Assembly (NCBI GenBank): GCA_035604275.1
Contig: DATNIU010000249.1
Span: forward strand, 2,587 to 66,586
DNA: 64,000 nucleotides
Direction of reading: 5' to 3'
DNA from: Streptosporangiaceae bacterium
GTDB taxonomy: Bacteria; Actinomycetota; Actinomycetes; Streptosporangiales; Streptosporangiaceae
The notes beneath the pieces are model-generated. The model made no database searches. It was not told where the DNA came from and worked only from the letters and a program-made list of their open reading frames with translations. The position numbers were made by a program, and so were the translations under genes. Within the stretch, counting starts at the first letter, position 1. Every line of letters starts with the position of its first letter. This document shows positions 1 to 64,000 of the stretch, piece after piece.

Positions 1-1323
1 CCTGGCCGCCGGCGGCAGCGCGGTGAGGTCAGGCGCTAGCCTCGCGCGGTAGGCCTGAGCCAGGATCGAGCCGAGCACGGCGACACCGAGCGCGACCGCG
101 ACCTGCCGTGAGGTGTTGGTGATGGCCGATCCCGCGCCGCCGCGATGCCGCGGCACCACGGACATCACCGACTCGGTCGCCGTCGGCATCACCATCCCGA
201 CCCCGGCGCCCTGAAGCAGGAATATCGCCTCGAGCGCGCCGACCGGCGTTGCCAGGCTGAGCGAGTGATAGCCGATCAGCGCTCCGGTGACGATCAGAAG
301 CCCGGCGGCCGACACGATCTTGGCGCCGAACCGCCGGACCAGGGCGGCGCTCCGGGTCGCCGCGACCAGCTGGCCCGCAGCCACCGGCGTCGTCAGCAGC
401 CCTGCCTGCAGCGGACTGAAGCCGCGCACGTTCTGCAGGTAGAAGCTCATGAAGAAGTACACGCCGGTCATCGCGAAGAAGTTCAGGCCGATCGCCGCGG
501 CGGCGGACGACAGCCGGGGATCGCGGAACAGGCGCACGTCAAGCGACGGGCACTCGGTCCTCGACTCGTGCCAGCAGAAGACGGCCAGCACGGCAAGCCC
601 CCCGGCGATCGGGCCGAGCACGCCGGAGCGCAGCCAGGCGCCGACGTCGCCGCCGCGGATGATCCCGTATACGAGCAGCACAAGCCCGGCGATGGACAGC
701 GCGACTCCCGGATAGTCCAGCCGTCCGGGCGCCGGGCTCTTCGACTCCGGGACGAGCAGGACGATCGCGGTCACTCCGGCGGCCGTGAGCGGCACGTTGA
801 TCAGGAAGACCGAGCCCCACCAGAAGTGATCGAGCAGGAGACCGCCGGTCACCGGGCCGATCGCGATCGCCGCTCCTACCGCGGACGCCCAGATCCCGAT
901 CGCGCGCGGCCGCTCCTTCGGGTCGAAGATGTTGGTGATGATCGACAGTGTCTGCGGCATCACCGCTGCCCCGCCCAGGCCCATCGCAGCGCGCGCCCAG
1001 ATCAGCTCGGCAGGCGTCTGCGCATACGAGGAGAGCAGCGACGCCAGGCCGAAGAGCGTCAGGCCGATGATCAGCATCCGCTTGCGCCCGATCCGGTCGC
1101 CGACCACGCCGAAGGTGAACAGCAGCCCGGCAAAGACCAGCGTGTAGGAGTTGATCGCCCACTCCAGCTGGCTCTGGCTGGCGCCGAGACCCGTTCTCGC
1201 CGGCTCGGAGATCGTCTTGAGCGCCACGTTCAGCACGGTGTTGTCGAGGACGATCGCCGCCAGGCTGATGATCAGCACGGAAAGGACAACCCACCTGCGG
1301 CGGTCGGCCGTGGTCGCGGACAT
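1..1323 (-). CDS. MFS transporter, DHA2 (EmrB/QacA-type) family; 3' end lies outside the window
   Basis: Open at the window edge, so absent from the ORF track. Own reverse translation from ATG 1323 gives MSATTADRRRWVVLSVLIISLAAIVLDNTVLNVALKTI...LEWAINSYTLVFAGLLFTFGVVGDRIGRKRML...GGLLLDHFWWGSVFLINVP. Many TM segments and high GC3. Confidence 0.85.
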   Translation of the reverse strand, partial: MSATTADRRRWVVLSVLIISLAAIVLDNTVLNVALKTISEPARTGLGASQSQLEWAINSYTLVFAGLLFTFGVVGDRIGRKRMLIIGLTLFGLASLLSSYAQTPAELIWARAAMGLGGAAVMPQTLSIITNIFDPKERPRAIGIWASAVGAAIAIGPVTGGLLLDHFWWGSVFLINVPLTAAGVTAIVLLVPESKSPAPGRLDYPGVALSIAGLVLLVYGIIRGGDVGAWLRSGVLGPIAGGLAVLAVFCWHESRTECPSLDVRLFRDPRLSSAAAAIGLNFFAMTGVYFFMSFYLQNVRGFSPLQAGLLTTPVAAGQLVAATRSAALVRRFGAKIVSAAGLLIVTGALIGYHSLSLATPVGALEAIFLLQGAGVGMVMPTATESVMSVVPRHRGGAGSAITNTSRQVAVALGVAVLGSILAQAYRARLAPDLTALPPAAR

Positions 1324-1411
1324 GCGCTCCCCTGGGCTGCCTGGCTGGCCGGCGCATCGCGCCCGGCTCAGGCGGCGCAGCGCGGACGCCGGCCGCCAGC
1401 GGCGTAGATAT

Positions 1412-1434
1412 CGATACGAAACGACATCGTATCG
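1412..1434. promoter_or_regulatory. Inverted repeat CGATACGA-N7-TCGTATCG; candidate operator in the divergent MFS/panB promoter region
   Basis: Read directly. It lies in the only AT-rich patch between the start codons at 1323 (-) and 1549 (+). Confidence 0.3.
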
Positions 1435-1548
1435 TAATCGGTCATTCTTGGCCAGATCGGCATCCGGCCCTACCTGCGACCCGGCGCCGCATGTCATGAT
1501 CGGTGAGTCCGGGGACGCCGTCGGGGCGCCACGAGACATGGAGGATTC

Positions 1549-2424
1549 ATGACGGCAGAAGTAGCTCACCAGGCAGCCGCGACACCGACGCGGACTTCCG
1601 AATCAGAGCCGCTCTACGGTGGCGCGCCGACCCGCCGGGTCACCGTGCGCGACCTCGCCGCGGCGAAGGCGCGGTCCGAGAAGTGGCCGATGCTGACCGC
1701 GTACGACGCGCTGACGGCGCGGATCTTCGATGACGCCGGGATCCCGGTGCTGCTGGTCGGTGACTCGGCGGCGATGGTCATCTACGGCCACGACACCACG
1801 ATCCCGGTAACCGTCGACGAGCTGATCCCGCTCACCGCCGCGGTCGTCCGCGGCACCAGGCGCGCGCTGATCGTCGCGGACCTCCCGTTCGGCTCCTACC
1901 AGACGGGCGCCGCGGCGGCGATGGCGACGGCGACCAGGTTCCTCAAGGAGGCCGGGGCGCACGCGGTCAAGCTGGAAGGCGGCTACCGGGTAGTCAGGCA
2001 GGTCGAGGAACTGGTCGTGGCCGGCATCCCGGTGATGGCCCACCTCGGCCTGACGCCGCAGTCGGTGAACGCGTTCGGCGGCTACCGGGTGCAGGGCCGC
2101 GGCGAGGACGGCGACCGGCTGATGCACGATGCCAAGGCGATGCAGGCGGCCGGCGCGTTCGCGGTCGTCCTCGAGTGCGTCCCCGCCGAGCTCGCCACCC
2201 GGGTCACCGGGGAGCTGACGATCCCCACGATCGGCATCGGCGCGGGTCCCGACTGCGACGCACAGGTCCTCGTCTGGCAGGACATGGCCGGCCTCACGCC
2301 GCGAGCGCCCAAGTTCGCCAAGCGCTACGCGGACGCCGCCACCCTGCTCCGCACCGCCGCCCAGTCCTTCGCCACCGAGGTAACCACCGGCGCCTACCCC
2401 ACCCCCCAATACTCCTACCACTAA
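1549..2424 (+). CDS. panB: 3-methyl-2-oxobutanoate hydroxymethyltransferase (ketopantoate hydroxymethyltransferase)
   Basis: [58 protein letters not shown]...ADLPFGSYQ...VKLEGG, a typical PanB. GGAGG lies upstream of the ATG. Confidence 0.95.
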
Positions 2425-2636
2425 CCCCGCCCGCCAGTCACGCCTGGCCCCGACCACTCCCTCCACCCGCGTTCGGCACCCAGTCCAGCCACGACTACGT
2501 TGCTTTCCCCCAACCCGGGAGCGCGGCACTGCCGATGCCGGGGCCAGATCGGGCCGGCGGGCATGGGATCCGGGCGACCGCGTTCCAGCGGCGCCCGGAC
2601 CTCCCATGCCCGCCGGCCCCCGGTGCTGCCCAGATC

Positions 2637-3626
2637 TCAAGCAGTCAGCTTAGGCAACACCTCGCGCCCGAACGCCTCGATCCATTCCCCCTGATTCCGC
2701 CCGACATTATGCAGGTAGACCCGGTCGATACCCAGATCCAGGTAACGCTGGATCTCGGCGCGGTGGGCGTCCAGATCGGCCGAGATCAGCATCCGCCCGG
2801 CGAAGTCCTCCGGCCGGACCAGCCTGGCCATCTGCTCGAAGTCGAACGGCGACTTGATGTCCTGCTTCGGGAACTTCATCCCGCCGTTGGGCCACTCGGT
2901 CACCGCGTTCTCCAGCGCCTGCTCGTCGGTCGGCGCCCAGGACAGGTGCAGCTGCAAGATCTTGGCCTGCGAGCCGGGCTCGCGGCCGGCTTCCCTGGCG
3001 CCGGCGTCGAACCGGTCGAGCAGCGCCGAGATCTTCTCGGCGGGAGCACCGGGCGTGATGATCCCGTCCGCTGTCCGCCCCGCCCGCTTAGCCGTCAGCG
3101 GCCCGGCCGTGGCGACGTAGATCGGCGGCGGCAGATCGGGCAGCGTCCAGAGCCGGCACGTCTCCAGCCTGAAGTGCGTGCCCCGGTGCTTGACGTCCTT
3201 GCCGGTGAACAGCTTCTGGATGATCTCGATGGCCTCCCACATCCGCTCTAGCCGCTCGGGCGCCTCCGGCCAGTAGCCGCCGACGATGTGCTCGTTGAGC
3301 GCCTCGCCCGACCCGAGGCCGAGCCAGTGCCTGCCCGGGTACATCACGGCCAGCGTGGCCGAGGCCTGCGCGACGATCGCCGGATGAAACCGGAAGGACG
3401 GGCAGGTCACGCCCGGCCCCAGGTCGCCTGCCGTGCGCCCGGCGATGGCGGTCAGCACGTTCCAGACGAACGGCGCCTGGCCCTGGCTCGGCACCCATGG
3501 CTGGAAATGGTCGGCGGCCATCACGCCGGTGAAGCCGGCCGCCTCGGCCGCTGCCGAGTAACCGGTGACCTCATTCGGCCCGAACTGCTCAAGCATCGCG
3601 GCGTAGCCGACGTGCGCACGACTCAT
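2637..3626 (-). CDS. LLM-class F420-dependent oxidoreductase, glucose-6-phosphate dehydrogenase (Fgd) family
   Basis: MSRAHVGYAAMLEQFGPNEV...ADHFQPWVPSQGQAPFVWNVL...GLGSGEALNEHIVGGYWPE. Start moved from the track start (3659) to ATG 3626, which is preceded by GGGAGA. Confidence 0.8.
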   Translation of the reverse strand: MSRAHVGYAAMLEQFGPNEVTGYSAAAEAAGFTGVMAADHFQPWVPSQGQAPFVWNVLTAIAGRTAGDLGPGVTCPSFRFHPAIVAQASATLAVMYPGRHWLGLGSGEALNEHIVGGYWPEAPERLERMWEAIEIIQKLFTGKDVKHRGTHFRLETCRLWTLPDLPPPIYVATAGPLTAKRAGRTADGIITPGAPAEKISALLDRFDAGAREAGREPGSQAKILQLHLSWAPTDEQALENAVTEWPNGGMKFPKQDIKSPFDFEQMARLVRPEDFAGRMLISADLDAHRAEIQRYLDLGIDRVYLHNVGRNQGEWIEAFGREVLPKLTA

Positions 3627-3799
3627 CTGCGGTCTCCCAGGATCCGGCGACAATCTCATCCGTAGACTCGCACAGTCGCCGGCCCGGCAGCTCGCCCCCC
3701 GCCGCGGGCGGCCTGGCCGGCGATGTCACTGTCGTTTCCGCCGGCTCGGGTTCGCTCGCTCGGCATGCGATCCGCCGGCCGTTCGGGCAGCATTGCGGT

Positions 3800-4465
3800 A
3801 TGAACACGGCCCAGGTGGAGGCGCTCCGCGCGCTGCTCGCGCCGACCGGCTGGCTGGACCGGACCAGGTACTTCGCCAGGGCGCTGCGAAGCCAGGCGCG
3901 GACGCCGAACGGCTTGCTGATCGTCGGGACGCCGGCCCGGGAGCCATGGCACATGACGGCTCACCTGGCCGACGAAAGCCGCCTGGCCGACCTGCCCGGG
4001 CTGGCGCCGACCCTGGTCAGGTGGGCACCCCCGGCTGGCGCTCCGCCGCACCTGCGCGTGGGCATCGACCGGCTCGAGCGGACCGGCAGGGACGAGACGC
4101 TGCTGGTCGTCAGCGGCGAGGCAGCGCCGGCCGCCCTGCTCGAGCGGATCGCCGATGCCAGGAAGACCGGCGCCGCCATCTTCGCGATCGACCAGGGCGA
4201 TCCCGAGCTGGACGACCTCGCCCACGAGTCGCTGGCCGTGCTGCCCGCCGCCGCCCCGGTCACCTTCGACGGCGCCCAGCACCTGGTCAGTCTCGCGGTC
4301 GGCGAGACGGCCGGGCGCCGCCTGGCAGCATCCGGGCCGGAAGTCGACGCCTGGCAGTCAGCTGAGCTGCGGTCAGATCAGCAGCACGACGAGCCCCGCC
4401 GCCTGCGCCTGCGCAGCCAGCTAGCCAGGCTCCTCGACGCGATCAGCGGCCCCGCGTCAGATTAG
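3800..4465 (+). CDS. Hypothetical protein (weak SIS-like pattern LLVVSGEAAPAALLERIADARKTGAAIFAID)
   Basis: 221-aa ORF with strong GC3 bias and non-repetitive composition. I cannot name a family with confidence. Confidence 0.5.
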   Translation: MNTAQVEALRALLAPTGWLDRTRYFARALRSQARTPNGLLIVGTPAREPWHMTAHLADESRLADLPGLAPTLVRWAPPAGAPPHLRVGIDRLERTGRDETLLVVSGEAAPAALLERIADARKTGAAIFAIDQGDPELDDLAHESLAVLPAAAPVTFDGAQHLVSLAVGETAGRRLAASGPEVDAWQSAELRSDQQHDEPRRLRLRSQLARLLDAISGPASD

Positions 4466-4502
4466 CGGCCGACCTAGCAGATCCTCACCGCGCATTCCAT
4501 TG

Positions 4503-4769
4503 TCAGATTCGATAGGCGTCGCGACGGTGATCTAAGTCGAGAACGTGGACTACCTTCGCGGTCTCGTCGATCGTGTAGCGGATGCGGTAGCTGCCCCGGC
4601 GAGCTCGCCACTGGCCCTCGAATGGCTTGCGCAGCGGCGCGCCGACCTGCCGGGGCCGGGCTGCCAGGGGCCTCTGGATGAATTCGAAGCATGCCCACGC
4701 GACAGCCTCCGGCAGGTTGTCCTGAAGCTGGCGGGCGGCGGACGGGGCGATCACGACCCGGTAGGTCAC
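4503..4769 (-). CDS. Type II toxin, RelE/ParE family
   Basis: MTYRVVIAPSAARQLQDNLPEAV...GSYRIRYTIDETAKVVHVLDLDHRRDAYR. 4-nt overlap with the upstream antitoxin gene. Confidence 0.85.
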   Translation of the reverse strand: MTYRVVIAPSAARQLQDNLPEAVAWACFEFIQRPLAARPRQVGAPLRKPFEGQWRARRGSYRIRYTIDETAKVVHVLDLDHRRDAYRI

Positions 4770-5053
4770 TGCGGGCGCTCACCAAAGCGTTCAGTCAGCG
4801 ACTCTTCCAACTCGGACACGGACCGGCCTTCTCCTCGTTCGATCTCCTGCTGGGCCTGCGCGACGCGGTCCTGCGCGATCGGATCGGCTAGCAGCTCCAG
4901 GGTCGCCTCGATCGATTCCAGGTCATCAGCGGACATCAGGACGATGTACTTGCGGCCGTTTCTGGTTATGTGAACCCGCTCATGGGTGCGGTCGACCTCC
5001 TCGGCGATCTCCGAGAGCCTCGCCTTGACTTCGGACAGCGGCAGGATAGTCAT
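4766..5053 (-). CDS. Type II antitoxin, Phd/YefM family
   Basis: MTILPLSEVKARLSEIAEEVDRTHERVHITRNGRKYIVLMSADDLESIEATLELLAD. Confidence 0.85.
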   Translation of the reverse strand: MTILPLSEVKARLSEIAEEVDRTHERVHITRNGRKYIVLMSADDLESIEATLELLADPIAQDRVAQAQQEIERGEGRSVSELEESLTERFGERPQ

Positions 5054-5304
5054 AGACCAGAATTATAGTCTCCTTTAGCTTGCTTGTCATAGTAGTCACC
5101 GCTGCGCTAGCCCTTGGATGCGCCAAAAGCCCACGGCGCCATGAGGATTCCGCGCCGGGCTTGGCGGCCGACCCGGGGTCCGAACGTGCCTCCTTGCCCG
5201 CACAAGACGCCCGCGTTGATCGGACCCCTCGAGGCAGCGTCCGGCCGTGCTATGGAGCGGGGACACAGGCCGACAGCCGCATCAGCCGAGAAGGACAGGC
5301 GGGA

Positions 5305-5538
5305 ATGTCTGAACTAGCCGTTACCGTCGGCCTTGTGCCCCTGAAGATAAGTGAGATCATCCTTCTGTTAGAGCGGGATGGCTGGAAGCTGAAGCGGGTG
5401 TCTGGCTCGCACCGGCACTACGCTCATCCCGCGAAACCTGGACTGGTTACCGTCGCCGGTAAGCCGGGCGCTACCTTGAAGTCGAAGACCGAATCGAGCA
5501 TCCTGAAGCAAGCGGGCCTGCGAAAGGAGCGGCCATGA
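5305..5538 (+). CDS. hicA: HicA-family toxin (YcfA-like mRNA interferase)
   Basis: ISEIILLLERDGWKLKRVSGSHRHYAHPAKPGLVTVAGKPGATLKSKTESSILKQAGL. Start set to ATG 5305; the track's 5080 start adds a non-homologous Arg/Pro/Ala-rich extension. Confidence 0.85.
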   Translation: MSELAVTVGLVPLKISEIILLLERDGWKLKRVSGSHRHYAHPAKPGLVTVAGKPGATLKSKTESSILKQAGLRKERP

Positions 5539-5762
5539 GGGGCTACGTGGTCGTCTTCGAAGGCGACGACGAATCTGGCTACTCCGCGTACTCTCCCGAC
5601 CTGCCTGGGGTCGTCGCCGCGGGGGCTTCCCGGCAGGAGACCGAGGATCTGATGGTCGAGGCCATGGCCGAGCATATCTTCGTCCTTCGGCAGGCCGGGC
5701 AGCCGGTGCCTGAGCCGTCCGAAGCCGACAGCGTCGTCATGCTCGACCCCGCCGCGGCCTGA
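5535..5762 (+). CDS. hicB: HicB-family antitoxin (N-terminal domain only, no obvious DNA-binding tail)
   Basis: MRGYVVVFEGDDESGYSAYSPDLPGVVAAGASRQETEDLMVEAMAEHI. ATGA overlap with hicA. Confidence 0.8.
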   Translation: MRGYVVVFEGDDESGYSAYSPDLPGVVAAGASRQETEDLMVEAMAEHIFVLRQAGQPVPEPSEADSVVMLDPAAA

Positions 5763-5806
5763 CCTGGTCCGGGCCACCGAGCCGGATGGGCTGGCCCCGG
5801 CAGCTC

Positions 5807-6097
5807 TCAGTCCTGGGCGGTGGGAGCGACGAAGGTGCCCCGGCCTTGCCGGGTGATGATCAGGCCGCGGTCGCGCAGCACCTGCATCGCGTGCCTGACC
5901 GTCTGGTAGGCGACGCCGTATTCCTCGGCCAGGGCGCGCTCGGCGGGCAGCTTGTGGCTGATCTCGCCGACCTCGATCCTGGACGCGATGTCGTTCGCCA
6001 CCTGGATGTAGGCGAAGTCGGGGCCGAGCGGATCTATCGAAGGCACGGGATTCAACGTAGGCAGTCCCCGACCTGCATAAACCTGAGCTAGCACCAA
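5807..6097 (-). CDS. Small GntR-type winged-helix transcriptional regulator (HTH only, no effector domain)
   Basis: YIQVANDIASRIEVGEISHKLPAERALAEEYGVAYQTVRHAMQVLRDRGLIITRQGRGTFV. The exact start is uncertain (the track start is TTG). Confidence 0.7.
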   Translation of the reverse strand: MVLAQVYAGRGLPTLNPVPSIDPLGPDFAYIQVANDIASRIEVGEISHKLPAERALAEEYGVAYQTVRHAMQVLRDRGLIITRQGRGTFVAPTAQD

Positions 6098-6113
6098 GAG
6101 CTACTAGTGCTCT
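6097..6113. promoter_or_regulatory. Inverted repeat AGAGC-N7-GCTCT at the 5' end of the mini-GntR gene; candidate autoregulatory operator
   Basis: Read directly (agagctactagtgctct). Low-GC patch between divergent ORFs. Confidence 0.25.
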
Positions 6114-6125
6114 AGACTCATCGGC

Positions 6126-6350
6126 ATGCCTCTTGAGCGCCTCCTGCGCCTGGCCGGGCACCGGCGGCGATCATGCCCGGCCTGGTGGCCTTACCACAGC
6201 GAGCTTCCGATGTGGGAGGTGCGGATCGGCGCCGACGGCCGGTACGACGCCACCCTGGCTGGCGCCGGCGCGCGGCTCAGCGTGCACGGCGGCGATCCCG
6301 GTGAGCTGCGCGATCACATCCGCCAGACGGTCCTGACGGCGCTGCTGTGA
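6126..6350 (+). CDS. Small hypothetical protein (possibly starting at ATG 6210: MWEVRIGADGRYDATLAGAG...)
   Basis: High GC3 in this frame and divergent from the mini-GntR gene. No recognisable family. Confidence 0.3.
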   Translation: MPLERLLRLAGHRRRSCPAWWPYHSELPMWEVRIGADGRYDATLAGAGARLSVHGGDPGELRDHIRQTVLTALL

Positions 6351-6449
6351 CGCGAGCCCAGGTAGCCGCCCGGCCCTTTTCAGGGCCTGGCTGCCGGCCC
6401 GCCGGGCTGAGGCGTCCCGGTCCGGGCCGGACCCCACGACGGGCAGCGC

Positions 6450-7295
6450 TCAGCCGTCCAGGCTGAGCACCATGGTGGGCCGCTCGATGACGTGGTCGGC
6501 CCGCAGCGGGCGGACCGCGGTGCCGATGGCGAAGAACTCCGTCGTATGCCCGCCCCAGGTGTGCGAGTGCTGGCGGAGCTGGACACCGACGATCCCCTCC
6601 GCGTGCAGCGCCTCGGCTTCGGCCTGCATCCGGCTCATCGCCAGCTCGCGCGCGTCGTACAGGGCCTGGGTGAACTGCTCGATCTCGACGTTCTTGCCGA
6701 CGTTGCCGATGACCTGGCCAAGCCGCTGGTGCGCGATGTGGTAGACGCACGAGCCCATCACCATGCCGAGCGGCGCGTAGCCGGCCCGGATCAGCGTCCA
6801 GAAGTCCTGGCCGGACAGGTCCGAGGTGAACGGCAGGCCTTTGTTGTTGAGCCAGTTGGTCACCCCGCCGCCGGCCGCGTCAGGCTCCGCCTTGACGGCG
6901 GTGCCGACCGCGATGAACTCCGCGATGTCCGCGCCGAATTCCTTCATCTCCACGTCCAGCCGGACGCCGACCACGCCGTCCGCCCTCAGCGTCTTGGCCT
7001 CCACCTCCATCCGGCTCATCGCCAGCTCCCTGGCGTGATACATCGCCTGGGACAGCACGTCAAGCTCCTGGTTCTTGCTCCACCGGCCGATCTGCAGGCC
7101 CACGTGGTAGATCGAGCTGCCGAGCACCAGGCCGAGCGGCCGGAAACCGGCCTCCCGGACCAGCAGGAACTCGTTGACCGACAGGTCCGACGTGAAAATT
7201 GAGCCCGCCCGGCCCGGCGTCAGCTCCGCGAGCCGCCGAATCGCGTCCTGCGGAACTCCCATAGCCCCGAAATCGGCCGACTGCTGCTCGGTCAT
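6450..7295 (-). CDS. Tandem double YbjQ/DUF74 (putative heavy-metal-binding, UPF0145) domain protein
   Basis: Two internal copies: FTSDLSVNEFLLVREAGFRPLGLVLGSSIYHVG...ADGVVGVRLDV...IAVGTAV and FTSDLSGQDFWTLIRAGYAPLGMVMGSCVYHIA...AEGIVGVQL...FAIGTAV. Confidence 0.8.
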   Translation of the reverse strand: MTEQQSADFGAMGVPQDAIRRLAELTPGRAGSIFTSDLSVNEFLLVREAGFRPLGLVLGSSIYHVGLQIGRWSKNQELDVLSQAMYHARELAMSRMEVEAKTLRADGVVGVRLDVEMKEFGADIAEFIAVGTAVKAEPDAAGGGVTNWLNNKGLPFTSDLSGQDFWTLIRAGYAPLGMVMGSCVYHIAHQRLGQVIGNVGKNVEIEQFTQALYDARELAMSRMQAEAEALHAEGIVGVQLRQHSHTWGGHTTEFFAIGTAVRPLRADHVIERPTMVLSLDG

Positions 7296-7344
7296 GCGGC
7301 TCCTCGATGTGCGTTATGCCTGACTGTTCGGGTTTTCTTGTCGT

Positions 7345-8310
7345 TCAGTGGACGCCGGGCACGCCGCCTGGGCCGCCGCCAAGCCGGACCCGCGCGGCCT
7401 GACGGCGCTGCGGGTCGAGCGAGAGCACGGCCAGGCTAGGCCGCTCGGCTGCCCGGCTCGGCCTGGCGAAATGCGTGATCGCGGTCCCGACGATGGTGAC
7501 CTCGACGACATGGTCCCGCCGGCCCTCCTGAGCGGGGCACTCGTGCTCGCTGACCCGCATGTCCATCCGCTGGATCACCACGCCCTCGCCGCCCATCTGC
7601 CGCACGTCGCGCTGGAGCTCGCTCCTGGCGTCGTGCCTGGTCTTGTTCACCAGGTCGGTGTAGCCGGTCACCTCGGTGTTGCCCGTCGTCCACCTGCTCT
7701 GGCCCATGGTCAGCCAGTCGTCGTGCCTCGCGCCGATCGAGATCCCGAGAGCGAGGCTGACCGGCACCGCGCCGTCCATGATCAGCTTGGCGAAGTCCTG
7801 GCCGGAGACATCAGAGGTGAACGGCTGCTTCAGCGGTATGCCGCCCGGAGCGCGGACCGCGGTTCCGATCGCCTTGAACTCCAGCCCTCCGCCGGCGAAC
7901 CGGCCGATGGTCAGCAGCACGCCGACGACGCCATGCCCGCCCAGCTGGGCGCACTCCGCGGACATCCGTCCGAGCGCCGCCCGGCGGGCCGCGTACATGG
8001 TCTGCACCAGCGGCGCGTAGGTGGACGCCCGGCCCGTGCTCGACACCGCCGTCGTGCCCTGCTGCCAGCGCGGCTGCATCCGGCTGAAGCTCCCGAACGA
8101 CCCGTAGCTCGGGCAGCCGTAGCCGCCGCGGAAGCCGAGGTTGTAGACCGCCGCGCCGAGCACCTGGCCGACCGGCTCGAAGCCGACGCTCTTGATCGCG
8201 GCGAACTCGTCGGTGCTCAGCGCGGAGCCCCAGGTGCCGCTGGCCCTGATCTCGGCCATCCGCGCCTGTGCCGCCGGGGGAAGTCCCTGGCCGGACCATT
8301 GCGATGTCAC
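7345..8310 (-). CDS. Tandem double YbjQ/DUF74 domain protein, paralogue of 6450-7295 with a Gly/Ser-rich insertion
   Basis: STDEFAAIKSVGFEPVGQVLGAAVYNLG...GHGVVGVLL...KAIGTAV and FTSDVSGQDFAKLIMDGAVPVSLALGISIG...GEGVVIQRMD...VGTAI. Confidence 0.75.
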   Translation of the reverse strand: MTSQWSGQGLPPAAQARMAEIRASGTWGSALSTDEFAAIKSVGFEPVGQVLGAAVYNLGFRGGYGCPSYGSFGSFSRMQPRWQQGTTAVSSTGRASTYAPLVQTMYAARRAALGRMSAECAQLGGHGVVGVLLTIGRFAGGGLEFKAIGTAVRAPGGIPLKQPFTSDVSGQDFAKLIMDGAVPVSLALGISIGARHDDWLTMGQSRWTTGNTEVTGYTDLVNKTRHDARSELQRDVRQMGGEGVVIQRMDMRVSEHECPAQEGRRDHVVEVTIVGTAITHFARPSRAAERPSLAVLSLDPQRRQAARVRLGGGPGGVPGVH

Positions 8311-8335
8311 AGTAAGCGCCTTTCGGCCTGGCTAG

Positions 8336-8417
8336 CCGTTCTCCGGCCGCCCGTTCTCCGGCCGCCGCCCGTTCGCCGGCCGGGCGCCGGCTCGGTCGGC
8401 AGCCCGGTCGGCAGCCC
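8336..8417. repeat. Tandem repeats in the leader of the YbjQ-like gene: CCGTTCTCCGGCCGC x2 plus a degenerate third copy, then GGTCGGCAGCCC x2
   Basis: Read directly from the sequence. Confidence 0.85.
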
Positions 8418-8464
8418 GCCGGGCCGGTGCGGCCTGACCCGATTATGCCTCAGGTAGCTGACCG

Positions 8465-8641
8465 TCAGTCGCCGCCGCCCTTGGCATCCCATTCCTCGTT
8501 GCGGCGCCGCACGGTTTCCAGCGCGTCGGCCGCCGCCTGCCGGGTCGGAAACGGGCCAAGCCGATCCTTGCCAGGGCAGCCCGCGTCCGGTTCCACGGTT
8601 CTGTGCCTGAGGCAGAACCACCAGTGCTGCTCAGTGTCCAT
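8465..8641 (-). CDS. Small (58 aa) Cys-containing protein, below the ORF-track length cut-off
   Basis: Own translation: MDTEQHWWFCLRHRTVEPDAGCPGKDRLGPFPTRQAAADALETVRRRNEEWDAKGGGD. About 83% GC3 and balanced composition. The overlapping listed ORF 8443-8646 is Arg/Pro/Ala-rich junk. Confidence 0.55.
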   Translation of the reverse strand: MDTEQHWWFCLRHRTVEPDAGCPGKDRLGPFPTRQAAADALETVRRRNEEWDAKGGGD

Positions 8642-8661
8642 GACAACTAGACTCCCAGATC

Positions 8662-9510
8662 ATGGAGACAACGCTGCGGCCCGGGCGGATTTCCCCGCCT
8701 CGCCAGGTTCCCGCGCACATCCAGCCCCCCGAGTACGTGGGCAAGCGGTACCCGAGGACCGGCGAGCCTGATGTCAAGGACGCCGACACCATCGAGCGGA
8801 TGCGAGTGGCCGGCCGGATAGCCGCCCAGGCCCTGGCCGAGGTCGGTGCTCACGTGGAACCCGGGATCAGCACCGATGAGCTTGACCGGATCGGGCACGA
8901 GTTCCTCTGCGACCACGGCGCCTATCCGAGCACTCTCGGCTACCGGGGCTACCCGAAGTCGCTGTGCTCGTCGCTCAACGAGGTCATCTGTCACGGCATC
9001 CCCGACGACACGGTCATCGTCGACGGCGACATCGTCAACATCGACATCACCGCCTACATCGGCGGCGTGCACGGCGACACCAACGCGACCTTCCTGGCCG
9101 GCGCCGTCGACGAGGAATCCCGGCTGCTGGTCGAGCGGACCCGCGAGGCCACGATGCGCGGCATCAAGGCGGTGGCGCCCGGCCGGGCGCTGAACGTCAT
9201 CGGCCGGGTGATCGAGTCGTACGCGCGGCGGTTCGGCTACGGCGTCGTCCGCGACTTCACCGGGCACGGCATCGGGACGACGTTCCACTCCGGCCTGATC
9301 GTCCCGCACTTCGACGATCCCTCGGTCAGCGTCGTCATGGAACCCGGCATGACCTTCACGATCGAGCCGATGCTCACCCTCGGCACGATCGACTACGAGA
9401 TCTGGGCCGACGGCTGGACCGCCGTGACCAGGGATCGCAAGCGCACCGCGCAGTTCGAGCACACAATTCTCGTCACCGCGGACGGGCACGAGATCCTGAC
9501 CCTGCCGTAA
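8662..9510 (+). CDS. map: Type I methionine aminopeptidase (mycobacterial MapB-like, with N-terminal extension)
   Basis: PEYVGK...[19 protein letters not shown]...[29 protein letters not shown]...[22 protein letters not shown]...FTGHGIG...FTIEPM...TAQFEHT. Confidence 0.95.
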
Positions 9511-9678
9511 CGGCCGAGCCGCCGACCGCGGAAGCCGCCGGCGCGGGGCCGGATGCTGGCCGGGATCGGCTGCGCAATGACGGCCTTCGTCGTGACCGCC
9601 GGCGCACGGCCTGCTCGCCACCGCCCGCTGCTGCGTGTCATGCCCGCCGCGATAGCCGCCCGCTGAGGCCGCCGTGCG

Positions 9679-12156
9679 CTACATGAGGTTCTGCTGCCCC
9701 GACGCCTGCTCGTTGAAGTAATACGGGACCGGCCACTGGCCGGGAACCTGGGGCACCGGTGCCCGGCGCGGGCTGGTGGCCGGCCCGCGCAGGCCCGCGA
9801 GCTCGTCGGGGCTGACCGGTGCGCTGTTCAGCTCAAGCCCGGTGGCAGCGCGCAGCGCGCCGACGATCGCCGCCGTGGCGACGACGGTGGGTGACTCGCC
9901 GACGCCTTTGAGGCCGTACGGCGTGCCCGGCTCGGGTTCGGTGACGGCGGCAGTCAGCACCGGGGGGACGTCGAGCATGGTCGGAATGAGGTAGTCGGTG
10001 AACGACGGGTTGCGGATCAGGCCGTCCGCTACCTGGACTTCTTCCATCAGCGCCAGCCCGAGGCCCTGTGCCGTGCCGCCAGCCACCTGACCCTGGAGCC
10101 CGGCCGGGTTCATCACCCGGCCGACGTCCATCGCGGCCGCGATCTGGACCACCCGCGCCAGGCCGAGCTCGGCGTCTACCTCGACGACCGCCCGTTCAGC
10201 GGCGAAGGCGAATCCGGCGTGGATGTCCCCCTGGCCGCTGGCGTCGAACTCGGTGGTCGGGCGGTGGTGATAGACGGCAGCGCCGGTCACGGGCTCGGCG
10301 AGCAGGTCGCCGACGTCGGCCACCGGCGCTCCGCCTCGCATGATCATCCCGCCGGCCAGCGACAGGTCGCCGGCCTGGCCGGCCTGCTCTGCTAGCCCGG
10401 CCCGCTCGAACAGCCCGGCCCGCTCGAACAGCTCGGCCCGGATCCGCTGGCAGGCCAGCTGCACAGCACCGCCGGCCATGACGGACTGCCTTGAGGCCGA
10501 GGTCGATCCCGCGTTCCCGACCTCGGTGTCCGCGTCGTGCATGACCACATCGCCGATGCCGAGCTCGGTCCTGACGATCTGGGTCAGCACGGTGTAGAGG
10601 CCCTGGCCCATCTCGACCGCGGCGGTGTGGATCTCCGCGACCGGTCCGGCGGGCCCGGCCATCAGCGTGACCCTGGCTTCGGCCGCGTCATCGAACCCCT
10701 CGCTGAAGGCGAAGTTCTTGTATCCGACAGCGATCGCGACCCCCCGGCGGAGCCCCTCGCCGTGGGTGACGTTGCCGGTGCCCGCCGGGTAGCGCCGGGG
10801 GTCGCGGTGCAGCGGCGGCTCCTCCGCGGGCAGCGGGATGGCCATGCAGCGCTCGATCAGCTCACGCACCGGGGCGCTGCCGGTGATGACCTGGCCGGTC
10901 GGCAGGACCGAGCCCGGGCGCACCGCGTTGCGCAGCCTGAACTCGACCGGGTCCAGGCCGAGGCTAGCCGCGAGCTTGTCCATCTGCGCCTCGTGCGCGA
11001 AGCAGACCTGTGGTGTGCCGAAGCCGCGCATCGCCCCGCACGGCGGGTTGTTCGTGTAGACGACCGAGGCCTCGACCCGCACGTGCGGGACCTCATAGGG
11101 CCCGGCCGCGAACGTCGCCGCGTTGCCCACGACGGCCGGCGAGGACGACGTGTAGGCGCCGCCATCGAGGAGCAGCCTGGCATCGACCACCAGGAGCCTG
11201 CCGTCGGCGGACGCCCCGTGCCGCATCCAGATCCTGGCCGGGTGGCGGTGCACGTGCCCGTGGAACGATTCCTCGCGGCCCAGGCACATCTTCACCGGGC
11301 GGCCGGTCCGCAGTGCCAGCAGGCAGGCATGGATCTGAACGTGAATGTCCTCGCGCGACCCGAACGCCCCGCCGACGCCGGCCAGCGTCAGCCTGACCTT
11401 CTCGGCCGGCAGACCGAGGCAGGGCGCGATCTGCTCCGCGTCCACGTGCAGCCACTGCGCGGCCGCGTAGAGGTGAACACCGCCGTCCGCGTCGGGGACG
11501 GCCAGCCCCGCCTCCGGGCCGAGCGGCGCCTGATCCTGCATGGCCGTCTGGTAGTAACCTTCCACCCAGACGTCTGCGCCAGCGGTGTCCGGTTCACCAT
11601 GCACGATGTGCACGTGGCGCAGCACGTTGCCGAACGGGCGCAGCCGCGGCGCATCGGGCCGCAGCGCCGCCTCCATGTCGGCCAGCACGTCGAGCGGCGC
11701 CCAGTCCACGGCGATCAGGCCGATCGCCTCCCGTGCCTGCCGCTGGCTCTGCGCGGCGACCAGTGCCACGGCCTCCCCCTGATAGCGGACCACGTCCGCG
11801 GCCAGAACCGGCTGATCCGCGACGTTCAGGCCGAACGTGGGATGACCGGGAATGTCGGCCGCGAGCATGACCGCGTGCACGCCAGGACTGGCCAGCGCGG
11901 CGGAGGCGTCCACCGACCTGATCCGCGCATGCGCGTGCGGCGACCGCAGCACCGCGCCGTGCAGCATGCCATCGGCGCGCAGGTCGCTGGCATAGCTGAA
12001 CTCGCCGGTAACCTTCGGGACGCCGTCGATCCGCGGCGCGCTCGACCCCACCCCGGCCCGTGGTGACGCACGCCGTGGTGACGCACGCCGTGCTGACGCA
12101 CGCCGTGGAGACGCACGCCGTGCTGACTGAGCGAGCCCGGGCACCGATGCGTCCAT
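9679..12156 (-). CDS. Xanthine dehydrogenase/aldehyde oxidase family molybdopterin-binding subunit (stand-alone large subunit)
   Basis: PRIDGVPKVTGEFSYASDL...GGAFGSRED...PPCGAMRGFGTPQ...GVGESPTVVATAAIVGALRAATG. The start is ambiguous: 12219, 12156 (ATG, GAGG upstream) or GTG 12051 after the repeat array. Confidence 0.9.
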   Translation of the reverse strand: MDASVPGLAQSARRASPRRASARRASPRRASPRAGVGSSAPRIDGVPKVTGEFSYASDLRADGMLHGAVLRSPHAHARIRSVDASAALASPGVHAVMLAADIPGHPTFGLNVADQPVLAADVVRYQGEAVALVAAQSQRQAREAIGLIAVDWAPLDVLADMEAALRPDAPRLRPFGNVLRHVHIVHGEPDTAGADVWVEGYYQTAMQDQAPLGPEAGLAVPDADGGVHLYAAAQWLHVDAEQIAPCLGLPAEKVRLTLAGVGGAFGSREDIHVQIHACLLALRTGRPVKMCLGREESFHGHVHRHPARIWMRHGASADGRLLVVDARLLLDGGAYTSSSPAVVGNAATFAAGPYEVPHVRVEASVVYTNNPPCGAMRGFGTPQVCFAHEAQMDKLAASLGLDPVEFRLRNAVRPGSVLPTGQVITGSAPVRELIERCMAIPLPAEEPPLHRDPRRYPAGTGNVTHGEGLRRGVAIAVGYKNFAFSEGFDDAAEARVTLMAGPAGPVAEIHTAAVEMGQGLYTVLTQIVRTELGIGDVVMHDADTEVGNAGSTSASRQSVMAGGAVQLACQRIRAELFERAGLFERAGLAEQAGQAGDLSLAGGMIMRGGAPVADVGDLLAEPVTGAAVYHHRPTTEFDASGQGDIHAGFAFAAERAVVEVDAELGLARVVQIAAAMDVGRVMNPAGLQGQVAGGTAQGLGLALMEEVQVADGLIRNPSFTDYLIPTMLDVPPVLTAAVTEPEPGTPYGLKGVGESPTVVATAAIVGALRAATGLELNSAPVSPDELAGLRGPATSPRRAPVPQVPGQWPVPYYFNEQASGQQNLM
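10394..10440. repeat. In-frame 18-bp tandem duplication (AGCCCGGCCCGCTCGAAC x2.6) encoding FERAGLFERAGL inside the Mo subunit
   Basis: Read directly from the sequence. Confidence 0.9.
12056..12127. repeat. 15-bp tandem array (TGGTGACGCACGCCG, about 4.5 copies); each unit carries a CACG-N-CGTG palindrome
   Basis: Read directly. It encodes (RRASP)n if the upstream start is used; otherwise it lies in the 5' leader. Confidence 0.9.
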
Positions 12157-12317
12157 AGTTGCCTCACGGTACGGACGCCGGCCCGGGCGGTCCAGTGCCG
12201 AAGGTCCCGCCGGCACCACCGGACGACCCGTGACACTAACCGGAACCTGGACTTACACTCAGGCCAAACCGGGCAAACGACCAGGCGGTTATCCGTCAGG
12301 GCGCTCGGAGGACCACG

Positions 12318-14072
12318 GTGACGGCCCCGCAGCCTTGGAGGTACCCGGTGTCCGCACGCAGAGCCAATCCCCGCGTCCTTGCCGTCGCTCGCGGCGACGA
12401 GCCGGCCGACCTGCTGATCACCGGCGGCCGGGTCTTCGTGCCCGGCACCAGGGAGTGGATCGACACCGACCTCGCCGTGGCGGCTGGCGTGATCGCCGGC
12501 TGGGGCCCGCGCGAGGCACGCGAGGTTGCCGACGTCTCCGGCGCGGCCCTGACCCCGGGCTTCATCGACGCTCACATGCACCTGGAGTCGACCAAGCTCT
12601 GGGTCGATGAGTTCGTCAGGGCCGTGCTGCCGCATGGCACGACGGCGGTCGCCGCCGACCCGCACGAGATCGCCAACGTGTTCGGGGTCGCGGGCGTGGC
12701 GGCGCTGGCACAGGCCTCCCGCGGCCTGCCGTTCACCTTCGGGATCTGCGCGTCTAGCTGCGTGCCAGCGTCGCCGTTCGAGAGCCCGGGAGCGGAGGTC
12801 CACACCGCGGAGGTACGCAGGCTCTTCGACGAGCTCGGCGCGATCGGGCTCGCCGAGGTGATGAACTACCCGGGCGTCGTCGCCGGCGATCCCGAGCTGC
12901 TCGCGAAGATCGCCGCCGCCGGTGACCTTCGGGTGGACGGCCACGCGCCGGGACTGACCGGCCGGCAGCTTGACGCCTACCTGGCGGCCGGGGTCGAGTC
13001 CGATCACGAGTGCACGACGGCCGACGAGGCGGCGGAGAAGCGCCGCAAGGGCATGTGGATCTTCGCCAGGCAGGGCTCGGCGAGCAGGAACCTGGCGGCG
13101 CTGATCCCGCTCGTGCTCCAGCACGGGACCGAGCGAGTGGCGCTCTGCACCGACGACCGTGAGCCGGACACGATCTTCAGCGAGGGCCACGTCGACGACT
13201 GCGTCAGGCTGGCGGTCTCCTGCGGTGTCCGCCTGGAGGACGCTCTGGTGCTGGCGACATCCAACCCGGCCGGTTATCACAACTTCGATCACCTCGGCTG
13301 GCTGTCGCCCGGCTATCAGGCCGACGTGCTCTGCTTCGACTCACTCGACCGGCTGTCGCCGGTCATGGTCTATCAGGCGGGAACCCTGGTCGCCGAGCAC
13401 GGCCGCGCGATCGACGGCGCCGTGCCCGCCGCCCCGGCGCCCGCGTGGATGCGCCACTCGGTGCACCTGGCCGAGCCGCCCGGCCCTGCCGCCCTGACCC
13501 TGGCACCGCCGGCCGGCGGGCTTGCCAGGGTCATCGGGATCGAGCCGGACACGCTCTCGACCAGGCACCTGATCCTCGACGTGACACAAACCCCGGAGGG
13601 AATCGCCAGGATCGGGGTCGTCGAGCGCCATCACGAGACCGGCCGGATCGGCCTCGGCTACGTCCACGGCTTCGGGCTGGCCCGCGGCGCCATCGCCTCG
13701 ACCGTGGCGCACGACGCGCACAACTGCATGGTCGTCGGCGCCCTGGACGCGTCGGGGCCCGCCGACATGGCCTCGGCCATCGCCAGGCTGGCCGAGATCG
13801 GCGGCGGCCAGGTGGCGGTGCTCGACGGCCGCGTTATCGCCGAGGTGCCGCTGCCGGTCGGCGGGCTGATGAGCGATCGGCCGGTCGCCGCGGTGGCCGC
13901 GGAGGTCGAGGCCGTCGAGCACGCGGCGGCCACCGTGCTCGGCGTCGGCATCGCGACCCCGTTCATGCACCTGAGCTTCCTCGGCCTGTCGGTGATCCCC
14001 GAGCTGAGGATCACCGATCGCGGCCTGGTCGACGTGAACAGGTTCGAGCTGACCGCGGTGGCCGCGAGCTGA
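12318..14072 (+). CDS. ade: Adenine deaminase
   Basis: GFIDAHMHLESTKLWVDEFVRAVLPHGTTAVAADPHEIANVFG...SSCVPASPFESPGA...HECTTADEAAEKRRKGMWI; length 584 aa. Confidence 0.9.
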   Translation: MTAPQPWRYPVSARRANPRVLAVARGDEPADLLITGGRVFVPGTREWIDTDLAVAAGVIAGWGPREAREVADVSGAALTPGFIDAHMHLESTKLWVDEFVRAVLPHGTTAVAADPHEIANVFGVAGVAALAQASRGLPFTFGICASSCVPASPFESPGAEVHTAEVRRLFDELGAIGLAEVMNYPGVVAGDPELLAKIAAAGDLRVDGHAPGLTGRQLDAYLAAGVESDHECTTADEAAEKRRKGMWIFARQGSASRNLAALIPLVLQHGTERVALCTDDREPDTIFSEGHVDDCVRLAVSCGVRLEDALVLATSNPAGYHNFDHLGWLSPGYQADVLCFDSLDRLSPVMVYQAGTLVAEHGRAIDGAVPAAPAPAWMRHSVHLAEPPGPAALTLAPPAGGLARVIGIEPDTLSTRHLILDVTQTPEGIARIGVVERHHETGRIGLGYVHGFGLARGAIASTVAHDAHNCMVVGALDASGPADMASAIARLAEIGGGQVAVLDGRVIAEVPLPVGGLMSDRPVAAVAAEVEAVEHAAATVLGVGIATPFMHLSFLGLSVIPELRITDRGLVDVNRFELTAVAAS

Positions 14073-14150
14073 GCCGGGCCTGCCCGGCTGACCGCACGCT
14101 GACCCGCAGGCGGGCCGCCACGGAGAACACCATGGCGGCCCGCCGCCTGG

Positions 14151-15635
14151 TCAGGCTTCGGGCAGCACCGGAGTCGCCTCGCCCTCGGCCCGGACGGTCC
14201 TGGCAGCCAGCACGTAATACACGATGCCGCCGACGATCAGCCCCATGAACACGCTGAAGTCCGAGCCGAACGAACCGCCGATCCGGCTGGCGAGCGGCCC
14301 CTCGTACGACAGCGCGGTGGAGCTGAACGCGTTCAGCCATACCGCGGCCGCGATCATCCCGACCACCTGGGCGATGATCGCCGGCCAGAAGACGCCGCCG
14401 CGGCGGTAGTACCGGCCGCGCTCGTTCAGCAGGCCGCCGGTGTCGTAGCGGTTCTTCCGCAGCCACGAGTCGATCAGGTAGATCGCGCACCACGGCCCGA
14501 GCCAGACGATGATGAACAGCAGGAAGGCCGCGAGCAGGCTGAAGAACTTTCCGGAGAAGATCGCGTATGCCGTGAACCCGCCGCACACCACCGTGTCGAT
14601 CGCGACGCACTGCACTCGCTTCAGCTTGGGGATCAGGCTCTGCAGCGTGACGCCAGACGAGTACAGGTCGATGGTGTTGATCGCGAACAACTGGAAGATC
14701 GCGACGATCAGGAACGGGACGATGAACCAGGACGGGAACCCCTGGGTCAGGCCGGCGATGCCCTGGACGCTCGTGATGCCGGGCACGCCGGTAGCTATCG
14801 CCGCTCCGAGTACCTCAAGCAGCGCCGAGGCGATGCCCCCGCCGAGCGCCACTGCCATCACGATCCGCTTCCTGTCGGCGCCCGGCGGCAGATAACGGGA
14901 GTAGTCGTTGGCGTTCTCGGTCCAGCCGAGGCCTCCGGCCGAGATGACCACCGCGAGGAAGATCATCACCGAGCCCCAGGGCGCCCCGTGCGCGGGCACA
15001 TGCAGGTTCACCTTCGACGTCGTCAGGATCGCCATGATCACGAACAGGGCGACGAACGGCAGGGTCAGCCAGCGCAGCACCTTCAGCACGGCAGCGTGAC
15101 CGAGGGTCGGCAGGAGCGCCTGGATCGCTACCGCGATGACAATGATGACGATCTTGGCCGGAGTGCCGGACACCAGCTTGTACCGGTCGCCGATCGCGAT
15201 CACGGCCAGCACGACGAACGCGATGCCCTCGATCTCGAATCCGACCTGAGTCACCCAGTTGAAGAACGACGGCAGCCGGTTCCCGTGCGGCCCGAACGGA
15301 GCGCGGCTGATCGCGAAGGTTGTGGTACCTGCCCGCGGCCCCTGCAGACTAGCCAGGCCGGTCAGAACGTAGAAGAAGTTGCCGACAATGATCATGGTGA
15401 CGGCCTGGGCGAACGACAGCCCGAAAATGAGCACCGCGAGCGCGCCATAGAGCACGAACTCGACATTCCACACCGCTCCGGCCCACATCCAGAACAGGCC
15501 GGACGGCTTTCCCCACCGATGATCGAGCGGTACGTACTCGATCCCGCGCTGCTCGATGCTGGCGACCGGCGGCGGTACGCCGCCGTCGAGCACCGCGCTT
15601 GACCCGGCGCTGCCCCGCTCCGCTGCGCTTCCCAT
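14151..15635 (-). CDS. NCS1-family purine/cytosine permease
   Basis: 494 aa with about 12 TM segments: RGIEYVPLDHRWGKPSGLFWMWAGAVWNVEFVLYGAL...NANDYSRYLP. Confidence 0.9.
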   Translation of the reverse strand: MGSAAERGSAGSSAVLDGGVPPPVASIEQRGIEYVPLDHRWGKPSGLFWMWAGAVWNVEFVLYGALAVLIFGLSFAQAVTMIIVGNFFYVLTGLASLQGPRAGTTTFAISRAPFGPHGNRLPSFFNWVTQVGFEIEGIAFVVLAVIAIGDRYKLVSGTPAKIVIIVIAVAIQALLPTLGHAAVLKVLRWLTLPFVALFVIMAILTTSKVNLHVPAHGAPWGSVMIFLAVVISAGGLGWTENANDYSRYLPPGADRKRIVMAVALGGGIASALLEVLGAAIATGVPGITSVQGIAGLTQGFPSWFIVPFLIVAIFQLFAINTIDLYSSGVTLQSLIPKLKRVQCVAIDTVVCGGFTAYAIFSGKFFSLLAAFLLFIIVWLGPWCAIYLIDSWLRKNRYDTGGLLNERGRYYRRGGVFWPAIIAQVVGMIAAAVWLNAFSSTALSYEGPLASRIGGSFGSDFSVFMGLIVGGIVYYVLAARTVRAEGEATPVLPEA

Positions 15636-15833
15636 GGCCTGCCTCCCTGGCTTCGTCGAGGCAGATTCCCACGGCTCCGCCGACGGCAGGACGATCGCCA
15701 GCCGGAAGATCCACCGCGGCGTGCGCGAGACCTGTGTGCAGTACGGTGCACGCGCGCACCACGGGGCAATTCTGCTTCATGTGACGACTAGCTGACGAGC
15801 CAGACGCTACTACGGCGAATGATCAGAAAGGAA

Positions 15834-15846
15834 GGACCGAAGGTCC
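15834..15846 (-). terminator. Possible intrinsic terminator after the XdhD-like gene (GGACC-UUC-GGUCC followed by UUCCUUUCU on the minus strand)
   Basis: Short 5-bp stem read directly, with a T-rich tail. Weak. Confidence 0.3.
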
Positions 15847-15918
15847 CGACAAGATCTTGGGTTATCTGGCGTTATCGCGTGGTTTATCATGCCGCGCCTG
15901 CTGGCGCTGCCCGGATTC

Positions 15919-18861
15919 TCAGGCCGGGCCGCCCTCCTCGCGCAGCGCCCGCCACACCCGCTCGGGGGTGAACGGGATGGTGCTGATCGCGACCCCGGTG
16001 GCGTCCAGGATCGCGTTCCTGACCGCGGGAGCGACTCCCACGGTCGGAATCTCGCCGACCGCCTTCGCCCCGAACGGGCCGGACGGCTCCATCGTCTGAA
16101 TCAGGAATACCTCGGTGTCCGGAGCGTCATCGGCACGGTAGATCCAGTACGGACCGAGCCTGCCGTTCACCGGCCGGCCCTCGCCGTCGAGCACCAGCTC
16201 CTCGCAGAGCGCGTAGCCGAGCGCCATCAGCACGCCGCCTTCCACCTGGCCGCTCGCGGTCAGCGGATTGATCGGCACACCGCAGTCCACGGCGGTCACG
16301 ACCTTGACGACGGTGACCTGGCCGGTCTCGACATCCACCTCGACCTCAGCGACCTGGGCCGCGAACGGCGACGGCGACTCCCTGGCCAGGTACGACGCGG
16401 TGCCCATGATCTGCTCCTGGTCCTGCTCGTGCAGCACGTGCAGCGCCAGGTCGGCCAGCGGCACCGAGCGGCCGTCGGCCGCCCAGGCACAGCGGTCGCG
16501 CAGCTCGATCGGGGCCGATTCGTCAAGTGAAAGCATCCGCGCGGCCCGCTGCGCGATCCGCGCCCGCGCCGCCTCCGCCGCTTGCTTGGCGGCCATGCCG
16601 GTGATGTACGTGGTGCCCGACGCGTAAGCGCCCACGTCGAACGGCGTGAGATCGGTATCAGCGGCGTACACGATGATGTCGTCCACTCCGACGCCGAGCA
16701 CCTCGGCCGCGATCTGGGCGACCACGGTGTCGGCCCCGGTTCCCAGGTCCGTGCCGCCGATCATCAGGTTGAACGATCCGTCGTCGTTCATCTTGATGAA
16801 GGCCGCGCCCATGTCGACGAACGGGATGCCCGAGCCCATCACGCACAGCGCGAACCCGATTCCGCGCCGGATGCCCGGCCGGTCAGCCGGGCGCCTGAAC
16901 GACTCGTCACCGCGCCGGTGCCAGCCGATCGCGCGCAGCGCCTGCGCCGCGCATTCCTCGGTGCCGCAGCTGGTGATCCGCGGCAGGTCCTGCACCGCGA
17001 CGTCCTCGACCCCGCCGCGCTCGCCGAGCCGCGGCGCGATGTCGAAAGAATCGCCGAGCCCGACCCAGTTGCGCCGGCGCAGCTCGACCGGGTCGATCCG
17101 AAGCGCCCTGGCGATGTCATCGAGATGGGACTCGAGCGCGAAGACGCCCTGCGGCGCGCCGTAGCCGCGCATGGCCCCGGCCACCAGCCGGTTCGTGTAC
17201 ACGACGTCGCACTGGTAGCGCTTGGCCGGGCAGTTGTAGGAGGACAGGCCACGCAGCCCGGTCACGGACTGCACGGTGAAGCCGTGCACGCCGTAGGCGC
17301 CGGTGTTGGCGACCACCTTCATGTCCTGGGCCAGCAGCTTCCCGTCACGGCTGACCCCGGTGCGGAAGGTGATCGTCTGCCTGTGCCTGGTGCGCGAGGA
17401 GGCGAACTCCTCGTCACGGCTGAGCTCCAGGCGCACCGGGCGGCGGGTGGCCAGCACCAGAAGACCGACGATGTCCTCGATCAGCATCTCCTGCTTGCCG
17501 CCGAAACCGCCGCCGATCCGCGGCTTGATCACGCGGATCCGCCTGACCGGCAGGCCGACCAGCGGGGCGACCATGCGCCGGATGTGGAACGGCACCTGGG
17601 TGGAGGTGCGCAGAACCAGCCGGTCGTCGGGGTCCAGCCAGCCGATCGTGACATGCGGCTCGATCGCGCAGTGCTGTACCTGATGGGTATGGAAGGTCTG
17701 CTCGAAGACGTGATCGGCCCCGGCCAGCGCGGCCTCCATGTCGGTCACGGTCCGGCCCTCGATGTGCGAGCTGATGTTGCGGGCGGCGTCGTGGATGCCG
17801 ACCGAGTCCGGCTCGTCGTGGATGACCGGCGCCCCTGGCGCCAGCGCCTCGATCTCGTCGAGCACCGCGGGCAGGACCTGGTAGGTCACCTTGATCCGGC
17901 GGCAGGCCTCCTCGGCGAGCTCGACCGTCTCCGCTGCCACCGCGGCTACCCGGTCGCCGACGTGGCGGACCTTGTCGTCGAAGCTGACCTGGTCCCACGG
18001 ATACGGATTCGGCCAGCTCTGGCCGCCCGAGGCGTACTTCACCCGGGTGGTGTTCAGGTGGTGGAGCACCGCGTGCACCCCGGGCAGCGCCCGCGCCTCC
18101 GCATCGTCGATCGCGACGATCCGGGCGTGCGCGTGCGGGCTGCGCAGCACCTTGGCGTACAGCATCCCGCGCGGCCGCACATCGTCGGTGAAGGCCGGGT
18201 GGCCCTTCACCAGCCTGAGCGCGTCGACCTTGCGCTCCGGCTGGCCGACGACGGCGGTCGGCGTCACCTCCGGCGACGCCACGACGCGCGGCAGCGCGGA
18301 GGGCGCCGCATGATCTCCGGCGGCATCCGGCCCCGGTCCCGCCAGGCCCCGGCCGGCCAGCGGCTCGACCAGCACCGGCTGAACCGGGCCCGGCTTCTCG
18401 CCGCGCAGCAGCGCCGCGGCCCGCCGTACCGCCTCCACTACCTTCACGTAACCGGTCTCGCGATCGAGGATGCCGGACAGGGCATCGCGGATCTCCGCCT
18501 CGCCAGGGTCGGGATCGCGCTCAGCAAGCGCCTTGGCGGCCAGCACCATGGCGCCGGCCGAGTACCCGGACTGGAGCGCGCCGACCTCGACAAAGGCCTC
18601 CTGGATCGGGTGCAGCTCGCCGGTCGCCGCATCCAGCGACTCCACGGTCGTCACCTCGTGGCCGTCGGCCTGCGCAGCGAGCAGCACGTCGGCGCAGACC
18701 AGCCGGCCGTCCAGGAGCACGGCGGCCGCGCCGGTCTCGCCGGTGCCCGACCCGAACCGCACGCTGGCGAAGCCCTCGCGCCGGAGCAGCTCGAGCAGCG
18801 TGTCCCCGGGCTCGCAGCCGAGCTCGCGGACGCGGCCGTTGACGGTGATCCTGACGTCCAT
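15919..18861 (-). CDS. XdhD-like fusion: degenerate [2Fe-2S]-fold domain plus molybdopterin-binding hydroxylase domain
   Basis: The N-terminus aligns to the ferredoxin-like plus second [2Fe-2S] domains but lacks 7 of 8 Cys ligands (details under findings). The Moco part looks normal: IGGGFGGKQE, AGAMRGYGAPQ, GAKAVGEIPTVGVAPAVRNAILDATG. Confidence 0.9.
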   Translation of the reverse strand: MDVRITVNGRVRELGCEPGDTLLELLRREGFASVRFGSGTGETGAAAVLLDGRLVCADVLLAAQADGHEVTTVESLDAATGELHPIQEAFVEVGALQSGYSAGAMVLAAKALAERDPDPGEAEIRDALSGILDRETGYVKVVEAVRRAAALLRGEKPGPVQPVLVEPLAGRGLAGPGPDAAGDHAAPSALPRVVASPEVTPTAVVGQPERKVDALRLVKGHPAFTDDVRPRGMLYAKVLRSPHAHARIVAIDDAEARALPGVHAVLHHLNTTRVKYASGGQSWPNPYPWDQVSFDDKVRHVGDRVAAVAAETVELAEEACRRIKVTYQVLPAVLDEIEALAPGAPVIHDEPDSVGIHDAARNISSHIEGRTVTDMEAALAGADHVFEQTFHTHQVQHCAIEPHVTIGWLDPDDRLVLRTSTQVPFHIRRMVAPLVGLPVRRIRVIKPRIGGGFGGKQEMLIEDIVGLLVLATRRPVRLELSRDEEFASSRTRHRQTITFRTGVSRDGKLLAQDMKVVANTGAYGVHGFTVQSVTGLRGLSSYNCPAKRYQCDVVYTNRLVAGAMRGYGAPQGVFALESHLDDIARALRIDPVELRRRNWVGLGDSFDIAPRLGERGGVEDVAVQDLPRITSCGTEECAAQALRAIGWHRRGDESFRRPADRPGIRRGIGFALCVMGSGIPFVDMGAAFIKMNDDGSFNLMIGGTDLGTGADTVVAQIAAEVLGVGVDDIIVYAADTDLTPFDVGAYASGTTYITGMAAKQAAEAARARIAQRAARMLSLDESAPIELRDRCAWAADGRSVPLADLALHVLHEQDQEQIMGTASYLARESPSPFAAQVAEVEVDVETGQVTVVKVVTAVDCGVPINPLTASGQVEGGVLMALGYALCEELVLDGEGRPVNGRLGPYWIYRADDAPDTEVFLIQTMEPSGPFGAKAVGEIPTVGVAPAVRNAILDATGVAISTIPFTPERVWRALREEGGPA

Positions 18862-19601
18862 CAGCCGATCTCCCCGAGAACCCGCCTGGTGAGCACGGCC
18901 GCTATCGCGCGGCGGTACTCGCTCGACCCGCGGAAGTCGCCGGGCGGATCGAGATCGCCGGCCGCGTCCCGCTCCGCGGTCACGAGCACGGGAGCGGCCG
19001 CCACGCCGGTCAGGGCCAGCCGCCGCTGCCCGTCCGGCCTGCGCCGGGCGACCGCGGCGACGATCGGCCGGTCAGCCGGAGTGCGGGCCGTCCTGGCCGC
19101 GGCGGTGACGCCGCCGGTCTCGACGGCCACGGCCGTGATGATCCGGCCTGCCAGCGGCGAGCGGTCAGCGAGCAGCGCGGCGAGCGAGCGGTCATGCTCG
19201 CCGTCCCGGCCGGCCAGCCTGACCGTCCCGCCGTGTACCAGGAGCGCTGCCAGGAGCTCGCTGGACGGATCGGCGGTGGCCACGCAGCCGCCGACGGTTG
19301 CCATGGCCCGCAGGGTGCTCGGCTGCTCGCGGCGGGCCGCCTCCCGGATGGCGGCCGGGACCCGGGCGTCGTCGGCCAGCCGCTGGAGAGTCACGGTGGC
19401 GCCGATCAGGAGCCCGTCCGCGCCGTCGCGCTCGACGGCGCCGGTCGGCAGCGCCTGGAGGTCCACCACCACGACGGGCCCGGCCGGCCGGGCCGCGTTC
19501 ACCTTCGTCCCCCCGCCGATCACGACGGCCCCGGGACGGTCAAGGCACGCGAGCGCCTCGCTCAGCGTGGCTGGACGCAGGTACTCCGACACTCTGCTCA
19601 T
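18861..19601 (-). CDS. FAD-binding subunit of a molybdenum hydroxylase (short, YgfM/CoxM-like)
   Basis: YLRPATLSEALACLDRPGAVVIGGGTKV...LIGATVTLQRL...LRAMATVGGCVATADPSSELLAALLVHG...FRGSSEYRRAIAAVLTRR. Abuts the XdhD-like gene. Confidence 0.8.
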   Translation of the reverse strand: MSRVSEYLRPATLSEALACLDRPGAVVIGGGTKVNAARPAGPVVVVDLQALPTGAVERDGADGLLIGATVTLQRLADDARVPAAIREAARREQPSTLRAMATVGGCVATADPSSELLAALLVHGGTVRLAGRDGEHDRSLAALLADRSPLAGRIITAVAVETGGVTAAARTARTPADRPIVAAVARRRPDGQRRLALTGVAAAPVLVTAERDAAGDLDPPGDFRGSSEYRRAIAAVLTRRVLGEIG

Positions 19602-19737
19602 CGTGCCTCAACAGTAGCGACAGCTCCGGCGCCAGGCACCGCCCGGCACCCGACCGCGCTTCCCGGCGACCGCGCGTTCGGCTGCCCCGGCCTGGCTACG
19701 GGCTCAGTTCCCGGACAGAGGGGACTTTCGGCCCCTG

Positions 19738-21288
19738 ATGACCGCTGCGGCACAGCCGTACCATCGGGCCATGACAGGTGTCCCCGCCGCCGCCCGCACC
19801 GGGCTTGATCAGCGCATCGCCGACCCGGGAGTCTACGACCGGGCCGTCGGCAGGTTCCGCGAGGCGCGGATCGTGCTCCCGACCTTCGCCGAGCTGGCCG
19901 ACCCGGGCCGCATCCCGGAGCGGGTCAGGCGCGCCCTGGCCGCCGTCGGGCCGGACGAGGCGCATCCGCTGAACCTGTTCCGGGTGCACTGGCACAACGG
20001 TCGCGACCGCGCCAGTCAGGTGGCCGTTCCGGTCTACGCCGAGCTGCCTGGCGAGCTGACCGGGGTGGACGCCAGGATCGTGGTCCTGATCGGCGAGACG
20101 TTCCCGATGATCAGCGCGCACAAGGTGCTCGCCGCCTACGGCTGCCTGGCCCCGCGCGTGATCACCGGCCGGTTCGATCCCACGGCGAACCGGGCGATCT
20201 GGCCGTCCACCGGCAATTACTGCCGGGGCGGCGTGGCCATTTCCAGGCTCATGCACTGCCGGGGGGTCGCCGTGCTGCCCGAGGGAATGAGCCGCGAGCG
20301 GTTCGAGTGGCTCGAGGACTGGGTGACCGACCCGGGCGACATCATCAGGACGCCGGGCACGGAAAGCAACGTCAAGGAGATCTACGACAAGTGCGCCGAG
20401 CTGTCGCTGGACCCGGCCAACGTCGTGCTCAACCAGTTCGCCGAGTTCGGCAACCACCTCATCCACTACGCCTGCACCGGCCCGGCGCTGGCCCGGGTCT
20501 TCGACTCGATCCGCGGCGCCGACCCGGCGCTCCGGCTGCGCGCGTTCGTCTCCGCCTCGGGCTCGGCGGGCACGCTCGGCGCCGGTGACCACCTCAAGGA
20601 CGCCTGCGGCGCCGCGATCGTGGCCGTCGAGGCGCTGGAGTGCCCGACCATGCTCTACAACGGGTTCGGCGAGCACAACATCCAGGGGATCGGCGACAAG
20701 CACATCCCGCTGATCCACAACGTCATGAACACCGACATCGTGACCGCGGTCTCCGATCGGGCAACCGACCAGCTCGGCGTGCTGTTCAGCGCCCCGGCCG
20801 GCCTGGGTTACCTGCGGGGCAGGCGCCGCGTTCCCGAGCCGGCCCTGGCCGCGCTCTCCTCGTTCGGGCTGTCGAGCATCTGCAACATCCTGGCCGCGGT
20901 CAAGACCGCCAGGTACCTGCGGCTCGGCGCGCAGGACGTCGTCATGACGGTCGCCACCGACGGGGCGGCCATGTACGGCAGCGAGCGCGAGCAGGTCCTG
21001 GCCAGGGACTACCCGAAGGGCTTCGACGAGACGGATGCCGCGGAGGCGTTCGGCCGCTGGATGCTCGGGGCCGGCACCGACGACCTGCTCCAGGCGAGCA
21101 CGCGGGACCGGGAGCGCATCTTCGACCTCGGCTACTACACGTGGGTGGAGCAGCAGGGCGTGAGCGTGGCCGATTTCACGGCCCGGAGATCGCAGGCCTA
21201 CTGGGCGGAGCTGCGCACCAGGCTGGCCAGCTGGGACGCCCTGATCGGGGAGTTCAATGCCCGCACCGGGGTAATCGAGGACCTGTGA
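19738..21288 (+). CDS. Fold-type II PLP-dependent enzyme (cysteine synthase/Trp-synthase-beta superfamily) with a long C-terminal extension
   Basis: FPMISAHKVLAAYGCL (candidate PLP lysine), NYCRGGVAISR, SASGSAGTLGAGDHLK; 516 aa. Confidence 0.75.
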   Translation: MTAAAQPYHRAMTGVPAAARTGLDQRIADPGVYDRAVGRFREARIVLPTFAELADPGRIPERVRRALAAVGPDEAHPLNLFRVHWHNGRDRASQVAVPVYAELPGELTGVDARIVVLIGETFPMISAHKVLAAYGCLAPRVITGRFDPTANRAIWPSTGNYCRGGVAISRLMHCRGVAVLPEGMSRERFEWLEDWVTDPGDIIRTPGTESNVKEIYDKCAELSLDPANVVLNQFAEFGNHLIHYACTGPALARVFDSIRGADPALRLRAFVSASGSAGTLGAGDHLKDACGAAIVAVEALECPTMLYNGFGEHNIQGIGDKHIPLIHNVMNTDIVTAVSDRATDQLGVLFSAPAGLGYLRGRRRVPEPALAALSSFGLSSICNILAAVKTARYLRLGAQDVVMTVATDGAAMYGSEREQVLARDYPKGFDETDAAEAFGRWMLGAGTDDLLQASTRDRERIFDLGYYTWVEQQGVSVADFTARRSQAYWAELRTRLASWDALIGEFNARTGVIEDL

Positions 21289-22673
21289 AAGCCGCGCTCT
21301 CCTCCATTCGGTGCGCTGGCTGCGGCTGGGTGCCGCCAGCCAGGCAGGCGTACCCCTTCCGGTGCGCTCGCGCGGACCACGATGACGTCGATCACGTCCT
21401 GGTCCGGATCCTCGACACCGCCGCCGCGCGCTTCCCCGGCGGCCTCGAGCCCGACCCGTTCGTCAGGTACCGGTCGCTCATGCACGCGTACCACATGGCG
21501 ATGGACGCGGGGCTGGGCGACGACGAGTACCAGCAGCTGATCGGGGCGCTCGAGCGGTCGGTGGCGGCCGTGGACGGGCGAGGGTTCGGGGTCACGCCGC
21601 TGAGCCGGAGCGCCGTGCTGAGTGACCGGCTCGGCTTCTCGCCGGCCGGCGGGGTCTGGGTCAAGGACGAGACGGCGAACGTGTCGGGCTCGCACAAGGG
21701 CCGTCACCTGATGGGCCTGCTGATCCACCTCGAGGTCGCCGAGCGGATCGGGCTGATCTCCGCCGGCGACCGTTCCGACCTGGCGATCGCGAGCTGCGGG
21801 AACGCCGCGCTCGCCGCGGCGGTCCTCGCCAGGGCGGGCGGCCGCAGGCTCCGGGTGTTCGTCCCGGTCGACGCGGAAGCGGGCGTCGTGGCCAGGCTGC
21901 GCCAGCTCGGCAGCGACGTGGTGCCCTGCCCGCGCGAGCCCGGCGCGGCCGGCGATCCCGCCTATCTGCGGCTCCGCGAGGAACTCGCGGCCGGGGCGGT
22001 GCCCTTCACCTGCCAGGGCAGCGAGAACGGCCTGGCGATCGAGGGCGGCCAGACCATCGCCTACGAGATCGCGTCGCAGCTGGCGGGCACCGGCCTGGAC
22101 CACATCGTGGTCCAGGTCGGCGGCGGCGCCCTCGCGAGCGCGTGCGCCGCCGGGCTGCGCGAGGCGGCTGAGCTCGGCGCGATCCCGGGCGAGCCCCGGC
22201 TGCACACCGTGCAGACCACCGGCGCGCACCCGCTCGAGCGCGCCTGCCGGCGAGTCAGGGCGCTCCTGCCGGCCGGCGGCGCCGGGCCGGTGCGCCGGGC
22301 CGACGCGGAGCGCGCGCTGGCGTCGGCCGCCAGGCACCGCTCGGCCTATATGTGGCCGTGGGAAAGCGAGCCGAAGAGCATCGCGACCGGGATTCTCGAT
22401 GACGAGACCTACGACTGGCGGGCCGTGGTCGGCGGCATGCTGACGACCGGCGGCCAGCCGCTGGTCGTCTCGGAGGACCGGCTGGCCGAGGCGAACGGGC
22501 TGGCCGCGATGACCGGCATCCCGGCGGACCCGACCGGATCGGCCGGCCTCGCCGGGCTGCTCGATCTGCGCGAGGCCGGGGTGGTCGCCGCGGACGAGCG
22601 CGCCGCCGTGCTGTTCACCGGCGTGCGCCGCGGCTCGGACACGGCCCCGCCGGGACCGGCGGACCGGGGGTGA
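21285..22673 (+). CDS. Threonine-synthase-like fold-type II PLP-dependent enzyme
   Basis: Cys-rich N-terminus IRCAGCGW...FRCAR, VKDETANVSGSHKGRHL, ASCGNAALAAA, VQVGGGALAS. GTG 21285 overlaps the preceding TGA; the track ORF start at 20640 is an artefactual extension. Confidence 0.75.
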   Translation: MKAALSSIRCAGCGWVPPARQAYPFRCARADHDDVDHVLVRILDTAAARFPGGLEPDPFVRYRSLMHAYHMAMDAGLGDDEYQQLIGALERSVAAVDGRGFGVTPLSRSAVLSDRLGFSPAGGVWVKDETANVSGSHKGRHLMGLLIHLEVAERIGLISAGDRSDLAIASCGNAALAAAVLARAGGRRLRVFVPVDAEAGVVARLRQLGSDVVPCPREPGAAGDPAYLRLREELAAGAVPFTCQGSENGLAIEGGQTIAYEIASQLAGTGLDHIVVQVGGGALASACAAGLREAAELGAIPGEPRLHTVQTTGAHPLERACRRVRALLPAGGAGPVRRADAERALASAARHRSAYMWPWESEPKSIATGILDDETYDWRAVVGGMLTTGGQPLVVSEDRLAEANGLAAMTGIPADPTGSAGLAGLLDLREAGVVAADERAAVLFTGVRRGSDTAPPGPADRG

Positions 22674-25276
22674 CGGCCATGGACTTCACGCTCAACGGCG
22701 CCGAGGTGTCGGCCGACGTCCGGGACGGGCAGCACCTGCTCGATGTGCTCAGGGAGGACTGCGGCATCACGTCCGTCAAGGACGGCTGCGCGCCCGAGGG
22801 CTCCTGCGGTGCCTGCACCGTGATCGTCGACGGCAAGGCCGTGGTCTCCTGCGCGCAGCCGGCCTCGCGCTTCGCCGGCCGGTCGGTCACCACCCAGGAA
22901 GGGCTCTGTGAGGCGGACCGGGAGCGCTGGGCCGACTGCTTCGTGGCCGCAGGCGCCTCCCAGTGCGGCTTCTGCTCGCCCGGCATCGTGATGAAGGCCG
23001 AGGCGCTGCTGGCCAAGACGCCCGAGCCGACCAGGGAGCAGGTAGCGGCTGGCCTGGCGGGCAACCTGTGCCGCTGCACCGGGTACGTCAAGATCATCGA
23101 CGCGATCATGCTGGCGGCCGGCGCCCGCCGGGGCGAGCCGCTGCCGCCGATCGACAACAGCGGCCGGGTGGGCTCGCCGACCGCCCGGTACCAGGGCCGG
23201 GAGCTCGCGCTCGGCGACAAGCCCTACATCAACGACATGACGATGCCGGGCATGCTGCACGGCGCGATCCGGTTCGCCGACCACCCGCGTGCCGTGGTGC
23301 TCGGCATCGACATCAGCCGCGCCGCCGCCCACCCGGGCGTGCTCGCCGTGCTCACCGCGGCCGACGTGCCCGGTGAGCGGGTGCAGGGAGAGATCACCAG
23401 GGACTGGCCGCAGCTCGTGGCGGTCGGCGAGACCACCAGGTACGTCGGTGACGTGATCGCGCTGGTAGCCGCCAGCGACCGGACCGCTGCGCGCGAGGCG
23501 GCGGCGCTCGTCGACGTCAGCTATGACGTCCTCGAGCCGGTCACCAGCCCGGCGCAGGCCATGTCCGGCGGCGCGCCCCGGCTGCACTCCCATGCGCCGG
23601 GAAACGTGCTCTCGGTCTCCCAGGTCAGGCGCGGCGACGTCGATGCCGCGCTCGCCGGTGCCGAGCACGTGCTGACCGAGACCTTCCAGACCCAGTTCAT
23701 CGAGCACGCCTTCCTTGAGCCTGAGTCATCGCTGGCGTATCCGATGGCCGGCGGCGGTGTCCATTTCTACTCCCAGGGCCAGGGCATCTGGAGCGACCGG
23801 CGCCAGGTCGCCAGCCTGCTCGGCCTGCCCGAGCACCAGGTGCTCGCCACCCTGGTCTCCAGCGGCGGGGCGTTCGGGGCCAAGGAGGACCTGGGCGTCC
23901 AGGGACACGCGGCGCTGCTTGCGATGCGCACTCACCGGCCGGTCAGGCTGACGCTGAGCCGGGCCGAGAGCATCCGCTTCCACGTCAAGCGGCATCCGCT
24001 CACCCTGACCTACACGGTGGGCTGCGATGCCGACGGCATGCTCCTCGGCGTGCGGGCACGGATCACCGGCGACACCGGCGCGTACGCCAGCGTCGGCGAC
24101 AAGGTCCTCGAGCGGGCCGCCGGGCACGCGTGCGGCGTCTACAAGTTCCCGGCCGTCGACATCGAGGCGCGCGCCGTCTACACGAACAACCCGCCCTGCG
24201 GCGCGATGCGGGGATTCGGCGCGAATCAGTCGAACTTCGCGATCGAGGGCATGCTCGACCGGCTGGCCGAGCGGACCGGGCTCGACGGCTGGGAGATCCG
24301 CTGGCGCAACGCGGTGGAGACCGGCGACGTATTCGGCACCGGCCAGCGCCTCGGTCCCGGCGTCGGCATCAAGCAGACGCTGCTCGCCGTCAGGGACGCC
24401 TACCGGTCCGCGCGGTACGCCGGCATCGGCTGCGCGGTGAAGAACACCGGCGTCGGCAACGGCCTGGCCGAGTACGGCAGGGTGATCCTGCGGCCCGAGG
24501 GCGACGGCACGGTGACCCTGTTCCACTCGTGGACCGAGATGGGCCAGGGCGTGCACACGGTGCTCATGCAGATCGCCTGCTCCGAGCTTGGCCTGACCCC
24601 GGACCAGGTGCGGGTGGTCGTCGAGACCAGCCGCGAGCTCGGCTGCGGCCAGACCACGGCATCACGCGCAACGGTGCTCGGCGGGCGTGCGGTCATCGAC
24701 GCGGCCGGCCGGCTGAAAGCCAGGATTAACGGGCGGCGCCTGGCTGATCTGGCGGGCCAGGAGTTCTATGGCGAGGTGCTGGTCGACTGGACCACCAGGC
24801 CCGGAACCGCCGCGGAGAACCCGGTCACTCACTTCGCGTACGGCTGGGCAACCCAGGTGGTCGTGCTCGACGACGAGGGCCGGATCGCGAAGGTCGTCGC
24901 CGCGCACGACGTCGGCAAGGTGATCAACCCCGTCCTGCTGGCCGGCCAGGTCGAGGGCGCCGTGCACATGGGGCTGGGTCACAGCCTGTCCGAGGAGTTC
25001 GTCGTGGAGAACGGGATCCCGGTCACCACGACGCTGAAGTCGCTGAACATCATCCCGCCGGCCGGAATGCCGCCGGTCGAGTGCGTCTTCGTCGAGGAGC
25101 ATCAGCCGGAGGGCCCCTACGGCGCGAAAGGGATCGGCGAGATCGGCCTGGTCCCGACCGCCAGCGCGGTGGCCGGCGCCCTGCGCGCCTTCGACGGCCG
25201 CTACCGGACCACGCTCCCGATGAAGGACTCCGCGGCGGCGGCAGCGGCGGTGCCCAGGCTGGCGCGCCGCCGATGA
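22670..25276 (+). CDS. [2Fe-2S] + molybdopterin-binding hydroxylase fusion (Desulfovibrio MOP/aldehyde-oxidoreductase-like architecture, no FAD domain)
   Basis: All eight Fe-S Cys are present: DGCAPEGSCGACTV...SC, QCGFCSPG, NLCRCTGY. Moco motifs: GGAFGAKED, PPCGAMRGFGANQ, GAKGIGEIGLVPTASAVAGAL. The start is GTG 22670 (GTGA overlap) or ATG 22679. Confidence 0.9.
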   Translation: MTAMDFTLNGAEVSADVRDGQHLLDVLREDCGITSVKDGCAPEGSCGACTVIVDGKAVVSCAQPASRFAGRSVTTQEGLCEADRERWADCFVAAGASQCGFCSPGIVMKAEALLAKTPEPTREQVAAGLAGNLCRCTGYVKIIDAIMLAAGARRGEPLPPIDNSGRVGSPTARYQGRELALGDKPYINDMTMPGMLHGAIRFADHPRAVVLGIDISRAAAHPGVLAVLTAADVPGERVQGEITRDWPQLVAVGETTRYVGDVIALVAASDRTAAREAAALVDVSYDVLEPVTSPAQAMSGGAPRLHSHAPGNVLSVSQVRRGDVDAALAGAEHVLTETFQTQFIEHAFLEPESSLAYPMAGGGVHFYSQGQGIWSDRRQVASLLGLPEHQVLATLVSSGGAFGAKEDLGVQGHAALLAMRTHRPVRLTLSRAESIRFHVKRHPLTLTYTVGCDADGMLLGVRARITGDTGAYASVGDKVLERAAGHACGVYKFPAVDIEARAVYTNNPPCGAMRGFGANQSNFAIEGMLDRLAERTGLDGWEIRWRNAVETGDVFGTGQRLGPGVGIKQTLLAVRDAYRSARYAGIGCAVKNTGVGNGLAEYGRVILRPEGDGTVTLFHSWTEMGQGVHTVLMQIACSELGLTPDQVRVVVETSRELGCGQTTASRATVLGGRAVIDAAGRLKARINGRRLADLAGQEFYGEVLVDWTTRPGTAAENPVTHFAYGWATQVVVLDDEGRIAKVVAAHDVGKVINPVLLAGQVEGAVHMGLGHSLSEEFVVENGIPVTTTLKSLNIIPPAGMPPVECVFVEEHQPEGPYGAKGIGEIGLVPTASAVAGALRAFDGRYRTTLPMKDSAAAAAAVPRLARRR

Positions 25277-26760
25277 GCACCCTGGCGCTCTGCGGAGCCA
25301 CCGTCGTAGTCAGCATCGATCCGGTGGAGCTGGCCGGCGCCGACGTGCTGATCGACGGTGACCGGATCGCGGCTGTCGGCCCGGCGCCTCCGGCCGTGCC
25401 GCGCCGGGACTGCTCGGGAACGCTGATCGTGCCGGGGAACGTCTGCGCGCATACTCACCTGTACTCGGCGCTGTCCAGGGGGCTGCCCTACCAGCTCCCG
25501 CCGCCGGAGAACTTCCTGCAGATCCTCCAGCGCATCTGGTGGCGGCTCGACCGCGCGCTCGACGAGCGGAGCATCCGCATGTCTGCTCTCATCGGCGGGC
25601 TGGACGCGCTGCTGGCCGGGACGACCACGGTCTTCGATCATCACGCCTCGCCGAATTTCATCGACGGCTCTCTCGACATCGTTGCCGAAGCGCTCGCCGA
25701 GCTCGGGCTGCGCTCGGTGCTGTGCTACGAGGTAACCGACCGGGACGGCGCGGCTGCGGCGGCGGCCGGCCTCGCCGAGAACAGCAGGTTCTGCAAAGCC
25801 AGCCGGCCGCTCGCCGGCGAGGACGCCAGGCGCCGGCCAGCCGGCCGGCCACTGCCCGGCGAAGGCGCCGGCTCGCATTCAGCCAGCTGGTCACCGCCTG
25901 GCAGGGACCCCGGCTCGCAGCCAGTCAGCGGGCCGCTGGCCCGCGGCCTGATCGGCGCGCACGCCTCGTTCACCCTGTCCGACGCGACGCTGGACGCGTG
26001 CGCGGGGACAGCCGCCGACGCCCGGGCCGGGGTGCACATTCACGTGGCCGAGGACGCCGCCGACCAGCGGGACGCGCGGGAGGCCCACGGGTGCTCCGTC
26101 GTGGACCGCCTGAACGCGGCTGGCGTGCTGACGGAGCACGCCCTGCTGGCGCACTGCGTGCACGTCGACGACCGCGAGCGGGACATCCTGCTCGCCTCTG
26201 GCGCGACAATCGCCCACAACGCGCGGAGCAACATGAACAACGGCGTCGGCTACAGCCCGGTCACCGCGAGCGGCGCTCAGATCCTGCCCGCGGGCGCCCG
26301 CGACCGGATCACGCTCGGCACCGACGGCATCGGAGGCGACATGATCACCGAATCCCAGGTCGCGTTCTTCCGGGCCAGGGAGGCGAGCGTCCGTACCCCG
26401 CAGTCGTGGCCGCTGGCCCGGCTCGCCGCATCCTCGCGCGCGGCCGGCCGGGCCTTCGGCGAGCCCGCGCTCGGCCGGATCGAGGCCGGCGCGCCCGCCG
26501 ACCTGGCCGTGCTCGACTACCCGGCGCCTGATCGGGTGTCGGTCGGCAGCCTGGCCGGTCACTGGCTCTTCGGCCTGTCGCCTGCCCACGTCAGGGACGT
26601 GCTGGTGGCCGGCGAGCTGGTCGTCGCCGACCGCCGCCCGACCCGCGTTGACACCGATCGGCTCGCGGCGGCGGCAGCCGCCGAGGTCGGCCGGCTGCGG
26701 GCCAGGCTGGCGGACATCCCGCCGCACGGCTTCACCCCCCGTGGCTGCGAGGCAAGATGA
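25273..26760 (+). CDS. SsnA-like amidohydrolase (cyclic amidohydrolase/aminohydrolase superfamily)
   Basis: [17 protein letters not shown]...FDHHASP...[10 protein letters not shown]...[13 protein letters not shown]...AHCVHV...[19 protein letters not shown] overlap with the upstream gene; the track start at 25081 is rejected. Confidence 0.8.
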
Positions 26761-27797
26761 CGATCACCTCAGCCGGCCGGGTGGCACTCTACCTGCAGGA
26801 CAAGCACCCGATCAGGGACGGCATGCGCTATGCCAGGTACGCCGAGTCGAAGGGGTTCGAAGCGGTGTGGCAGGCGGAGAGCAGGCTGGTCCGGGAGGCA
26901 ACGGTGCCGATGGCGGCCTACGCCGCGGTGACCAGCCGGATCAAGGTCGGCTCCGGCGTGATCCCGATCTGGACCAGGAACGTCAGCCTGCTCGCTGCGA
27001 CGTTCTCCACCCTGTCCGAGCTGGCCCCCGGCCGGATCATGATGGGGCTCGGCGCCTGGTGGGAGCCGCTGGCCGCCAAGGTCGGCGTGGACCGGCGCAG
27101 GCCGCTTCAGGCGATGCGCGAGGTCATCGAGGCGTCCAGGCAGCTGCTCGCGCTGCGGCGGGTGTCCTATCACGGGGAGTTCGTGCACCTCGACGACGTG
27201 GAGATCGATATCGTGCACGGCGACCGGTCGCCGCGCGAGGTGCCGATCTACATCGGCGCGACCGGCATGAAGATGATGGAGCTGGCCGGCGAGATCGCGG
27301 ACGGGGCGCTGCTCAACTACATGGTCAGTCCCGGCTACAGCCGGCGCGCGCTCGAGGCGCTCGCGGCAGGCGCGGAACGGGCCGGGCGCAGGGTCGAGGA
27401 GATCGACCGGCCTCAGCTGATCGTCTGCTCGGTCGACAACGACCGGGCCGCCGCGCTTGACCGGTCCAGGGAGCTGCTCACCCAGTACCTCGGGCAGCAG
27501 CCGCACATCATGAAGGCCAGCGGCGTCGATCCGGCGCTGATCGCGCGGATCGGCAAGATCCTGACCTGGCCGGCCGGCCCGGACGACATCCGGCGGGCGA
27601 TGCGGCTGGTGCCCGACGAGGCCGTCGAGATGATCTCGGCGTCCGGCACGCCCCGGGACTGCCAGGCAAAGGTCGCCGAGTACATCGCGGCGGGCGCCAC
27701 CTGCCCGGTCCTCTATCCGCTCGGCGACGACGTCGAGCTCATGATCGACACGTTCGCGCCCGGCGCGGCGCCCGCCAGGAGAACCGACAGCACCTGA
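26757..27797 (+). CDS. LLM-class (luciferase-like) oxidoreductase, probably F420-dependent
   Basis: [48 protein letters not shown]...[12 protein letters not shown]...[13 protein letters not shown]...[26 protein letters not shown]. Confidence 0.85.
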
Positions 27798-27810
27798 ATC
27801 AGACCGGCGA

Positions 27811-27890
27811 GCAGTGCTCGCCAGGCAGTGCCCGCCAAAGCAGTGCTCGCCAGGCATTGCCCGGCAAGCAAATGCCCGGCAGGCAATGCC
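27811..27890. promoter_or_regulatory. 29-bp direct repeat pair plus GGCA-N-TGCC palindromes at exact 29-bp spacing (27824, 27853, 27882); candidate operator array or internal promoter
   Basis: Read directly. This is the only sizeable gap in the 19738-30821 gene string. The presence of the repeats is certain; the regulatory role is inferred. Confidence 0.4.
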
Positions 27891-27914
27891 CGACACAGCA
27901 AAGGGGTGGCAGTC

Positions 27915-28868
27915 ATGCGAAGCTTTCTCGGCCGGGACATCCTGTCCCTGAAGGACATGGAGCGCGAGGAGTACTTTCAGATCTTCGGTGTCTGTGACAC
28001 GCTCCGGCCGTACGCGGCCGAGCGCAGGAACGGCGATCTGCTGAAGCACAAGACCCTGCTCACCGCGTTCTACCAGCCGAGCACGCGGACCCGGCTGGCC
28101 ACCGAGGCGGCGATGCACCGGCTCGGCGGGCACGTGCTCGGCTTCGCCGACGCGAAGATGACCAGGGCGGGCGACTTCTACCAGGAGTCGATCAAGGACA
28201 CGGTGCACATGCTGGAGTACTACGGCGACGTCATCGCGATGCGGCACTTCCAGGAGGGCGCGCCGGCCGAGGCGGCTCGCTGGGCATCGGTGCCGGTGAT
28301 CAACTGCGGTGACGGCTGGGGCCAGCACCCGACCCAGGTGCTCACCGACCTCTACACGATCTGGCGGGACCGGGGCACGCTCGACGGGCTCAGGGTGCTC
28401 TGCGTCGGCGACATGCGGATGCGCACCATGCACTCGATCCTGCACGCCATGTCGCAGTTCGACATGGAGGCCTTCGTCGTCGGGCCGCCCGAGATGTCGC
28501 TGCTGCCCGAGTTCAAGGCCGAGCTTGACCAGCGGAACACCCGGTACCGCGAGGTGGAGAGCGTCCAGGCCTGCATCGCGGACGCCGACGTCATCTACAT
28601 GGAACCCGTGATCCAGGCCGATTACACCCAGTCGCGGGTCGAGGCGAGCAAGGACAACCCCAGCACGCCGGCCGCCTACCGGGTAACCAGGGAGCTGCTG
28701 CGCGCGAAGGCCAAGAGCGACGCGATCATCCTGCACTCGCTGCCCAGGATGGACGAGCTGCCGCCGGACGTGGACGCCACCCGGCACAACCGCTACTGGA
28801 CCGAGGCGTTCAACGGCGTGGTGCTGCGGATGGCGCTGCTCGCGCTCGTCCTCGGCGCGGCCGAGTAG
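27915..28868 (+). CDS. Aspartate-carbamoyltransferase-fold enzyme with a non-canonical acceptor pocket
   Basis: QPSTRTRLATE, QHPTQVLTD, RTMHS, LHSLPRMDELPPDVD, and a C-terminus collinear with PyrB. PyrB's YMTRVQKER is YMEPVIQAD here. ATG 27915 is preceded by AAGGGG. Confidence 0.85.
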   Translation: MRSFLGRDILSLKDMEREEYFQIFGVCDTLRPYAAERRNGDLLKHKTLLTAFYQPSTRTRLATEAAMHRLGGHVLGFADAKMTRAGDFYQESIKDTVHMLEYYGDVIAMRHFQEGAPAEAARWASVPVINCGDGWGQHPTQVLTDLYTIWRDRGTLDGLRVLCVGDMRMRTMHSILHAMSQFDMEAFVVGPPEMSLLPEFKAELDQRNTRYREVESVQACIADADVIYMEPVIQADYTQSRVEASKDNPSTPAAYRVTRELLRAKAKSDAIILHSLPRMDELPPDVDATRHNRYWTEAFNGVVLRMALLALVLGAAE

Positions 28869-28879
28869 GGGGCGCCGGC

Positions 28880-29857
28880 ATGCAGACTCATCTTCGCGGA
28901 CGCGACCTCATCGACCTCCAGGAATGGACCAGGGACGAGATCAGCACGCTGCTCGACGTCGCGTTCGCGCTCAAGCGCGAGCGGGCGCTCGGCCAGCCGC
29001 ACCCGCACCTGAGGGACAAGGTCCTCGCGATGCTGTTCTTCTTCCCGAGCACCCGCACCAGGGCATCGTTCGAGGCGGGCATGGCCCAGCTCGGCGGGCA
29101 CGCCCAGTTCATCGAGAGCCGGACCACCCAGATCGCCCACGGCGACACCGCGAAGGAGATCGGCGAGATACTCGGCAGGTACAACGACGGCCTCGCGATC
29201 CGGCATGTCGACTGGCAGCAGGGCAACCGCTACCTCCGCGACGTCGCCGAGGCGAGCCGGGTGCCCGTGCTCAACATGCAATGCGACATCTACCATCCGC
29301 ACCAGGCGCTGGCCGACCTGATGACGATCATCGAGCGGCTCGGCGATCCTCGCGGTCGCACCGCCACCATCAGCTGGGCGTACGCGTCCAGCTACGTCAA
29401 GCCGATCAGCGTCCCGCAGAGCCTGGCACTGCTGCTGCCGCGGTTCGGGATGAACGTGCGGCTGGTCCATCCGCCCGAGTTCACGCTGATGCCCGAGATC
29501 GTGGAGCAGGCCAGGCAGAACGCGCGGCTGGGACGGGCCGGCTTCGAGATCCTTGACGACTTCGACGAGGGCATCCGCGGCACCGACGTCGTCTACGCCA
29601 AGAGCTGGGGCGCGCTGCTCACCACCCCGGACGAGTCGCAGGGCGCCAGGATCATCGACTCCTACCGGGACTGGATCACCGACGAGCGGCGGATGGCGAC
29701 GGCGTCAGAGGACGCCGTCTTCATGCACCCGCTGCCGGCCGACCGGAACATCGAGGTCACCGACGGCGTGATCGACGGGCCGCGGTCGGCCGTCTACGAC
29801 GAGGCGGAGAACCGGCTGCACGCCCAGAAGGCCGTGATGGCCCTCACGATGAGCTAA
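28880..29857 (+). CDS. Ornithine-carbamoyltransferase-like enzyme with altered specificity motifs
   Basis: FPSTRTRASFE, YHPHQALADL, DVVYAKSWG (SMG in OTC), FMHPLPADRNIEVTDGV (HCLP in OTC), DEAENRLHAQKAVMAL. Confidence 0.85.
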   Translation: MQTHLRGRDLIDLQEWTRDEISTLLDVAFALKRERALGQPHPHLRDKVLAMLFFFPSTRTRASFEAGMAQLGGHAQFIESRTTQIAHGDTAKEIGEILGRYNDGLAIRHVDWQQGNRYLRDVAEASRVPVLNMQCDIYHPHQALADLMTIIERLGDPRGRTATISWAYASSYVKPISVPQSLALLLPRFGMNVRLVHPPEFTLMPEIVEQARQNARLGRAGFEILDDFDEGIRGTDVVYAKSWGALLTTPDESQGARIIDSYRDWITDERRMATASEDAVFMHPLPADRNIEVTDGVIDGPRSAVYDEAENRLHAQKAVMALTMS

Positions 29858-29873
29858 CCGGAGGCGGATCGGA

Positions 29874-30821
29874 ATGGACAAGCGGACGGCCGTCGTCGCG
29901 ATCGGCGGCAACTCCCTGATCAAGGACAAGTTTCACGAGACCATCCGGGACCAGTACATCGCCGCCAGCGAGACCTGCCGCCACATCGTGACGATGATCT
30001 CCGAAGGCTGGCGGGTCGCCATCACCCACGGCAACGGCCCCCAGGTCGGCTTCATCCTCAGGCGCTCCGAGCTCGCCGCCCACGAGCTGCATGAGCTGCC
30101 TCTCGATGTCTGCGGCGCCGACACCCAGGGCGCCATCGGCTATGAGCTTCAGCAGAACCTGTACAACGAGTTCCGGCGGCACGGCATCGACAAGGACGCG
30201 GTCACGCTGGTCTGCCAGACCGAGGTGGCCGCGGACGACCCGGCGTTCGCGAAGCCGAGCAAGCCGATTGGCTCGTTCATGGACGCCGAGCAGGCTGACC
30301 GGCGCCGGGCCGAAGGCTGGGACATCATGCAGGACGCCAACCGCGGCTGGCGCCGGGTGGTCGCCTCGCCGCAGCCGCTGCGGATCGTGGAGCTGCCGTC
30401 GATCAGGCGGCTGCTGGACGCCGGAACCGTCGTCATCGCCGCCGGCGGCGGCGGCATCCCGGTCGTGGCTGACGAGTCAGGCAGCCTGCGGGGCGTCGCC
30501 GCGGTCATCGACAAGGACCTGGCCTCGGCGCTGCTCGCCAATCAGATCGACGCCGACCTGTTCATCATCTCGACCGCCGTGGAGAAGGTCGCGCTCGAGT
30601 TCGGAACCCCGCGGCAGCGCTGGGTGGACCACCTGACCCTGGCGGAAGCCAGGGGATATCTGGCGGAGGGGAAGCACTTCGCGGCCGGCAGCATGGGCCC
30701 CAAGATCCAGGCTGTCATCGCCTACCTCGATGGCGGCGGCCGGGAGGCGCTGATCACCGACCCCGACAACCTGGAGCGCGCACTGGCCGGCCAGACCGGC
30801 ACGCGGATCACCCCTGACTGA
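29874..30821 (+). CDS. arcC: Carbamate kinase (ArcC/YqeA-like)
   Basis: VVAIGGNSL...VAITHGNGPQVGF...GGGGIPVV...GVAAVIDKDLASALLA...FAAGSMGPKIQA. Confidence 0.9.
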   Translation: MDKRTAVVAIGGNSLIKDKFHETIRDQYIAASETCRHIVTMISEGWRVAITHGNGPQVGFILRRSELAAHELHELPLDVCGADTQGAIGYELQQNLYNEFRRHGIDKDAVTLVCQTEVAADDPAFAKPSKPIGSFMDAEQADRRRAEGWDIMQDANRGWRRVVASPQPLRIVELPSIRRLLDAGTVVIAAGGGGIPVVADESGSLRGVAAVIDKDLASALLANQIDADLFIISTAVEKVALEFGTPRQRWVDHLTLAEARGYLAEGKHFAAGSMGPKIQAVIAYLDGGGREALITDPDNLERALAGQTGTRITPD

Positions 30822-32376
30822 CTGCCGGCAGGCCGGACGGCACGCCGGCCATCATCAGGCCGATCGCCTCTCTGCTGGTCGTCCGCGGATCGGCCTCGCT
30901 GATGATCATTCCCTCGTAGATGACGAGAATCCGGTCGGAGATGGCCATCACCTCGTCGAGGTCCTCGGAGATGACAAGCACGGCGGTACCGTCTGCCCGC
31001 TGGCTGACCAGCCGCTGGTGGATGTAGGCCGAGGCCGCCACGTCGATGCCGCGGGTGGGCTGAGCGACGAGCAGGACGGCCGGCGAGCCGGACAGCTCGC
31101 GGGCCATGATGAGCTTCTGTATGTTGCCGCCGGACAGGTTGCGGGCGGGTGTGTCCAGGCCCGGTGTCCGGATGTCGAACTCGGCGACGAGCTGCCGGCA
31201 GTGCTGGCGGATCGCCCGGTTGCGCAGGAATCCGAAGCGGGCGTATGCCCGGTCGGCGTTGGCCACCAGGATCAGGTTCTCGGCCACGGTCAGGTCGCCG
31301 ATGACCGCATCGCGCATCCGTTCTTCCGGCACGTAGGCCAGCCCGGCGTCGCGGACGGCCCGCGGGTGCCGCCCGGTGACGTCGGCCCCGGCGATCTCGA
31401 TCCGTCCGCTGACCGGCTGGCGGAGGCCGGCGATCGCCTCCGCGAGCTCCCGCTGCCCGCTGCCGGATACCCCGGCGATGCCGACGATCTCGCCCGAGCG
31501 CACCAGCAAGGACAGCCCGCGCACGGCCTGCACGCCACGATCACCGTTCACCCGCAAGTCGCTTACGGACAGCCCGACCGGGCCCTGCTGCCGGTCGGGC
31601 GGCACCCTGACCGTGGCGACCTGATGCCCGACCATCATGTCGGCCAGCTCGTCCATGGTCGTGTCGGCGGTGCCGACCGTAGCGATCTTCCGGCCGCTGC
31701 GCAGCACGGTGATCCGGTCCGACAGCTCGAGCACCTCGTGGACCTTGTGCGAGATGAAGACCAGCGACAGGCCGTTCCGCACCAGCGCGGTGAGCACGGC
31801 GAACAGATCGCGGACCTCCTGCGGGGTCAGCACCGCTGTCGGCTCGTCGAGCACGAGCAGCGAGACGTCCCGGTACAGGGCCTTGATGATCTCAACGCGC
31901 TGGCGCTCGCCCACCGAGAGCTGCCAGATGTACGCGGCCGGATCTACCTTCAGCCCGTAGTCATGCGATAGCTGGCGGATGCGCGCGGACACCCGGCCGA
32001 GGTCGGTCAGCGGGCCGCGCGATGACCTGACGCCCAGCGCGACGTTCTCCGCGACGGTCAGCGTCTGTACCAGCATGAAGTGCTGGTGGATCATGCCGAT
32101 GCCCTGCTCGATGGCCACTGCCGGCGAGGTGATGGTCACCCGGTCGCCGCGCAGCCGGATCTCGCCCTCGTCGGGCTTGTAGAGACCGTAGAGCACCCGC
32201 ATCAGGGTGCTCTTGCCGGCGCCGTTCTCGCCGAACAGGGCATGGATCTCACCGGGCGCCACGTCGAAGTCCACGTGGTCGTTGGCGAGCACCCCGGGGA
32301 AGCGCTTGGTAATGCCGCGCATCTCCAGGAGCGCTGGCTGGCCTGCCGAGGCGCTTCCCCGGGCTGCTGCTGTCAT
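30808..32376 (-). CDS. ABC transporter ATP-binding protein with two NBDs (BMP/nucleoside-sugar type)
   Basis: GENGAGKSTLM, LSVGERQRVEI, LVLDEPT, second LSGGNIQK. Start set to ATG 32376 (GGGAG upstream) instead of the track's 32544. Confidence 0.9.
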   Translation of the reverse strand: MTAAARGSASAGQPALLEMRGITKRFPGVLANDHVDFDVAPGEIHALFGENGAGKSTLMRVLYGLYKPDEGEIRLRGDRVTITSPAVAIEQGIGMIHQHFMLVQTLTVAENVALGVRSSRGPLTDLGRVSARIRQLSHDYGLKVDPAAYIWQLSVGERQRVEIIKALYRDVSLLVLDEPTAVLTPQEVRDLFAVLTALVRNGLSLVFISHKVHEVLELSDRITVLRSGRKIATVGTADTTMDELADMMVGHQVATVRVPPDRQQGPVGLSVSDLRVNGDRGVQAVRGLSLLVRSGEIVGIAGVSGSGQRELAEAIAGLRQPVSGRIEIAGADVTGRHPRAVRDAGLAYVPEERMRDAVIGDLTVAENLILVANADRAYARFGFLRNRAIRQHCRQLVAEFDIRTPGLDTPARNLSGGNIQKLIMARELSGSPAVLLVAQPTRGIDVAASAYIHQRLVSQRADGTAVLVISEDLDEVMAISDRILVIYEGMIISEADPRTTSREAIGLMMAGVPSGLPAVSQG

Positions 32377-32392
32377 CGTGTCCGCTCCCGCC

Positions 32393-33424
32393 TCAGTTCG
32401 TCGGCGGTGTGATGGCGCCGCTGATGATCTCGGCGGCGATGTGCTGTCCGGCGGCCTTGATCGACGCCGGCAGCGGATAGGACGGGTTGTAGACGATCTT
32501 CTCGCCGTTGTTGCCGAGCGTGATCGTGTAGGTCGCCCCGCCAAGCACGCCGCCCCGGATCGCCGTGATGATCTGCCTGATGACGCCCGTCCAGTCGTAG
32601 ACCTGGGACGCGACGACCTCGGTTGGCGCCAGCGACGACTGATCCCACTGGGTACCGAACCAGGCCACCTTGTCGCTCTTGGCCACGCCGATCGCCCCGA
32701 CGACCGACTGCGAGCTCCCGGTCAGCACGTCGGCCTTCTCGGACACGTAGGCCTTAGCAGCGGTAGCCATCAGCGTGTCGTCGCTGAACGAGCCGGTAAA
32801 GCTGACGTGCACGGTGGCTGACTTGTCGGCGGCCAGGGCGCCGGCCTTGAATCCGACCACATAGAGGTGGGCGTCACCTACGTCGATGGGGCCGATGACG
32901 CCGAGCACCTTGCTCTTGCTGAGCTTGGCCGCGACGTAGCCCTCTACGTAACCGCCTTCCTGAGAGTTCGCCTGGTAGGCGAAAACGTTCTTCAGCCCGT
33001 ATGTCACCCCCGCTGTGCCCCACGCGAAGGACGTCTTCGGGAACTGCGGGGCGAGCTGCTCGACCGTGCCGCCGAACTGCGAGCCGTGCGCGATGACCAG
33101 GTTGTAGCCCTCGGACGCGTACTGCCGCATCGCGTTGGCGGCGTCCGTGACATTGAACAGGTTGTCGGAGACCGAGAACGTGAAATGCAGCGGTCCCGCC
33201 AGAGATGAGACCGCCGCGTACATGGACTGGCTGAACGCCAGGTCGTTCCGCAGGCTCGGTTCGATCAAGGCGACCTTGAGTGTCGGCACGGACGACGAGG
33301 TGCTAGACGGCGACCCGCTGGTACTGGTCGGCGTCGAGCTTGAGTTTGAGCTGCAGGCCGCGGCCGTGAGCGCGACGGCCACGCCAGCAACTAGCATGAC
33401 CGGTCGCCGCAGGTGGCGTTTCAT
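32393..33424 (-). CDS. BMP-family (Med/PnrA-like) ABC substrate-binding lipoprotein, nucleoside-type
   Basis: MKRHLRRPVMLVAGVAVALTAAAC lipobox, Ser/Thr linker, and a BMP-like body (GVIGPIDVGD...SFTGSFSD). GGAGG lies 5 nt upstream of ATG 33424. Confidence 0.9.
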   Translation of the reverse strand: MKRHLRRPVMLVAGVAVALTAAACSSNSSSTPTSTSGSPSSTSSSVPTLKVALIEPSLRNDLAFSQSMYAAVSSLAGPLHFTFSVSDNLFNVTDAANAMRQYASEGYNLVIAHGSQFGGTVEQLAPQFPKTSFAWGTAGVTYGLKNVFAYQANSQEGGYVEGYVAAKLSKSKVLGVIGPIDVGDAHLYVVGFKAGALAADKSATVHVSFTGSFSDDTLMATAAKAYVSEKADVLTGSSQSVVGAIGVAKSDKVAWFGTQWDQSSLAPTEVVASQVYDWTGVIRQIITAIRGGVLGGATYTITLGNNGEKIVYNPSYPLPASIKAAGQHIAAEIISGAITPPTN

Positions 33425-33507
33425 GGCTTCCTCCAATAGCAGGCGAGATGGGACCTAGGTTTCGGCAATTGAGCTGCGGGCTCGCTGGTCGGTCGGTACG
33501 ACACGGG

Positions 33508-34440
33508 TCACCCGCCTCTTTCGTAGGGCTTGCCGAGGACCGCGGGCTGCCGGAAGCGGCGCGCCACCGAGACCAGGGCGAGGACGGTCAGCACGGCTGG
33601 TGCCATCGCGGCGATGTCGGACGCAGAGGCCGGGATGATGCCGAGCGTCTTCCACGTCACGACCACCGAGCCGACGATGCCGTAGAGCAGTGATCCGGCC
33701 ATCACGCCGAGCGGTCGCCAGGCGCCGAAGTACACCAGCGCGACGGCTATGAAGCCTTCGCTGTTGGTGAGGTCCTCCTGGAAGATCCCGATCAGCATGA
33801 GCAGGGTCGCGCCCGCCAGGCCAGCCAGGGCGCACCCGAGGATGACCGTCGAGTAGCGGATGCGGGTGACGCTCACCCCGACGGTGTCCGCCGCGGCGGG
33901 GTTCTCGCCTACCGCTCGAATCTTCATCCCGTACGTGGTGCGGTTGAGCACGAAGGTGAGCACTGGCACGAGCAGGAACGCCAGGTAGACCAGCCAGTTC
34001 TGGGTGAAGAACATGCGGCCGATGTCGGGGATGCTGTGCAGCAGCGGGATCGGCACCGCGGGGAGCGCCTGGATCGTGACGGGGGACGGGAAGAGCCTCA
34101 GCAGCAGCACGTTGGTCAGCCCGAGGCCGAAGAGGAAGACGCCGATCCCGCTGATTCCCTGCTCCGCCTTGAGCGTGACGCTCACGAACGCGGTGATCAG
34201 GCCCATCACCAGGCCGATGCCGGTGCCGGCCGCCGTGGCAAGCACCAGGCTGCCCGTCTTGGCCGCGACGAAGTAGGCGCCGAACGCGCCGAGCAGCATG
34301 ATGCCGTCGACGCCCAGGTTGACGACGCCGCTGCGCTGTCCCATGGTCTCGCCGAGCGCCGCGAGCAGGAAGGGCGTTGCCAGCTGAATGCCGGCCGCCA
34401 CGGTGGCGATCAGCACGGCGGCGGTGAAGAAGTGGCTCAT
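33508..34440 (-). CDS. ABC transporter permease (BMP-system, second permease)
   Basis: MSHFFTAAVLIATVAAGIQLATPFLLAALGETMGQRSGVVNLGVDGIMLLGAF. ATGA overlap with the upstream permease. Confidence 0.85.
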   Translation of the reverse strand: MSHFFTAAVLIATVAAGIQLATPFLLAALGETMGQRSGVVNLGVDGIMLLGAFGAYFVAAKTGSLVLATAAGTGIGLVMGLITAFVSVTLKAEQGISGIGVFLFGLGLTNVLLLRLFPSPVTIQALPAVPIPLLHSIPDIGRMFFTQNWLVYLAFLLVPVLTFVLNRTTYGMKIRAVGENPAAADTVGVSVTRIRYSTVILGCALAGLAGATLLMLIGIFQEDLTNSEGFIAVALVYFGAWRPLGVMAGSLLYGIVGSVVVTWKTLGIIPASASDIAAMAPAVLTVLALVSVARRFRQPAVLGKPYERGG

Positions 34441-35615
34441 GCGGTCGCGCCCTTCCGGGCACCATGGGGCGCCGCGCGCGCATCGGGCCCGGCGGTCACC
34501 ACCGCCAGCGCCCGTGCGCGGGCACGCCGGCGCAGGTATCCCACGGAGACAACGAGGACGACCACCAGTCCGTTGATGGCGGTCACCAGGTCGGCGGGCA
34601 CGCCGGTGACCACCTGCATCGAGGTGCCTCCCACCAGCAGCCCGGCGAAGAGGAACGAGGTGACGATCGTCCAGAGCGGCTGCAGGTCGGCGAACAGGGC
34701 CACCACGATGCCGTTGAAGCCCGCGTTGCCGGTGAATCCGGTCAGAGTCCCGTCGGTGACCATCCGGTGCGAGATGCTGCCGATGACCAGCATGGCCCCG
34801 GCGATTCCGGACAGCGCGCCGGCCAGCGTCATAGCCAGCGTCATGGTGCGCCTGACGGACATCCCCGCGTACCTGGACGCGTCGCGCGACAGACCGACGG
34901 AGCGGATCCTGAAACCGATGCTGGTGCGCCACAGCAGCACGTAGACGGCAACAGCGAGCAGCACCGCGATGAGCACCCCGAGGTGCAGCTGGGTTCCGCC
35001 GATCAGCGTCGGAAGCCAGGAGTTCGGTGACAGCAGCCTGGTCTGCGGGATGAGCCCGCCCACCGCGTAGCCCGAGTGCGCCACCATCGGCCCGGCGAGC
35101 ATGTAGTTCATGAACTGGACGGCGACCAGGTTGAGCATGATCGTCGTCAGGATCTCGTTGACGTTGAAATAGGCCTTGAACGCACCGGGGATCGCGCCCC
35201 AGATGGCCCCGCCGGCGGCGCCGGCCAGCAGCACAAGCGGCACAAGGAGAATCGCCGGCAGCCCGGGCACGGCGAGCGCCGTGGCGGTGCCTGCCAGGCC
35301 GCCCATGGCGATCTGGCCCTCACCGCCGATGTTCAGCATGTTGGCGCGGAACGCGATGCAGATCCCGGCGCCGACCAGCAGCAGAGGTACCGCCTTCACG
35401 GCGGTGCTGGTCAGAGCATAGGTGCCGGTGAAAGCACCGGTCAGCATGGCGTGGTATCCGGTTAGCGGGTTGGTGCCGAAAGCCAGCATCAACGCGGCGC
35501 CGATCAGGAGCGCCACAATGGCCGCGGCGGGCAGCGCGAACCAGCTGAGGAGCAGATCCCGCGGATCGCCCAGTCGGGCGCCGCGCGGCCAGTGGACCAG
35601 CTTCAGCCAGTTCAT
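34437..35615 (-). CDS. ABC transporter permease (BMP-system, first permease)
   Basis: AVPLLLVGAGICIAFRANMLNIGGEGQIAMGG..., multi-TM. Confidence 0.85.
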   Translation of the reverse strand: MNWLKLVHWPRGARLGDPRDLLLSWFALPAAAIVALLIGAALMLAFGTNPLTGYHAMLTGAFTGTYALTSTAVKAVPLLLVGAGICIAFRANMLNIGGEGQIAMGGLAGTATALAVPGLPAILLVPLVLLAGAAGGAIWGAIPGAFKAYFNVNEILTTIMLNLVAVQFMNYMLAGPMVAHSGYAVGGLIPQTRLLSPNSWLPTLIGGTQLHLGVLIAVLLAVAVYVLLWRTSIGFRIRSVGLSRDASRYAGMSVRRTMTLAMTLAGALSGIAGAMLVIGSISHRMVTDGTLTGFTGNAGFNGIVVALFADLQPLWTIVTSFLFAGLLVGGTSMQVVTGVPADLVTAINGLVVVLVVSVGYLRRRARARALAVVTAGPDARAAPHGARKGATA

Positions 35616-35692
35616 AAGCTGCTCCCTCGTCCGCCGGGCAATCCGCCGTGCAATTGGGACAACGGTAGGCTTAGCGGGCGGTTGTGGTCGCT

Positions 35693-35704
35693 GGTCATAT
35701 GACC
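35693..35704. promoter_or_regulatory. Perfect 12-bp palindrome GGTCATATGACC in the 254-bp leader of the BMP ABC operon; candidate operator
   Basis: Read directly, about 80 bp upstream of the permease start. Confidence 0.3.
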
Positions 35705-35869
35705 CTCATCGAAGAGCCAAAGGTCCCGGAAACGGGCACGGCGCCGGTCATGTCCGCTGCTCTGACCCCAGTTCGTGGCAGCACGGACCGCGTCCAGCCC
35801 GAAGCCTCGGTACGCGAGCGTGACCCGCCCCGTGGCCGGCGTGCGGCCAGTCGATCCCGCGCTAGGCGG

Positions 35870-37237
35870 TCAGAGCTGCGGCAAGCCCCGCCGCAGGAAC
35901 TGGCCGGCTCCCGGCCGGCCGCGGAACCCGTCAGCGTCGAGCAGCACCTCGCCCCGCCGCATGACCAGCTCCGGGCGGCCGTGAACGGTGCTGCCCTCGT
36001 ACACCGAGTAGTCGACCGCGCTGTGGTGCGTCGCGGCGGACAGCGTCCTGACCGCCCGCGGGTCGAAGACGACCAGGTCAGCGTCCGCGCCCGGCACGAT
36101 CGCCCCCTTGCGCGGGTAGAGCCCGAAGAGCCTGGCCGGGGCGGTCGCGGCGACATCGACCCAGCGGTTCAGCGAGATCTCGCCGCGGTACACGCCCTCG
36201 TGCAGCAGGGAGAGCCGCTCCTCGACGCCGTGCAGGCCGTTCGGGATCCGGGTGAAGTCATCCTGGCCCAGCGCCTTCTGCCCGGTCGTGAACGGGCAGT
36301 GGTCGGTGGCGACCACGTCGAGGTCGCCGCGCCGGATCCCGTGCCACAGTGCCTCGTGCGTGCTGGCCGGGCGCAGCGGCGGAGAGCAGACGTACCTGGC
36401 AGGCTCCGGTCCCGACAGGGCCGACTCGTCGAGGTACAGGTACTGCGGGCAGGTCTCGGCATAGACCGGGCGGCCGCGGTCGCGGGCCCGGTGGACCGCG
36501 TCCAGCGCCTCCGCGGCCGACAGGTGCGCGATGTAGACCGGCGCGCCGGCCAGCTCGGCGAGAACGATCACCCGCGCCGTGGCCTCGCCTTCGAGGATCG
36601 CCGGCCGGCTGAGCGCGTGGTTCGCGGCGCCGGTCCGGCCGCTGGCCACGAACTCGGCGCGCAGCACCTCGATCGGCCCGCCGTTCTCGGCGTGCACGGC
36701 GGTCAGGACGCCGAGCTGGCCGGCCCGGCGGAGCATACGGAAGATCGCCGCGTCGTCCACCATGTAGACGCCCGGATAGGCCGTGAACACCTTCACCGAC
36801 GTCACGCCGGCCGAGACCAGCTCGGCAAGCTCGGCCAGCACCCGATCGTCGACCTCGGAGATCATCATGTGGAATCCGTAGTCGACGTGGGCGCGCCCGG
36901 CCGCCCTGGCCTGCCATCGGGCGAGCCCGGCGAGCAGCGGCTCCCCCCGGTCGTGCCCGGCGTAGTCGATGATCGTCGTCGTGCCGCCCCAGGCAGCGGC
37001 GGCCGTGCCGGTGGCGAAGTCGTCACAGGCCACCGTGCCCGAGGTCGGAAGTTCCATGTGGGTGTGCGCGTCAACGCCGCCAGGGATCACGTAGCGGCCC
37101 GCGGCGTCGATCGTCAGGTCGGCTCGCGCGCCGAGCCGGCGGCCGACGGCCTCGATCTGCCCGTCGACCACCAGCACGTCCGCCCGCGCGGTGTCGGCCG
37201 CCGTGATCACCGTCCCGCCCGCTATCAGCGTCCTCAT
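35870..37237 (-). CDS. Dihydropyrimidinase/D-hydantoinase (HyuA-like cyclic amidohydrolase)
   Basis: MRTLIAGGTVITA...VIPGGVDAHTHMELP...GGTTTIIDY...SVKVFTAYPG...AVHAENG...IAHLS...DHCPF. Start set to ATG 37237. Confidence 0.9.
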   Translation of the reverse strand: MRTLIAGGTVITAADTARADVLVVDGQIEAVGRRLGARADLTIDAAGRYVIPGGVDAHTHMELPTSGTVACDDFATGTAAAAWGGTTTIIDYAGHDRGEPLLAGLARWQARAAGRAHVDYGFHMMISEVDDRVLAELAELVSAGVTSVKVFTAYPGVYMVDDAAIFRMLRRAGQLGVLTAVHAENGGPIEVLRAEFVASGRTGAANHALSRPAILEGEATARVIVLAELAGAPVYIAHLSAAEALDAVHRARDRGRPVYAETCPQYLYLDESALSGPEPARYVCSPPLRPASTHEALWHGIRRGDLDVVATDHCPFTTGQKALGQDDFTRIPNGLHGVEERLSLLHEGVYRGEISLNRWVDVAATAPARLFGLYPRKGAIVPGADADLVVFDPRAVRTLSAATHHSAVDYSVYEGSTVHGRPELVMRRGEVLLDADGFRGRPGAGQFLRRGLPQL

Positions 37238-37238
37238 G

Positions 37239-37260
37239 GGGCCATCCTGGCGGATGGCCC
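37239..37260 (-). promoter_or_regulatory. 9-bp GC-rich hairpin (GGGCCAUCC-GCCA-GGAUGGCCC) ending 1 nt before the hydantoinase AUG; would occlude the ribosome-binding region
   Basis: Read directly. A second copy of CCGGGCCATCCGCC lies 36 bp upstream (37285-37298). Confidence 0.35.
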
Positions 37261-37419
37261 GGCCAGGTCCGCGCCCGGCCGGGCGGCGGATGGCCCGGCT
37301 CGTCACCGGCTGGCGGCTGCCAGCTCCAGACAAGGGACCTGATGACCGCGATCCGGCGGGCGTGCCGGTAGAAGAACCGGGCGCAATGGGCAAGCTGGCG
37401 CCGCTCCATCACGGTGACG

Positions 37420-37833
37420 TTAGGCCGGGCGCACCGCACGAAGACCGGTGTCCAGCGGCGCTGCCAGGCGAGGGGGTTCCCCGTAGCTCTGGGGAAATTT
37501 TGGTCGGAAGTGGGGCGGCTTCGGGGAGCGAGAAGAGGCCGCTAGGGATGATTTTCCCCTCGTGCTGGTGGTCGCTGATGGTCTCCGCTGTGAGCTCAAG
37601 GTTTCCGTCGGCGTCATAGGTGGCGACGTCTCGCGTCCGTAGAGGTATTCGGCGAGCAGTCCGACGGGGTTGGAGAGGGCATTGGCGTTGTCGGACGTCT
37701 CCCGCGCGATGACGAACGGCGCATCGGCCAGCTGAATGATCCGTTCCATGAGCGCGTCATAGATGGCCTTATCGCGCATGAGGTCACTGAACTGCGCGGC
37801 GGCCCGCCCGATCAGGGCCGGCCGGTAGCTCAC
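37420..37833 (-). CDS. Hypothetical ORF, possibly a degraded or frameshifted RelE/ParE-like toxin
   Basis: Starts VSYRPALIGRAAAQFSDL (compare MTYRVVIAPSAARQLQDNL at 4769). GTGA overlap with the upstream ORF. The C-terminal half is low-complexity, and an alternative frame reads ATYDADGNLELTAETISDHQ. Lower GC than the surroundings. Confidence 0.3.
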   Translation of the reverse strand: MSYRPALIGRAAAQFSDLMRDKAIYDALMERIIQLADAPFVIARETSDNANALSNPVGLLAEYLYGRETSPPMTPTETLSSQRRPSATTSTRGKSSLAASSRSPKPPHFRPKFPQSYGEPPRLAAPLDTGLRAVRPA

Positions 37834-38111
37834 TGCCGATCCGCCCAGCCGGGAACCGGGGTCAGGTCCTCGGGGCGGGCATCGCGGGCGGCCTGCGCCG
37901 AGGCTTCGAACTGCGGGTCGGCGTAGGCGGTGGCGCGCAGGCGCCAGCGGTGGAGCAGGTCGCTGAGCTGCTGCCAGCGCCGCACCTCGCGTGCGGCATC
38001 CAGCGCGGCCCGGTATTCGGTGAGGAACTGAGCGTGCCAGCGCAGCGGCAGCCGCCGCAGGATCTCGGTCGGGTCGTCGGGGGCGGGCTCGTGGACCGGC
38101 TGGGCGGTCAT
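37830..38111 (-). CDS. Small actinobacterial protein (DUF6247-like as far as I recall); putative antitoxin-position gene
   Basis: MTAQPVHEPAPDDPTEILRRLPLRWHAQFLTEYRAALDAAREVRRWQQLSDLLHRWRLRATAY. 4-nt overlaps on both sides. Confidence 0.5.
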   Translation of the reverse strand: MTAQPVHEPAPDDPTEILRRLPLRWHAQFLTEYRAALDAAREVRRWQQLSDLLHRWRLRATAYADPQFEASAQAARDARPEDLTPVPGWADRQ

Positions 38112-38392
38112 GCTGCGGCCTTCTTGCCTTCGGCGGTCCTGATCCTGGCACGCTCTATGGCCCGGTACACCGTCGAGCGGCCCATGCTGAACAGCTCGGC
38201 CAGCTCCGCGATCGTGTGCTCGCCGTCCTCGCCCAGGGCGACGAGGTGGGCTTTGAAGAACATCTTCCCCATCGGGTCGGCCGGGTCGTAGACCGTCCCG
38301 CCGGGGGACAGCCTGACCCCGCGGGCTGCCAGGGAGTCACCGATCTGGCGGGCGTCGGGCACTGAGCGGGCGAGCCGGTCGAGCTTCGGCAC
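38108..38392 (-). mobile_element. Serine recombinase/resolvase gene remnant (no catalytic domain)
   Basis: Same motifs as the chimeric ORF at 38108-38926. The architecture is incompatible with an active recombinase. Confidence 0.5.
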
Positions 38393-38926
38393 GTCGTTGT
38401 CAAGCTGGGCCAGCACCTGAGCGTTGAGGTTGGCGACGACCGGCCATGGCGTTGCGTCCTCGATCACCTGCCCGGCCCATCCATCGGCCAGAACCTCCAA
38501 GCCGCGCCGACTCGTTACCCCTAGCCGGTGCAGCGCGCTGACCAGACGCTGGACCGCCGTGTCGGGACCGAACCCCAGCACGTCACGCCCGGCGGGTGTA
38601 CTCCATGCCGCTCTATCTTCGTATCGCACATAGTCGACGTAGAGGCCGTCTTCCCGCGAGCTGAGCAGTTGGTTGCGGAAGATCCAGTTCACGTCGTTGG
38701 GCCCGTCGAGATAGTACGCCTGGCGCATGTCCTCGACCATCCGGCAGACCTCGGCGAGGTCTGCCGGGCGCATCTTCGACACCTCGGCGTAGATGCACCG
38801 GCTCAGGTGGTCGTAGAAACGCGCAATCTGCACTTTGACCTTGAGCGGATCCCGCCAGCCCAGCCGGACCAAGTCCAGAAGGACCAGCACCTTGGCGGCT
38901 TCCTCCACCGCCTGGGCCTCCAGCAT
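38108..38926 (-). CDS. Chimeric ORF: unknown N-terminal domain fused to a truncated serine-recombinase (resolvase) C-terminus
   Basis: The C-terminal approximately 95 aa read KLDRLARSVPDARQIGDSLAARGVRL...DPADPMGKMFFK...HTIAELAELFSMGRSTVYRAIERA, which matches the resolvase core end plus HTH. The catalytic Ser region and most of the E-helix are missing. Confidence 0.5.
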   Translation of the reverse strand: MLEAQAVEEAAKVLVLLDLVRLGWRDPLKVKVQIARFYDHLSRCIYAEVSKMRPADLAEVCRMVEDMRQAYYLDGPNDVNWIFRNQLLSSREDGLYVDYVRYEDRAAWSTPAGRDVLGFGPDTAVQRLVSALHRLGVTSRRGLEVLADGWAGQVIEDATPWPVVANLNAQVLAQLDNDVPKLDRLARSVPDARQIGDSLAARGVRLSPGGTVYDPADPMGKMFFKAHLVALGEDGEHTIAELAELFSMGRSTVYRAIERARIRTAEGKKAAA

Positions 38927-39081
38927 CAGGGCACCCGTGGCGGGCTCCCATCCGTGAGATAGACGAGGTCGTCGGTCAGCGTTGTGACGTGCTCGACGAG
39001 CAGCCCGAGCCCCTCGACGACAGCGTCAAGGCGCTTAGCCACCGGAAGCTGCATGAGGTTCTTCAAGGCGCGTGCCTGCAT
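38926..39081 (-). CDS. 51-aa ORF immediately upstream (TGATG junction) of the chimeric ORF; possibly the split-off N-terminus of the same ancestral gene
   Basis: Own translation: MQARALKNLMQLPVAKRLDAVVEGLGLLVEHVTTLTDDLVYLTDGSPPRVP. Below the track cut-off. Confidence 0.25.
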   Translation of the reverse strand: MQARALKNLMQLPVAKRLDAVVEGLGLLVEHVTTLTDDLVYLTDGSPPRVP

Positions 39082-39126
39082 ATCGCGACGGTACTGCGGT
39101 GCCCGCTACGTACGACACCGTGTTTC

Positions 39127-39972
39127 TCAGACTCCGGCGGCGACCCGGTCGGTGATCCCCTGCCACCATCCGGGCTCGGGCCTGGCGGTCTCGATCCACC
39201 AGGTCGCCCCCGCCTTTTCGTAGGCGGCCGCCAGCTCGGCGACCTCGGCCGGCTCTCTGGCCACCTCGGCCCAGACGACCAGGTCGTACCCGTCGAGCTG
39301 GCCGCGGATGGCGCGGATCCGGTCGCCGGTTTCCGCGATGTCCGACGACGTCGGCCTGACGAGCGCGCGATCGCCGAACCTGATCGGCACCATTCCGTCC
39401 CACCGGGCGGCCCGGGCGATCGGCCTGCTGGCGGGCAGCACTCCCCCGACCCAGACCGGTATCCTGGGCCGCTGCACGGGCAGCGGCGTGAACCGGACCG
39501 GATCGACGGTGAAGTGCCGCCCTGAGTAGGAGAAACGCTCGCCGGTCCAGAGGCCGGCGAGCACGTCGAGGCCCTCGTCAAGCAGCTCGGCGCGCTCCCG
39601 GTCTCCCGACGGCTCACCGAAGATGCCGAAGTCGCCGTAGGCAGGCGAGCCGATGCCCACCCCGAGGATGACCCGGCCGCCGCTCAGCCGGTCGAGCGTG
39701 GTCGTCACCCTGGCCAGCTGCCATGGACGGCGGCGCGGCACGGGCGTGATCATCGTCCCGATCCTGATCCGGCTCGTCCTCGCCGCCACCGCGGCCAGGA
39801 TCAGCCAGGGATCGAGGATCGGCGGCCCGTCGCCGCTATTGGAGAACACGATGTGGTCCCAGAGGAAGAAGCCGTCGAAGCCGGCCCGCTCGGTCCGCAC
39901 CCCGAGCTCGATCAGCTCGGCCGGGTCCTCGCCGAAGTTGGGCACGGCTATCCCGCGCTGAAGCGTGGCCAT
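39127..39972 (-). CDS. LLM-class flavin/F420-dependent oxidoreductase
   Basis: AGFDGFFLWDHIVF...AAVAARTSRIRIGTMITPVPRRRPWQLARVTTTLDRLSGGRVILGVGIG...GRHFTV...PVWVGG. Confidence 0.85.
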   Translation of the reverse strand: MATLQRGIAVPNFGEDPAELIELGVRTERAGFDGFFLWDHIVFSNSGDGPPILDPWLILAAVAARTSRIRIGTMITPVPRRRPWQLARVTTTLDRLSGGRVILGVGIGSPAYGDFGIFGEPSGDRERAELLDEGLDVLAGLWTGERFSYSGRHFTVDPVRFTPLPVQRPRIPVWVGGVLPASRPIARAARWDGMVPIRFGDRALVRPTSSDIAETGDRIRAIRGQLDGYDLVVWAEVAREPAEVAELAAAYEKAGATWWIETARPEPGWWQGITDRVAAGV

Positions 39973-39986
39973 CGGTCTCCCTCATT

Positions 39987-40040
39987 CTCGTCCTGCTCCG
40001 CTTCCGCGACCGTGCTCGTCCTGCTCCGCTTCCGCGACCG
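39987..40040. repeat. Perfect 26-nt direct repeat (CTCGTCCTGCTCCGCTTCCGCGACCG x2, 28-bp period) between the DapA-like and LLM genes
   Basis: Read directly. Followed by the small hairpin CCTGA-AAAA-TCAGG, which overlaps the DapA-like stop codon. Confidence 0.9.
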
Positions 40041-40049
40041 CCTGAAAAA

Positions 40050-40811
40050 TCAGGCGACGCGGCTCAGCGCGGAGAATCCGCCGCGGCTGGCCAGGATGCG
40101 CTTCAGCGCGGCGGGACCTCCGGCCCGTACTGCCAGGTGGGGCTCGGCCAGCCGGCGCTGGGCGGCCGCGTCGCCCGCGAACGCCAGGCAGCACTCCTCT
40201 GGCTCGATGTTCGCCAGCGCCAGGATCGCGCCGGTACCGCCCATCGGCCCGGCCAGCGCGAGCAGCGCCGACGACCCGACGTAGATCGACCCCTGGTAGT
40301 GCGCGAGCTCGTCGAGCAGCCGGTCGGGGCTGCCCGAGGAGTCCTTGATCCCGATCACGTCCAGGCCTGCGAGCTCGTCGACCGGGACACCGGGCGACGA
40401 GACCCAGGGAACGTGATAGGCGAGCACTGGCCGGCCCGTCGCCTGCGCCGCGACCGAGGCGTAGAAACCCCGCAGGTCAGCCGAGCCAGGCGGCGGGTAG
40501 GCGAGCACGGCGTCGGCGCCCGCGCGCACGGCGGCGGCGGTGAGCGCGGCGGCGTGCTCACCCGACTGAGCTCCGGTGCCGGCCAGGACCGGGACCGGTG
40601 CGGGCACCGCATCCCTGACCGCACGGATCATCCTCACCCGCTCGGCGTCGGTCAGCGTTCCGGCCTCCCCGGTCGTGCCGCATACCAGCACCGCCCGCAT
40701 GCCGCGGGCGGCGAGACCGGCCGCATGGGCGGCCGTCGCGTCCTCGTCGACCGCCCCGCTGGCATCGAACACCGTGACCAGCGCTACGCCGACACCACTG
40801 AAGAGCTCCAC
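40050..40811 (-). CDS. Dihydrodipicolinate synthase/N-acetylneuraminate lyase family (class I aldolase) protein
   Basis: GVGVALVTVFDASGAVDEDA...VLVCGTTGEAGTLTDAERV...VLAGTG...YHVP...IGIKDSSG. Start set to GTG 40811 (GGAGG upstream). Confidence 0.8.
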   Translation of the reverse strand: MELFSGVGVALVTVFDASGAVDEDATAAHAAGLAARGMRAVLVCGTTGEAGTLTDAERVRMIRAVRDAVPAPVPVLAGTGAQSGEHAAALTAAAVRAGADAVLAYPPPGSADLRGFYASVAAQATGRPVLAYHVPWVSSPGVPVDELAGLDVIGIKDSSGSPDRLLDELAHYQGSIYVGSSALLALAGPMGGTGAILALANIEPEECCLAFAGDAAAQRRLAEPHLAVRAGGPAALKRILASRGGFSALSRVA

Positions 40812-40869
40812 CGCGCCTCCGCCTCGTCTGCCTGGTAACCAGCATGCCCTCTTGTCTATACTAATTTCA

Positions 40870-40882
40870 GTCGACAATCGAC
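40870..40882. promoter_or_regulatory. GTCGACAATCGAC motif, copy 1 (candidate GntR/FCD operator) in the divergent DapA-like/SDR promoter
   Basis: Identical 13-mer at 47743-47755 and a variant at 47594-47606; all three lie in low-GC intergenic DNA. Confidence 0.45.
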
Positions 40883-40901
40883 AATACGAGTGGGCGCGGT
40901 C

Positions 40902-40964
40902 CACCAGCAGCACCAGTTCACCAGCAGCACCAGTTCACCAGCAGCACCAGTTCACCAGCAGCAC
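40902..40964. repeat. 17-bp tandem repeat CACCAGCAGCACCAGTT x3.7 in the divergent promoter
   Basis: Read directly. The unit length is not a multiple of 3. Confidence 0.9.
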
Positions 40965-40989
40965 TGCGGGTAGAGGAGAGACAGGAGAG

Positions 40990-41796
40990 ATGCCGGTGAC
41001 CGAGCACCGCTTCGATGAGCAGGTCGCGATCGTCACCGGAGGGTCCAACGGCATCGGGCGCGCCATCACCGAGTGCTTCGCCGAGCAGGGCGCGTCCGTC
41101 GTGGTCTGCGATCTGGCCGACTCCGGATACTTCGCCGGCCATCCGCGCGTGGTCACGGTCGTCGGGGACGTGGCGTCCGCTGGCCTGGCGCAGGAAGCGG
41201 TCGCTACCGCCGCCGGCCGGTTCGGCCGCGCCGACATCCTGGTCAACGACGCGGCGAGCTATCCGGACGGCTGGCTGCTCGACATGGCGCCGGCCGACTG
41301 GGATCGCGTCTTCCGGGTCAACGTCACCGGCGCGTTCATGATGACCCAGGCGTTCGCGCGGCACTGCGTGGCCGGCGGCACGTGCGGGTGCGTGGTCAGC
41401 ATCTCGACCGGCTCGGCGCGCAGCCCAAGGCCGGGAGGCGCCGCCTACAGCGCGTCCAAGGCGGCCCTGGAGACCATGAGCAAGGTGTTCGCGATGGAGC
41501 TCGGCGAGCACGGGATCAGGGTCAACGTGGTCGCCCCCGGCTATATCGACGTCCGCGGCTGGAGCGACGCCTATCCTGACCGCGCGCCTGACGACCTGCG
41601 CGCGGCGCTCGTCCGGGCCATTCCGCTTGGCGCGGCTGGCGACCCGCGGGACATTGCCCGCGCGGTGCTGTTCCTGGCATCGCCGCAGGCCCGGCACATC
41701 ACCGGCGCCATCCTCGATGTCGACGGCGGTTCCGGGGCAGGCCGCTTCGCGCTGGGCGGCCACGTGAGCACGGAGCTGAGTCATGCTCGCGGCTAG
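40990..41796 (+). CDS. Short-chain dehydrogenase/reductase (SDR)
   Basis: [40 protein letters not shown]; AGGAGAG-type RBS. Confidence 0.9.
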
Positions 41797-42784
41797 CCCG
41801 GACGTGCCGATCATCGAGACCCGCGAGGTCGCGCGGCATTTCACGGTCGGCCACGGCGGACTTCGGCGTAACCGCCCGGCCCTGAAGGCGGTGGACGGCA
41901 TCTCGCTCGCCATCCGGCGCGGCGAGACGCTGGCCCTGGTCGGCGAGACCGGCTCAGGAAAGACCACCTTCGGACGGCTGCTGCTCGGCCTGTACTCCCC
42001 GACCAGCGGCGACATCCTCTATCAGGGAATGAGCGTGCTCGACCGGCGCAGCGCGGCAGCGCGGACCGTCAGGCGGCACATCCAGGGGGTGTTCCAGGAC
42101 CCCTACTCGTCGCTGAACCCGACGATGACCGTGGGGCAGGCGCTGGCAGAGGTGCTCAAGGTGCACCAGATCGGCGACCGGTCCGAGCGCGCCGGGCTGG
42201 TCGCCGACCTTCTCGAGACCGTCGGGCTCTCCCCCGCGCAGGCCGCTCGCCGCCCGCAGGCCTTCAGCGGCGGTGAGCGGCAGCGAGTAGGCATCGCCCG
42301 GGCGCTCGCCGCGCGGCCAGACGTGGTCGTCGCCGACGAGCCGCTGTCGGCTCTGGACGTCTCGATCCAGGCGCAGGTGCTGAACCTGCTGATCGCGCTT
42401 CAGGAGCAGCGCGGGCTGACCTATCTGTTCGTGACCCACGACCTGGACGTAGCCAGGCACATCAGCCGGAGCACCGCGGTGCTCTACCTGGGCCGGGTGG
42501 TCGAGTACGCGCCGACAGAGGCTCTCTTCGCCGAGCCGCTGCACCCGTACACCCAGGCGCTGGTCAAGGCAGCGCCGCGGCTGACGACCCGGCGCAAGAC
42601 GATCAAGCCCAGCCTGACCGGAGATATCCCGAATGCCATCGAGCGGCCGCCCGGCTGCCACTTCCACCCGCGCTGCCCGCTGGTGATGCCGGTCTGCAGC
42701 GAGATCGAGCCGCCGCTGCTCCCGCTCTCCGGCGGCCGCTCGGTCGCCTGCCACCTGCACGACCCTGACCGGCGGGGGCTTTAG
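41783..42784 (+). CDS. ABC transporter ATP-binding protein, OppF/DppF type (located away from its permeases)
   Basis: [35 protein letters not shown], and a C-terminal Cys motif [11 protein letters not shown]...C. Confidence 0.9.
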
Positions 42785-43428
42785 GCCGGGCTGGCCGCGG
42801 GCCTGCGGCCCGGGTGGCTGTGCTCGGGGAAGCCGGTCAGGTAGTGGTCGCGGATCGCGCGCCGGATCCGCTCGATGTCGCCGCTGTCGACCGAGTCGAG
42901 CAGGTCCCGGTGCCGGTCGACGGCATCGGCCAGGCCGATGCCCTGCCGCTCGATCTCCGATCGCATCAGGGCGCCCATCTGGCTGTTGAGCATGGACCAC
43001 AGCTCCTTCAGCCGCCGCCGTCCAGACACGTCGACAAGCAGCTCGTGAAATCTCGTGTCGCTCTCCACGAGCGCGTCCATGTCGTCGGTCCTGGCCGCCG
43101 CCGACATATGCTCCAGGGCCAGCCGGAGCGACCTGACCAGCTCCTTCTTGCTCTGACCGAGCCCGGACGCCACGCTGGCATCCTCAAGCGCGAAGCGGGC
43201 GTAGCAGACATCCTCCGCGTCCTGCATCGACATCCGGGTCACGACGCTGTAGCGGCGCGGCACGATCGCGATCAGCCCTTCCGCCTGAAGGCTGCGCATC
43301 GCGTCCCTGATGGTGCCCCGGCTGACCCCGAATTCCGCTGCCAGATTGGCCTCGACCAGCCGCGTTTCCGCGGGCAGCTCGTTGTTCAAGATGCGGTGCC
43401 GAAGCGCGCGGCCAACCGCTTCAGGCAA
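42781..43428 (-). CDS. GntR-family transcriptional regulator, FadR/FCD subfamily
   Basis: LVEANLAAEFGVSRGTIRDAMRSLQAEGLIAIVPRRYSVV followed by a helical FCD-like C-domain (RFHELLVDVSGRRRL). Confidence 0.9.
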   Translation of the reverse strand: MPEAVGRALRHRILNNELPAETRLVEANLAAEFGVSRGTIRDAMRSLQAEGLIAIVPRRYSVVTRMSMQDAEDVCYARFALEDASVASGLGQSKKELVRSLRLALEHMSAAARTDDMDALVESDTRFHELLVDVSGRRRLKELWSMLNSQMGALMRSEIERQGIGLADAVDRHRDLLDSVDSGDIERIRRAIRDHYLTGFPEHSHPGRRPAASPA

Positions 43429-43491
43429 TGAGACGTGCTCAAGAATGGCGCCCAGCCTCCCTTCTGCTCTGCCCCGGGCGTCTTCCGCTTG

Positions 43492-44400
43492 TCACTGTAG
43501 CCCGAGCATCGATTCGGTCAGCCCGACATGACCAGTGCTATCTTCCCGCACCCGCAGAGCGTGCCGCGGGCCGGTGAGAATCGGCGTGATGCCCGGTCCG
43601 TGGCCGGGCAGCGGGCTCGAGCCGTGCACGGCTACGCCGATCGTCACCCAGTCGCGCCGGTACCCCATGTTGTATCTCGCATCGAGGTCGGTCACCGCGA
43701 CCAGATCGCCGAGCAGCAGGGCGTCTTCCGCCGCGCCCTGCCCGGAAGCGAGCTGAAGGTCCAGGTCCCAGCTGTGGGCCGGGCGGCCGAGCCCGTTCCC
43801 GGCCATCCTGGCCGGTACGACGAGCCGGACGGCAACGTCGAGGGTGTCGTCCTGGTCGGCGCTGACCGGCAGGCCAGCCAGCAGGCCGGGATCGATGTTC
43901 AGCGCAGTCAAGCTGGCCGGCAGCCAGCCTGGCCGCACGCCCTGGCCGCGGCTCCGCACGCTCACCTGGTCGCCCGGTCGCATCCTGGCCAGGTCGCCAG
44001 CGCGGAACCCGGCGATCACCCGGCCGTTCTCACCGCGCTTGCCGATGACAGCGCCCCGCGCACCGGCGGCCGCGCCGGTGCGTACCACGGCCTCGTTCCC
44101 GATACAGCAGTACAGCGCCAGCGCGTGCCGCGCGGCCTCCACCGGATGGGTCAGGCACGCGCCGGGCGCGGCGTGGTCGCCGAACAGCGCGAAGACCGAG
44201 TCGCCCAGCCGCAGGCCGAGCACGATCCCGCCGTCCCCGGCCGGGACATACGGAGCGCCGTCAGCGTCGATCCGGTACGGGCTGTCGCCAAGCTCCGCGT
44301 GCTCGATCAGGCCGAGCAGACTGACCTCGACCGGCCGATGACCGCCGGCGGCGAGCGCGCTCACCGGCGCCGCCTCTGACCGCCGGATGCGCGCGCTCAC
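43492..44400 (-). CDS. DUF4438-like protein (paralogue B)
   Basis: 302 aa. Shares YRIDADG...GDGGIVLG and DLDARYNMGYRRDWVTIGV...GHGPG...LTGP with the upstream paralogue. The family name is from memory (typical length about 280-300 aa). Confidence 0.6.
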   Translation of the reverse strand: MSARIRRSEAAPVSALAAGGHRPVEVSLLGLIEHAELGDSPYRIDADGAPYVPAGDGGIVLGLRLGDSVFALFGDHAAPGACLTHPVEAARHALALYCCIGNEAVVRTGAAAGARGAVIGKRGENGRVIAGFRAGDLARMRPGDQVSVRSRGQGVRPGWLPASLTALNIDPGLLAGLPVSADQDDTLDVAVRLVVPARMAGNGLGRPAHSWDLDLQLASGQGAAEDALLLGDLVAVTDLDARYNMGYRRDWVTIGVAVHGSSPLPGHGPGITPILTGPRHALRVREDSTGHVGLTESMLGLQ

Positions 44401-45275
44401 GGGTGCCCCTCTTGATCGTCGTGGTACCAGCTGGCCAGGTTGGCCAGCGGATCGTCGACCAGCGCGAACGCGCCGGCCGGGCCGCTCATCAGGGTGCTCG
44501 GCCCGGGTCCGTGACCGAAGAGCAGGCAGCTCCCGGTCGAGATCACCCCGATGGTCACATATCCGGGCCGGTAGCCACGGCCGTACCTGTGGTCCTGATC
44601 AGCCAGCGCGACGACGTCACCGACCCGCAGGCTCTCCAGGCCGAGTGACAGATCATCGCCGAGACCCGGGTAAGCGCCCATCAGGTCGGTGTTCGCGTAC
44701 TCCGAGATCATGCCGACCCCGGCGCCGATCGCCTCGGCCGGCACCCGCGCGGCGACGTGCACCTCGAGCCTGCCGTCCGCCCCGGTACCGCCGGGCATCG
44801 CATCGATCAGCCCGGGCGAGCAGTTCTTGACGACGATCGCCGGATGCTCGGCCAGGCGCAGGCCCTGGCCGGTCGCGGTGATCGTGACGGCGTCACCGGT
44901 CGTGATCCTCGTCCCGACCGGCCCGGGGAAGTCGGCGAGCACGTAGGCATGCTGGCCGATGACGTGGCCGACCTGGCCGGCGGCCGGCCCGGACTCCAGC
45001 CGCACCTGGTTGCCGACGCAGGACAGGAACTGCACGGCCAGGTTGGCCGCGTGGTCGCGATGCCTGATCGATGCCCCGGGCTCCAGGTGGTCGGCGGCAT
45101 AGCCGGTCGCCGGATCCCCGCAGTGCACGCCGAGCGTCATGCCGCCCATCCCGGGCAGCACGAACGGCTGGCCGTCCGGGCCGACCCGGTATCCGTGCCG
45201 GTCAGCCAGGGCCGGCCAGACCTCGCCGGTGAGCACCTGGGTGACCAGCCGCGCCGAGTTCGTGACCACCTTCAT
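44397..45275 (-). CDS. DUF4438-like protein (paralogue A)
   Basis: 292 aa: YRVGPDG...GMGGMTLG and DQDHRYGRGYRPGYVTIGV...GHGPG...MSGP. 4-nt overlaps at both ends. Confidence 0.6.
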   Translation of the reverse strand: MKVVTNSARLVTQVLTGEVWPALADRHGYRVGPDGQPFVLPGMGGMTLGVHCGDPATGYAADHLEPGASIRHRDHAANLAVQFLSCVGNQVRLESGPAAGQVGHVIGQHAYVLADFPGPVGTRITTGDAVTITATGQGLRLAEHPAIVVKNCSPGLIDAMPGGTGADGRLEVHVAARVPAEAIGAGVGMISEYANTDLMGAYPGLGDDLSLGLESLRVGDVVALADQDHRYGRGYRPGYVTIGVISTGSCLLFGHGPGPSTLMSGPAGAFALVDDPLANLASWYHDDQEGHP

Positions 45276-46411
45276 GGCGCGTCCTGGCCGGCCGGCGCCA
45301 GCGGAACGCTGACCCAGGCGCGGCGACGGTATGACGCCTCGAAGGCGTTGATCGTCTCCTGCACCAGCGCCGCCTGGCCGAAGTCACCCTGGCTGACCGG
45401 GCTGTCGCCGCTGATCTCGGAGATGAAGTCGGCGACGAGGCTGGAATAGAAGAGGGACTCCCAGGGCTCGCCCGAATGGCCGCCCTCGGGAAAGAACCTG
45501 GCCGGGATCTCCGCCTCGGTGAACTCGACGGCGTCCTTGCGCGCCGTCCTGATCGTCTGGCAGATCCCGAACTCGTCGACCAGCCGGACGATGATCGCGC
45601 CCTGCGATCCGTAGATCCGGGCCTCGATGCCCGGGTAGTTCCCCACGGTCACGTACGACGACTGGATGGAGGCCAGCGCGCCGGAGCCGAACTCCGCGAT
45701 CCACATGTCGCCGTCGTCGATGTTGGCCCTGGTCATCTTGCCCGTGTCGCGGACCATGCGGACCGGGACGAAGTTGCGCATGGTGCCGACCACGGCCCGC
45801 AGCGGCGCCGCCAGCCACCAGTGCATGATGTCGATCACCGGCGCGCCGTAGCCTTCGATGGACGACACGGCGATGACGGCCGGATCGGCGTCCGGGTCGA
45901 CCTGCCGGAGCGGCGTCGCCGGGTCGATCCACTGGCTGTTCTGCTCGAAGCCGTTGAACATGTAAGGCTCGCCCACGAATCCGTCGTCGATCAGCTGCTT
46001 GGCGTACTGGATCGCCGGGGCGTACCTGAAGGTGAATCCCACCTTCGTCTTCAGGCCCTTCGCGCTGGCCAGGTCGGCGGCCTGCCTGGTCCTGGCGTAG
46101 TCGGGGTGCACGGGCTTCTCGCAGAGCACGTGCTTGCCGGCGCAGAGCGCATCCCAGGAGATGCCGAAATGCGGCTGGTTGCCCGTGACCACGTCGATCA
46201 CGTCGATGCCGGGATCGCCGAGCAGCTCGCGGTAGTCGGCGACCGCACGGGGAATGCCGAACTCCGCCGCCGTCCGCGCGAGCACGTCCGCGTTGGTGTC
46301 GGCCACCGCTGCCACGCGCGCTCGCCGGTCCCGCTGCCAGCCGGGGATGTGCGCGTGCCGCGCCCATCGCCCGGCGCCGACCACAGCGACCGCGAGCTGG
46401 TCTGAAACCAT
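45272..46411 (-). CDS. Gfo/Idh/MocA-family NAD(P)-dependent oxidoreductase
   Basis: VAVVGAGRWARHAHIPGW...GKHVLCEKPV...KVGFTFRYAPA. Confidence 0.9.
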   Translation of the reverse strand: MVSDQLAVAVVGAGRWARHAHIPGWQRDRRARVAAVADTNADVLARTAAEFGIPRAVADYRELLGDPGIDVIDVVTGNQPHFGISWDALCAGKHVLCEKPVHPDYARTRQAADLASAKGLKTKVGFTFRYAPAIQYAKQLIDDGFVGEPYMFNGFEQNSQWIDPATPLRQVDPDADPAVIAVSSIEGYGAPVIDIMHWWLAAPLRAVVGTMRNFVPVRMVRDTGKMTRANIDDGDMWIAEFGSGALASIQSSYVTVGNYPGIEARIYGSQGAIIVRLVDEFGICQTIRTARKDAVEFTEAEIPARFFPEGGHSGEPWESLFYSSLVADFISEISGDSPVSQGDFGQAALVQETINAFEASYRRRAWVSVPLAPAGQDAP

Positions 46412-46480
46412 CGAGCCTGTCCCCCATCTCTCTCGTGAGTGCCCGCCGCCGGTCCGTGCCCTCGCTGCCTGCTGCCCATG

Positions 46481-46540
46481 CCCGGCCGCCCGGTACCCGG
46501 CCGCTCGGTACCCGGCCGCTCAGTACCCGGCCGCCCGGTC
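46481..46540. repeat. 15-bp tandem repeat (CCCGGCCGCYCRGTA x4) straddling the stop codon of the 2-hydroxyacid dehydrogenase gene
   Basis: Read directly. The TGA (46520-46522) sits where the sibling units have CGA/CGG. Confidence 0.9.
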
Positions 46541-47554
46541 GAAGACGTTCCTGAGCGATTCACCGGCCAGCCAGCGCCGGAGATTGTCGATGAACAGATC
46601 GGTGAGCAGCCGGTTCTCGGCGGAGACCGTGGCCGCCGAGTGCGGCGAGATCAGCACGTTGTCCAGGCACCACAGCGGCGAGCCGGCCGGCAGCGGCTCG
46701 GTCTCGAAGACGTCCAGGCAGGCCCCGCCGAGGCGGCCGGACGTCAGGCCGTCGACCAGCGCGGCCTCGTCGATGACCTGGCCGCGGGCCAGGTTCACGA
46801 CGACGGCCCCCGGCCTGAGCAGCTCGAGCTCCCGCCTGCCGATCAGCTTGCTGGTCCGCTTGGTCAGCGGGCAGGCCAGGATCAGCGCGTCCGTCCCGGG
46901 AAGCACCGAGCCGATCTGATCATCGGCTACGTAGGACGTCACGCCTGGCACGTCGTAGTCGCGTCCCGCCCGGCCGGCCCCGCACACCACGACCCCGGCC
47001 GCCGCGAGCAGCCTGGCCACCTCCCGCCCGACACCGCCCAGCCCTACCAGCAGCGCCCGCGTCCCGGCCAGCTGCGCGGTCGTGTGCCGCTCCCAGTGCC
47101 GCGCCGCCTGCTGGCTCCTGAGCCGGGGCACCCGCTTGGCGAAGTAGAGCAGCCCGAGTAGCGCGAACTCGCTCAGCGGCACGCCATGAACCCCGGCGGC
47201 CGTGGTGCAGACGATGGGCGCGTCGATCAGGCCGGTACGCTCGAGCAGGCCGCCGATGCCCGCGCTCGTGCCCTGTATCCAGCGCAGGCCGGGGCAGTTG
47301 ACACCGATCTGCTCCGGAGCCTGCCAGTCGAAGTCGAAGCTGACGTCCGCTGCCGCCCGCAGCCGTGCCCACCTGGCCAGGCCGGCGGCATCCAGATCGC
47401 GCGGAATCCCGGTGTGGTCGCACGGATAGCGGGGCACGGGCAGCAGGTCAGGCGCGTAGAGCAGGCGGACCCGCGGATCGGCGGCGCCGATCAGCTCCGC
47501 GTGCTCAGGGTCGAGCGGAGACGCGATCAGCACGCGCACAACGTCGGGCGTCAT
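46520..47554 (-). CDS. D-isomer-specific 2-hydroxyacid dehydrogenase family protein
   Basis: LVGLGGVGREVARLL (NAD fold), VVNLARGQVIDEAAL, LDVFETEPLP, NVLISPHSA. Confidence 0.85.
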   Translation of the reverse strand: MTPDVVRVLIASPLDPEHAELIGAADPRVRLLYAPDLLPVPRYPCDHTGIPRDLDAAGLARWARLRAAADVSFDFDWQAPEQIGVNCPGLRWIQGTSAGIGGLLERTGLIDAPIVCTTAAGVHGVPLSEFALLGLLYFAKRVPRLRSQQAARHWERHTTAQLAGTRALLVGLGGVGREVARLLAAAGVVVCGAGRAGRDYDVPGVTSYVADDQIGSVLPGTDALILACPLTKRTSKLIGRRELELLRPGAVVVNLARGQVIDEAALVDGLTSGRLGGACLDVFETEPLPAGSPLWCLDNVLISPHSAATVSAENRLLTDLFIDNLRRWLAGESLRNVFDRAAGY

Positions 47555-47593
47555 CGACTCTTCCGGATCGGCACGGCCGCTCCTCCCCTATTG

Positions 47594-47606
47594 TCGACAG
47601 TCAACG
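47594..47606. promoter_or_regulatory. GTCGACAGTCAAC motif variant (candidate GntR operator), proximal to the minus-strand operon
   Basis: 11/13 match to the 13-mer. Lies within TTGTCGACA, a perfect TGTCGACA palindrome. Confidence 0.4.
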
Positions 47607-47742
47607 AGTATCGCAGCTCCTTGATTCAGTCAAGACCGCGGGCGCGGTCATCCCGAGGCGAATTTTGCCGTTCAGGCCGGTTATGCCAGCAGAATCGTCC
47701 TATTGACGACGGTCTGGAGCGTCTCTAAGGTAAAGACACGCT

Positions 47743-47755
47743 GTCGACAATCGAC
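47743..47755. promoter_or_regulatory. GTCGACAATCGAC motif, copy 2 (candidate GntR operator), 16 bp upstream of the SBP start
   Basis: Identical to 40870-40882. Preceded by T, which gives the TGTCGACA palindrome. Confidence 0.45.
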
Positions 47756-47770
47756 GAAATGAGGTGCATC

Positions 47771-49330
47771 ATGCTCCGAGCTCACCGGCTACGGACGCTC
47801 AGCCTCGGCCTGATGGCGATCGCCCTAGTCTCCGCTGGCTGCTCGAGCGCCGGGTCGAGCGGCGGGTCAGGCCCGGCGGCCGGCAGCAGCACCCTGGTGA
47901 TCGCCAATGCCGTCCGGGTCGACACGCTCGACCCCGAGGCGAACTCGGTGAACGAGTCCATCTGGCTGGACCAGAACCTCTACAGCCGCCTGCTCCAGCC
48001 CAACGCGACCGGCACCGGGCTGCTGCCCGACCTCGCCACCTCGTGGAACATCTCGGCAGACGGGCTCACCTACACCTTCCACCTGCGCGACGCCAGGTTC
48101 TCCAACGGCTCGCCGGTCACCGCCAGCGATGTCGTGTTCTCGATCGACAGGTCGCGCAAGTTCGCCGGCGGCTGGGGCTTCCTGCTGACGCCGGTCAAGA
48201 CGATCACCGCGCGGGGCGCCCGCACCGTCGTGATCACGCTGTCCCAGAAACACGCGCCGCTGCTCGCTGACCTGGCGATGTACGCGTACTCGATCGTCCC
48301 GGCCAAGCTGGTTCAGTCGCAAGGCAAGGCCTTCTTCGCCCACCCGGTCGGCAGCGGGCCGTTCTACGTGACGTCCTACAACCCCGACAGCGAGGTCGAC
48401 CTGGCGCGCAACCCGCACTTCTACGGCACCAAGCCGAAGATCAGCAAGATCAGGGTCGTGATCGTCCCCAACGACAACACCAGGGTCCTGATGCTGGAGA
48501 GCAAGAAGGCCGACGTGATCGAGAATCCGCCGGGCAACCTCACCAGCCAGATCGACGGCACGCCCGGGCTGCACGTCGACCTCTTCCCGTCCACCAGGGT
48601 CGACTTCATCCAGCTCGACGAGCACTACGCGCCGCTGGCGAAGCTCGCGGTGCGCGAGGCGCTGAACTACGCCATCGACCGGAGCGCGATCGTCAAGCTG
48701 GCCTACCAGGGCGACGCGATCGCCGGCGCCTCGTTCATGCCCTACAAGATGCAGTACTTCGACTCCTCGATCGCGCCGTATCCGTACGACCCGGCCAAGG
48801 CCAGGCAGCTGCTCGCGCAGGCCGGCTATCCGCACGGGTTCAAGACGTTCCTGATCACGGTCAGCGGCGACATCGCAGGCCAGGCCGAGGCGGTCGTGGT
48901 GAAGTCCGAGCTGGCGCAGGTGGGGATCACCGTCAGCATCCAGTCCTACGAGCTGCTCACCGCCTACGCCAAGGAGGACGGCGGTCATTCCGAGATGGGC
49001 GAGCGGTACTGGACGAACGACATCATCGACCCCGACGAGGTCGCGACCTTCGGCGCCGACTGCCAGGGCGGCGCCAACGCCTTCAACAGCTACTGGTGCA
49101 GCACGCAGGCGAACAACCTGGTCAGCCAGGCCCGGCTGGAGCTCAACAGCGCCAGGCGCCAGGCGCTGTACGACCAGATCCAGCAGATCGTCTACGCCCA
49201 GTCGCCGTTCATCGTGACCGACTACAGCCCGTACAGGTACGGCGTCGGCAGCTGGGTGAAGGGCTTCCACGTGACGCCGCTCGGCAACTACGACCTGTCG
49301 CTGGAGACCCTGACCGTCGGCCAGCACTAG
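47771..49330 (+). CDS. ABC transporter substrate-binding lipoprotein, family 5 (peptide/opine/nickel type)
   Basis: MLRAHRLRTLSLGLMAIALVSAGCSS lipobox, LVIANAVRVDTLDPE, LATSWNISADGLTYTFHLR. ATG 47771 (GAGGTG upstream) is preferred over 47759. Confidence 0.9.
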   Translation: MLRAHRLRTLSLGLMAIALVSAGCSSAGSSGGSGPAAGSSTLVIANAVRVDTLDPEANSVNESIWLDQNLYSRLLQPNATGTGLLPDLATSWNISADGLTYTFHLRDARFSNGSPVTASDVVFSIDRSRKFAGGWGFLLTPVKTITARGARTVVITLSQKHAPLLADLAMYAYSIVPAKLVQSQGKAFFAHPVGSGPFYVTSYNPDSEVDLARNPHFYGTKPKISKIRVVIVPNDNTRVLMLESKKADVIENPPGNLTSQIDGTPGLHVDLFPSTRVDFIQLDEHYAPLAKLAVREALNYAIDRSAIVKLAYQGDAIAGASFMPYKMQYFDSSIAPYPYDPAKARQLLAQAGYPHGFKTFLITVSGDIAGQAEAVVVKSELAQVGITVSIQSYELLTAYAKEDGGHSEMGERYWTNDIIDPDEVATFGADCQGGANAFNSYWCSTQANNLVSQARLELNSARRQALYDQIQQIVYAQSPFIVTDYSPYRYGVGSWVKGFHVTPLGNYDLSLETLTVGQH

Positions 49331-49415
49331 CCAGCGCGGGGCGCAGCGGCCGGCCGGGGCCGCTGCGCCCCGCGCCCGCGGCCGGATCAGGGCGCGAGAT
49401 TCCAGGAGGTGCGCG

Positions 49416-50366
49416 GTGAGTCGCTTCGGTACCCTGCCCAGGCGGCTCGTGCACCTGGTCGTGATCCTTTTCGGGATCACCCTGGTGACCTTCTTCCTGC
49501 TCAGGCTGATTCCAGGGGATCCGGCGCTCGCCATACTCGGCAGCAGCTACACGCACCAGCGGGCGACCGCCATCGACATCTCGCTCGGCCTCAACAAGCC
49601 GATCTGGACGCAGTACGCGCTGTTCATGGGCCGGCTGTTCCGCGGCAATCTCGGCTACTCGTTCTTCTATAACGCTCCGGCCACGACGGTGATCGTCCAG
49701 CACGTGCCGCCGACGCTCTTCCTCGTGGTCTACAGCGCCGTGCTCGCCGGGCTGATCGCGCTGCCGATCGGGTTCATCTCAGGGCTGCGCCGGGGAGGCG
49801 TAGTCGACCAGGCGAGCCGGGTCTTCTTCACCGTCAGCTTCGCGATGCCGGCCTTCTGGCTCGGCATCATCTTGCTGCTCATTTTCAGCGTGCATATCCC
49901 GGTCTTCCCGATCAGCGGCTTCGGCTCTGGATTCGCCGGGCACCTGTACTACCTGTTCCTGCCCGCGCTGACCATCGCGCTCGGCTTCGCGACCGTCCTG
50001 GTCCGCAGCCTCCGCGCGGCGACCATCGCGACGCTGCAGGCCGAGTTCATCGACACCGCCCGGATGAAGGGGATCTCCCGCGCCCGCGTGCTGCGGCGCC
50101 ACGTGTTCAGGAACGCGGTGCTCGCGGTGGTCGCGGTCTACGGCGTGAACCTGGCCTACCTGATCAGCGGCACGGTGCTGGTCGAGAACGTGTTCTCGCT
50201 GCCAGGCCTCGGCTCGCTGCTCGTCAACTCGGTCTCCGACCGTGACTACCCGGTCGTCCAGGGGGTCGCGCTGCTCTTCGCCGTGCTCATCGTGGCGATC
50301 AACCTGCTGACGGACGTGACGCAGGCGAGCCTCGATCCGCGCGTCGGGCAGGAGATCGGCGAATGA
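49416..50366 (+). CDS. ABC transporter permease (DppB/OppB-like)
   Basis: RRLVHLVVILFGITLVTFFLLRLIPGDPA...EFIDTARMKGIS. Confidence 0.9.
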   Translation: MSRFGTLPRRLVHLVVILFGITLVTFFLLRLIPGDPALAILGSSYTHQRATAIDISLGLNKPIWTQYALFMGRLFRGNLGYSFFYNAPATTVIVQHVPPTLFLVVYSAVLAGLIALPIGFISGLRRGGVVDQASRVFFTVSFAMPAFWLGIILLLIFSVHIPVFPISGFGSGFAGHLYYLFLPALTIALGFATVLVRSLRAATIATLQAEFIDTARMKGISRARVLRRHVFRNAVLAVVAVYGVNLAYLISGTVLVENVFSLPGLGSLLVNSVSDRDYPVVQGVALLFAVLIVAINLLTDVTQASLDPRVGQEIGE

Positions 50367-51256
50367 GCCAGACGACCTGGGCGACGAACCCGTCCGCGAT
50401 GCTGCTCACGGTCGCCGAGCGCGCCGCCAGGCGCACCCGCCGGTCCGGCCGCCGGCGCCTGGTGCTCCTCGCCGGACTCGCGATGCTCGCCGTCGCGATC
50501 GTCGCCACGATCGGGGCGCCGCTGCTGATCAGCCAGTCCCCGACCGCGCTCGACGTGCTCCGGCCGCTCGCACCGCCGGTGGCCTCCGGCCATCTGCTCG
50601 GGACCGATCAGTACGGGCGCGACATCCTGGCCAGGATTCTGTACGGCGGCCGGATAGACCTCGCGATCGCCTTCGGCGCCACCAGCGTCACGCTGGTCTT
50701 CGGCACCGTCGTCGGGCTGGTGGCCGGCTATTTCGGCGGCTGGGTGGACAACCTGATCATGCGCATCGTCGACCTGTTCTTCGCCTTCCCGTTCCTGGTG
50801 CTGATCATCGCGATCATCGCGATGCTCGGGCCGAGCATCTTCAACATGTTCGTCGCGATCTGGATCACCAGCTGGGTGAGCTACGCCAGGATCATGCGCG
50901 CCCAGACCGTGGTCGCCAAGAAGCAGCAGTACGTCCTGGCCGCGCGGGCGCTCGGCTACGGCAGGCTGCGCGTGATGCTCAGGCACATCCTGCCGAACAC
51001 GGCCTCGGCGGTGATCATCTTCTCGATGGTGGACGCCATCGGCAACATCATCCTGGCCGCCTCGCTGGGCTTCCTCGGTCTCGGCGCGCAGCCGCCGACC
51101 CCGGAGTGGGGAACGATGATCTCGGACGGCCAGAGCTACATCCTGTCGTCCTGGTGGATCGCGACGCTGCCCGGCCTGGCGATCGTCTTCGTCGGCGTGG
51201 CGTTCAGCCTGATCGGTGACGGGCTCGCCGACGTGCTCAGGCCGGGTGACCGGTGA
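50363..51256 (+). CDS. ABC transporter permease (DppC/OppC-like)
   Basis: HLLGTDQYGRDILARILYG...YVLAARALGYG...ILPN. ATGA overlap. Confidence 0.9.
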   Translation: MSQTTWATNPSAMLLTVAERAARRTRRSGRRRLVLLAGLAMLAVAIVATIGAPLLISQSPTALDVLRPLAPPVASGHLLGTDQYGRDILARILYGGRIDLAIAFGATSVTLVFGTVVGLVAGYFGGWVDNLIMRIVDLFFAFPFLVLIIAIIAMLGPSIFNMFVAIWITSWVSYARIMRAQTVVAKKQQYVLAARALGYGRLRVMLRHILPNTASAVIIFSMVDAIGNIILAASLGFLGLGAQPPTPEWGTMISDGQSYILSSWWIATLPGLAIVFVGVAFSLIGDGLADVLRPGDR

Positions 51257-52347
51257 GCTCCGACGAGCCGCCCCGCCCCGAGCCGCGCGCCAGCACTGAG
51301 CCGCGCGCCAGCGCTGAGCCGCCCGCCAGCGCTGAGGTGCGGGCGGGCGCCGGGCCTGATCCCCTGCTGACGGTCCGCGACCTGCGCACCTATCTCGCCA
51401 CTGGGCAAGGGGTGGTACGGGCGGTCGACGGCGTGTCGTTCACGGTCGGGCAGGCCGAGGTGCTCGGCGTCGTCGGGGAGAGCGGCTGCGGCAAGACCGT
51501 GACCTGCCGCACGATCATGGGTCTCATGCCGCGACGCACCGCGTACAGCAGCGGAGAGGTCATCTACCATCCCCGCGGCGACGGCAGCATCCTCGACCTC
51601 TCGCAGGCAGAGCTGCAGAAACTCCGGGGCGCTCAGCTGGCGATGATCTTCCAGGACCCGATGACCGCGCTCAACCCGGTGCGCAGCATCGGCGACCAGC
51701 TGCTCGAGGCCGTCACCGCGCACGCGAAGCTGCCGAGGCCGCGGGCCCACGACCGGGCCGTTGACCTGCTCACCAGGGTCGGCATCCCGGCCCCCGGCCG
51801 GCGGATGCGCGACTACCCGTTCCAGTTCAGCGGGGGGATGCTCCAGCGCGCGCTGATCGCCATCGCGCTCGCGTCATCGCCGAGGCTGCTGCTGGCCGAC
51901 GAGCCGACCACGTCCCTCGATGTGATCATCCAGGACCAGATCCTGAGCCTGCTGCTCGAGCTGCAGCGGGACACCGGGATGAGCATGATCCTGGTCAGCC
52001 ATGACCTGGCCGTCATCACCGAGGTCTGCGATCGGATCATCGTCATGTACGGCGGCCAGGTGGTCGAGGAGGGCGAGACGGCGACGATCATCACCGCGCC
52101 TGCCCACCCCTACACCAGGGCACTGCTCGACGCGCTGCCGGAGGCCGGCCGGCCCGGTCAGCTGACCAGCATTCCTGGCAAGCCGCCCAGCCTGATCGAT
52201 GTCCCGGCAGGCTGCCGCTTCGCGCCGCGATGCCCGCTGGCGACCGATAAGTGCACCAGCTGGCAGACCACGCTAGTCGAGGCCGGCGGGCTCGGGCACC
52301 GGGCCCGGTGCTGGCGGCACGGAGAAATCGGAGGGGCGAAAGCATGA
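51253..52347 (+). CDS. ABC transporter ATP-binding protein, OppD/DppD type
   Basis: GESGCGKT, FSGGMLQRALIAIAL, LLADEPTTSLD, and C-terminal CRFAPRCPLATDKC. The N-terminus carries an 18-bp x3 in-frame repeat (51280-51333); an alternative GTG start lies at 51337. Confidence 0.9.
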   Translation: MSSDEPPRPEPRASTEPRASAEPPASAEVRAGAGPDPLLTVRDLRTYLATGQGVVRAVDGVSFTVGQAEVLGVVGESGCGKTVTCRTIMGLMPRRTAYSSGEVIYHPRGDGSILDLSQAELQKLRGAQLAMIFQDPMTALNPVRSIGDQLLEAVTAHAKLPRPRAHDRAVDLLTRVGIPAPGRRMRDYPFQFSGGMLQRALIAIALASSPRLLLADEPTTSLDVIIQDQILSLLLELQRDTGMSMILVSHDLAVITEVCDRIIVMYGGQVVEEGETATIITAPAHPYTRALLDALPEAGRPGQLTSIPGKPPSLIDVPAGCRFAPRCPLATDKCTSWQTTLVEAGGLGHRARCWRHGEIGGAKA

Positions 52348-53492
52348 CGGGCAGGCGACTTGGCATCGGCCTGATCGGGGCCGGCCGCTGGGCCAGCTGG
52401 GCGCACCTGCCCGGCTGGGCCCGAGACGACCGATGCGAGATCGTCGGCGTCTGCGACCGCGAGGTCGACCGGGCGCGGGCGGCGGCCGGCCAGTACGGCG
52501 CCACGGTTGTCACCGCCGACTACCGCGAGCTGCTCAAGCGCGACGATATCGACATCATCGACGTGGTCACCAGGGATTCCGAGCACTTCGAGATCAATCT
52601 GGCGGCGATCGAGGCCGGAAAGCACGTGCTCAGCGAGAAGCCCGTGGCGCATGATTTCCGCGACGTCGCCGCGGTCGCCGACCTGGCCGCGGCGAGAGGA
52701 CTGAAGACGAAGGTCGGCCTCACCTTCAGGTACAGCCCCGCCGTCAGGTACCTCAAGGACATGATCGACAGCGGCAGCCTCGGCACGCCGTTCATCTACA
52801 ACGCCTACGAGCAGAACTCGCAGTGGCTGAATCCGGCCACGCCCCTGCGGAGCGGCGAGCGGGCCGGCGAGCGCGCGCTCCAGGTGGCGTCGCTCGAGGG
52901 CTACGGCGCGCCGGTCATCGATATCGGGCACTGGTTCATGGGATCGGACCTCACCGCGGTGGTCGGCGTGATGCGCAACTTCGTCCCCGAGCGCATGATC
53001 GCCGACACCGGCCTGCTGGCCAGGGTGAACATCGACGACGGCGATATCTTCATTGGCGAGTTCGCCAGCGGGGCGATCTGCTCGGTGCAGACCAGCTTCG
53101 TGACCGTCGGGAACTACCCGGGCATCGAGGTCCGGGTCTACGGCAGCGAGGGCGCGGCAATCGCCCGGCTGGTCGAGGAGTTCGGGATCTGCGAGACGCT
53201 CAAGGTAGCCAGGCCAGACGATGTGGAGTTCAGGGAGGTCGAGGTGCCCGCGCGCTACTACCCGCCCGGCGGCAGCCCGCGCGAGTCCTGGCGGACCCTG
53301 TACTACGCCAACCTCACCGCCAACTTCGCCAGCGAGGTGCTCGGCGAGATCGCCGGTAACGAGGGCAACTTCCACGACGGCCTCTGGGTGCAGGAGGTAG
53401 TGAACGCCGTGGAGATCTCGCACCATGAGCGCCGCTGGGTTAGCCTGCCGCTCGACGCCACACGGCGGCCAGCTGACCCGCAGGCCGGCTGA
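52344..53492 (+). CDS. Gfo/Idh/MocA-family oxidoreductase (about 50% similar by eye to 45272-46411)
   Basis: IGLIGAGRWASWAHLPGW...GKHVLSEKPV...KVGLTFRYSPA. ATGA overlap with the ATPase gene. Confidence 0.9.
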   Translation: MTGRRLGIGLIGAGRWASWAHLPGWARDDRCEIVGVCDREVDRARAAAGQYGATVVTADYRELLKRDDIDIIDVVTRDSEHFEINLAAIEAGKHVLSEKPVAHDFRDVAAVADLAAARGLKTKVGLTFRYSPAVRYLKDMIDSGSLGTPFIYNAYEQNSQWLNPATPLRSGERAGERALQVASLEGYGAPVIDIGHWFMGSDLTAVVGVMRNFVPERMIADTGLLARVNIDDGDIFIGEFASGAICSVQTSFVTVGNYPGIEVRVYGSEGAAIARLVEEFGICETLKVARPDDVEFREVEVPARYYPPGGSPRESWRTLYYANLTANFASEVLGEIAGNEGNFHDGLWVQEVVNAVEISHHERRWVSLPLDATRRPADPQAG

Positions 53493-53541
53493 GGCCGGCC
53501 GTCAGCTACCGGGATCAGGCAGAGAGGCAGGACACCAGGCG

Positions 53542-54540
53542 ATGACCATCACTCCCGCCCTGCGCTGGGGAATCATCGGCACGGCGAACATCGCGCGGGC
53601 GGCCTTCCTGCCCGGCCTGCGCGCGGCCGGGGGCACGGCCAGCGCGGTGGCAGGCCGTGACCTGGCCAGAGCCGAGCGGTTCGCGGCCGACAACGGCGTC
53701 GATCGCGCGGTGGCCGGCTACCAGAGCCTGATCGACGATCCCGGCATCGATGCGCTCTACATTCCGCTGCCCAACTCACTGCACGCGGAATGGACCACCC
53801 GTGCGCTCGAGGCGGGCAAGCCGGTGCTGTGCGAGAAGCCGCTCTGCGGAACGCTCGCGGACACCGAGCGCGTGCTCGGTGTCGCGCGGCAGACCGGCAC
53901 CCTGCTCTGGGAGGCCTTCGTCTTTCCGTTCGGCGAGCACATGCGGGTGATCCGCTCGCTGATCGACGATGGCTCGATCGGCGAGCTCAGGGAGGTCCAG
54001 TCCGGTTTCCATTTCAGCATCGGCCGGCCGGACGACATCAGATTGTCGGCCGGGCTTGAGGGCGGCGCGCTGCTGGACGTCGGGTGCTATCCGGTCCGGC
54101 TGGCCCAGGAGCTGCTCGGCCCCGGCTACCTCAGTGCCTGGGCGGTCCGCGAGACCGGCGGCGCGGGCGTGGACATCGAGACCTGGGGAACGCTCGGCTA
54201 CTCCGGCGGCCGCAGGCTGCTGCTGTCCTGCGGGATGCGGCGCGGGTACGACACGTTCAGCCGGCTGCTCGGCACCGACGGGCAGATCCACGTCAGCAAC
54301 CCCTTCCACCCCGGCCTGGACGACGAGATCGTTCTTCATCCGGTCCGCGGCGAGACGACCCGGTTTCCCGCGAGCACGGGCGAGCCCTCGTTCACCGCCG
54401 CCATCCGTCACATCAGCGCGGCGGTCACGGGCACCGAGCCGCCCCGCTTGCTCGCCGCGGATGCCTCGCTGCCGACCGCCCGCGCCCTGCACGACCTGGC
54501 TGCCGCGGCGCTCGGCTCAGATGCCGCTCCGTCGACTTAG
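53542..54540 (+). CDS. Gfo/Idh/MocA-family oxidoreductase (distinct subtype)
   Basis: WGIIGTANIARAAFLPGL...YIPLPNSLHAEW...GKPVLCEKPL. Confidence 0.85.
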   Translation: MTITPALRWGIIGTANIARAAFLPGLRAAGGTASAVAGRDLARAERFAADNGVDRAVAGYQSLIDDPGIDALYIPLPNSLHAEWTTRALEAGKPVLCEKPLCGTLADTERVLGVARQTGTLLWEAFVFPFGEHMRVIRSLIDDGSIGELREVQSGFHFSIGRPDDIRLSAGLEGGALLDVGCYPVRLAQELLGPGYLSAWAVRETGGAGVDIETWGTLGYSGGRRLLLSCGMRRGYDTFSRLLGTDGQIHVSNPFHPGLDDEIVLHPVRGETTRFPASTGEPSFTAAIRHISAAVTGTEPPRLLAADASLPTARALHDLAAAALGSDAAPST

Positions 54541-54599
54541 CATTGATCGCGATCGCTCTCGTGCCCGATATAATAGATTTTATCGGATCTAATCAATGC
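54540..54599. terminator. AT-rich nested inverted repeats between convergent genes (GCATTGAT...ATCAATGC outer; CCGATA-N10-TATCGG inner)
   Basis: Read directly. This is the lowest-GC patch in this part of the window. Confidence 0.25.
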
Positions 54600-54628
54600 C
54601 GTGTGCCCACCAGGCGGGCGCCGGCGCG

Positions 54629-57073
54629 CTATCGCTCCGCGGGCCGGGCCGAGCCGACCGCCGACGTGGTGATTCCGCTGACGGCTGCCGGGATGCCTGC
54701 CACCGCCGCCGGGATGGCGCCGATCGCCGCCGGGAGCCGTGCGCCCGCCTCCCTGAGGCCGCCCGGCAGCCAGGCCAGCCAGCGCGGCAGGTACCAGCTG
54801 CGCTCGCCGAGCAGCGCCAGAGCGGCGGGCACGCAGATCCCGCGCACCACGGTCGCGTCGACGAAGACGGCGAAGGCCAGGCCGATCCCGATCATCTTCA
54901 GGTCGATGGTGGACAGCGACGCGAAGATCGAGAAGACGGCCATCATGATGACGGCGGCGCTGGTCACCACTCCGGCGCCGCTGGAGATCCCGCCGACCAC
55001 GGCATCAGGAGTGCTCGCTCCGGCCGACCAGAGCTCCTTGATCCGGCTCAGGATGAAGACGTGGTAGTCCATGCTCAGCCCGAACAGGAACACGAACATG
55101 AACAGCGGCACCCAGTCCATGATCCCGCCGAATGAGGTGAAGCCGAGCAGGCCCTGCAGATGCCCGTCCTGGAAGACGATCGTGATCAGGCCGTAGGCCG
55201 CGCCGACCGAGAGCAGGTTGAGCCCGATCGAGACCAGCGGGATGACCAGCGACCTGAACGCGATCAGCAGCAGCAGGAAGGCGAGCACCGCCACCATGCC
55301 GAACACCAGCGGCGCCGACGAGCGCAGTACGGCCCGGTAGTCGTACCTGTTCGCGGTGTCGCCGGTGACGGCGTAGCTGACGCCGCGGACCTTGCCCAGC
55401 GTGGCCGGCAGGATCTGCCCGCGCAGCACCTCGAGGGCGTGCGCCGCGGCCGGGCTCCTGTCGCTGCCCGCGAGCGGGACCGATACGACCAGGCCCCGCC
55501 CCCCTCCCACGGACAGCGCCGTGACCGGCGCGTGGATCGGCCCGCCAGCGGCGGCCCTGGCCTGCAGCTGGCCGATGGCCGTCCTCATGGCCCGGCCGGT
55601 CACGCCGCTGCCGGTCACTACCACCTGGGCCGGGCCTGGCTTGCTGGGGAAGTCGTGCTGGATCTGGCTCAGCGTGCGCACCACGGGCAGGCTGGTGGGC
55701 AGGTTGATGGCCGGACTGCCGATCCGCATGCCGAGCGCCGGGATGGCTAGGGCGCCGAGCGCCGCGATGGCCACGCCGCCCCAGATCGCCGGGTGCCTGA
55801 CCACCCTGCCGACCAGCGCCGCCCACATCTGCGAGCGCCTGGCCTGGGTCCTTGCCCGGCCGAGGAACGGGATGCGGCCCCGGTCGGCCCACGGCCCGAG
55901 CAGCGACAGCACGGCGGGCAGCACGGTCAGCGATCCGGCGACCGCCACGCCGACGACGGTGATCGTGCCGATCGCGAAGCCGGTGAACATGTCGATGCCG
56001 GTGAAGAGCAAGCCAGCCATGCAGACCATGACGGTCAGGCCGGATACCACGATCGCTCGCCCGGAGGTGGCGGCCGCGGTGCGCAGGGCGGCGTAGAACG
56101 TCGCGCCCGCCGTCCGCTCTTCCCGTTCACGGCGAAGGTAGAAGAGGGTGTAGTCGACTCCGACGGCCATCCCGATGATCAGCACGACCTCGGACGTTCC
56201 CGGTCCGATCGGCAGCCAGCGGCTGGGAATGGCGAGCAGCGAGACCGCCGTCATCACGGCGGTGCCGGCCAGCAGAACCGGGATGCCGGCCGCGATGATC
56301 GCGCCGAAGACCAGCAGCAGGAGCAGCAGCGTGATCGGGATGGAGGTCAGGCCCGCCTTGCGGAAATCGGAGTTCATCATCGCGTTGGCGGCCCGATCCG
56401 TGCTGGCGTCGCCTGCCTCGGCGACCACGAGATCGGGGTACCTGGCCTGGATCCCGGATACGGCGTGCATCGCCCGCGCCACCGTCGTGTCGGCGCTGCC
56501 GTGCGGCCCGGCGACCCGGAAGGTGACCAGCACGCCGCCGCCACGCGGTGCCACCAGCGCGCTGCCGCCCCGGCCGAACGGAGTGCGGACATCCGACGCC
56601 ACGGACGGGAGCGCGCGCAGCGCTGCCGCGACATCGCGGGCGGCCTGCCTGAGCCGGGGGTCGGTGGCGAAGGCGTGCCCGGGACCGCTCACCCGCGGCT
56701 GGATCAGGACGGTCTCCGACGGCGGGCTGACCACGTGCAGCTGGTCGAGCATCCGCTCCGCGACGCCGGAGGGGCCAGGGTCGTACTGCGGGTGGCTCTG
56801 GGTGCCGAACAGGTGGCCGGCTAGCAGCGCCCCGCCGACCATGGCGAGCCACGCCGTGATGGCGATCAGCCGGTGCCGGGCGCTCCAGCAGGCGATCTGC
56901 TCGACCGCCGGGCGACGGCGCCATCCGCCGGCCCTGGCCGCGCTGGCCGCTGCTCCCCCGGCCGGAGCGGGCCCGGCCGGAGCGGGCCCGGCTAGGTCAC
57001 CGGATTGCGCAGCCGAGTCCCCGTCCGCCGCCTCCTCATCGTTCACACGCGTCGGCGGATTGCTCAGCTGCAT
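54629..57073 (-). CDS. MMPL-family (RND superfamily) membrane transporter
   Basis: Two 6-TM bundles with large loops: MNSDFRKAGLTSIPITLLLLLLVFG, VGVDYTLFYLRRERE, GLSMDYHVFILSRIKE. The track start at 57076 is TTG; ATG at 57073. Confidence 0.9.
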   Translation of the reverse strand: MQLSNPPTRVNDEEAADGDSAAQSGDLAGPAPAGPAPAGGAAASAARAGGWRRRPAVEQIACWSARHRLIAITAWLAMVGGALLAGHLFGTQSHPQYDPGPSGVAERMLDQLHVVSPPSETVLIQPRVSGPGHAFATDPRLRQAARDVAAALRALPSVASDVRTPFGRGGSALVAPRGGGVLVTFRVAGPHGSADTTVARAMHAVSGIQARYPDLVVAEAGDASTDRAANAMMNSDFRKAGLTSIPITLLLLLLVFGAIIAAGIPVLLAGTAVMTAVSLLAIPSRWLPIGPGTSEVVLIIGMAVGVDYTLFYLRREREERTAGATFYAALRTAAATSGRAIVVSGLTVMVCMAGLLFTGIDMFTGFAIGTITVVGVAVAGSLTVLPAVLSLLGPWADRGRIPFLGRARTQARRSQMWAALVGRVVRHPAIWGGVAIAALGALAIPALGMRIGSPAINLPTSLPVVRTLSQIQHDFPSKPGPAQVVVTGSGVTGRAMRTAIGQLQARAAAGGPIHAPVTALSVGGGRGLVVSVPLAGSDRSPAAAHALEVLRGQILPATLGKVRGVSYAVTGDTANRYDYRAVLRSSAPLVFGMVAVLAFLLLLIAFRSLVIPLVSIGLNLLSVGAAYGLITIVFQDGHLQGLLGFTSFGGIMDWVPLFMFVFLFGLSMDYHVFILSRIKELWSAGASTPDAVVGGISSGAGVVTSAAVIMMAVFSIFASLSTIDLKMIGIGLAFAVFVDATVVRGICVPAALALLGERSWYLPRWLAWLPGGLREAGARLPAAIGAIPAAVAGIPAAVSGITTSAVGSARPAER

Positions 57074-57333
57074 CAAGCATTACCTTTCACTCAGACGAGG
57101 ATCTATCAGATCAGCGAAGCGGAACCGCCTAAAGTTCCCCGGCTTCGCCGACCTCAATGCCCGCCCCGGAACGCAGCCAGTTCCAGCCGCGGCACTGACG
57201 AGGGAGAATACCCGTGAATCCGCTGCGGCCCGGCCTGGATCGGCAAAGTCTGACCTAACCGGGTAGCCGGCCGTACCGGAACTTGACCGTCAGCCCAGCC
57301 CTGCCGAGACACGCCAGGTCGGGCGGCAGGGCA

Positions 57334-57401
57334 GGCGGTCGGCCAGAGCGGTCGGCCAGGGCAGGGCGGGCGGTCGGCCAGGGCGGTCGGCCAGGGTAGG
57401 G
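57334..57401. repeat. 33-bp x2 tandem repeat, each unit containing two CGGTCGGCCAG copies, upstream of the phosphatase gene
   Basis: Read directly from the sequence. Confidence 0.9.
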
Positions 57402-57441
57402 CGTGTGGGGCACAGCCAGCGTCGTCCGCCAAGATTGCCGC

Positions 57442-58044
57442 ATGGGCGAACTGATTCTGGTCCGGCACGGAGAGACGCGGTGGAGCAGCGCGCACAAGCA
57501 CACCGGCCGTACCGACATTCCGCTGACGCCGGCGGGCGAGGCGGCGGCGGCCTCGCTGGCCGGCCCGCTGGCGGCCCGGCCGATCGTGGCGGCGCTGAGC
57601 AGTCCGGCGCAGCGGGCCGTGCGGACGGCCGAGTTGGCCGGCCTGGCCGGCCTGGCCGGCCTGAAGGTGGATCCTGACCTCGCCGAATGGGACTACGGCG
57701 GCTACGAGGGCAGGACCACGCAGGAAATCAGGGCCGGCCGCCCCGGCTGGTACCTGTGGCGCGACGGTGTGATCGCCGGCGGTCCCGGTCACCCAGGCGA
57801 GACGATCGGCGAGGTCGGCGCCAGGGCGGATGCCGTGCTGTCCCGGGTGCGCCCGCTGCTGGCCGACGGCGACGTTGCCCTGTTCGCCCACGCCCACCTG
57901 CTGCGCATCCTCGCCGCCCGCTGGCTTGGCCTGGAGCCCGCCGGGGGAAGGCTGTTCCGGCTGGACACCGGCACGCTGTCGACACTGGGCGCCGAGCACG
58001 ACGAGCCGGTGATCAGCACCTGGAACCTGGGCGTGGCCGGCTAG
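57442..58044 (+). CDS. Histidine phosphatase (phosphoglycerate mutase-like) family protein
   Basis: LILVRHGETRWS...HTGRTDIPLT...EWDYGGYEGRT...FAHAHLLR. Confidence 0.85.
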   Translation: MGELILVRHGETRWSSAHKHTGRTDIPLTPAGEAAAASLAGPLAARPIVAALSSPAQRAVRTAELAGLAGLAGLKVDPDLAEWDYGGYEGRTTQEIRAGRPGWYLWRDGVIAGGPGHPGETIGEVGARADAVLSRVRPLLADGDVALFAHAHLLRILAARWLGLEPAGGRLFRLDTGTLSTLGAEHDEPVISTWNLGVAG

Positions 58045-58125
58045 CCGCGGTCCGCCGCCCGGCGGATTCGCCGTCCGTGACCGGCCCGGCCCGGCGAGAT
58101 CACCGGCCTGCACGGCCCGATCAGC

Positions 58126-59397
58126 TCAGCGGCTGACCGGATTGGCGACCCAGGCGAGCATGAGCGGCTCGCCGGTCAGCGTGTCCCTGATCACCAGCAG
58201 ATACGGCCGGTTGAAGCTCAGGGGCGTGGCTCTCGCCGCGGTCGGCAGCAAGGTCACCGCGGTGGCGGCGCTCGCGACCGTGCCCTTCTCCCCCACCGCG
58301 AGGGTGGCCGCGTGCTGCACAGCGCCGATGCAGCAGGCCTGCGGGGAGATCCCGGTGAAGTCGGCGCCCTGGCTGAAGGCGATGCCCATCCCGAGCGCGG
58401 TGAGCGGTCCGCGCATCGACTCGCTCGCGGCCAGGTTGATCTTCGGCAGCGCGATCGCCGTGTTCGCGCCGTGCGCGGCCATGCTCGTCGCCAGCGTGCT
58501 TAGCGTCGACGGGGCCGGCACCTGGCAGCCGCCGGCTCCGCCGCGGCCGGCCGCCGGCGGCAGGAGAGCGAGCATCGTCAGCCGTCCGCCCCGGTACGGC
58601 AGCGCCGCGGCCGTCCAGCCAGCGGCCTTCGCCGTCCGGAACCCGCCCCCGTTCAGGTACTGCGCGGTGACGGTGCCAGATCCGGTGCTGAACGACCCGG
58701 GCGCGGTCTCCGCGTGATCGAACGGGTGCGCCCAGGCGGCCTTGAGGTACAGCGCGTCGGTCAGCACCCAGCCCGGTGGCGGCACCATCGCGCTCGGCGG
58801 CAGCAGCTCCCTGATGTGACCTGCCGTTTCAGCCGCGACCGAGGCGTTGATGGTCCTGCGGGCCTCCTCGGGCCTGGACAGCAGCGGAACGTGCCGCAGC
58901 CCCGCCTGGTAGGCCGAGCGAAGCTCGGCGACGAAGCGGGCCCTGGTGACCAGCGTCGGGTCGGCCCAGATCCGGTTGCTGGCGGCGAACGTGACGCCCG
59001 GCCGGTTCAGCGAGCCGAGTAGCGCGGCCCGCGCGGCCAGGCCGTCGACGAGCCTCGATCCGGTCGCTGGCAGGCGAAGCACCTGCGCCATGGCGGCGGC
59101 CGTCGCGCCGCGGGCGCCGAGGGACGCCATGCCGAGTCCGGTGGCCAGGCTCACCGGCGACAGCACCATGTTGCTGCCCGGCTGACCATGACAGAGCTCG
59201 GAGAGCAGCCTGAGGCCGAAGGCCGTGTCGCCGGTCCCGTAGGCACGGAGCGTCGCGACCTGGCTCGATGTCAGGACGACCGGCCGCGGGGACTGCCGGC
59301 CGGGTGAGCTCGGGCCGGCCTGGCCGGCGCATCCGCTTGCCGCGATGGCACAGCTCGCCACGACGCTGAGTGCCGCGATCCGGCGCATGTTCTTCAT
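58126..59397 (-). CDS. Serpin-family protein, predicted lipoprotein
   Basis: MKNMRRIAALSVVASCAIAASGC lipobox. Serpin core: NMVLSPVSLATGLGMASLGARG, NASVAAETAGHIRELLP, LTDALYLKAAW. Hinge/RCL: GEKGTVASAATAVTLLPTAARA...FNRPYLLVIRD. Confidence 0.85.
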   Translation of the reverse strand: MKNMRRIAALSVVASCAIAASGCAGQAGPSSPGRQSPRPVVLTSSQVATLRAYGTGDTAFGLRLLSELCHGQPGSNMVLSPVSLATGLGMASLGARGATAAAMAQVLRLPATGSRLVDGLAARAALLGSLNRPGVTFAASNRIWADPTLVTRARFVAELRSAYQAGLRHVPLLSRPEEARRTINASVAAETAGHIRELLPPSAMVPPPGWVLTDALYLKAAWAHPFDHAETAPGSFSTGSGTVTAQYLNGGGFRTAKAAGWTAAALPYRGGRLTMLALLPPAAGRGGAGGCQVPAPSTLSTLATSMAAHGANTAIALPKINLAASESMRGPLTALGMGIAFSQGADFTGISPQACCIGAVQHAATLAVGEKGTVASAATAVTLLPTAARATPLSFNRPYLLVIRDTLTGEPLMLAWVANPVSR

Positions 59398-59451
59398 GCG
59401 ACCTTGGACGCTTGCCGGGACCGCACGGTTCCGCATCCGGGCTGAACGCCG

Positions 59452-59940
59452 CTAGCGGGTCAGCGCCGCGCGCTGCCGCGCGCCGCCGGAGAGGCAGACC
59501 GCGAGGCCGAGCACGCCCACGTCCCGCAGGGTCAGATCGGTCAGCCCGCCGGTGACGGTCAGGGTGATCACGATCTGCGCAAGCAGCAGGGCGGCCACCG
59601 CCGCCGCGAGCCGCAGCGCCACCCCGGCCACGATCGCGACGGCGAGCATGAGCAGGATCCAGCCGTGCACGAGGACGAGCACGAGCGCGAACGTCGACGT
59701 GGCCGGGATGACGGGCACATACCCGGTCCACAGCTGCGGCTGCACCAGCTCGTGGTAGCCGAACCAGGCAAGAACCAGGCCGAGCATGATCCGCCCGGCC
59801 GTGGGCGCCCACTCAGCCGCGAACCGCTGCGCACGGCCGGCCAGGCCGGTGTCGGCCGCCGCGTCCATCGCCGCGGCGCCGGGCCTTCGTGCGGCTGGCC
59901 GCGTGCGGCTCGCCACCGCCGGGCTGGCGTTCTTGGTCAC
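59452..59940 (-). CDS. DoxX-like small membrane protein
   Basis: RIMLGLVLAWFGYHEL...; 3-4 TM helices. Confidence 0.55.
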   Translation of the reverse strand: MTKNASPAVASRTRPAARRPGAAAMDAAADTGLAGRAQRFAAEWAPTAGRIMLGLVLAWFGYHELVQPQLWTGYVPVIPATSTFALVLVLVHGWILLMLAVAIVAGVALRLAAAVAALLLAQIVITLTVTGGLTDLTLRDVGVLGLAVCLSGGARQRAALTR

Positions 59941-60512
59941 TGCAGGATCCTCCCCTGCGAGTCGGTCACGATGAGCCCGTCATCGCCGAGGTTGAAGTCG
60001 CTGTTGCCGGAGTCGTCACCCATCGATGCCTCGATCACATAGACCTTCGTGCCGGTCGGGTAGTACCTGGCGGTCGGCGCGCCCTGGCCAGCGACGCCGG
60101 CCGCCACGGAGATGCCGGTCCCCTGCCTGTGCACTCCGATGGTCAGCCCGGTCTCCGCCGCCTGCGCGGCCGAGCTGGGCGTTCCCGGCCAGACCAGGAA
60201 CGAGTAGGAGGCGTAGGACTGCGAGCTCAGCTTCGGTCCGGGGGTCGGCGCGGCAGCCGCGGCCGGGCCCTGCCTCGGCGCGGCCGAGGCGCTCGGCGTC
60301 TGGCTGGGCTGCCCCGATCCGGTCGGCGCCGGGGAGCTGGCGCCCGGCGTGGCCGGGGCCGATACCGACGGTTTCGTGACGCCGAGCCCGGCCGGCGGCA
60401 GCCCGTGATGGCGCCCCTGCCAGCCGTGCGCCGCGAGGAACAGCCCGACCAGGGCGGTTACCGACAGCAGGGCCGCGCCCCGCGCGCCGACGGTCTCACC
60501 TGCGATACGCAT
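59937..60512 (-). CDS. Membrane-anchored hypothetical protein with a Pro/Ser/Ala-rich linker and a C-terminal domain of about 100 aa
   Basis: An N-terminal TM segment (LLSVTALVGLFLAA), then a low-complexity linker, then YSFLVWPGTPS...KVYVIEASMGDDSGNSDFNLGDDGLIVTDSQGRILQ. GTGA overlap with the DoxX-like gene. Confidence 0.5.
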   Translation of the reverse strand: MRIAGETVGARGAALLSVTALVGLFLAAHGWQGRHHGLPPAGLGVTKPSVSAPATPGASSPAPTGSGQPSQTPSASAAPRQGPAAAAAPTPGPKLSSQSYASYSFLVWPGTPSSAAQAAETGLTIGVHRQGTGISVAAGVAGQGAPTARYYPTGTKVYVIEASMGDDSGNSDFNLGDDGLIVTDSQGRILQ

Positions 60513-60803
60513 CCGTGCTCACGACCAATCAACGAAATCTGGACAGCCGCATGCTAACAGCAAGATCACGGCATCAAGCTGGCCCGGATCAACCCTGAAG
60601 CAAGCTCTGAGCAACCATTCAGGAAGCCCGGCCGGGACCGGGTTACCTGGCCCCGCGCTGTCCAGGATCGGGCAGGTGCCCGGGAGCGCTACGGCCGGCC
60701 GGTGCCGGGCCTGCCCTGCGACGCTCCCCGACTGCCGCGCGCACTCGCTGTGAGGAACGCGGGGATGCCCGGCCAGGTTCCCGCTGCCGGTCCGGCGGGT
60801 CCG

Positions 60804-61604
60804 CTAGGCAGCCGCGGCGGGCAGGCCGCGCACCTGACGCGGGATGCGGGTGGCTGCCTGGTGCACCGCCCGGAGCGCGACCGTGGTGCTCATGTCGGTC
60901 ACCGGGCTGCCCGGTGCCCCGTACATCCGGCGTGCCCAGCGCGGCAGGCTGGCGAACGCGAGCGTGTTGAGCGGCGGCACCACCAGCTTCAGCCCGGCGA
61001 ACGGCCAGGGAATATCCGGGTTGTAGGACCTGAGCAGCGCGCGCTTCGCCTCGTCGCAGGCATAGAGCTCCGGACGGATCCGCTGGTAGTAGGCGTCAAG
61101 CTCGGCCATGCTGCCGGGCACCGCGGCCGGGTCGAGCCCGACGACGGCCGCGCTGCGCCGCTGCTCAGCCACGAACTCGTCCAGCTCGGCGGCGGCCAGC
61201 CCCATGCCGCACCGCCTGGCGACGTCAGCGTAGGACGAGATCTCGCCGCAGTGCACCCACAGCAGCAGCTCGGGCTCGTCCAGCCGGATCACCGAGCCGT
61301 CGGCGTCTGTTCCGGTCAGCGAGGCGTGGATCTTGCGGACCCGGCGCCCGGCGCGCTCGGCCTCGGCGATCGTCCCGTAGGTCCTGACCCTGACGAACTC
61401 GGTGGTCCGGCCGAACCGGCCCCAGGCCTCCCCGGGCCGGGCGAAGGCGGTGTTCTGCCAGGTAGCTCGCATCGTGCGCGGGTGCAGCGCCTGCAGGTAC
61501 AGGGCACGGAATCCGGCGACCAAGATCACCGGCTCGCCCATGATCCGCCAGGTCACCGAGCCCGGGCCGAACAGCCCGACGGCTGGATGGGCCTGCTCAG
61601 CCAT
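60804..61604 (-). CDS. MpaB/DUF2236-family oxygenase-like protein
   Basis: GPGSVTWRIMGEPVILVAGFRALYLQALHPRTM...RVRKIHASLTG...ELLLWVH. Confidence 0.8.
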   Translation of the reverse strand: MAEQAHPAVGLFGPGSVTWRIMGEPVILVAGFRALYLQALHPRTMRATWQNTAFARPGEAWGRFGRTTEFVRVRTYGTIAEAERAGRRVRKIHASLTGTDADGSVIRLDEPELLLWVHCGEISSYADVARRCGMGLAAAELDEFVAEQRRSAAVVGLDPAAVPGSMAELDAYYQRIRPELYACDEAKRALLRSYNPDIPWPFAGLKLVVPPLNTLAFASLPRWARRMYGAPGSPVTDMSTTVALRAVHQAATRIPRQVRGLPAAAA

Positions 61605-61635
61605 CCCGGCCTCCCGCCTGCCGTGACCGCGCGTC

Positions 61636-61989
61636 CTACTCGCGCCTGGTCTCCTGAGCGATCCAGTCCAGGTAGCCGGCCGAGCCGGCCACGATCGGCG
61701 TGGCGATGACCTCCGGCTCGTCGTAGCTGTGCCGCTCGATCAGGAATTCCGCTAGCTCGGTGTAGCGGTCTGCCGGGAGCTTGAGCATGACCGTCCACTC
61801 CTCGGCCCGCTCGATCCCGTCCTCCCACCAGAACGTGCTCGCCACCGGGCCGGCGACCTGAGCGCAGGCCGCGAGCCTGGCCTGCACGGCGTCGTGGGCC
61901 AGCTCCATGGCCTCGGCCCGGGAGTCGGTCGTGGTCTGCACGTGCAGGAACCCCGTCCCGCTGGTGACTTGGTCGTGCTGGCCCGCCAT
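61636..61989 (-). CDS. cutA: Divalent-cation tolerance protein CutA
   Basis: LAACAQVAGPVASTFWWEDGIERAEEWTVMLK...HSYDEPEVIATPI. Start set to ATG 61989. Confidence 0.85.
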   Translation of the reverse strand: MAGQHDQVTSGTGFLHVQTTTDSRAEAMELAHDAVQARLAACAQVAGPVASTFWWEDGIERAEEWTVMLKLPADRYTELAEFLIERHSYDEPEVIATPIVAGSAGYLDWIAQETRRE

Positions 61990-62053
61990 ACCCCCAGATC
62001 GTACGCCGCCTGGGCGGTACCCTTTGCCAATCCTGAACCCGAGGAGGTTTGCG

Positions 62054-63094
62054 GTGGACCGTCCGCTGTGTCTCATTGTCAACCCGGCGGCCGGCAATGG
62101 CCGTTCCGCGCGCCTCCTGTCGCAGGCCACCGCCGTGCTCGAGCAGGCGGGGGTTGAGCATCAGGTTGTCGAGTCATCCAGCCTGGACCATGCGCTGGAG
62201 CTGTCCGCCCAGGCGGCTCAGCGCGGCGACGCGGTGATCGCCGTCGGCGGCGACGGCCTCGCCGGGGCGCTGGCCGGGATCGCCGCGGCCGGCGGCAGGA
62301 CCACGTACCGCCGGCCGGCTGACTACAGCTACATCGGCGCGATGTACGGGATCATCCCCACCGGCCGCGGCAACGACCTGGCCAGGATGCTCGGCATTCC
62401 CGCCGACCCGGCCGCCGCCGCCCGGGTGGTCGCCGCTGGCCAGTACCGCCAGATAGACCTGATCGGCGTCAGCCTGCCAGGCCAGCCGGAGACAATCGTG
62501 GCAGGCAGCGTGTACGTCGGCATTCCCTCCGTGGCCGGGGAGATCGCCAACGCGACCCGCATGCTCCCTGGTTCGCTGGTCTACCACGTCGCCGCCTTGC
62601 GGGCGCTGGCCCGCTGGAAGCCGGTGCAGTTCACGGTGTCAGTCTCGCTGCCGGTCCCGGCACAGGGCACCGACACCGCTCACAGCGATGCCGACGGCAC
62701 CTGGACCAGCCTGGCCGAGAGCACGACCAGGCACAGCGTGCATAAGTTCGAGGGCTATGCCGTGATTGTCGCCAACAACGCGTTCTTCGGCGCCGGGATG
62801 AAGGTCGCCCCGCCTGCCCTGATCGACGACGGCGTGCTGGACATCGTCCTCATGCGCAAGGCGCCCAAGCTCACCTTCGTCCGGGCGCTGCTCAAGGTGA
62901 AGAACGGCACTCACGTCACCCTGCCCCAGGTCGACCTGGACCGCGGCGCCGAGGTGACGCTAGCCATGAGCCGCGACATGCCAGCCGCCGCCGACGGCGA
63001 GCCGCTGGCCTGCGCCGCGCCGCTGGCGGCCGACGCGGCGCTCCGCATCCGGGTGCTGCCCGGCGCGCTGCGCGTCTATGTTCCAGGAAGCTGA
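62054..63094 (+). CDS. Diacylglycerol kinase-family lipid kinase (YegS/LCB5-like)
   Basis: CLIVNPAAGNGRS...VIAVGGDGLAG...GIIPTGRGNDLARMLG. GTG 62054 lies 6 nt after GAGGAGG. Confidence 0.85.
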   Translation: MDRPLCLIVNPAAGNGRSARLLSQATAVLEQAGVEHQVVESSSLDHALELSAQAAQRGDAVIAVGGDGLAGALAGIAAAGGRTTYRRPADYSYIGAMYGIIPTGRGNDLARMLGIPADPAAAARVVAAGQYRQIDLIGVSLPGQPETIVAGSVYVGIPSVAGEIANATRMLPGSLVYHVAALRALARWKPVQFTVSVSLPVPAQGTDTAHSDADGTWTSLAESTTRHSVHKFEGYAVIVANNAFFGAGMKVAPPALIDDGVLDIVLMRKAPKLTFVRALLKVKNGTHVTLPQVDLDRGAEVTLAMSRDMPAAADGEPLACAAPLAADAALRIRVLPGALRVYVPGS

Positions 63095-63167
63095 CAACCT
63101 GCCTGGTCAATACGCGGTTCGATAGCGGAAAATCATGATGGGTTGCGGAATCCACCAGGCGCGGACC

Positions 63168-63926
63168 TCAGCCGGAGGATGGCTGGTCCCGGTGGCCGCC
63201 CAGGAATGACGTGACGAATGCCGGGCTGGCGCTCAGCTCGGCCGGTGTCCCTTCCATCCTCAGCTCGCCGCCGCCCAGCACGTACGTGCGATCGGAGACC
63301 GCGAGCACCGCCCTGGCGCGCTGCTCGACGATCAGCACCGCGGCGCCGCGGGTGGCGAGGCTCTTCACCTGCTCGTCCAGGATGGAGCGGGCGATCGCCG
63401 GGGCCAGGTTGGCCGTCGGCTCGTCAAGCAGGAAGACGGCCGGCTTGAGCATCAGCACCCGGCCCATGGCCAGCATCTTGCGCTCGCCGCCGCTGAGCTT
63501 CCCGGCAGGGCGGCGGAGCATGGTCCCGAGTCTGGGAAAGACCGTGAGCACGTGCTCGATCCGCTCCGGCACCTGCCGGTGATGCAGCAGGTAGCCGCCC
63601 ATCTCCAGGTTCTCCCTGACGGTCAGCGGCGCGAACACGTCATCGACCTGCGGCACGTAGCCCACGCCCGCCCGGGCCATCTCCTCGGGCGCGATGTTGG
63701 TCACGTCCCGGTCGCCGATGCGCACCTGACCGGAGGTAATCCGCAGCACGCCGATCATCGCCTTGAGCAGGGTGCTCTTGCCCGAGCCGTTCGGGCCGAC
63801 CACGGAGACCACCTCGCCGGGCTCGGCACGGACCGTTACTCCCCTGACCACCGGGTCGCCGCCGTATCCGGCGGTGACTCCCTCGGCGTGCAGCGCTGCC
63901 CGCCGCTCGGGGCCCTCAGCCGACAA
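63168..63926 (-). CDS. Branched-chain amino acid ABC transporter ATP-binding protein, LivF type
   Basis: GPNGSGKSTLLKAM, VGYVPQ, LSGGERKMLAMGR, FLLDEPT. Confidence 0.9.
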   Translation of the reverse strand: MSAEGPERRAALHAEGVTAGYGGDPVVRGVTVRAEPGEVVSVVGPNGSGKSTLLKAMIGVLRITSGQVRIGDRDVTNIAPEEMARAGVGYVPQVDDVFAPLTVRENLEMGGYLLHHRQVPERIEHVLTVFPRLGTMLRRPAGKLSGGERKMLAMGRVLMLKPAVFLLDEPTANLAPAIARSILDEQVKSLATRGAAVLIVEQRARAVLAVSDRTYVLGGGELRMEGTPAELSASPAFVTSFLGGHRDQPSSG

Positions 63927-64000
63927 GGTATGCCTCCACGACCTCGGTCCGGTCTCGCAGTTCGCCCATCGTGCCCTGAGCCAGGACGCTGCCCTCGGCC
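63916..64000 (-). CDS. C-terminal end of a LivG-type ABC ATP-binding protein (5' part outside the window)
   Basis: Own translation: AEGSVLAQGTMGELRDRTEVVEAYLVG-stop, overlapping the LivF-type start. Confidence 0.6.
   Translation of the reverse strand, partial: AEGSVLAQGTMGELRDRTEVVEAYLVG

Follow-up and report, generated by a model that had tools for sequence, protein, structure and literature searches.

The region described here, in the metagenome-assembled genome (MAG) of a soil actinomycete of the Streptosporangiaceae, appears to encode a route from purines to pyruvate; judging from its sequences, we consider it likely, though well short of certain, that this is a variant reductive urate pathway, driven by F420 and built by nonorthologous replacement, with phosphorolytic cleavage of both ureido groups. 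If so, the genes represent an unstudied version of oxygen-independent urate breakdown in which three enzymes have been swapped for unrelated ones, a probable coenzyme F420 reductase among them.

The reductive urate ("2,8-dioxopurine") pathway, an oxygen-independent route in gut bacteria, was worked out for E. coli and Clostridium in 2025, and the E. coli ygeW-xdhD pathway was reconstituted, running from urate to 2,8-dioxopurine and then through reduction, ring opening by SsnA, HyuA, and two ureido cleavages to diaminopropionate and pyruvate (PMC12507026; bioRxiv 10.1101/2025.04.24.650524). The view of the original prediction that the individual E. coli steps remain poorly defined is therefore outdated, and roles are much easier to assign to the genes of the window, by which we mean the whole 64-kb stretch analysed. 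The predicted likeness to the E. coli ygeW-ygeX-hyuA-yqeA-ssnA-ygfM-xdhD block, with different accessories, was borne out by BLASTP, which found homologues of six of the nine pathway enzymes: XdhD (36% identity, full length), YgfM (29%), SsnA (34%), HyuA (44%, from residue 53, i.e., from the ATG at 37237), YgeW (33%), and YqeA (49%). The same homologies support a purine/urate catabolic cluster with an ATP-yielding carbamoyl-phosphate/carbamate kinase end, as had been proposed. Unlike E. coli, the window lacks YgfK, YgeY, and YgeX, and holds instead an LLM-class oxidoreductase coupled to SsnA, the carbamoyltransferase CT346, and two PLP enzymes. The SsnA, XdhD, YgfM, and YgeW homologues score below the NCBIfam equivalog cutoffs, so their substrates could differ.

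GC3-based gene calling, Pfam, and NCBIfam agreed that the predicted gene inventory is real, recovering all genes at about the expected coordinates. Its list of absences (classical aerobic urate genes, YgfK, YgeY, SelD, YqeB, and YqeC) also held for the window: E. coli YgfK, YgeX, YgeY, YqeB, YqeC, and MocA had zero tblastn matches across the whole 64 kb, and none of the called open reading frames (ORFs) outside the cluster had a Pfam domain of uricase, HIU hydrolase, OHCU decarboxylase, allantoinase, allantoicase, SelD, or the XdhC type. The five plus-strand genes at 19738-27797 are indeed joined, as claimed, by four 4-nt stop/start overlaps (GTGA, GTGA, ATGA, and ATGA), and the operon runs on past the LLM gene into two carbamoyltransferases and a kinase, the successive gaps being 30, 11, and 16 nt.

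Conservation was counted over 38 reference-genome loci having at least 9 kb of flank on each side of an SsnA homologue. The clustering is far beyond chance. In 34 to 36 of these fully flanked loci, which belong to Actinomycetota, Armatimonadota, and other phyla, the SsnA homologue has this set of genes around it. A Nocardioides MAG carries every component in a single 10-gene operon, the hydantoinase and the XdhD/YgfM pair among them. YgfK, YgeX, and YgeY were absent from the window and from all 80 loci searched, and clustering of the unassigned ORFs yielded no further recurrent oxidoreductase, peptidase, or lyase.

Four genes belong to the molybdenum hydroxylases:

9679..12219, minus strand: PucD-type xanthine dehydrogenase Mo subunit, 846 aa (TIGR03196 pucD, 837.5 bits; cutoff, 783.65)
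15919..18861, minus strand: Mo980, XdhD-like Fe-S and Moco fusion, 980 aa (544 bits to E. coli XdhD)
18861..19601, minus strand: FAD246, YgfM-like FAD-binding subunit, 246 aa (PF00941, PF03450; top NCBIfam model, TIGR03312)
22670..25276, plus strand: Mo868, Fe-S and Moco fusion without FAD domain, 868 aa (TIGR03311, 978 bits; cutoff, 830)

The three predicted Mo hydroxylases are thus all present, but they are not equivalent, being a conventional PucD-type xanthine dehydrogenase (XDH) subunit, an XdhD-like protein, and one of the Clostridium 2,8-dioxopurine dehydrogenase (DOPDH) type. Residues are compared below at what we take to be the equivalents of bovine F1009 and A1078, placed by motif position rather than by tool alignment to bovine XOR. 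The PucD-type subunit, which would convert hypoxanthine and xanthine to urate, has no adjoining FAD or Fe-S partner genes, XdhB and XdhC had no separate tblastn match in the window, and its clade retains an aromatic Y/F at the F1009 position. Mo980, whose top NCBIfam model (TIGR03313) scores below cutoff, is translationally coupled to FAD246 through a TGATG stop/start junction. It shares with XdhD an AYAS-S motif, a Met at the F1009 position, and Glu606, which 17/17 clade members have, and is a candidate E. coli-type oxidoreductase for urate and 2,8-dioxopurine. Mo868 has Val and Thr at the F1009 and A1078 positions, in agreement with the published F1009V, A1078T/S signature; its Moco domain begins at residue 306 (307 in C. 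sporogenes DOPDH), its third-best PDB match is the Se-dependent nicotinate dehydrogenase, and its gene lies directly upstream of SsnA in 23 loci. It is accordingly a candidate Clostridium-type DOPDH. The hosts (Streptosporangiaceae, Nocardioides) are probably aerobes. This, and the lack of SelD, YqeB, and YqeC in the window, argue against the proposed reading, published DOPDH being selenium-dependent and active anaerobically only. Mo868 and Mo980/FAD246 mostly alternate among the 38 loci (21 with Mo868 only, 9 with Mo980 only, 3 with both, and 5 with neither), and in signature each matches one of the known enzymes that form 2,8-dioxopurine. Either or both may 6-dehydroxylate urate to 2,8-dioxopurine, a role suggested by homology and signature residues.

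The next steps would fall to three genes:

25273..26760, plus strand: SsnA-like amidohydrolase (NF005540, 398 bits, cutoff 444; TIGR03314, 386 bits, cutoff 455.5)
26757..27797, plus strand: LLM-class oxidoreductase, Mer-like (PF00296, 1.1e-67)
35870..37237, minus strand: HyuA-like D-hydantoinase/dihydropyrimidinase (TIGR02033, 552 bits; cutoff, 393)

The SsnA-like protein, whose next NCBIfam family lies far lower (142 bits) and whose relatives carry the JGI label SsnA, shares SsnA-specific motifs (a set totalling 24 residues, and LGTDGIG) with E. coli SsnA and has a low-complexity insertion of about 40 aa. The LLM gene overlaps it by 4 nt (ATGA) and, regardless of which Mo enzyme a locus carries, is the immediate 3' neighbour of SsnA in 33/38 loci, with identities of 73-90%; within 10 kb, it was missing from the only Chloroflexia locus and from the Binatia locus. 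Its 17 best NCBIfam matches are all F420 families, its 10 best PDB matches are all F420 enzymes (the top one Mer, 1z69, at 134 bits), and an F420-family model is passed by at least one LLM of the organism. The enzyme might use FMN instead, since the case for F420 is one of family resemblance and the protein reaches none of the NCBIfam cutoffs, falling below every curated F420 subfamily; by every comparison, however, it is of the F420 type, FMN-dependent LLMs in the PDB scoring 37 bits or less, and it is probably F420H2-dependent. We propose that this F420-type LLM is the 2,8-dioxopurine reductase, passing a hydride from F420H2 to the pyrimidine ring in place of YgfK/UacX; we infer this step from the translational coupling, the invariant SsnA adjacency, and the presence of no other reductase. 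For Chloroflexota, Li et al. noted, without experiments, clusters in which a putative F420 LLM stands in for YgfK/UacX, and this swap is the only one of the replacements already in print, for that phylum. Kinetically coupled to the LLM, the SsnA-like amidohydrolase would open the dihydro-2,8-dioxopurine ring to ureidomethylhydantoin, which the hydantoinase would convert to 2,3-diureidopropionate.

Cleavage of the two ureido groups is assigned to the end of the operon:

27828..28868, plus strand: CT346, ATCase-like carbamoyltransferase (TIGR00670, 243.8 bits; cutoff, 236.95)
28880..29857, plus strand: CT325, compact YgeW-like carbamoyltransferase (184 bits to YgeW)
29874..30821, plus strand: carbamate kinase (NF009007, 380 bits, cutoff 266; TIGR00746, 359.4 bits, cutoff 358.25)

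By score, two genes, the hydantoinase and CT346, fell into ordinary pyrimidine or arginine families, the counterevidence named with the original prediction, but neither placement withstood inspection. E. coli HyuA itself matches TIGR02033 (675 bits), and CT346, just over its model's cutoff, lacks Lys84 and Arg229 of canonical ATCase in all 56 clade members, in which K84 to Y, S80 to R, R229 to P, and HPLP to HSLP are invariant. CT346 (34/38 loci; start uncertain, with an alternative ATG at 27915) retains STRTR, R105, HPTQ, R167, and T168; its site for carbamoyl phosphate is kept, as is Arg167 for the alpha-carboxylate, and aspartate-specific residues are gone. Its probable target is the alpha (2-)ureido group, where it would stand in for the hydrolase YgeY. 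CT325 (35/38 loci), below every NCBIfam cutoff and without DxxxSMG and HCLP motifs, shares with YgeW a Ser at the R167/N167 position and a Lys at the OTC-D231 position and would phosphorolyse the other group. Carbamate kinase transfers phosphate from carbamoyl phosphate to ADP, giving ATP and carbamate; the latter decomposes to CO2 and NH3. With both ureido groups phosphorolysed, the kinase could therefore yield up to two ATP per urate instead of one.

The operon opens with two fold-type II PLP enzymes:

19771..21288, plus strand: PLP516, divergent CysK/CBS-like, 505 aa (weak PALP match)
21285..22673, plus strand: PLP462, threonine-synthase/threonine-deaminase/serine-racemase-like (PALP, 3.2e-41)

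PLP516, the first gene, has an ORF opening at 19738 and probably starts at ATG 19771; its invariant motifs are AHK118, STGN, and GSAGT, and its AF2 model (pLDDT, 83.8) matched cysteine synthases/CBS best in Foldseek (TMt, 0.74-0.80). PLP462 has an N-terminal Cys3His motif, with C10/C13/C27/H37, GSHK138, SCGN, and GGGA invariant, and its model (pLDDT, 85.8) best matched 2zsj, TdcB, and serine racemase. Found in 34/38 and 35/38 loci, respectively, both keep the catalytic Lys and cofactor loops, and their modelled folds are those of beta-eliminating/replacing enzymes. PLP516 may form part of the YgeX replacement, and PLP462 is a candidate diaminopropionate eliminase or racemase. Against a simple swap, two enzymes exceed what one replacement needs. 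In the least certain step of the proposed route, the pair would replace YgeX and form pyruvate and ammonia from 2,3-diaminopropionate, perhaps from its D-isomer.

Substrate supply is suggested by the remaining genes:

12318..14072, plus strand: adenine deaminase (TIGR01178 equivalog passed, 495 bits, cutoff 472.5; Pfam Adenine_deam_C)
14151..15635, minus strand: NCS1-family nucleobase:cation symporter (PF02133, 5.9e-37)
30808-35615, minus strand: BMP-type ABC importer, whole
30808..32376, minus strand: its ABC ATPase with two ABC domains (PF00005 twice)
32393..33424, minus strand: BMP/PnrA-family substrate-binding lipoprotein (PF02608, 4.7e-39)
33508..34440, minus strand: ABC permease 1, 310 aa (NF047928, 184.6 bits)
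34437..35615, minus strand: ABC permease 2 (PF02653, 2.8e-29)

On family membership, purines would be imported by the NCS1 permease, whose homologues are repeatedly found close to the cluster in loci of Acidimicrobiia, and by the ABC importer, whose lipoprotein probably binds a purine or nucleoside; adenine deaminase (adenine to hypoxanthine) and the PucD-type XDH subunit would then channel them to urate. The ATPase ORF reaches 32544, with ATG 32376 its likely start among the candidates, and an ORF at 33455-34483 was rejected as the first permease, being out of frame with a GC3 of 0.50, versus 0.93 for 33508-34440 on the minus strand.

Genes in the window, whose G+C content is about 70% throughout, were called by third-position GC (GC3) and then scanned against Pfam and NCBIfam/TIGRFAM. 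All of the genes listed in the original prediction, which had described a purine/urate cluster resembling the ygeW-ygeX-hyuA-yqeA-ssnA-ygfM-xdhD block of Escherichia coli, were recovered in this way.

Genes of the cluster, with profile scores in bits against the model cutoff where they apply
9679-12219, minus strand: PucD-type Mo subunit, 846 aa (PucD846); 837 against 784
12318-14072, plus strand: adenine deaminase; 495 against 472
14151-15635, minus strand: NCS1 permease
15919-18861, minus strand: Fe-S/Moco fusion, 980 aa (Mo980)
18861-19601, minus strand: FAD subunit, 246 aa (FAD246), overlapping Mo980
19738/19771-21288, plus strand: PALP protein (PLP516)
21285-22673, plus strand: PALP protein (PLP462)
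22670-25276, plus strand: Fe-S/Moco fusion, 868 aa (Mo868); TIGR03311, 978 against 830
25273-26760, plus strand: SsnA-like amidohydrolase; 398 against 444
26757-27797, plus strand: luciferase-like (LLM) oxidoreductase; PF00296 at 1.1e-67
27828-28868, plus strand: carbamoyltransferase (CT346)
28880-29857, plus strand: carbamoyltransferase (CT325)
29874-30821, plus strand: carbamate kinase, canonical, passing its models
30808-35615, minus strand: BMP-type ABC importer
35870-37237, minus strand: D-hydantoinase; TIGR02033, 552 against 393

The four 4-nt stop/start overlaps said to chain five plus-strand genes were confirmed (GTGA, GTGA, ATGA, and ATGA), and the operon extends further, through the carbamate kinase gene, with intergenic gaps of 30, 11, and 16 nt. 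An ORF at 33455-34483 on the minus strand was rejected as a gene for its wrong GC3 pattern and lack of a Pfam match; the second permease is encoded at 33508-34440 on the same strand. A scan of the whole window against Rfam at gathering thresholds gave no match and hence no known purine, xanthine, or guanidine riboswitch.

The view that the individual steps of the E. coli block are poorly defined is outdated, since two 2025 studies have reconstituted the pathway (PMC12507026; bioRxiv 10.1101/2025.04.24.650524). In the scheme that these studies present, the reduction of urate to 2,8-dioxopurine is carried out in E. coli by XdhD-YgfM and in Clostridium sporogenes by XdhAC (DOPDH), a selenium-dependent enzyme. 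YgfK, or UacX in the case of C. difficile, dearomatizes the ring, which SsnA opens to give ureidomethylhydantoin, and HyuA forms 2,3-diureidopropionate. YgeW then removes one ureido group by phosphorolysis, YqeA turns the carbamoyl phosphate into ATP, YgeY hydrolyzes the other ureido group, and YgeX converts 2,3-diaminopropionate to pyruvate (PMC12507026; bioRxiv 10.1101/2025.04.24.650524). Coupling of YgfK to SsnA is biochemically required in E. coli, where it pulls an unfavorable reduction (PMC12507026). A selenium-cofactor trait (SelD, YqeB, and YqeC) has been reported in all gut strains with the pathway cluster, and a commentary treats the pathway as confined to obligate or facultative anaerobes and counts as open the stereochemistry, the order in which the ureido groups are cleaved, and the source of electrons for XdhAC.

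Comparing the proteins of the E. coli K-12 locus with the window by BLASTP revealed counterparts for XdhD (Mo980, 36% identity over the full length), YgfM (FAD246, 29%), SsnA (the SsnA-like amidohydrolase, 34%), YgeW (CT325, 33%), HyuA (the hydantoinase, 44%), and YqeA (carbamate kinase, 49%). By homology, six of the nine enzymes of the reductive pathway are represented in the window, and YgfK, YgeY, and YgeX are not. E. coli YgfK, YgeX, YgeY, YqeB, YqeC, and MocA gave no tblastn match in the 64 kb, so that the four absences already predicted (YgfK, YgeY, YqeB, and YqeC) hold; those of SelD and of the classical aerobic urate genes hold equally, as neither these domains nor an XdhC-type domain occurred in the ORFs called outside the cluster. 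Like the E. coli cluster, the window preserves the order of FAD subunit gene then Moco subunit gene, has its candidate reductase gene abutting ssnA, ends in carbamoyl phosphate plus carbamate kinase, and carries purine transporters and a purine deaminase alongside. Unlike it, the window has an F420-type LLM in the place of YgfK, a second, ATCase-like carbamoyltransferase and no YgeY, two other fold-type II PLP enzymes and no YgeX, and an extra Fe-S/Moco enzyme of Clostridium type, and its 64 kb contain no YqeB, YqeC, MocA, or sigma54 regulator. The hosts differ as well, one being a high-GC soil actinomycete and the other a facultative gut anaerobe.

The SsnA-like protein falls short of the SsnA models (NF005540, 398 against a cutoff of 444 bits; TIGR03314, 386 against 455.5), but the next family scores only 142 bits, and the long SsnA-specific motifs held in common with E. 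coli SsnA are strongly conserved. An insertion of about 40 aa, of low complexity and rich in Pro, Gly, Ser, and Arg, lies at about residues 175 to 220 and probably explains both the length of 495 aa and the near-miss score; relatives of about 453 aa, which do not have the insertion, are named SsnA by JGI.

A protein from a Streptosporangiaceae MAG (metagenome-assembled genome) is 100% identical to the window's SsnA-like protein. In all, 185,579 species genomes were searched by pattern scan, which yielded 468 loci encoding an SsnA relative; the best 80 were analyzed. These best 80 of 468 belong to Actinomycetes (Streptosporangiaceae, Micromonosporaceae, Nocardioides, Intrasporangium, Fodinibacter, and Frankiaceae) and also to Acidimicrobiia, Thermoleophilia/Gaiellales, Armatimonadota, one Chloroflexia MAG, and one Binatia MAG. 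ORFs of each locus were assigned by their best BLASTP match to the window and E. coli proteins, and presence was counted in the 38 loci having at least 9 kb on both sides of SsnA.

Presence of cluster components in 38 reference loci
LLM: 36/38, directly after SsnA in 33
PLP516: 34/38
PLP462: 35/38
CT346: 34/38
CT325: 35/38
Hydantoinase: 20/38
Carbamate kinase: 18/38
YgfK, YgeX, YgeY, and YqeC: 0/38
YqeB: 1/38

Across loci, the LLM and both carbamoyltransferases are 72 to 92% identical, compared with 53 to 74% for SsnA. Clustering of the unassigned ORFs of the 80 loci gave no other recurrent family, although a few loci contain XDH Fe-S/FAD subunits, a NitT/TauT-like ABC transporter, or an XdhC-type chaperone. 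In a Nocardioides MAG, a single operon of 10 genes encodes an amidohydrolase, two PLP enzymes, SsnA, the LLM, two carbamoyltransferases, an FAD subunit, an Fe-S/Moco protein, and the hydantoinase, in that order, uniting components that the window distributes between its two strands. Divergent upstream of the 10-gene operon in a Nocardioides sp. MAG (contig JBGAHF010000004.1, 1-7006 of the locus examined) are genes for an adenosine deaminase and a complete NAD-type formate dehydrogenase (FdsG/FdsB/FdsA/FdsD Pfam domains). The dehydrogenase may supply reductant, since according to older work cited by Li et al. an Enterococcus strain required formate for complete urate degradation (PMC12507026).

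This conservation bears on the rival explanation that ordinary pyrimidine and arginine genes (dihydropyrimidinase, ATCase, OTCase, and the carbamate kinase of the arginine deiminase pathway) have by chance come to lie beside xanthine dehydrogenases. The original prediction had counted placement of the SsnA-like, hydantoinase, and carbamoyltransferase genes in ordinary families, with canonical residues, against itself. By score, such placement does occur for two genes: the hydantoinase passes the dihydropyrimidinase equivalog, and CT346 is 7 bits over the ATCase cutoff (TIGR00670). A canonical carbamate kinase also speaks for the rival. However, E. coli HyuA matches the same dihydropyrimidinase model (TIGR02033, 675 bits), CT346 does not have Lys84 or Arg229, CT325 has neither DxxxSMG nor HCLP, and the set is syntenic in 34 to 36 of the 38 loci, which span several phyla, and makes up one operon in Nocardioides. 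PydA, PydC, and arginine deiminase were not found among the window's called ORFs, and assignment of the hydantoinase to reductive pyrimidine (Pyd) catabolism was rejected for want of a PydA or PydC domain there. We regard chance proximity as effectively refuted; the cluster is real, conserved, and functionally coherent.

The following route would account for the gene content. After import, purines would pass through adenine deaminase and the PucD-type xanthine dehydrogenase to give urate, from which the XdhD-like enzyme, the DOPDH-like enzyme, or both would form 2,8-dioxopurine. The LLM would reduce the pyrimidine ring by hydride transfer from F420H2, with SsnA trapping the product by hydrolysis, and the hydantoinase would then form 2,3-diureidopropionate. 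CT346 and CT325 would between them phosphorolyze both ureido groups, so that carbamate kinase could form up to two ATP, and the PLP pair, in what is the weakest step of the scheme, would convert diaminopropionate to pyruvate and ammonia. For all cluster enzymes, these catalytic assignments are predictions from homology, residues, and synteny.

All three molybdenum enzymes of the window have the Glu that is catalytic in the xanthine-oxidase family; to judge from their sequences, they are not equivalent, being PucD type, XdhD-like, and DOPDH-like. At what we take, by motif, to be the positions of bovine Phe1009 and A1078, the clades differ: that of PucD846 keeps an aromatic residue at the first, as in E. 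coli XdhA, that of Mo980 has Met there, and that of Mo868 has Val and Thr at the two. The Met is a feature that the Mo980 clade has in common with XdhD, as are an AYAS-S motif and Glu606 (17 of 17 sequences), the residue highlighted in XdhD by Li et al. (PMC12507026). F1009V and A1078T/S are the substitutions reported for DOPDH by Liu et al. (bioRxiv 10.1101/2025.04.24.650524). Like C. sporogenes DOPDH, Mo868 is an FAD-less Fe-S/Moco fusion, with its Moco domain starting at residue 306, compared with 307. Its third-best PDB match, the nearest among non-AOR structures, is selenium-dependent nicotinate dehydrogenase, which fits the placement of DOPDH by Liu et al. From the architecture, the TIGR03311 match, and the signature residues, we infer that Mo868 is orthologous to DOPDH. 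At the level of homology, Mo980/FAD246 and Mo868 are both candidate urate/2,8-dioxopurine enzymes. Mo868 by itself occurs in 21 of the 38 loci, Mo980 by itself in 9, both in 3, and neither in 5, and the window has both; this mostly alternating pattern fits two interchangeable enzymes, much as parts of the pathway are interchangeable in clostridial systems (YgfK/UacX and YgeW/UacY).

Clostridial DOPDH depends on SelD for selenium activation and is active only anaerobically, whereas the window has no selenium genes. One Streptosporangiaceae MAG (JBEKIF010000061.1) encodes, beside its XdhD-like protein, a relative of E. coli YqeB (47% identity), which marks the selenium-cofactor trait, so that activation of Mo enzymes by selenium may occur in some actinobacterial carriers. 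The PucD-type subunit gene (9679-12219, minus strand) has no FAD or Fe-S subunit genes adjacent to it; E. coli XdhB has no match in the window, and XdhC matches only the N termini of Mo868 and Mo980. The same orphan pucD layout, divergent from adenine deaminase, was seen in one other locus (L020), and most loci have an xdhB-xdhC-pucD trio.

The same enzyme logic might instead serve another oxidized purine or N-heterocycle (for example, xanthine, 8-oxoguanine or 8-oxoadenine derivatives, or a pterin), with the Mo enzymes working oxidatively and the LLM and SsnA opening a different ring. We consider this unlikely, while giving it more weight than any other alternative. The SsnA-, XdhD-, and YgeW-like proteins are only 33 to 36% identical to those of E. 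coli and lie below equivalog cutoffs, and Mo980 retains Arg at the XdhA-R350 position, where XdhD has Gln. Hosts of window-type loci, the cultured carriers included, are presumably aerobes, in which Mo hydroxylases usually work oxidatively, and guanine-deaminase-like amidohydrolases head the Nocardioides-type operons. Against another substrate stand the strong conservation of the SsnA-specific motifs, the presence in both Mo paralogues of substitutions linked to 2,8-dioxopurine formation, and the downstream enzymes: a hydantoinase, two ureido-cleaving transferases, and beta-eliminating PLP enzymes fit a C3 unit bearing two ureido groups, which is the product of the 2,8-dioxopurine skeleton.

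In the 2,8-dioxopurine route, the step taken by YgfK would fall to the LLM. YgfK itself had no counterpart in any of the 80 loci, and no PF01180 protein, the UacX (PydA-like) type, was found among the window's called ORFs. The 17 best NCBIfam matches of the LLM are all F420 families led by Mer, although none reaches its cutoff (169 against 276 bits for the Mer equivalog). Its 10 best PDB matches are likewise all F420 dependent (Mer structure 1z69, 134 bits over residues 24 to 324), compared with at most 37 bits for FMN-dependent LLM structures. Mer delivers a hydride to an electrophilic carbon beside nitrogen, a chemical analogue of the proposed reaction; unlike Mer, the LLM gene sits in a context of purine catabolism, not C1 metabolism. 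Further LLM-class oxidoreductases are encoded at 2637-3659 and 39127-39972, both on the minus strand; the former passes the F420 glucose-6-phosphate-dehydrogenase-family model TIGR03557 (313 against 210 bits), indicating that the organism uses F420.

The LLM might not be the ring reductase at all, acting instead on a later intermediate or as an FMNH2/O2 monooxygenase, with dearomatization left to an enzyme outside the cluster or to a Mo enzyme. LLMs do include FMN-dependent monooxygenases, the window protein reaches the cutoff of no curated F420 LLM subfamily, and two loci, in a Chloroflexia MAG and a “Ca. Binatia” MAG, have SsnA, Mo868, both carbamoyltransferases, and the PLP pair with no LLM within 10 kb. 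We nevertheless think a role elsewhere improbable, because the closest relatives by sequence and structure are all F420-dependent reductases or dehydrogenases, no other oxidoreductase recurs in the loci, and the 4-nt overlap of the LLM start with the SsnA stop codon, together with the adjacency of the two genes in 33 of the 38 loci, mirrors the required YgfK-SsnA pairing of E. coli. The LLM lies beside SsnA whichever Mo enzyme is present, and a role as mere electron-transfer partner of the FAD-less Mo868 was rejected on the ground that this adjacency extends to loci with no Mo868.

A putative F420 LLM (PF00296) near SsnA, in place of YgfK/UacX, has been remarked on by Li et al. in Chloroflexota, with no experiments (PMC12507026), and this remark was all that a literature search for the biochemistry of an F420-dependent 2,8-dioxopurine/yanthine reductase returned. 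In our loci the LLM variant occurs mainly in Actinomycetota and also in Armatimonadota; in contrast to what was published for Chloroflexota, the one Chloroflexia locus has no LLM within 10 kb. Li et al. counted neighbors by Pfam family, taking any PF00291 protein as YgeX and any PF00185 protein as YgeW (PMC12507026); here, the PF00291 neighbors are not YgeX orthologues, and the PF00185 neighbors include a paralogue that is not YgeW.

The two carbamoyltransferases were aligned with E. coli PyrB, ArgI, and YgeW and with 56 members of the CT346 clade. CT346 keeps the carbamoyl-phosphate motifs (STRTR, R105, and HPTQ) and R167/T168, but carries the changes Lys84 to Tyr, Ser80 to Arg, Arg229 to Pro, and HPLP to HSLP, each invariant in the 56 clade members; Gln231 is ambiguous in the alignment. 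By these residues, CT346 is not a canonical ATCase and, unlike pyrB, its gene is always in a urate-type cluster beside a YgeW-like paralogue and carbamate kinase and not in a pyr operon. CT325 has the diagnostic Ser and Lys of YgeW, does not have the YgeW insertions, and scores 180 bits on the YgeW equivalog (cutoff, 453). Its identification as an ornithine carbamoyltransferase was rejected (253 against 306 bits), as it has Lys for Asp231, no SMG, and HPLP instead of HCLP. No match to YgeY, the M20 peptidase-type ureido hydrolase, was found in the window or the 80 loci. Because CT346 resembles an enzyme that makes an N-carbamoyl-alpha-amino acid and replaces the M20-type hydrolase, it would handle the 2-ureido group, leaving the 3-ureido group to CT325, a division that agrees with the order proposed by Liu et al. 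(bioRxiv 10.1101/2025.04.24.650524).

The Schiff-base lysine, Asn-loop, and phosphate loop are retained in both PLP enzymes, whose AlphaFold models (pLDDT 83.8 for PLP516 and 85.8 for PLP462) are closest to cysteine synthase/CBS in the case of PLP516 and to threonine synthase, threonine deaminase, and serine racemase in that of PLP462. YgeX has no BLASTP match among the window proteins at an E value of 1e-3 or below, and the diaminopropionate (DAP)-lyase models TIGR03528 and TIGR01747, on which YgeX itself scores 651 to 697 bits, are matched by neither enzyme. Preceding the PLP domain of PLP462 (21285-21400), Cys10, Cys13, Cys27, and His37 are invariant in 25 aligned homologues, and this Cys3His motif is probably a zinc ribbon.

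CysK-like PLP enzymes make DAP in siderophore and tuberactinomycin pathways. This precedent, and the wealth of secondary metabolism in Streptosporangiaceae, would suit a biosynthetic cluster for a metabolite derived from DAP or albizziin, in which the CysK-like enzyme acted as do SbnA and VioB and the carbamoyltransferases ran in the synthetic direction. Such a cluster is very improbable: the region holds purine importers, adenine deaminase, three Mo hydroxylases, SsnA, hydantoinase, and carbamate kinase, it has no NRPS, PKS, tailoring, or export genes, and the cluster is conserved in phyla not known for such products.

The observations lead us to propose, tentatively and as a possibility rather than the probable case, that a form of the reductive urate pathway that tolerates oxygen and is probably independent of selenium operates in aerobic F420-producing soil bacteria, among them many Actinomycetota and also Armatimonadota. 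It would use a new F420H2-dependent 2,8-dioxopurine reductase, two carbamoyltransferases dedicated to phosphorolysis of the ureido groups, with a gain of two ATP per urate through substrate-level phosphorylation, and a PLP pair, not described before, acting on D-diaminopropionate. If so, the restriction of the pathway to obligate or facultative anaerobes would be overturned, and the division between ATCase-like and YgeW-like transferases would offer independent comparative evidence in the dispute over the sequence in which the ureido groups are removed. Reductive urate degradation was discovered in 2025 and presented as a trait of gut anaerobes; a conserved F420-linked counterpart, spread over soil Actinomycetota and other phyla, would reach a large, mostly aerobic part of the biosphere and add purine and nitrogen recycling to the roles of coenzyme F420. 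The exchange of an LLM for YgfK is already in print for another phylum, Chloroflexota, whereas no description of the remaining replacements, of the broad occurrence among Actinomycetota, or of the probable aerobic setting turned up in the literature searched.

The variant predicts three new enzyme activities, and cultured carriers are available in Nocardioides taihuensis CGMCC 4.7318, Nocardioides sp. T2.26MG-1, and Fodinibacter luteus JCM 17809. It also exposes a risk in annotation, as CT346 would automatically be named aspartate carbamoyltransferase, the PLP enzymes cysteine synthase and threonine synthase, and Mo868 selenium-dependent xanthine dehydrogenase. A reductase with F420- or NAD(P)H-linked chemistry, needing neither selenium nor the oxygen-sensitive Fe-S protein YgfK, could help in the engineering of uricolytic probiotics or enzymes.

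Elsewhere in the window, the minus strand encodes a full-length bacterial serpin at 58126-59451 (PF00079, 7e-67), after which come two small ORFs, 59452-59940 and 59937-60518, that match no family; two adjacent minus-strand genes at 6450-8310 encode duplicated YbjQ_1 (putative heavy-metal-binding) domains. At 43492-45275 on the minus strand, two tandem DUF4438 genes share an operon with those for a GFO/IDH/MocA oxidoreductase and a D-2-hydroxyacid dehydrogenase, adjoined by a GntR/FCD regulator and a peptide/opine-type ABC transporter, making up an uncharacterized catabolic cluster. At 37830-39025 on the minus strand, between the hydantoinase and another LLM, a DUF6247 protein lies beside a weak HEPN/AbiV-like protein (25 bits, below cutoff), and the two could form a small toxin-antitoxin or defense pair.

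Follow-up and report, generated by a model that had tools for sequence, protein, structure and literature searches.

The xanthine oxidase family provides the textbook example of an intramolecular electron wire, made of the molybdenum cofactor (Moco), Fe/S I, Fe/S II and FAD. In solved members of the family this relay comprises three hops, of about 8, 12 and 15 Å, and the limit for catalytically useful tunnelling is roughly 14 Å. The aldehyde oxidoreductases (MOP) of Desulfovibrio gigas and D. desulfuricans (1sij, 1dgj) have their FeS domains and Moco part fused in one chain, as does the protein described here; the eight cysteines whose positions hold other residues in our protein bind two [2Fe-2S] clusters in these enzymes, which lack a FAD subunit and use another substrate. 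4-hydroxybenzoyl-CoA reductase (1rm6), the top PDB sequence match to the Moco part of our protein (E = 2e-107), is also a reductive dehydroxylase of this family. With separate FeS and FAD subunits, an extra [4Fe-4S] cluster and a full relay, it represents the opposite solution.

E. coli XdhD-YgfM (b2881/b2880; TIGR03313/TIGR03312), the ‘yanthine’ reductase of Li et al. 2025, has the same fused architecture as our protein and reduces urate to 2,8-dioxopurine with NADH; XdhD co-purifies with YgfM, and the assay is an LC-MS end-point for which no rate is given (PMC12507026). An AF3 model of the heterodimer reaches an ipTM of 0.94 (PMC12990295). Gut uric-acid disposal begins with the step performed by this enzyme, which is already being engineered into probiotics against gout (PMC12507026), so that its real electron donor is of practical value. 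In the same work, the reductive uricolytic pathway has SsnA as its marker enzyme, E606 of E. coli XdhD is proposed as a determinant of 2,8-dioxopurine formation, and YgfK is replaced by a luciferase-like (LLM) oxidoreductase in Chloroflexota clusters (Li et al., PMC12507026). XdhAC (DOPDH, 2,8-dioxopurine dehydrogenase) of Clostridium sporogenes is another fused FeS-like and Moco polypeptide, and our protein is assumed to share its type of reaction, the first step of this pathway; XdhAC is selenium-dependent, does not use NAD(P)H and does not oxidise xanthine (bioRxiv 10.1101/2025.04.24.650524). Formation of 2,8-dioxopurine from urate is known just for this enzyme and that of E. coli. XdhAC is described as having iron-sulfur binding domains and lacks a FAD subunit, whereas our protein has a FAD subunit and no ligands. 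Database names for XdhD-type proteins remain ‘Mo/Fe-S-binding subunit’. The ligand loss reported below is not mentioned in the literature searched on XdhD, ygfN, YgfK/YgfM and dioxopurine, and is not discussed in the two papers from 2025 in which the pathway was defined (PMC12507026; 10.1101/2025.04.24.650524).

The XdhD-type gene and its surroundings

The window, that is the whole 64,000-nucleotide stretch of Streptosporangiaceae DNA analysed, contains the following genes around the XdhD-type gene.

12318-14072, plus strand: adenine deaminase (PF13382 and PF01979)
14151-15635, minus strand: purine/cytosine-family permease (PF02133, 6e-37), directly downstream of the XdhD-like gene
15919-18861, minus strand: XdhD-type molybdenum hydroxylase/reductase, 980 aa (open reading frame and translation)
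18861-19601, minus strand: YgfM-like FAD-binding subunit, 246 aa (PF00941, 7e-20; best NCBIfam model TIGR03312)
19738-22673, plus strand: two fold-type II PLP enzyme genes (PF00291), occupying the place that the diaminopropionate ammonia-lyase YgeX has in the pathway
22670-25276, plus strand: 868-aa paralogue, scoring as a selenium-dependent xanthine dehydrogenase (TIGR03311, 978 bits, cut-off 830)
25081-26760, plus strand: SsnA-type amidohydrolase (NF005540 / TIGR03314, ~1e-115, match from residue 72)
26757-27797, plus strand: LLM oxidoreductase, probably F420-dependent (PF00296; F420 LLM NCBIfam models)
27828-30821, plus strand: two carbamoyltransferases, the second YgeW-like, and a YqeA-like carbamate kinase (NCBIfam)

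The true start of the SsnA-type reading frame is probably near 25290. NCBIfam matches of the two PLP genes were weak, and pointed to threonine synthase and cysteine synthase models. The 868-aa paralogue keeps all eight [2Fe-2S] cysteines (ligand read-out CCCCCCCC) and, in the family tree, belongs to a distant clade. The window also contains an orphan Mo subunit, PucD-like, at 9679-12219.

Genes for reductive uricolysis were thus found within 15 kb: SsnA, LLM, two carbamoyltransferases, carbamate kinase, PLP enzymes and permease. An adjacent upstream gene for a putative FAD subunit, SsnA, carbamoyltransferase, carbamate kinase and purine permease are common to E. coli and the window, whereas the slot held by YgfK in E. 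coli is occupied here by the F420-type LLM oxidoreductase. In having a coupled YgfM, SsnA, the F420 LLM, carbamoyltransferases, carbamate kinase and a permease, the locus agrees with variant clusters described previously (PMC12507026). This context most likely marks the protein as an XdhD-type enzyme of reductive uric-acid breakdown, converting urate to 2,8-dioxopurine. As to the traits of selenium-dependent molybdenum hydroxylases, no match to TIGR03309 (YqeB), and no SelD match over the cut-off, was obtained in the genome that the window comes from, an absence that is not proven because this genome is just 83.5% complete.

The neighbouring gene had been annotated as YgfM-like from the sequence, which is compatible with the presence of PF00941 and with TIGR03312 being its best NCBIfam model, though at 80.5 bits, below the cut-off of 241.5. 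Its TGA stop overlaps the ATG of the XdhD-like gene (TGATG), an arrangement of translational coupling. The glycine motifs GGGT and TVGG align with CoxM, meaning that the FAD motifs are kept. The 246-aa protein contains just 2 Cys and is devoid of Fe-S motifs.

Loss of the eight cysteine ligands

The 980-aa protein matches PF01799, PF01315, PF02738 and PF20256, and the core of the xanthine oxidase / molybdenum hydroxylase family is present (PF01315 2e-26, PF02738 3e-77, PF20256 6e-72). Its top NCBIfam model is TIGR03313 (XdhD), with 678.4 bits, under the curated cut-off of 1101.9 bits that E. coli alone passed among the control genomes. This match, together with the 36% identity and collinear alignment with E. 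coli XdhD, upholds its designation as XdhD-like. The AF2 model has a mean pLDDT of 93.4, and over the whole chain its best fold match is with 1dgj and 1sij, the aldehyde oxidoreductases of Desulfovibrio, at a TMt (target-normalised TM-score) of 0.88-0.89. From Pfam, the order is a cluster-free FeS-like module, a linker, an a/b hammerhead, MoCoBD_1 and MoCoBD_2:

18637-18861, minus strand: ferredoxin-like domain, aa 1-75, with the ex-Fe/S II site (S38, T43, A46, D58; pLDDT 86-96)
18397-18636, minus strand: helical FeS-like domain, aa 76-155, with the ex-Fe/S I site (alignments)
18250-18396, minus strand: Pro/Gly/Ala-rich linker, aa 156-204, weakly conserved and partly disordered in the AF2 model
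15919-18249, minus strand: molybdenum cofactor part, aa 205-980 (Pfam)

Residues 1-155 (18397-18861) were reported to align with both [2Fe-2S] domains of the 868-aa paralogue. BLASTP gave this alignment, with no rearrangement, and HMMER gave an equally unrearranged one with 1dgj. PF01799 was matched in this region with 69.5 bits for a cut-off of 30.3, and PF00111 was not detected by the Pfam search of the 980-aa protein. The pLDDT is 86-96 across residues 1-170.

Every N-terminal motif quoted in the initial annotation was found in the protein, and the loss of ligands that it had deduced is real, but the count is eight out of eight rather than seven. Cys56, in RLVCAD, had been taken for a surviving fourth ligand; it sits two residues upstream of the ligand column, which is filled by Asp58. 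In the usual nomenclature, moreover, this site belongs to Fe/S II, of the N-terminal ferredoxin-like domain, and not to cluster I. Cys56 was present in just 5 of 120 close homologues (at least 71% identity to the 980-aa protein), the others having Ser (77) or Ala (30).

The alignments show non-Cys residues in all eight [2Fe-2S] ligand columns. At the ex-Fe/S II site these are S38 (codon 18748-50; conserved in 120/120 homologues), T43 (18733-35; 118/120), A46 (18724-26; 114/120) and D58 (18688-90; 112/120). At the ex-Fe/S I site, QCGxC became QSGYS, with S98 (18568-70) and S101 (18559-61), and LCRCTGY became LDRETGY, with D133 (18463-65) and E135 (18457-59). D133 and E135 were found in 120/120 close homologues, and so was each of Q97, G99, Y100 and R134; Q97 and R134 were also invariant across 58 diverse relatives, among them the ones whose clusters are intact. 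None of the eight ligand cysteines occurs in any of the 120 homologues, and at least 16 base changes would be needed to restore them, which rules out a sequencing or frameshift artefact.

Because none of the eight ligands is left, the protein lacks the canonical relay of FAD, Fe/S II, Fe/S I and Moco, and it was rightly stated from the sequence that such a wire is impossible in this protein. Whether the trait extends to enteric XdhD had been left as a question; it does, since XdhD of E. coli K-12 has 0/8 ligands and no cysteine whatever in its N-terminal FeS-like region. E. coli XdhD and the window protein also share ‘QSGY’ in place of QCGxC and the Glu loop containing E606 or its counterpart, but their replacement residues differ (STAD/SSDE in the window, DADS/SNSD in E. 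coli), and Cys was lost separately in the phylogeny. As judged from the sequences, ligand loss is a trait of XdhD that recurs within the clade.

The molybdenum part had been described as having intact motifs, which Pfam and a column read-out in 55 relatives confirmed. By motif, Q457 corresponds to bovine E802 and R565 to bovine R880; at the position of Arg565 the E. coli type carries Gln. E937, in ‘AKAVGEIP’, is the counterpart of the catalytic Glu, which we take by motif to be bovine E1261, and is kept in 54/55 relatives and 120/120 close homologues. E614, in the ‘LGERGG’ loop, aligns with E606 of E. coli XdhD and is present in 120/120 close homologues.

Recurrence of the loss and constraint on the empty domains

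Ligand loss recurs in relatives from Chloroflexota, Actinomycetota and gut bacteria, among which all eight cysteines are kept, or cluster II, cluster I or both are lost. The nearest relatives beyond Actinomycetota are the Chloroflexota XdhD-like proteins of SsnA/LLM clusters (loci L015-L089; 48-57% identity), which have the same architecture, loop motif, YgfM-like neighbour and LLM/SsnA neighbours. Every ligand state was observed there (all eight Cys in 43, cluster II only lost in 25, cluster I only in 1, both in 6), whereas the clade of the window protein is uniformly Cys-free. All eight cysteines are present in 38 of the 47 fused relatives, and outside the XdhD clade in every fused relative with aligned ligand columns.

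A tree of the Moco part only gave 8 state changes, with at least 3 complete losses needed. In AU tests, a single origin was rejected for all Cys-free rows (p = 4e-79), for Actinomycetota with Chloroflexota (p = 0.008) and for the E. coli type with Chloroflexota (p = 1e-8). The trees came from ‘quick’ IQ-TREE searches and contain long branches; the groups for the AU tests were named once the tree had been inspected. Domain swap, instead of repeated loss, was rejected: the tree of the N-terminal module, made with ligand columns removed and poorly resolved, is congruent with the Moco tree and does not unite the degenerate forms. A second locus scan, in which the degenerate motifs themselves served as search patterns, showed that the E. 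coli type is widespread and, owing to this choice of patterns, is silent on its frequency relative to intact forms.

The N-terminal domains are 72-78% identical among the 120 homologues, close to the Moco part (76%) and well above the linker (46% mean pairwise identity; pLDDT <50 at residues 174-183), which indicates purifying selection. The ratio of N-terminal to Moco identity is 0.91 in each of the both-lost, II-lost and all-8 classes, and the YgfM to Moco ratio is 0.60, 0.68 and 0.56, respectively. These comparable ratios led us to reject a relaxation of selection, both on YgfM and on the dead domains.

A compensation scan, for columns conserved in all-8 relatives yet changed in at least two Cys-free lineages, turned up, apart from the ligand columns, just a handful of sites with nothing remarkable about them (Y408W, S710A), and no conserved Cys, His or aromatic gain or chain in Cys-free XdhD lineages. 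A compensating Fe-S site on the flavoprotein was also rejected, as YgfM-like reading frames of every ligand class lack a CxxC motif and contain about 2 Cys. Among the 10 both-lost loci for which upstream data were available, ygfM lies upstream within 3 kb in 9 and within 150 bp in 6; in E. coli-type loci it is immediately upstream in 66 of 69. Three of 5 actinobacterial loci have a relative of the 868-aa paralogue within 10 kb, and no such paralogue was seen near the Cys-free Chloroflexota loci.

Within the xanthine oxidase family, an entire branch has dropped its wire several times, the empty domains and flavoprotein staying under undiminished selection, and this branch includes the E. coli enzyme with its published NADH-dependent activity. 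Relatives with all eight ligands, II lost, I lost or both lost form a natural series for experiments.

Function of the protein and electron supply to molybdenum

We consider it likely that the protein is the XdhD-type (DOPDH-type) catalytic subunit of the reductive uric-acid pathway, with cluster-free scaffold N-terminal domains. It would be made together with the YgfM-like flavoprotein and would most likely 6-dehydroxylate urate to 2,8-dioxopurine; this substrate is one that we infer rather than show, because of the score (678 vs 1101.9 bits), the 36% identity and the Gln at Arg565 in E. coli. Both ‘iron-sulfur’ domains are probably scaffolds that keep the fold and the universally shared Q97, R134 and G137. 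Judging from structures solved for the xanthine oxidase family, their role is probably to hold the pterin and to dock the flavoprotein. We infer that the relay is dispensable for an XdhD-type enzyme, because its ligands were lost repeatedly while domains and flavoprotein stay equally constrained.

As for the electrons, we tentatively prefer a route on the substrate-funnel side, in which a second substrate or small reductant would reduce Mo in a ping-pong manner, YgfM-FAD not being wired to it. About equally likely, and just as tentative, is a wire-free entry through the FAD, where NADH would reduce YgfM-FAD and electrons would reach the pterin and Mo without clusters, by slow long-range tunnelling across the cluster-free domains or by movement of a domain so that flavin and Moco come together. 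The activity of cysteine-free E. coli XdhD with YgfM, which makes 2,8-dioxopurine with NADH in vitro (PMC12507026), argues for FAD entry and against a route from the funnel side alone, and the AF3 heterodimer (ipTM 0.94, PMC12990295) also favours the former. So do the ygfM linkage (9/10 both-lost loci; 66/69 E. coli-type loci), the translational coupling in the window, the kept FAD glycine motifs and a constraint on YgfM that is unchanged after ligand loss and as strong as in wired relatives. Against FAD entry, the flavin-pterin gap without clusters would be well past the roughly 14 Å limit, and Cys-free lineages have no conserved aromatic or Cys/His chain. Loss of a relay situated on the productive path should be strongly deleterious, yet it was repeated. 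Furthermore, the published assay is an LC-MS end-point without a rate (PMC12507026).

That Mo cycles between two substrates at one site, as in a purine transhydroxylase or dismutase, seems improbable to us. A purine or an aldehyde, for instance, would reduce Mo, urate would then be dehydroxylated with no net electron flow, and YgfM-FAD would be a priming or repair module only. Classical anaerobic xanthine dismutation by xanthine oxidase is a precedent for such cycling. The failure of C. sporogenes DOPDH to oxidise xanthine weakens the purine ping-pong idea, a point against the funnel-side route that we prefer. If two-substrate cycling were true, the convergent, repeated cluster loss would be the evolutionary trace of a change of mechanism.

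Supply of electrons in trans is decidedly unlikely, be it by the 868-aa paralogue in a mixed complex or by a ferredoxin-like or F420-linked partner near the Mo domain. The window does hold an intact-FeS Mo enzyme without its own FAD subunit (22670-25276) and the PucD-like orphan (9679-12219), and paralogue relatives lie within 10 kb in 3/5 actinobacterial loci. In dimers of this family, however, a long distance separates the cofactor chain of one protomer from that of the other, the dead N-terminal module fills the place for a trans FeS subunit, and near the Cys-free Chloroflexota loci there is no paralogue of this kind. The donor of clostridial DOPDH is not NAD(P)H (10.1101/2025.04.24.650524), a point in favour, but E. 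coli XdhD-YgfM is active without added partners (PMC12507026), and the paralogue route proposed in the initial annotation found no support.

A non-redox pseudo-enzyme or structural subunit, also proposed there, is less probable again. All Fe-S ligands are gone and the score is under the family equivalog cut-off, which speaks for it, but the Mo domains are intact, with the catalytic Glu and the substrate-loop Glu each in 120/120 and 76% identity in the Moco part, and the gene lies in a catabolic operon with a permease. This role also conflicts with the NADH-dependent urate reduction catalysed by the equally cysteine-free E. coli XdhD-YgfM (PMC12507026). A different chemistry, the third option raised in the initial annotation, may apply.

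Least probable of all is that both sites still bind [2Fe-2S] or another redox metal via Ser, Thr, Asp and Glu: S38, S98, D133 and E135 are nearly invariant, independent lineages converge on Ser and acidic residues, and Cys to Glu at 135 takes three base changes, which suggests selection for an acidic side chain, but ligand columns contain Ala or Gly (A46 in our protein; in Chloroflexota the fourth column has G or Q), no His or Cys was recruited nearby and we know of no [2Fe-2S] site lacking both Cys and His ligands. The acidic residues adjoin the invariant R134 on both sides, and a salt-bridge network filling the cavity is therefore more plausible.

Cluster ligands of the XdhD-like protein

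15919-18861, minus strand: XdhD-like gene, 980 aa, ligand replacements within the first 155 codons
18861-19601, minus strand: gene of the YgfM-like FAD subunit, 246 aa
22670-25276, plus strand: paralogous molybdenum enzyme, 868 aa, all eight [2Fe-2S] cysteines present

Pfam recognises in the XdhD-like protein a PF01799 [2Fe-2S]-binding domain, an a/b hammerhead and both Moco-binding domains. Ligand columns were set by three alignments: BLASTP with the 868-aa paralogue, HMMER with 1dgj (a Desulfovibrio aldehyde oxidoreductase), and MAFFT across 166 fused relatives. All three gave S38, T43, A46 and D58 in the ferredoxin-like domain (Fe/S II), and S98, S101, D133 and E135 in the helical domain (Fe/S I). 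The BLASTP alignment bears out the initial annotation in that the N-terminal ∼155 aa match the two [2Fe-2S] domains of the paralogue, with the ligands replaced. One cysteine ligand had been thought to survive (7 of 8 lost), but this residue, C56, lies two residues ahead of the fourth ligand column and is found in just 5 of 120 close homologues. Therefore, all eight cluster ligands are absent. Sequence errors hiding the cysteines had been named as a possible refutation. Restoring them would take at least 16 base changes, and all 120 homologues sharing at least 71% identity lack every one of the eight ligands, which excludes an artefact of sequencing or assembly.

Whether such degeneration is general in enteric XdhD had been left as a question. 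E. coli K-12 XdhD (RefSeq record) has no cysteine among its first 189 residues, its ligand columns reading D, A, D, S, S, N, S, D, and it is collinear with the XdhD-like protein (36% identity). Loss of the Fe-S ligands is a trait of XdhD. In RefSeq the protein is still labelled as fused to an 'Fe-S binding subunit', and the NCBIfam title of TIGR03313 reads 'Mo/Fe-S-binding subunit'. The E. coli type is widespread, as a scan baited with the degenerate motifs themselves gave 80 loci, in gut and rumen Oscillospiraceae, Spirochaetes and Chloroflexi; in 66 of 69 E. coli-type loci, the gene immediately upstream is ygfM. At the substrate-binding Arg position (bovine R880 equivalent, placed by motif), E. 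coli XdhD (L009:11317-14187) and P0147-type proteins have Gln, and Arg is retained in the proteins from Actinomycetota and Chloroflexota. The enzyme family and its pathway are already known; no mention of the cysteine-free state of XdhD, or of its repeated, stepwise origin, was found in the searchable literature. With the loss of the ligands, how this medically topical enzyme receives its electrons becomes directly testable.

Gene neighbourhood and putative function

The stop codon of the YgfM-like gene overlaps the start of the XdhD-like gene (TGATG). Other neighbours encode a purine/cytosine-family permease, an adenine deaminase and two PLP enzymes. The gene of the 868-aa Mo enzyme, whose clusters are intact, lies in the neighbourhood too, as do genes for SsnA, a luciferase-like reductase of the F420 type, a carbamate kinase and a pair of carbamoyltransferases. 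These genes correspond to the reductive route of uric-acid breakdown elucidated in 2025, where urate is converted to 2,8-dioxopurine by XdhD-YgfM in E. coli or by XdhAC in C. sporogenes, and 2,8-dioxopurine is then reduced, its ring opened by SsnA, and broken down to pyruvate (PMC12507026; bioRxiv 10.1101/2025.04.24.650524; PMC12990295). Chloroflexota clusters have a luciferase-family reductase in place of YgfK, and SsnA is found in Actinomycetota too (Li et al., PMC12507026). The same arrangement, a luciferase-like reductase rather than YgfK, together with SsnA, is present here in Actinomycetota. The loop bearing E606, the proposed determinant of 2,8-dioxopurine formation in E. coli XdhD (Li et al., PMC12507026), is kept, the equivalent residue being E614 (120 of 120 homologues). 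The TIGR03313 score is 678 bits, under the cut-off of 1101.9, and Arg565 corresponds to Gln in the E. coli type; we therefore infer the substrate from gene context only.

The source is an Actinomycetota MAG (genome 83.5% complete); GC content of the region is ∼66-76%, mostly 70-76%, and the nearest loci are from uncultured Actinomycetes. At the slot of the single enteric YgeX (diaminopropionate ammonia-lyase) stand two distinct genes for fold-type II PLP enzymes (19738-22673, plus strand), both weakly matching cysteine-synthase and threonine-synthase models. The 868-aa paralogue scores above cut-off for TIGR03311, 'selenium-dependent xanthine dehydrogenase'. Neither YqeB nor SelD was found over cut-off in this 83.5% complete genome: either the missing 16% conceals them, or this clade is not selenium-dependent. 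Another Mo subunit gene is also present:

9679-12219, minus strand: PucD-type xanthine dehydrogenase Mo subunit (TIGR03196, 837 bits, above cut-off)

It adjoins no FeS or FAD subunit gene, its neighbours being a methionine-aminopeptidase-like M24 gene (8662-9510, plus strand) and the adenine deaminase. At 6450-8310 (minus strand), two neighbouring genes carry two YbjQ (PF01906) domains apiece.

Distribution and origins of the ligand loss

An exhaustive representative search yielded 150 diverse relatives. All eight cysteines are present in 38 of 47 fused relatives, and outside the XdhD clade every fused relative with aligned ligand columns carries all eight. A genome scan used a Moco-domain pattern, which introduces no bias at the N-terminus, and recovered 75 loci from Chloroflexota and 5 from Actinomycetota. 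All eight ligands were kept in 43, cluster II only was lost in 25 (mostly D-S/T-D-G), cluster I only in 1, and both in 6 Chloroflexota and 5 Actinomycetota. Among the Chloroflexota genes that have lost the four cluster II cysteines and kept cluster I (L030, L034, L038, L050, L053 and others; match ∼10001-13000), many are still beside a YgfM-like gene. The reverse half-loss, in a Thermoflexia homologue (L036:10001-12934), retains the cluster II cysteines and has S, D, S, E for cluster I.

On an IQ-TREE tree of the Moco part only, which like our other trees is a short search with long branches, the Cys-free state occurs at three places: one clade of Actinomycetota, one of Chloroflexota that sits among sequences with all eight ligands, and the E. 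coli type. Loss of cluster II alone occurs at at least four places, and eight state changes are required in total. AU tests, on groups chosen after the first tree had been viewed, rejected a single clade of all Cys-free sequences (p = 4×10−79), of the Actinomycetota and Chloroflexota ones (p = 0.008), and of the E. coli type with the Chloroflexota ones (p = 1×10−8). The losses are independent of one another, because regain of four to eight cysteines at the exact positions is implausible. No sign of domain exchange was seen in a tree of the N-terminal module only, itself weakly resolved. The XdhD-like gene of L022, a record titled Pleurocapsa sp. (Cyanobacteriota), is nested within a Chloroflexota (Anaerolineae) clade with 99% support; this may reflect mis-binning of the contig or a recent transfer.

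Constraint on the empty domains and electron supply

Replacements are similar in independent lineages. QCGYC became QSGY with S, N or D as the next residue; LCRCTGY became L-D/S-R-E-TGY, with FSRDAGW in E. coli; and the GCxxGxCGAC of cluster II became GDExGxTGSD in Chloroflexota, the E. coli form being similar. Changing Cys to Glu takes three base changes, and the acidic residue beside the invariant R134 therefore seems to be under selection. Mean identity among the 120 actinobacterial homologues is 72% for the ferredoxin-like domain, 78% for the helical domain, 76% for the Moco part and 46% for the linker. The N-terminal/Moco identity ratio is 0.91 in all three classes (ligands intact, half lost, or lost altogether); for YgfM/Moco it is 0.56, 0.68 and 0.60, respectively. 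Both the empty domains and the flavoprotein are still under selection, neither having been released. The AF2 model is confident across the N-terminal module (pLDDT 86-96), and the whole chain superposes on Desulfovibrio enzymes with a target-normalised TM-score (TMt) of 0.88-0.89. Q97 and R134 are invariant across all relatives; the Q of the QCGxC motif touches the pterin in solved structures. We propose that the cluster-free domains would act as a scaffold holding Moco and docking the flavoprotein, a role that would account for their retention.

No substitute for the lost route from Moco through Fe-S to FAD is visible to us. Cys-free lineages have gained no Cys, His or aromatic positions in common that could form a compensating relay; YgfM-like proteins of any class lack an Fe-S motif (∼two cysteines each); and no separate small FeS subunit gene lies beside the XdhD-like operon in the window. 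The reading we prefer, tentatively, is that a second substrate, or else a small reductant, would reduce the Mo centre through the funnel, on its substrate side. The relay would then lie off the productive path, since it has been lost repeatedly without loss of constraint elsewhere. Alternatively, and about as likely, FAD may remain the entry point, electrons crossing the gap slowly or after domain movement. The tight linkage of ygfM and a published NADH-dependent end-point assay for E. coli XdhD-YgfM (PMC12507026) speak for this, the distance across the gap against it. It is unlikely that the XdhD-like protein and the 868-aa paralogue, whose eight cysteines are present, work together in a mixed complex, that alternative ligands still hold a cluster, or that the role of the protein is non-catalytic.

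Follow-up and report, generated by a model that had tools for sequence, protein, structure and literature searches.

Introduction

PrpR, a GntR-family protein, regulates the 2-methylcitrate cycle in Pseudomonas and other Proteobacteria. Its predicted motif is ATTGTCGACAAT, it is a repressor, and it was found by EMSA to bind the prpR upstream region (PMC9765439). For the FadR subfamily of GntR regulators, the consensus NyGTM-N0-1-KACNy with TKGT/ACMA boxes has been described, and one member of that subfamily, NanR, binds direct repeats TGGTATAW (PMC4494728).

Here we describe a motif of related type in a stretch of 64,000 nucleotides from a Streptosporangiaceae bacterium (the window, hereafter). 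An earlier note, made on the same DNA, had drawn attention to a repeated word in its promoter regions. Judging from sequence comparisons, the three copies of this motif are very probably operators of the GntR/FCD protein encoded at 42781–43428, which would act as an autoregulated repressor of a regulon of four transcription units. The regulation is of an ordinary kind and well supported; the cluster in question is uncharacterised and not peculiar to this genome: it is widespread among uncultured Actinomycetota of soil, and Chloroflexota have related versions of it.

Results

Genes of the cluster

Pfam confirmed all 15 of the gene calls made previously. The first unit, on the minus strand, codes for a DapA/DHDPS-family class I aldolase-like protein (40050–40811; DHDPS 2.8e-30) and an LLM oxidoreductase (39127–39972; Bac_luciferase 1.1e-43), for which the nearest families are F420-dependent; its score against TIGR03619 was 158.5 bits (cut-off 166.9). 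The DapA-like gene starts at GTG 40811 (253 aa). It cannot begin at 40847, which is no start codon, nor upstream of the motif. The second unit, on the plus strand, consists of an SDR gene (40990–41796; adh_short_C2 5e-56) and a gene for an OppF-like ATPase (41783–42784; ABC_tran and oligo_HPY).

The third unit lies on the minus strand. Its first gene codes for a D-isomer-specific 2-hydroxyacid dehydrogenase (HADH; 46520–47554; 2-Hacid_dh_C 7.7e-45), followed by Gfo/Idh/MocA oxidoreductase 1 (Gfo1; 45272–46411), DUF4438 paralogue a (44397–45275, 292 aa) and paralogue b (43492–44400, 302 aa, with the N-terminal and C-terminal DUF4438 domains). The last gene encodes the regulator, a GntR-family protein of the FadR/FCD subfamily (42781–43428, 215 aa; GntR 7e-15, FCD 5e-21). 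Among PDB entries, Gfo1 was nearest to unnamed oxidoreductases and then to 6A3F, which we take to be levoglucosan dehydrogenase. It is 65–70% identical in the clusters of Thermoleophilia and Acidimicrobiia.

Gfo1, DUF4438a and DUF4438b are translationally coupled, with 4-nt stop/start overlaps at both junctions. Paralogue a matched TM1086 in the PDB (3DCL/3N99; E 5e-51), and its AF2 model (pLDDT 82.5) had TM1086 as the only Foldseek match, with a TM-score of 0.86. The residues D-H, C, N, D, Q, D, D, R and GHGPG are invariant among paralogue b, paralogue a and TM1086. These comparisons gave no characterised DUF4438 relative, and the genomic context of DUF4438 outside these clusters was uninformative.

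The fourth unit, on the plus strand, codes for a family-5 solute-binding protein (SBP) of the Dpp/Opp type (47771–49330; SBP_bac_5 4e-93), permease 1 (49416–50366) and permease 2 (50363–51256; both BPD_transp_1), an OppD-like ATPase (51253–52347; ABC_tran and oligo_HPY) and Gfo/Idh/MocA oxidoreductases 2 and 3 (52344–54540). The exact start of Gfo3 is uncertain; the ORF runs from 53425 and the domain from residue 46. For the SBP, ATG 47771 is the most likely start, since ATG 47759 is not conserved and the GGGG/GGAG Shine-Dalgarno sequence is. The top PDB match of the SBP was AapF (7KZ8/7KZ9; E 3e-75), with DppA, HbpA and AgaA next in order (3e-48 for AgaA), which places it nearest to the small-ligand binders AapF (with HEHEAA), DppA and AgaA.

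Copies of the motif and their conservation

The 13-mer GTCGACAATCGAC occurs exactly twice in the window, at 40870–40882 and 47743–47755, both on the plus strand, against 0.00 expected from 100 shuffles; the two identical words 6.9 kb apart noticed earlier were thus borne out. The close variant reported near 47.6 kb, GTCGACAGTCAAC, is also present, but it lies at 47593–47605 and not at 47594–47606, an error of one position. The palindrome TGTCGACA was found at 47592–47599 and 47742–47749, and the copy at 40870 is preceded by A, as the earlier note stated. When up to two mismatches were allowed, the window alone gave four matches against 1.99 expected, which is not significant (15 of 100 shuffles reached four). 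The fourth of these, at 54902 inside an MMPL ORF, looks like chance. The motif stands beyond chance because it is kept across about 45 species, not because of counts within the window.

Conservation of the gene set had been proposed as a check, and the 15-gene cluster proved to be syntenic in about 45 species-level genomes of Streptosporangiaceae, with proteins 60–90% identical (median 65–86%). Phylogenetic footprinting at three orthologous positions in 40–47 species, in spacers otherwise unconserved, gave strong support to the proposed cis-regulatory role of the repeated word: the information content was about 2 bits across the site and 0–0.3 bits in the flanks. In 1.47 Mb of related loci there were about 150 matches with at most one mismatch; only two of them fell within mapped cluster genes, and about three had no mapped cluster gene within 700 bp.

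The idea that the motif ties the four units together held as well, all four keeping a site in nearly every species and genes that have moved taking one along, as seen for Gfo2<>DUF4438a, GntR<>Gfo1 and upstream of DapA. One locus (L057) has the motif also before an amidohydrolase gene and before an ApbA-like/beta-lactamase-like/DapA-like operon. Farther afield, the motif lies upstream of a single-operon form of the cluster in Solirubrobacterales and Acidimicrobiia, where GntR is 45–50% identical with a conserved wHTH, and it recurs beside GntR and DUF4438 pairs in Thermoleophilia, Acidimicrobiia and Chloroflexota. When a 15-mer was used for a blind scan, two loci of Chloroflexota came up in which the site separates a GntR gene from a divergently oriented DUF4438 pair. 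Of 120 unrelated pattern matches with the 15-mer, 10, in other phyla, precede an FCD-GntR gene by 51–151 bp (about 85 bp). The accessory enzymes vary by lineage (TldD/PmbA pairs, amidohydrolases, Ldh_2, AstE/AspA-like), and different lineages may accordingly use different substrates.

Proposed operators and promoter boxes

Candidate operator A, GTCGACAATCGACAAT (40870–40885, plus strand), lies between the divergent DapA-like and SDR genes and consists of two TCGACAA heptads (x2.1 by TRF). Its 13-mer is exact in 38 of 40 loci, the window included, and the AAT extension is likewise invariant. One locus (L020) retains operator A upstream of the DapA-like gene though no SDR ortholog stands opposite; an SDR homologue of 37% identity sits downstream there. 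Candidate operator B, at 47590–47607, serves the minus strand; it reads ATTGTCGACAGTCAACGA on the plus strand and cGTTGACTGTCGACAAT in the sense of HADH. Across loci its word is GTCGACAGTCAAC in 30 of 41 and GTCGACAATCAAC in 8 of 41, with an invariant ATT flank. Proximal to the SBP gene is candidate operator C, CTGTCGACAATCGACGAAA (47741–47759, plus strand), where the exact 13-mer was found in 43 of 47 loci and the flanks (t/c)T...GAAA are kept.

At its core the predicted operator has the GntR-type palindrome (T)TGTCGACA(A), always with a TCGAC(R)A extension on the side of the nearest gene. At site A the extension points to the SDR gene, and heptad-phased TCGA boxes result; of the TTGT/ACAA palindrome, operator A has only one half. 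Relatives show the perfect form, GTCGATTGTCGACAATCGAC, a palindrome of 20 bp. A simple model of a dimer on a palindrome does not account for the TCGAC extension, which is constant and asymmetric.

Each site appears to lie immediately 3' of a -10-like box that is conserved, and to cover the predicted start of transcription. For the SDR/OppF unit, the putative box is TATACT (40857–40862, plus strand), 7 nt upstream of operator A; 39 unique sequences give the consensus cTATAcT, its distance from the operator being fixed, and no conserved -35 element was seen. The DapA-like/LLM unit has a candidate -10, TATTGT on the minus strand (40881–40886), that overlaps operator A, where the 3' flank ACAATa is conserved. 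The likely HADH-operon promoter (47607–47633, minus strand), as read from the sequence, comprises TTGACT (47633–47628), a 15-nt spacer and GATACT (47612–47607); GATAnT is kept directly upstream of operator B, with TTGAC 28–31 nt upstream in most loci. For the SBP operon the predicted promoter (47703–47731, plus strand) is TTGACG, a 17-nt spacer and TAAGGT. In 28 of 40 unique sequences the putative -35 element TTGAC stands at -40 from the operator C 13-mer, and there is a conserved TAcAgT box; this placement would put operator C at about +3 to +20. A simple sigma-70 scan reported none of these alignment-inferred boxes, including the hexamer of the SDR/OppF unit; the HADH-operon promoter was not reported because of its 15-nt spacer.

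The GntR regulator

The suggestion that the local FCD-type GntR binds the motif received indirect support. This protein is the sole regulator in the window cluster, and it accompanies the motif in every complete locus, Chloroflexota included. Its wHTH (residues 1–65) is conserved between two paralogue types of GntR, both of which accompany the motif. The motif core, TTGTCGACAA, conforms to the FadR-subfamily consensus from the literature and coincides with the motif predicted for Pseudomonas PrpR, and the 15-mer precedes FCD-GntR genes. Among NCBIfam models, the best match of the regulator was phnR_burk, at 104 bits with a cut-off of 271.

With the operators over the predicted starts, and operator A also on the divergent candidate -10, the regulator would block all four units in the absence of inducer: DapA-like and LLM; SDR and OppF; HADH, Gfo1, DUF4438a, DUF4438b and GntR; and SBP, the two permeases, OppD, Gfo2 and Gfo3. 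As GntR lies inside the HADH unit, it would be autoregulated. The imported compound, or a catabolite of it, may release the repressor by binding to the FCD domain.

Discussion

Other readings of the motif have to be weighed against that of operators for an autoregulated GntR repressor. Binding by GntR as an activator or dual regulator is improbable. Some FadR-subfamily proteins do activate, fabA being activated by FadR in E. coli, and the promoter positions were inferred from alignments. Yet the sites lie 3' of -10-like boxes and 15–50 nt from start codons, as is typical of repression. PrpR, whose motif is the nearest known, is moreover a repressor (PMC9765439). Somewhat less probable still is an operator for a transcription factor encoded elsewhere, with the local GntR irrelevant or binding something else. 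In operator A, and in the asymmetry of the TCGAC extension, the sites deviate from the standard GntR palindrome, but such a factor would leave unaccounted for the constant presence of GntR with the motif, as the only regulator of the window cluster and as far away as Chloroflexota, the fit of the core to the FadR-subfamily consensus and the PrpR motif, and the 15-mer that in unrelated phyla precedes FCD-GntR genes by some 85 bp.

The word might instead act in RNA, as a short 5'-UTR hairpin GUCGA-CAA-UCGAC affecting translation or stability, and we regard this as very unlikely. Three transcribed leaders are predicted to contain the element, always in the same orientation to the downstream gene, and minimum-free-energy structures contain a hairpin of 5–6 bp. 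Against this, the leaders were no more stable than shuffled ones (z = 0.0, 0.76 and 1.03), no Rfam match was found, operator A must also serve the opposite strand, and the sequence matches a known protein-binding consensus. Among natural variants, moreover, disruption of the stem (as by GTCGACAATCAAC, GTCAACAATCGAC and GTCCACAATCGAC) is about as frequent as its preservation. With GTTGAC variants the putative stem would have G-U pairs. A functionless coincidence, or a dispersed repeat such as the remnant of a small mobile element, agrees with the count of matches with up to two mismatches in the window, which was not above chance, but this reading is already contradicted by the comparative data: two exact copies occur where none is expected, their positions are kept across about 45 species while the flanks vary, and the motif is essentially confined to cluster promoters in the related DNA.

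The combination of genes had been said to match no recognised pathway, and no characterised route was matched here either; all named-enzyme NCBIfam matches in the cluster, that of HADH included, were below their cut-offs. At the core of what is conserved are a Gfo/Idh/MocA dehydrogenase, the two coupled DUF4438 proteins with the TM1086 fold, and the importer of the Dpp type. Much more tentatively than for the regulation, we suggest that the regulon might serve uptake, through the Dpp-type ABC system, and then phosphorylation-free degradation of a dipeptide- or opine-sized amide- or N-linked conjugate of a hydroxy acid or polyol. The committed step would fall to the Gfo1 and DUF4438a/b module, possibly as an oxidation followed by bond cleavage, and the other dehydrogenases with the class I aldolase could then yield pyruvate and a small aldehyde or acid.

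Some components resemble described proteins. The importers AapF (HEHEAA) and AgaA, of the Dpp/Opp type with family-5 SBPs for small non-peptide ligands, have the same five-component architecture; here, one ATPase gene (OppF-like) stands in a separate, divergently regulated unit with the SDR gene. TM1086 (3DCL, 3N99) shares 37–40% identity, a TM-score of 0.86 and the conserved residues with the DUF4438 proteins, but TM1086 and its relatives in Clostridia and archaea are single-copy and without catabolic neighbours, whereas the two paralogues of the cluster have diverged, are translationally coupled and belong to a catabolic operon under regulation.

As for the regulator, PrpR is likened to it by motif and description: both are GntR-family proteins with a site upstream of their own gene, PrpR being a repressor (PMC9765439), and they share the palindromic core of 12 nt, which is ATTGTCGACAgT at site B here and ATTGTCGACAAT in relatives. 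The genes regulated in the two cases are unrelated, those of the prpBCD type being absent from our cluster, and the operator here has the extra invariant TCGAC(R)A arm. With the sugar- and hydroxy-acid repressors of the FadR subfamily (DgoR, LldR, PdhR, GlcC, ExuR/UxuR), the regulator has in common the GntR wHTH and the all-helical FCD domain (Suvorova et al. 2015, PMC4494728); TKGT/ACMA palindromic operators, a local divergon of transporter and catabolic genes and frequent autoregulation are further likenesses (PMC4494728). The distance from GT to AC is 2 nt here (GT-CG-AC) and typically 3 nt in that subfamily, and the present sites have a third half-site, a direct repeat at a 7-bp phase. NanR is a precedent for FCD regulators on tandem direct repeats, operator A being a perfect TCGACAA x2 tandem; the repeat sequence differs, and here a palindromic core is present as well at two of the three sites.

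Gene content and transcription units

When the cluster was examined against Pfam, every gene call of the earlier note was confirmed. The regulator gene (GntR; 42781–43428, minus strand) encodes a GntR winged-helix domain (PF00392, E 7e-15, residues 3–59) and a C-terminal all-helical FCD domain (PF07729, E 5e-21, residues 76–196). The Opp/Dpp-type importer is complete, with an SBP_bac_5 protein (SBP), two BPD_transp_1 permeases, and two ATPases (OppD and OppF) that carry the oligo_HPY C-terminal domain. Both DUF4438 paralogues, DUF4438a and DUF4438b, contain PF14505 and PF20999 as N- and C-terminal domains. The DapA-like protein, a probable DHDPS-family member, is short (253 aa), and its PF00701 match (E 2.8e-30) is partial, covering profile positions 2–213 of 289. 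Also encoded are an SDR, three Gfo/Idh/MocA enzymes (Gfo1–3), a D-2-hydroxyacid dehydrogenase (HADH) and an LLM oxidoreductase, for which the closest NCBIfam model, the F420-dependent TIGR03619, fell just below cut-off. No NCBIfam equivalog scored above cut-off for any cluster enzyme, all those for the DapA-like protein included.

The genes form two units on the minus strand (DapA-like, LLM; and HADH, Gfo1, DUF4438a, DUF4438b, GntR) and two on the plus strand (SDR, OppF; and SBP, permease, permease, OppD, Gfo2, Gfo3). Overlaps of 4 nt at the Gfo1/DUF4438a and DUF4438a/DUF4438b junctions suggest translational coupling. The DapA-like gene starts with GTG at 40811, with GGAGG in front. Two other starts were discarded: there is no start codon at 40847, and a start at 40913 would give a long ORF that reads across the predicted operator A, the motif copy at 40870. 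The SBP start was placed at ATG 47771, since ATG 47759 is not conserved in relatives and the Shine–Dalgarno sequence is conserved.

The convergent OppF-like (+) and GntR (−) genes finish on the same four bases (42781–42784), which leaves no room for an intrinsic terminator between them. In several Streptosporangiaceae relatives the two genes are separated by inserts of 1.5–4 kb (L008, 12481–13884; L012, 12477–16204; L016, 14782–15558), encoding a PQQ-like beta-propeller protein, a histidine kinase, or a xylose-isomerase-like TIM-barrel protein; no consistent functional clue came from these insert genes. On the left, the cluster is bounded by an ORF (38108–38926, minus strand) with weak HTH, resolvase, and HEPN_AbiV-like matches only (E ~1e-4), and on the right by an MMPL-family transporter gene (54629–57076, minus strand). 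Neither has the motif upstream. It may be noted that a perfect 17-bp tandem repeat, CACCAGCAGCACCAGTT (×3.7, TRF score 126), occupies 40902–40964 in the predicted SDR 5′ leader, with operator A on one side and the start codon (40990) on the other. It looks specific to this genome, as the corresponding region is different in related loci.

Motif copies and their conservation across species

In this window of ~70% G+C, the 13-mer GTCGACAATCGAC that the earlier note had placed at 40870–40882 (site A) and 47743–47755 (site C) was found at both positions, giving 2 matches against 0.00 expected. The variant GTCGACAGTCAAC (site B) was present as well, one base further left than claimed, at 47593–47605. 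The two right-hand sites contain TGTCGACA and the left-hand site AGTCGACA, as had been described. When up to two mismatches were allowed, 4 matches were obtained for a chance mean of 1.99, a number not above chance, and the fourth of these falls inside the MMPL gene. Apart from the exact duplicate of the 13-mer, the window by itself proves little. Since the mismatch count was not significant, reliance was placed on conservation between species.

Species-representative genomes were searched with DUF4438a, and the 15 window proteins were mapped onto the 80 loci returned, which came mostly from soil Streptosporangiaceae MAGs (identity up to 89%). A DUF4438a relative is encoded in 152 candidate stretches from this search. 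The gene set proved to be conserved, the complete cluster being present in the same order and orientation in ~45 genomes, with median protein identities of 65–86%. Between species, both divergent intergenic regions change in length and in sequence around a constant motif: site A is exact in 38 of 40 loci and site C in 43 of 47, and site B reads GTCGACAGTCAAC in 30 of 41 and GTCGACAATCAAC in 8 of 41. The information content is ~2 bits across the site versus 0–0.3 bits a few bases off. Depending on the species, B and C lie 120 to 276 bp apart, a spread that speaks against a fixed DNA loop. Related DNA amounting to 1.47 Mb contained ~150 matches with at most one mismatch; only 2 of them fell within mapped cluster genes, and ~3 had no mapped cluster gene inside 700 bp. 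Being nearly confined to the surroundings of the cluster, the motif is not, in the related DNA examined, the common dispersed repeat that the earlier note had considered.

The form common to all sites is the 17-mer (T/C)TGTCGACAATCGAC(R)A, consisting of the palindrome TTGTCGACAA and an additional TCGAC(R)A arm. The nearest gene is always on the side of this arm (the SDR gene in the case of site A). Site A is a perfect TCGACAA tandem, and a perfect 20-bp palindrome, GTCGATTGTCGACAATCGAC, was found in some other genomes.

Position of the sites in candidate promoters

Candidate promoters were assigned from alignments of 39–40 unique upstream regions per site. Site A has a conserved cTATAcT box 7 nt upstream (TATACT, 40857–40862 in the window). 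Site B, in the HADH direction, has a GATAnT box 1 nt upstream (GATACT, 47612–47607) and TTGAC 28–31 nt further up. For site C, TTGACg, a ~17-nt spacer, and TAcAgT were observed, the box ending ~11 nt upstream of the site (TTGACG-17-TAAGGT, 47703–47731). With the boxes lying upstream in this manner, the predicted starts of transcription would fall under the operators. Site A has a conserved ACAATa flank, which, read in reverse complement (TATTGT), could be a −10 element for the DapA-like unit. A simple sigma-70 consensus scan reported none of these boxes (high-GC promoters).

A conserved word upstream of genes might also act as an element at the RNA level. This is unlikely: Rfam gave no matches, the leaders folded no better than shuffled sequences, and among natural variants the putative stem is broken as often as it is kept. 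Activation by the regulator in place of repression finds little support beside operators that would cover the predicted starts. Little support was also found for a binder encoded elsewhere in the genome, when set beside the company that the motif keeps with the GntR gene in other lineages.

Movement of the motif with the genes and the regulator

In rearranged clusters, the sites were located in new promoters, namely between divergent Gfo2 and DUF4438a, Gfo2 and HADH, or GntR and Gfo1, and directly upstream of the DapA-like gene. One relative (L057) has a site on each of four successive operons. Two of these bring in enzymes not found in the window: in one, an amidohydrolase is paired with a creatininase-like protein, and the other combines an ApbA-like reductase, a class A beta-lactamase-like protein, and a DapA-like protein. 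The Solirubrobacterales, Acidimicrobiia, and Trebonia loci are organised as one long operon (SBP, OppD, OppF, two permeases, Gfo1, two TldD/PmbA-like genes, DUF4438a, DUF4438b, GntR, and in some LLM next). Here the site lies upstream of SBP, often as the fuller palindrome CGATTGTCGACAATCGAC. The GntR of these operons has only 45–50% identity overall to that of the window, but over residues 1–65 (the wHTH) the two are almost the same. In Solirubrobacterales-type clusters, the TldD/PmbA-family (peptidase U62-like) pairs separate Gfo1 from the DUF4438 pair (L067, 7099–10004); another such pair is downstream of a motif copy in L079 (12540–14531). The window cluster has no TldD/PmbA gene.

A blind scan of all genomes for the 15-mer TTGTCGACAATCGAC gave at least 120 matches; those listed are mostly chance or noise and give no regulon size. 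Among the 120 matches listed, 25 stretches encode an FCD-GntR homologue, and in 10 of these (from Bacilli, Alphaproteobacteria, and Chloroflexota) the site centre lies 51–151 bp upstream of the FCD-GntR gene, mostly 83–96 bp. In two Chloroflexota loci among those listed, GntR and a DUF4438 pair point away from each other with the site in between; for this adjacency, far fewer than one case would be expected by chance.

In L021, L040, L050, L056, L062, and L063, GntR matches were seen at both 47–50% and 70–74% identity. Some genomes contain two GntR paralogue types in one neighbourhood, each beside operons preceded by the same 13-mer; the types share a conserved wHTH and have diverged in their effector domains. 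The two types could be regulators with one operator type and different ligands. Spongiactinospora gelatinilytica (L070), a cultured species, encodes DUF4438a/b and a type 2 GntR on a contig that stops short of any operator. Kribbella was over-represented, with 9 stretches among the 120 exact 15-mer matches listed (L090, L107, L116, L137, L147, L148, L152, L187, L190); two species have two loci each, and L107 has the perfect 20-bp palindrome. The DUF4438 cluster was not found within these 8-kb stretches. In this cultured genus, a related GntR could govern a regulon of its own, made up of several operons.

The DUF4438 pair

For the DUF4438 fold, Foldseek gave a TM-score of 0.86 to 3DCL (TM1086), the sole match in the PDB; the next were small beta-barrels with E > 0.1. 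No paper in the literature mentions the family. Matches to ‘TM1086’ turned out to be the name of a C. elegans strain or a crystallisation list, and that to ‘PF14505’ concerned another family, the number being wrong in the paper. Both paralogues retain D-H, C, N, D, Q, D, D, R, and GHGPG as invariant residues, and so each probably has a functional site. In DUF4438a, Cys86, His63, and His255 are invariant. Together with Gfo1, the pair is the most conserved part of the cluster across classes (65–74% identity for Gfo1, 51–62% for DUF4438a/b).

Outside Actinomycetota (Thermotoga, Caloranaerobacter, Zhenhengia, Bathyarchaeia, and Thorarchaeota), one DUF4438 copy lies among housekeeping or envelope genes, and no conserved partner gene was seen in the loci of these five lineages. 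When contigs were scanned with Thermotoga maritima TM1086, the only loci obtained were two from archaea (~51% identity), with none from Thermotoga. The protein database does contain Thermotoga proteins at 83–93% identity, which were evidently overlooked by the pattern-based search.

Substrate and pathway

The earlier note recognised no pathway in this combination of genes, and no known route was matched here either. SBP was closest to AapF, a binder of the small amide HEHEAA (7KZ9), and then to DppA, HbpA, and AgaA. Gfo1 was closest to unnamed oxidoreductases and to 6A3F, which we take to be levoglucosan dehydrogenase. In the levoglucosan (Lgd), C-glycoside (Dgp), and 3-keto-glycoside routes, a Gfo/Idh/MocA dehydrogenase works with xylose-isomerase-like TIM-barrel lyase or isomerase partners. 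The window cluster contains no AP_endonuc_2 or xylose-isomerase-like gene; one is inserted in the relative L016. The levoglucosan dehydrogenase model scored 110 bits against a cut-off of 650, and the glycoside-3-dehydrogenase model was far below its cut-off. Catabolism of myo-inositol (iol) requires IolG together with the IolE, IolD, IolB, and IolC functions. The IolG model reached 104 bits against a cut-off of 355, and Pfam detected no dehydratase, hydrolase, isomerase, or kinase domain in the window cluster. The 2-methylcitrate cycle was also rejected, the cluster having no prpB/prpC/prpD-type genes. Catabolism of opines, Amadori compounds, pantothenate, cyclic amides, or phytosiderophores was considered as well, and none of these is proposed.

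In other lineages, the same operator precedes genes for TldD/PmbA pairs, amidohydrolase, creatininase-like, beta-lactamase-like, and AstE/AspA-like proteins, along with ApbA-, Ldh_2-, and 2-hydroxyacid-type reductases. This co-occurrence hints weakly at a substrate of roughly the size of a dipeptide, namely an amide- or N-linked conjugate of a hydroxy acid or polyol. Tentatively, and with somewhat less than even confidence, we propose that the regulon serves an undescribed catabolic route for a small Dpp-imported compound, in which a Gfo/Idh/MocA dehydrogenase, together with a heteromeric DUF4438 (TM1086-fold) enzyme, would catalyse the committed step.

The operator shows which genes group together in each genome. 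Gfo1, the DUF4438 pair, and the Dpp-type importer form the core. The 2-hydroxyacid, SDR, and LLM oxidoreductases, the DapA-like aldolase, the TldD/PmbA pairs, and the amidohydrolases are lineage-specific additions. Judged from the stretches with a DUF4438a relative, the cluster is present in well over a hundred species-level genomes, most of them of uncultured soil lineages, and with so wide a spread, identification of the substrate would annotate many genomes at once. The proposal, if true, would provide the first functional context for DUF4438, a domain with a solved structure but without an assigned role, and would suggest that uncultured soil Actinomycetota and some Chloroflexota make wide use of a substrate not yet recognised. 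The Gfo1–DUF4438a/b module is the best experimental target, and the FCD domain and SBP offer two independent baits for the substrate.

Comparison with known regulatory systems

Operators of the FadR subfamily follow the consensus NyGTM-N0-1-KACNy with TKGT/ACMA boxes (PMC4494728). The form TTGT-C-G-ACAA fits this consensus; site B reads TTGT-CG-ACAG and site C CTGT-CG-ACAA, and site A holds only the GTCGACAA half of a FadR-type operator. NanR, another FCD regulator, is able to read direct repeats (PMC4494728). With both domains and this type of operator, the GntR of the window falls in the FadR (FCD) subfamily. The proposal of the earlier note, a regulon tied together by the motif with GntR as its predicted binder, is supported at the sequence level. 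The regulatory logic is ordinary, but it is unusually well delimited by the comparative data and so gives a handle on an unassigned pathway; the chief interest lies in the uncharacterised, widespread cluster that the operator delimits.

The motif predicted for PrpR of Pseudomonas, ATTGTCGACAAT, is identical to the core of the operators described here. PrpR is a GntR-family repressor, and EMSA shows that it binds to its own upstream region (PMC9765439). However, PrpR is associated with prpB/prpC/prpD-type genes, and such domains are absent from all 15 genes of the cluster. The regulated genes being unrelated, the likeness is one of operators and does not imply membership of the PrpR regulon. 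As a kind of system, the cluster is best read as another member of a well-known class, in which a locally encoded GntR repressor of the FadR type is predicted to bind a palindromic operator.
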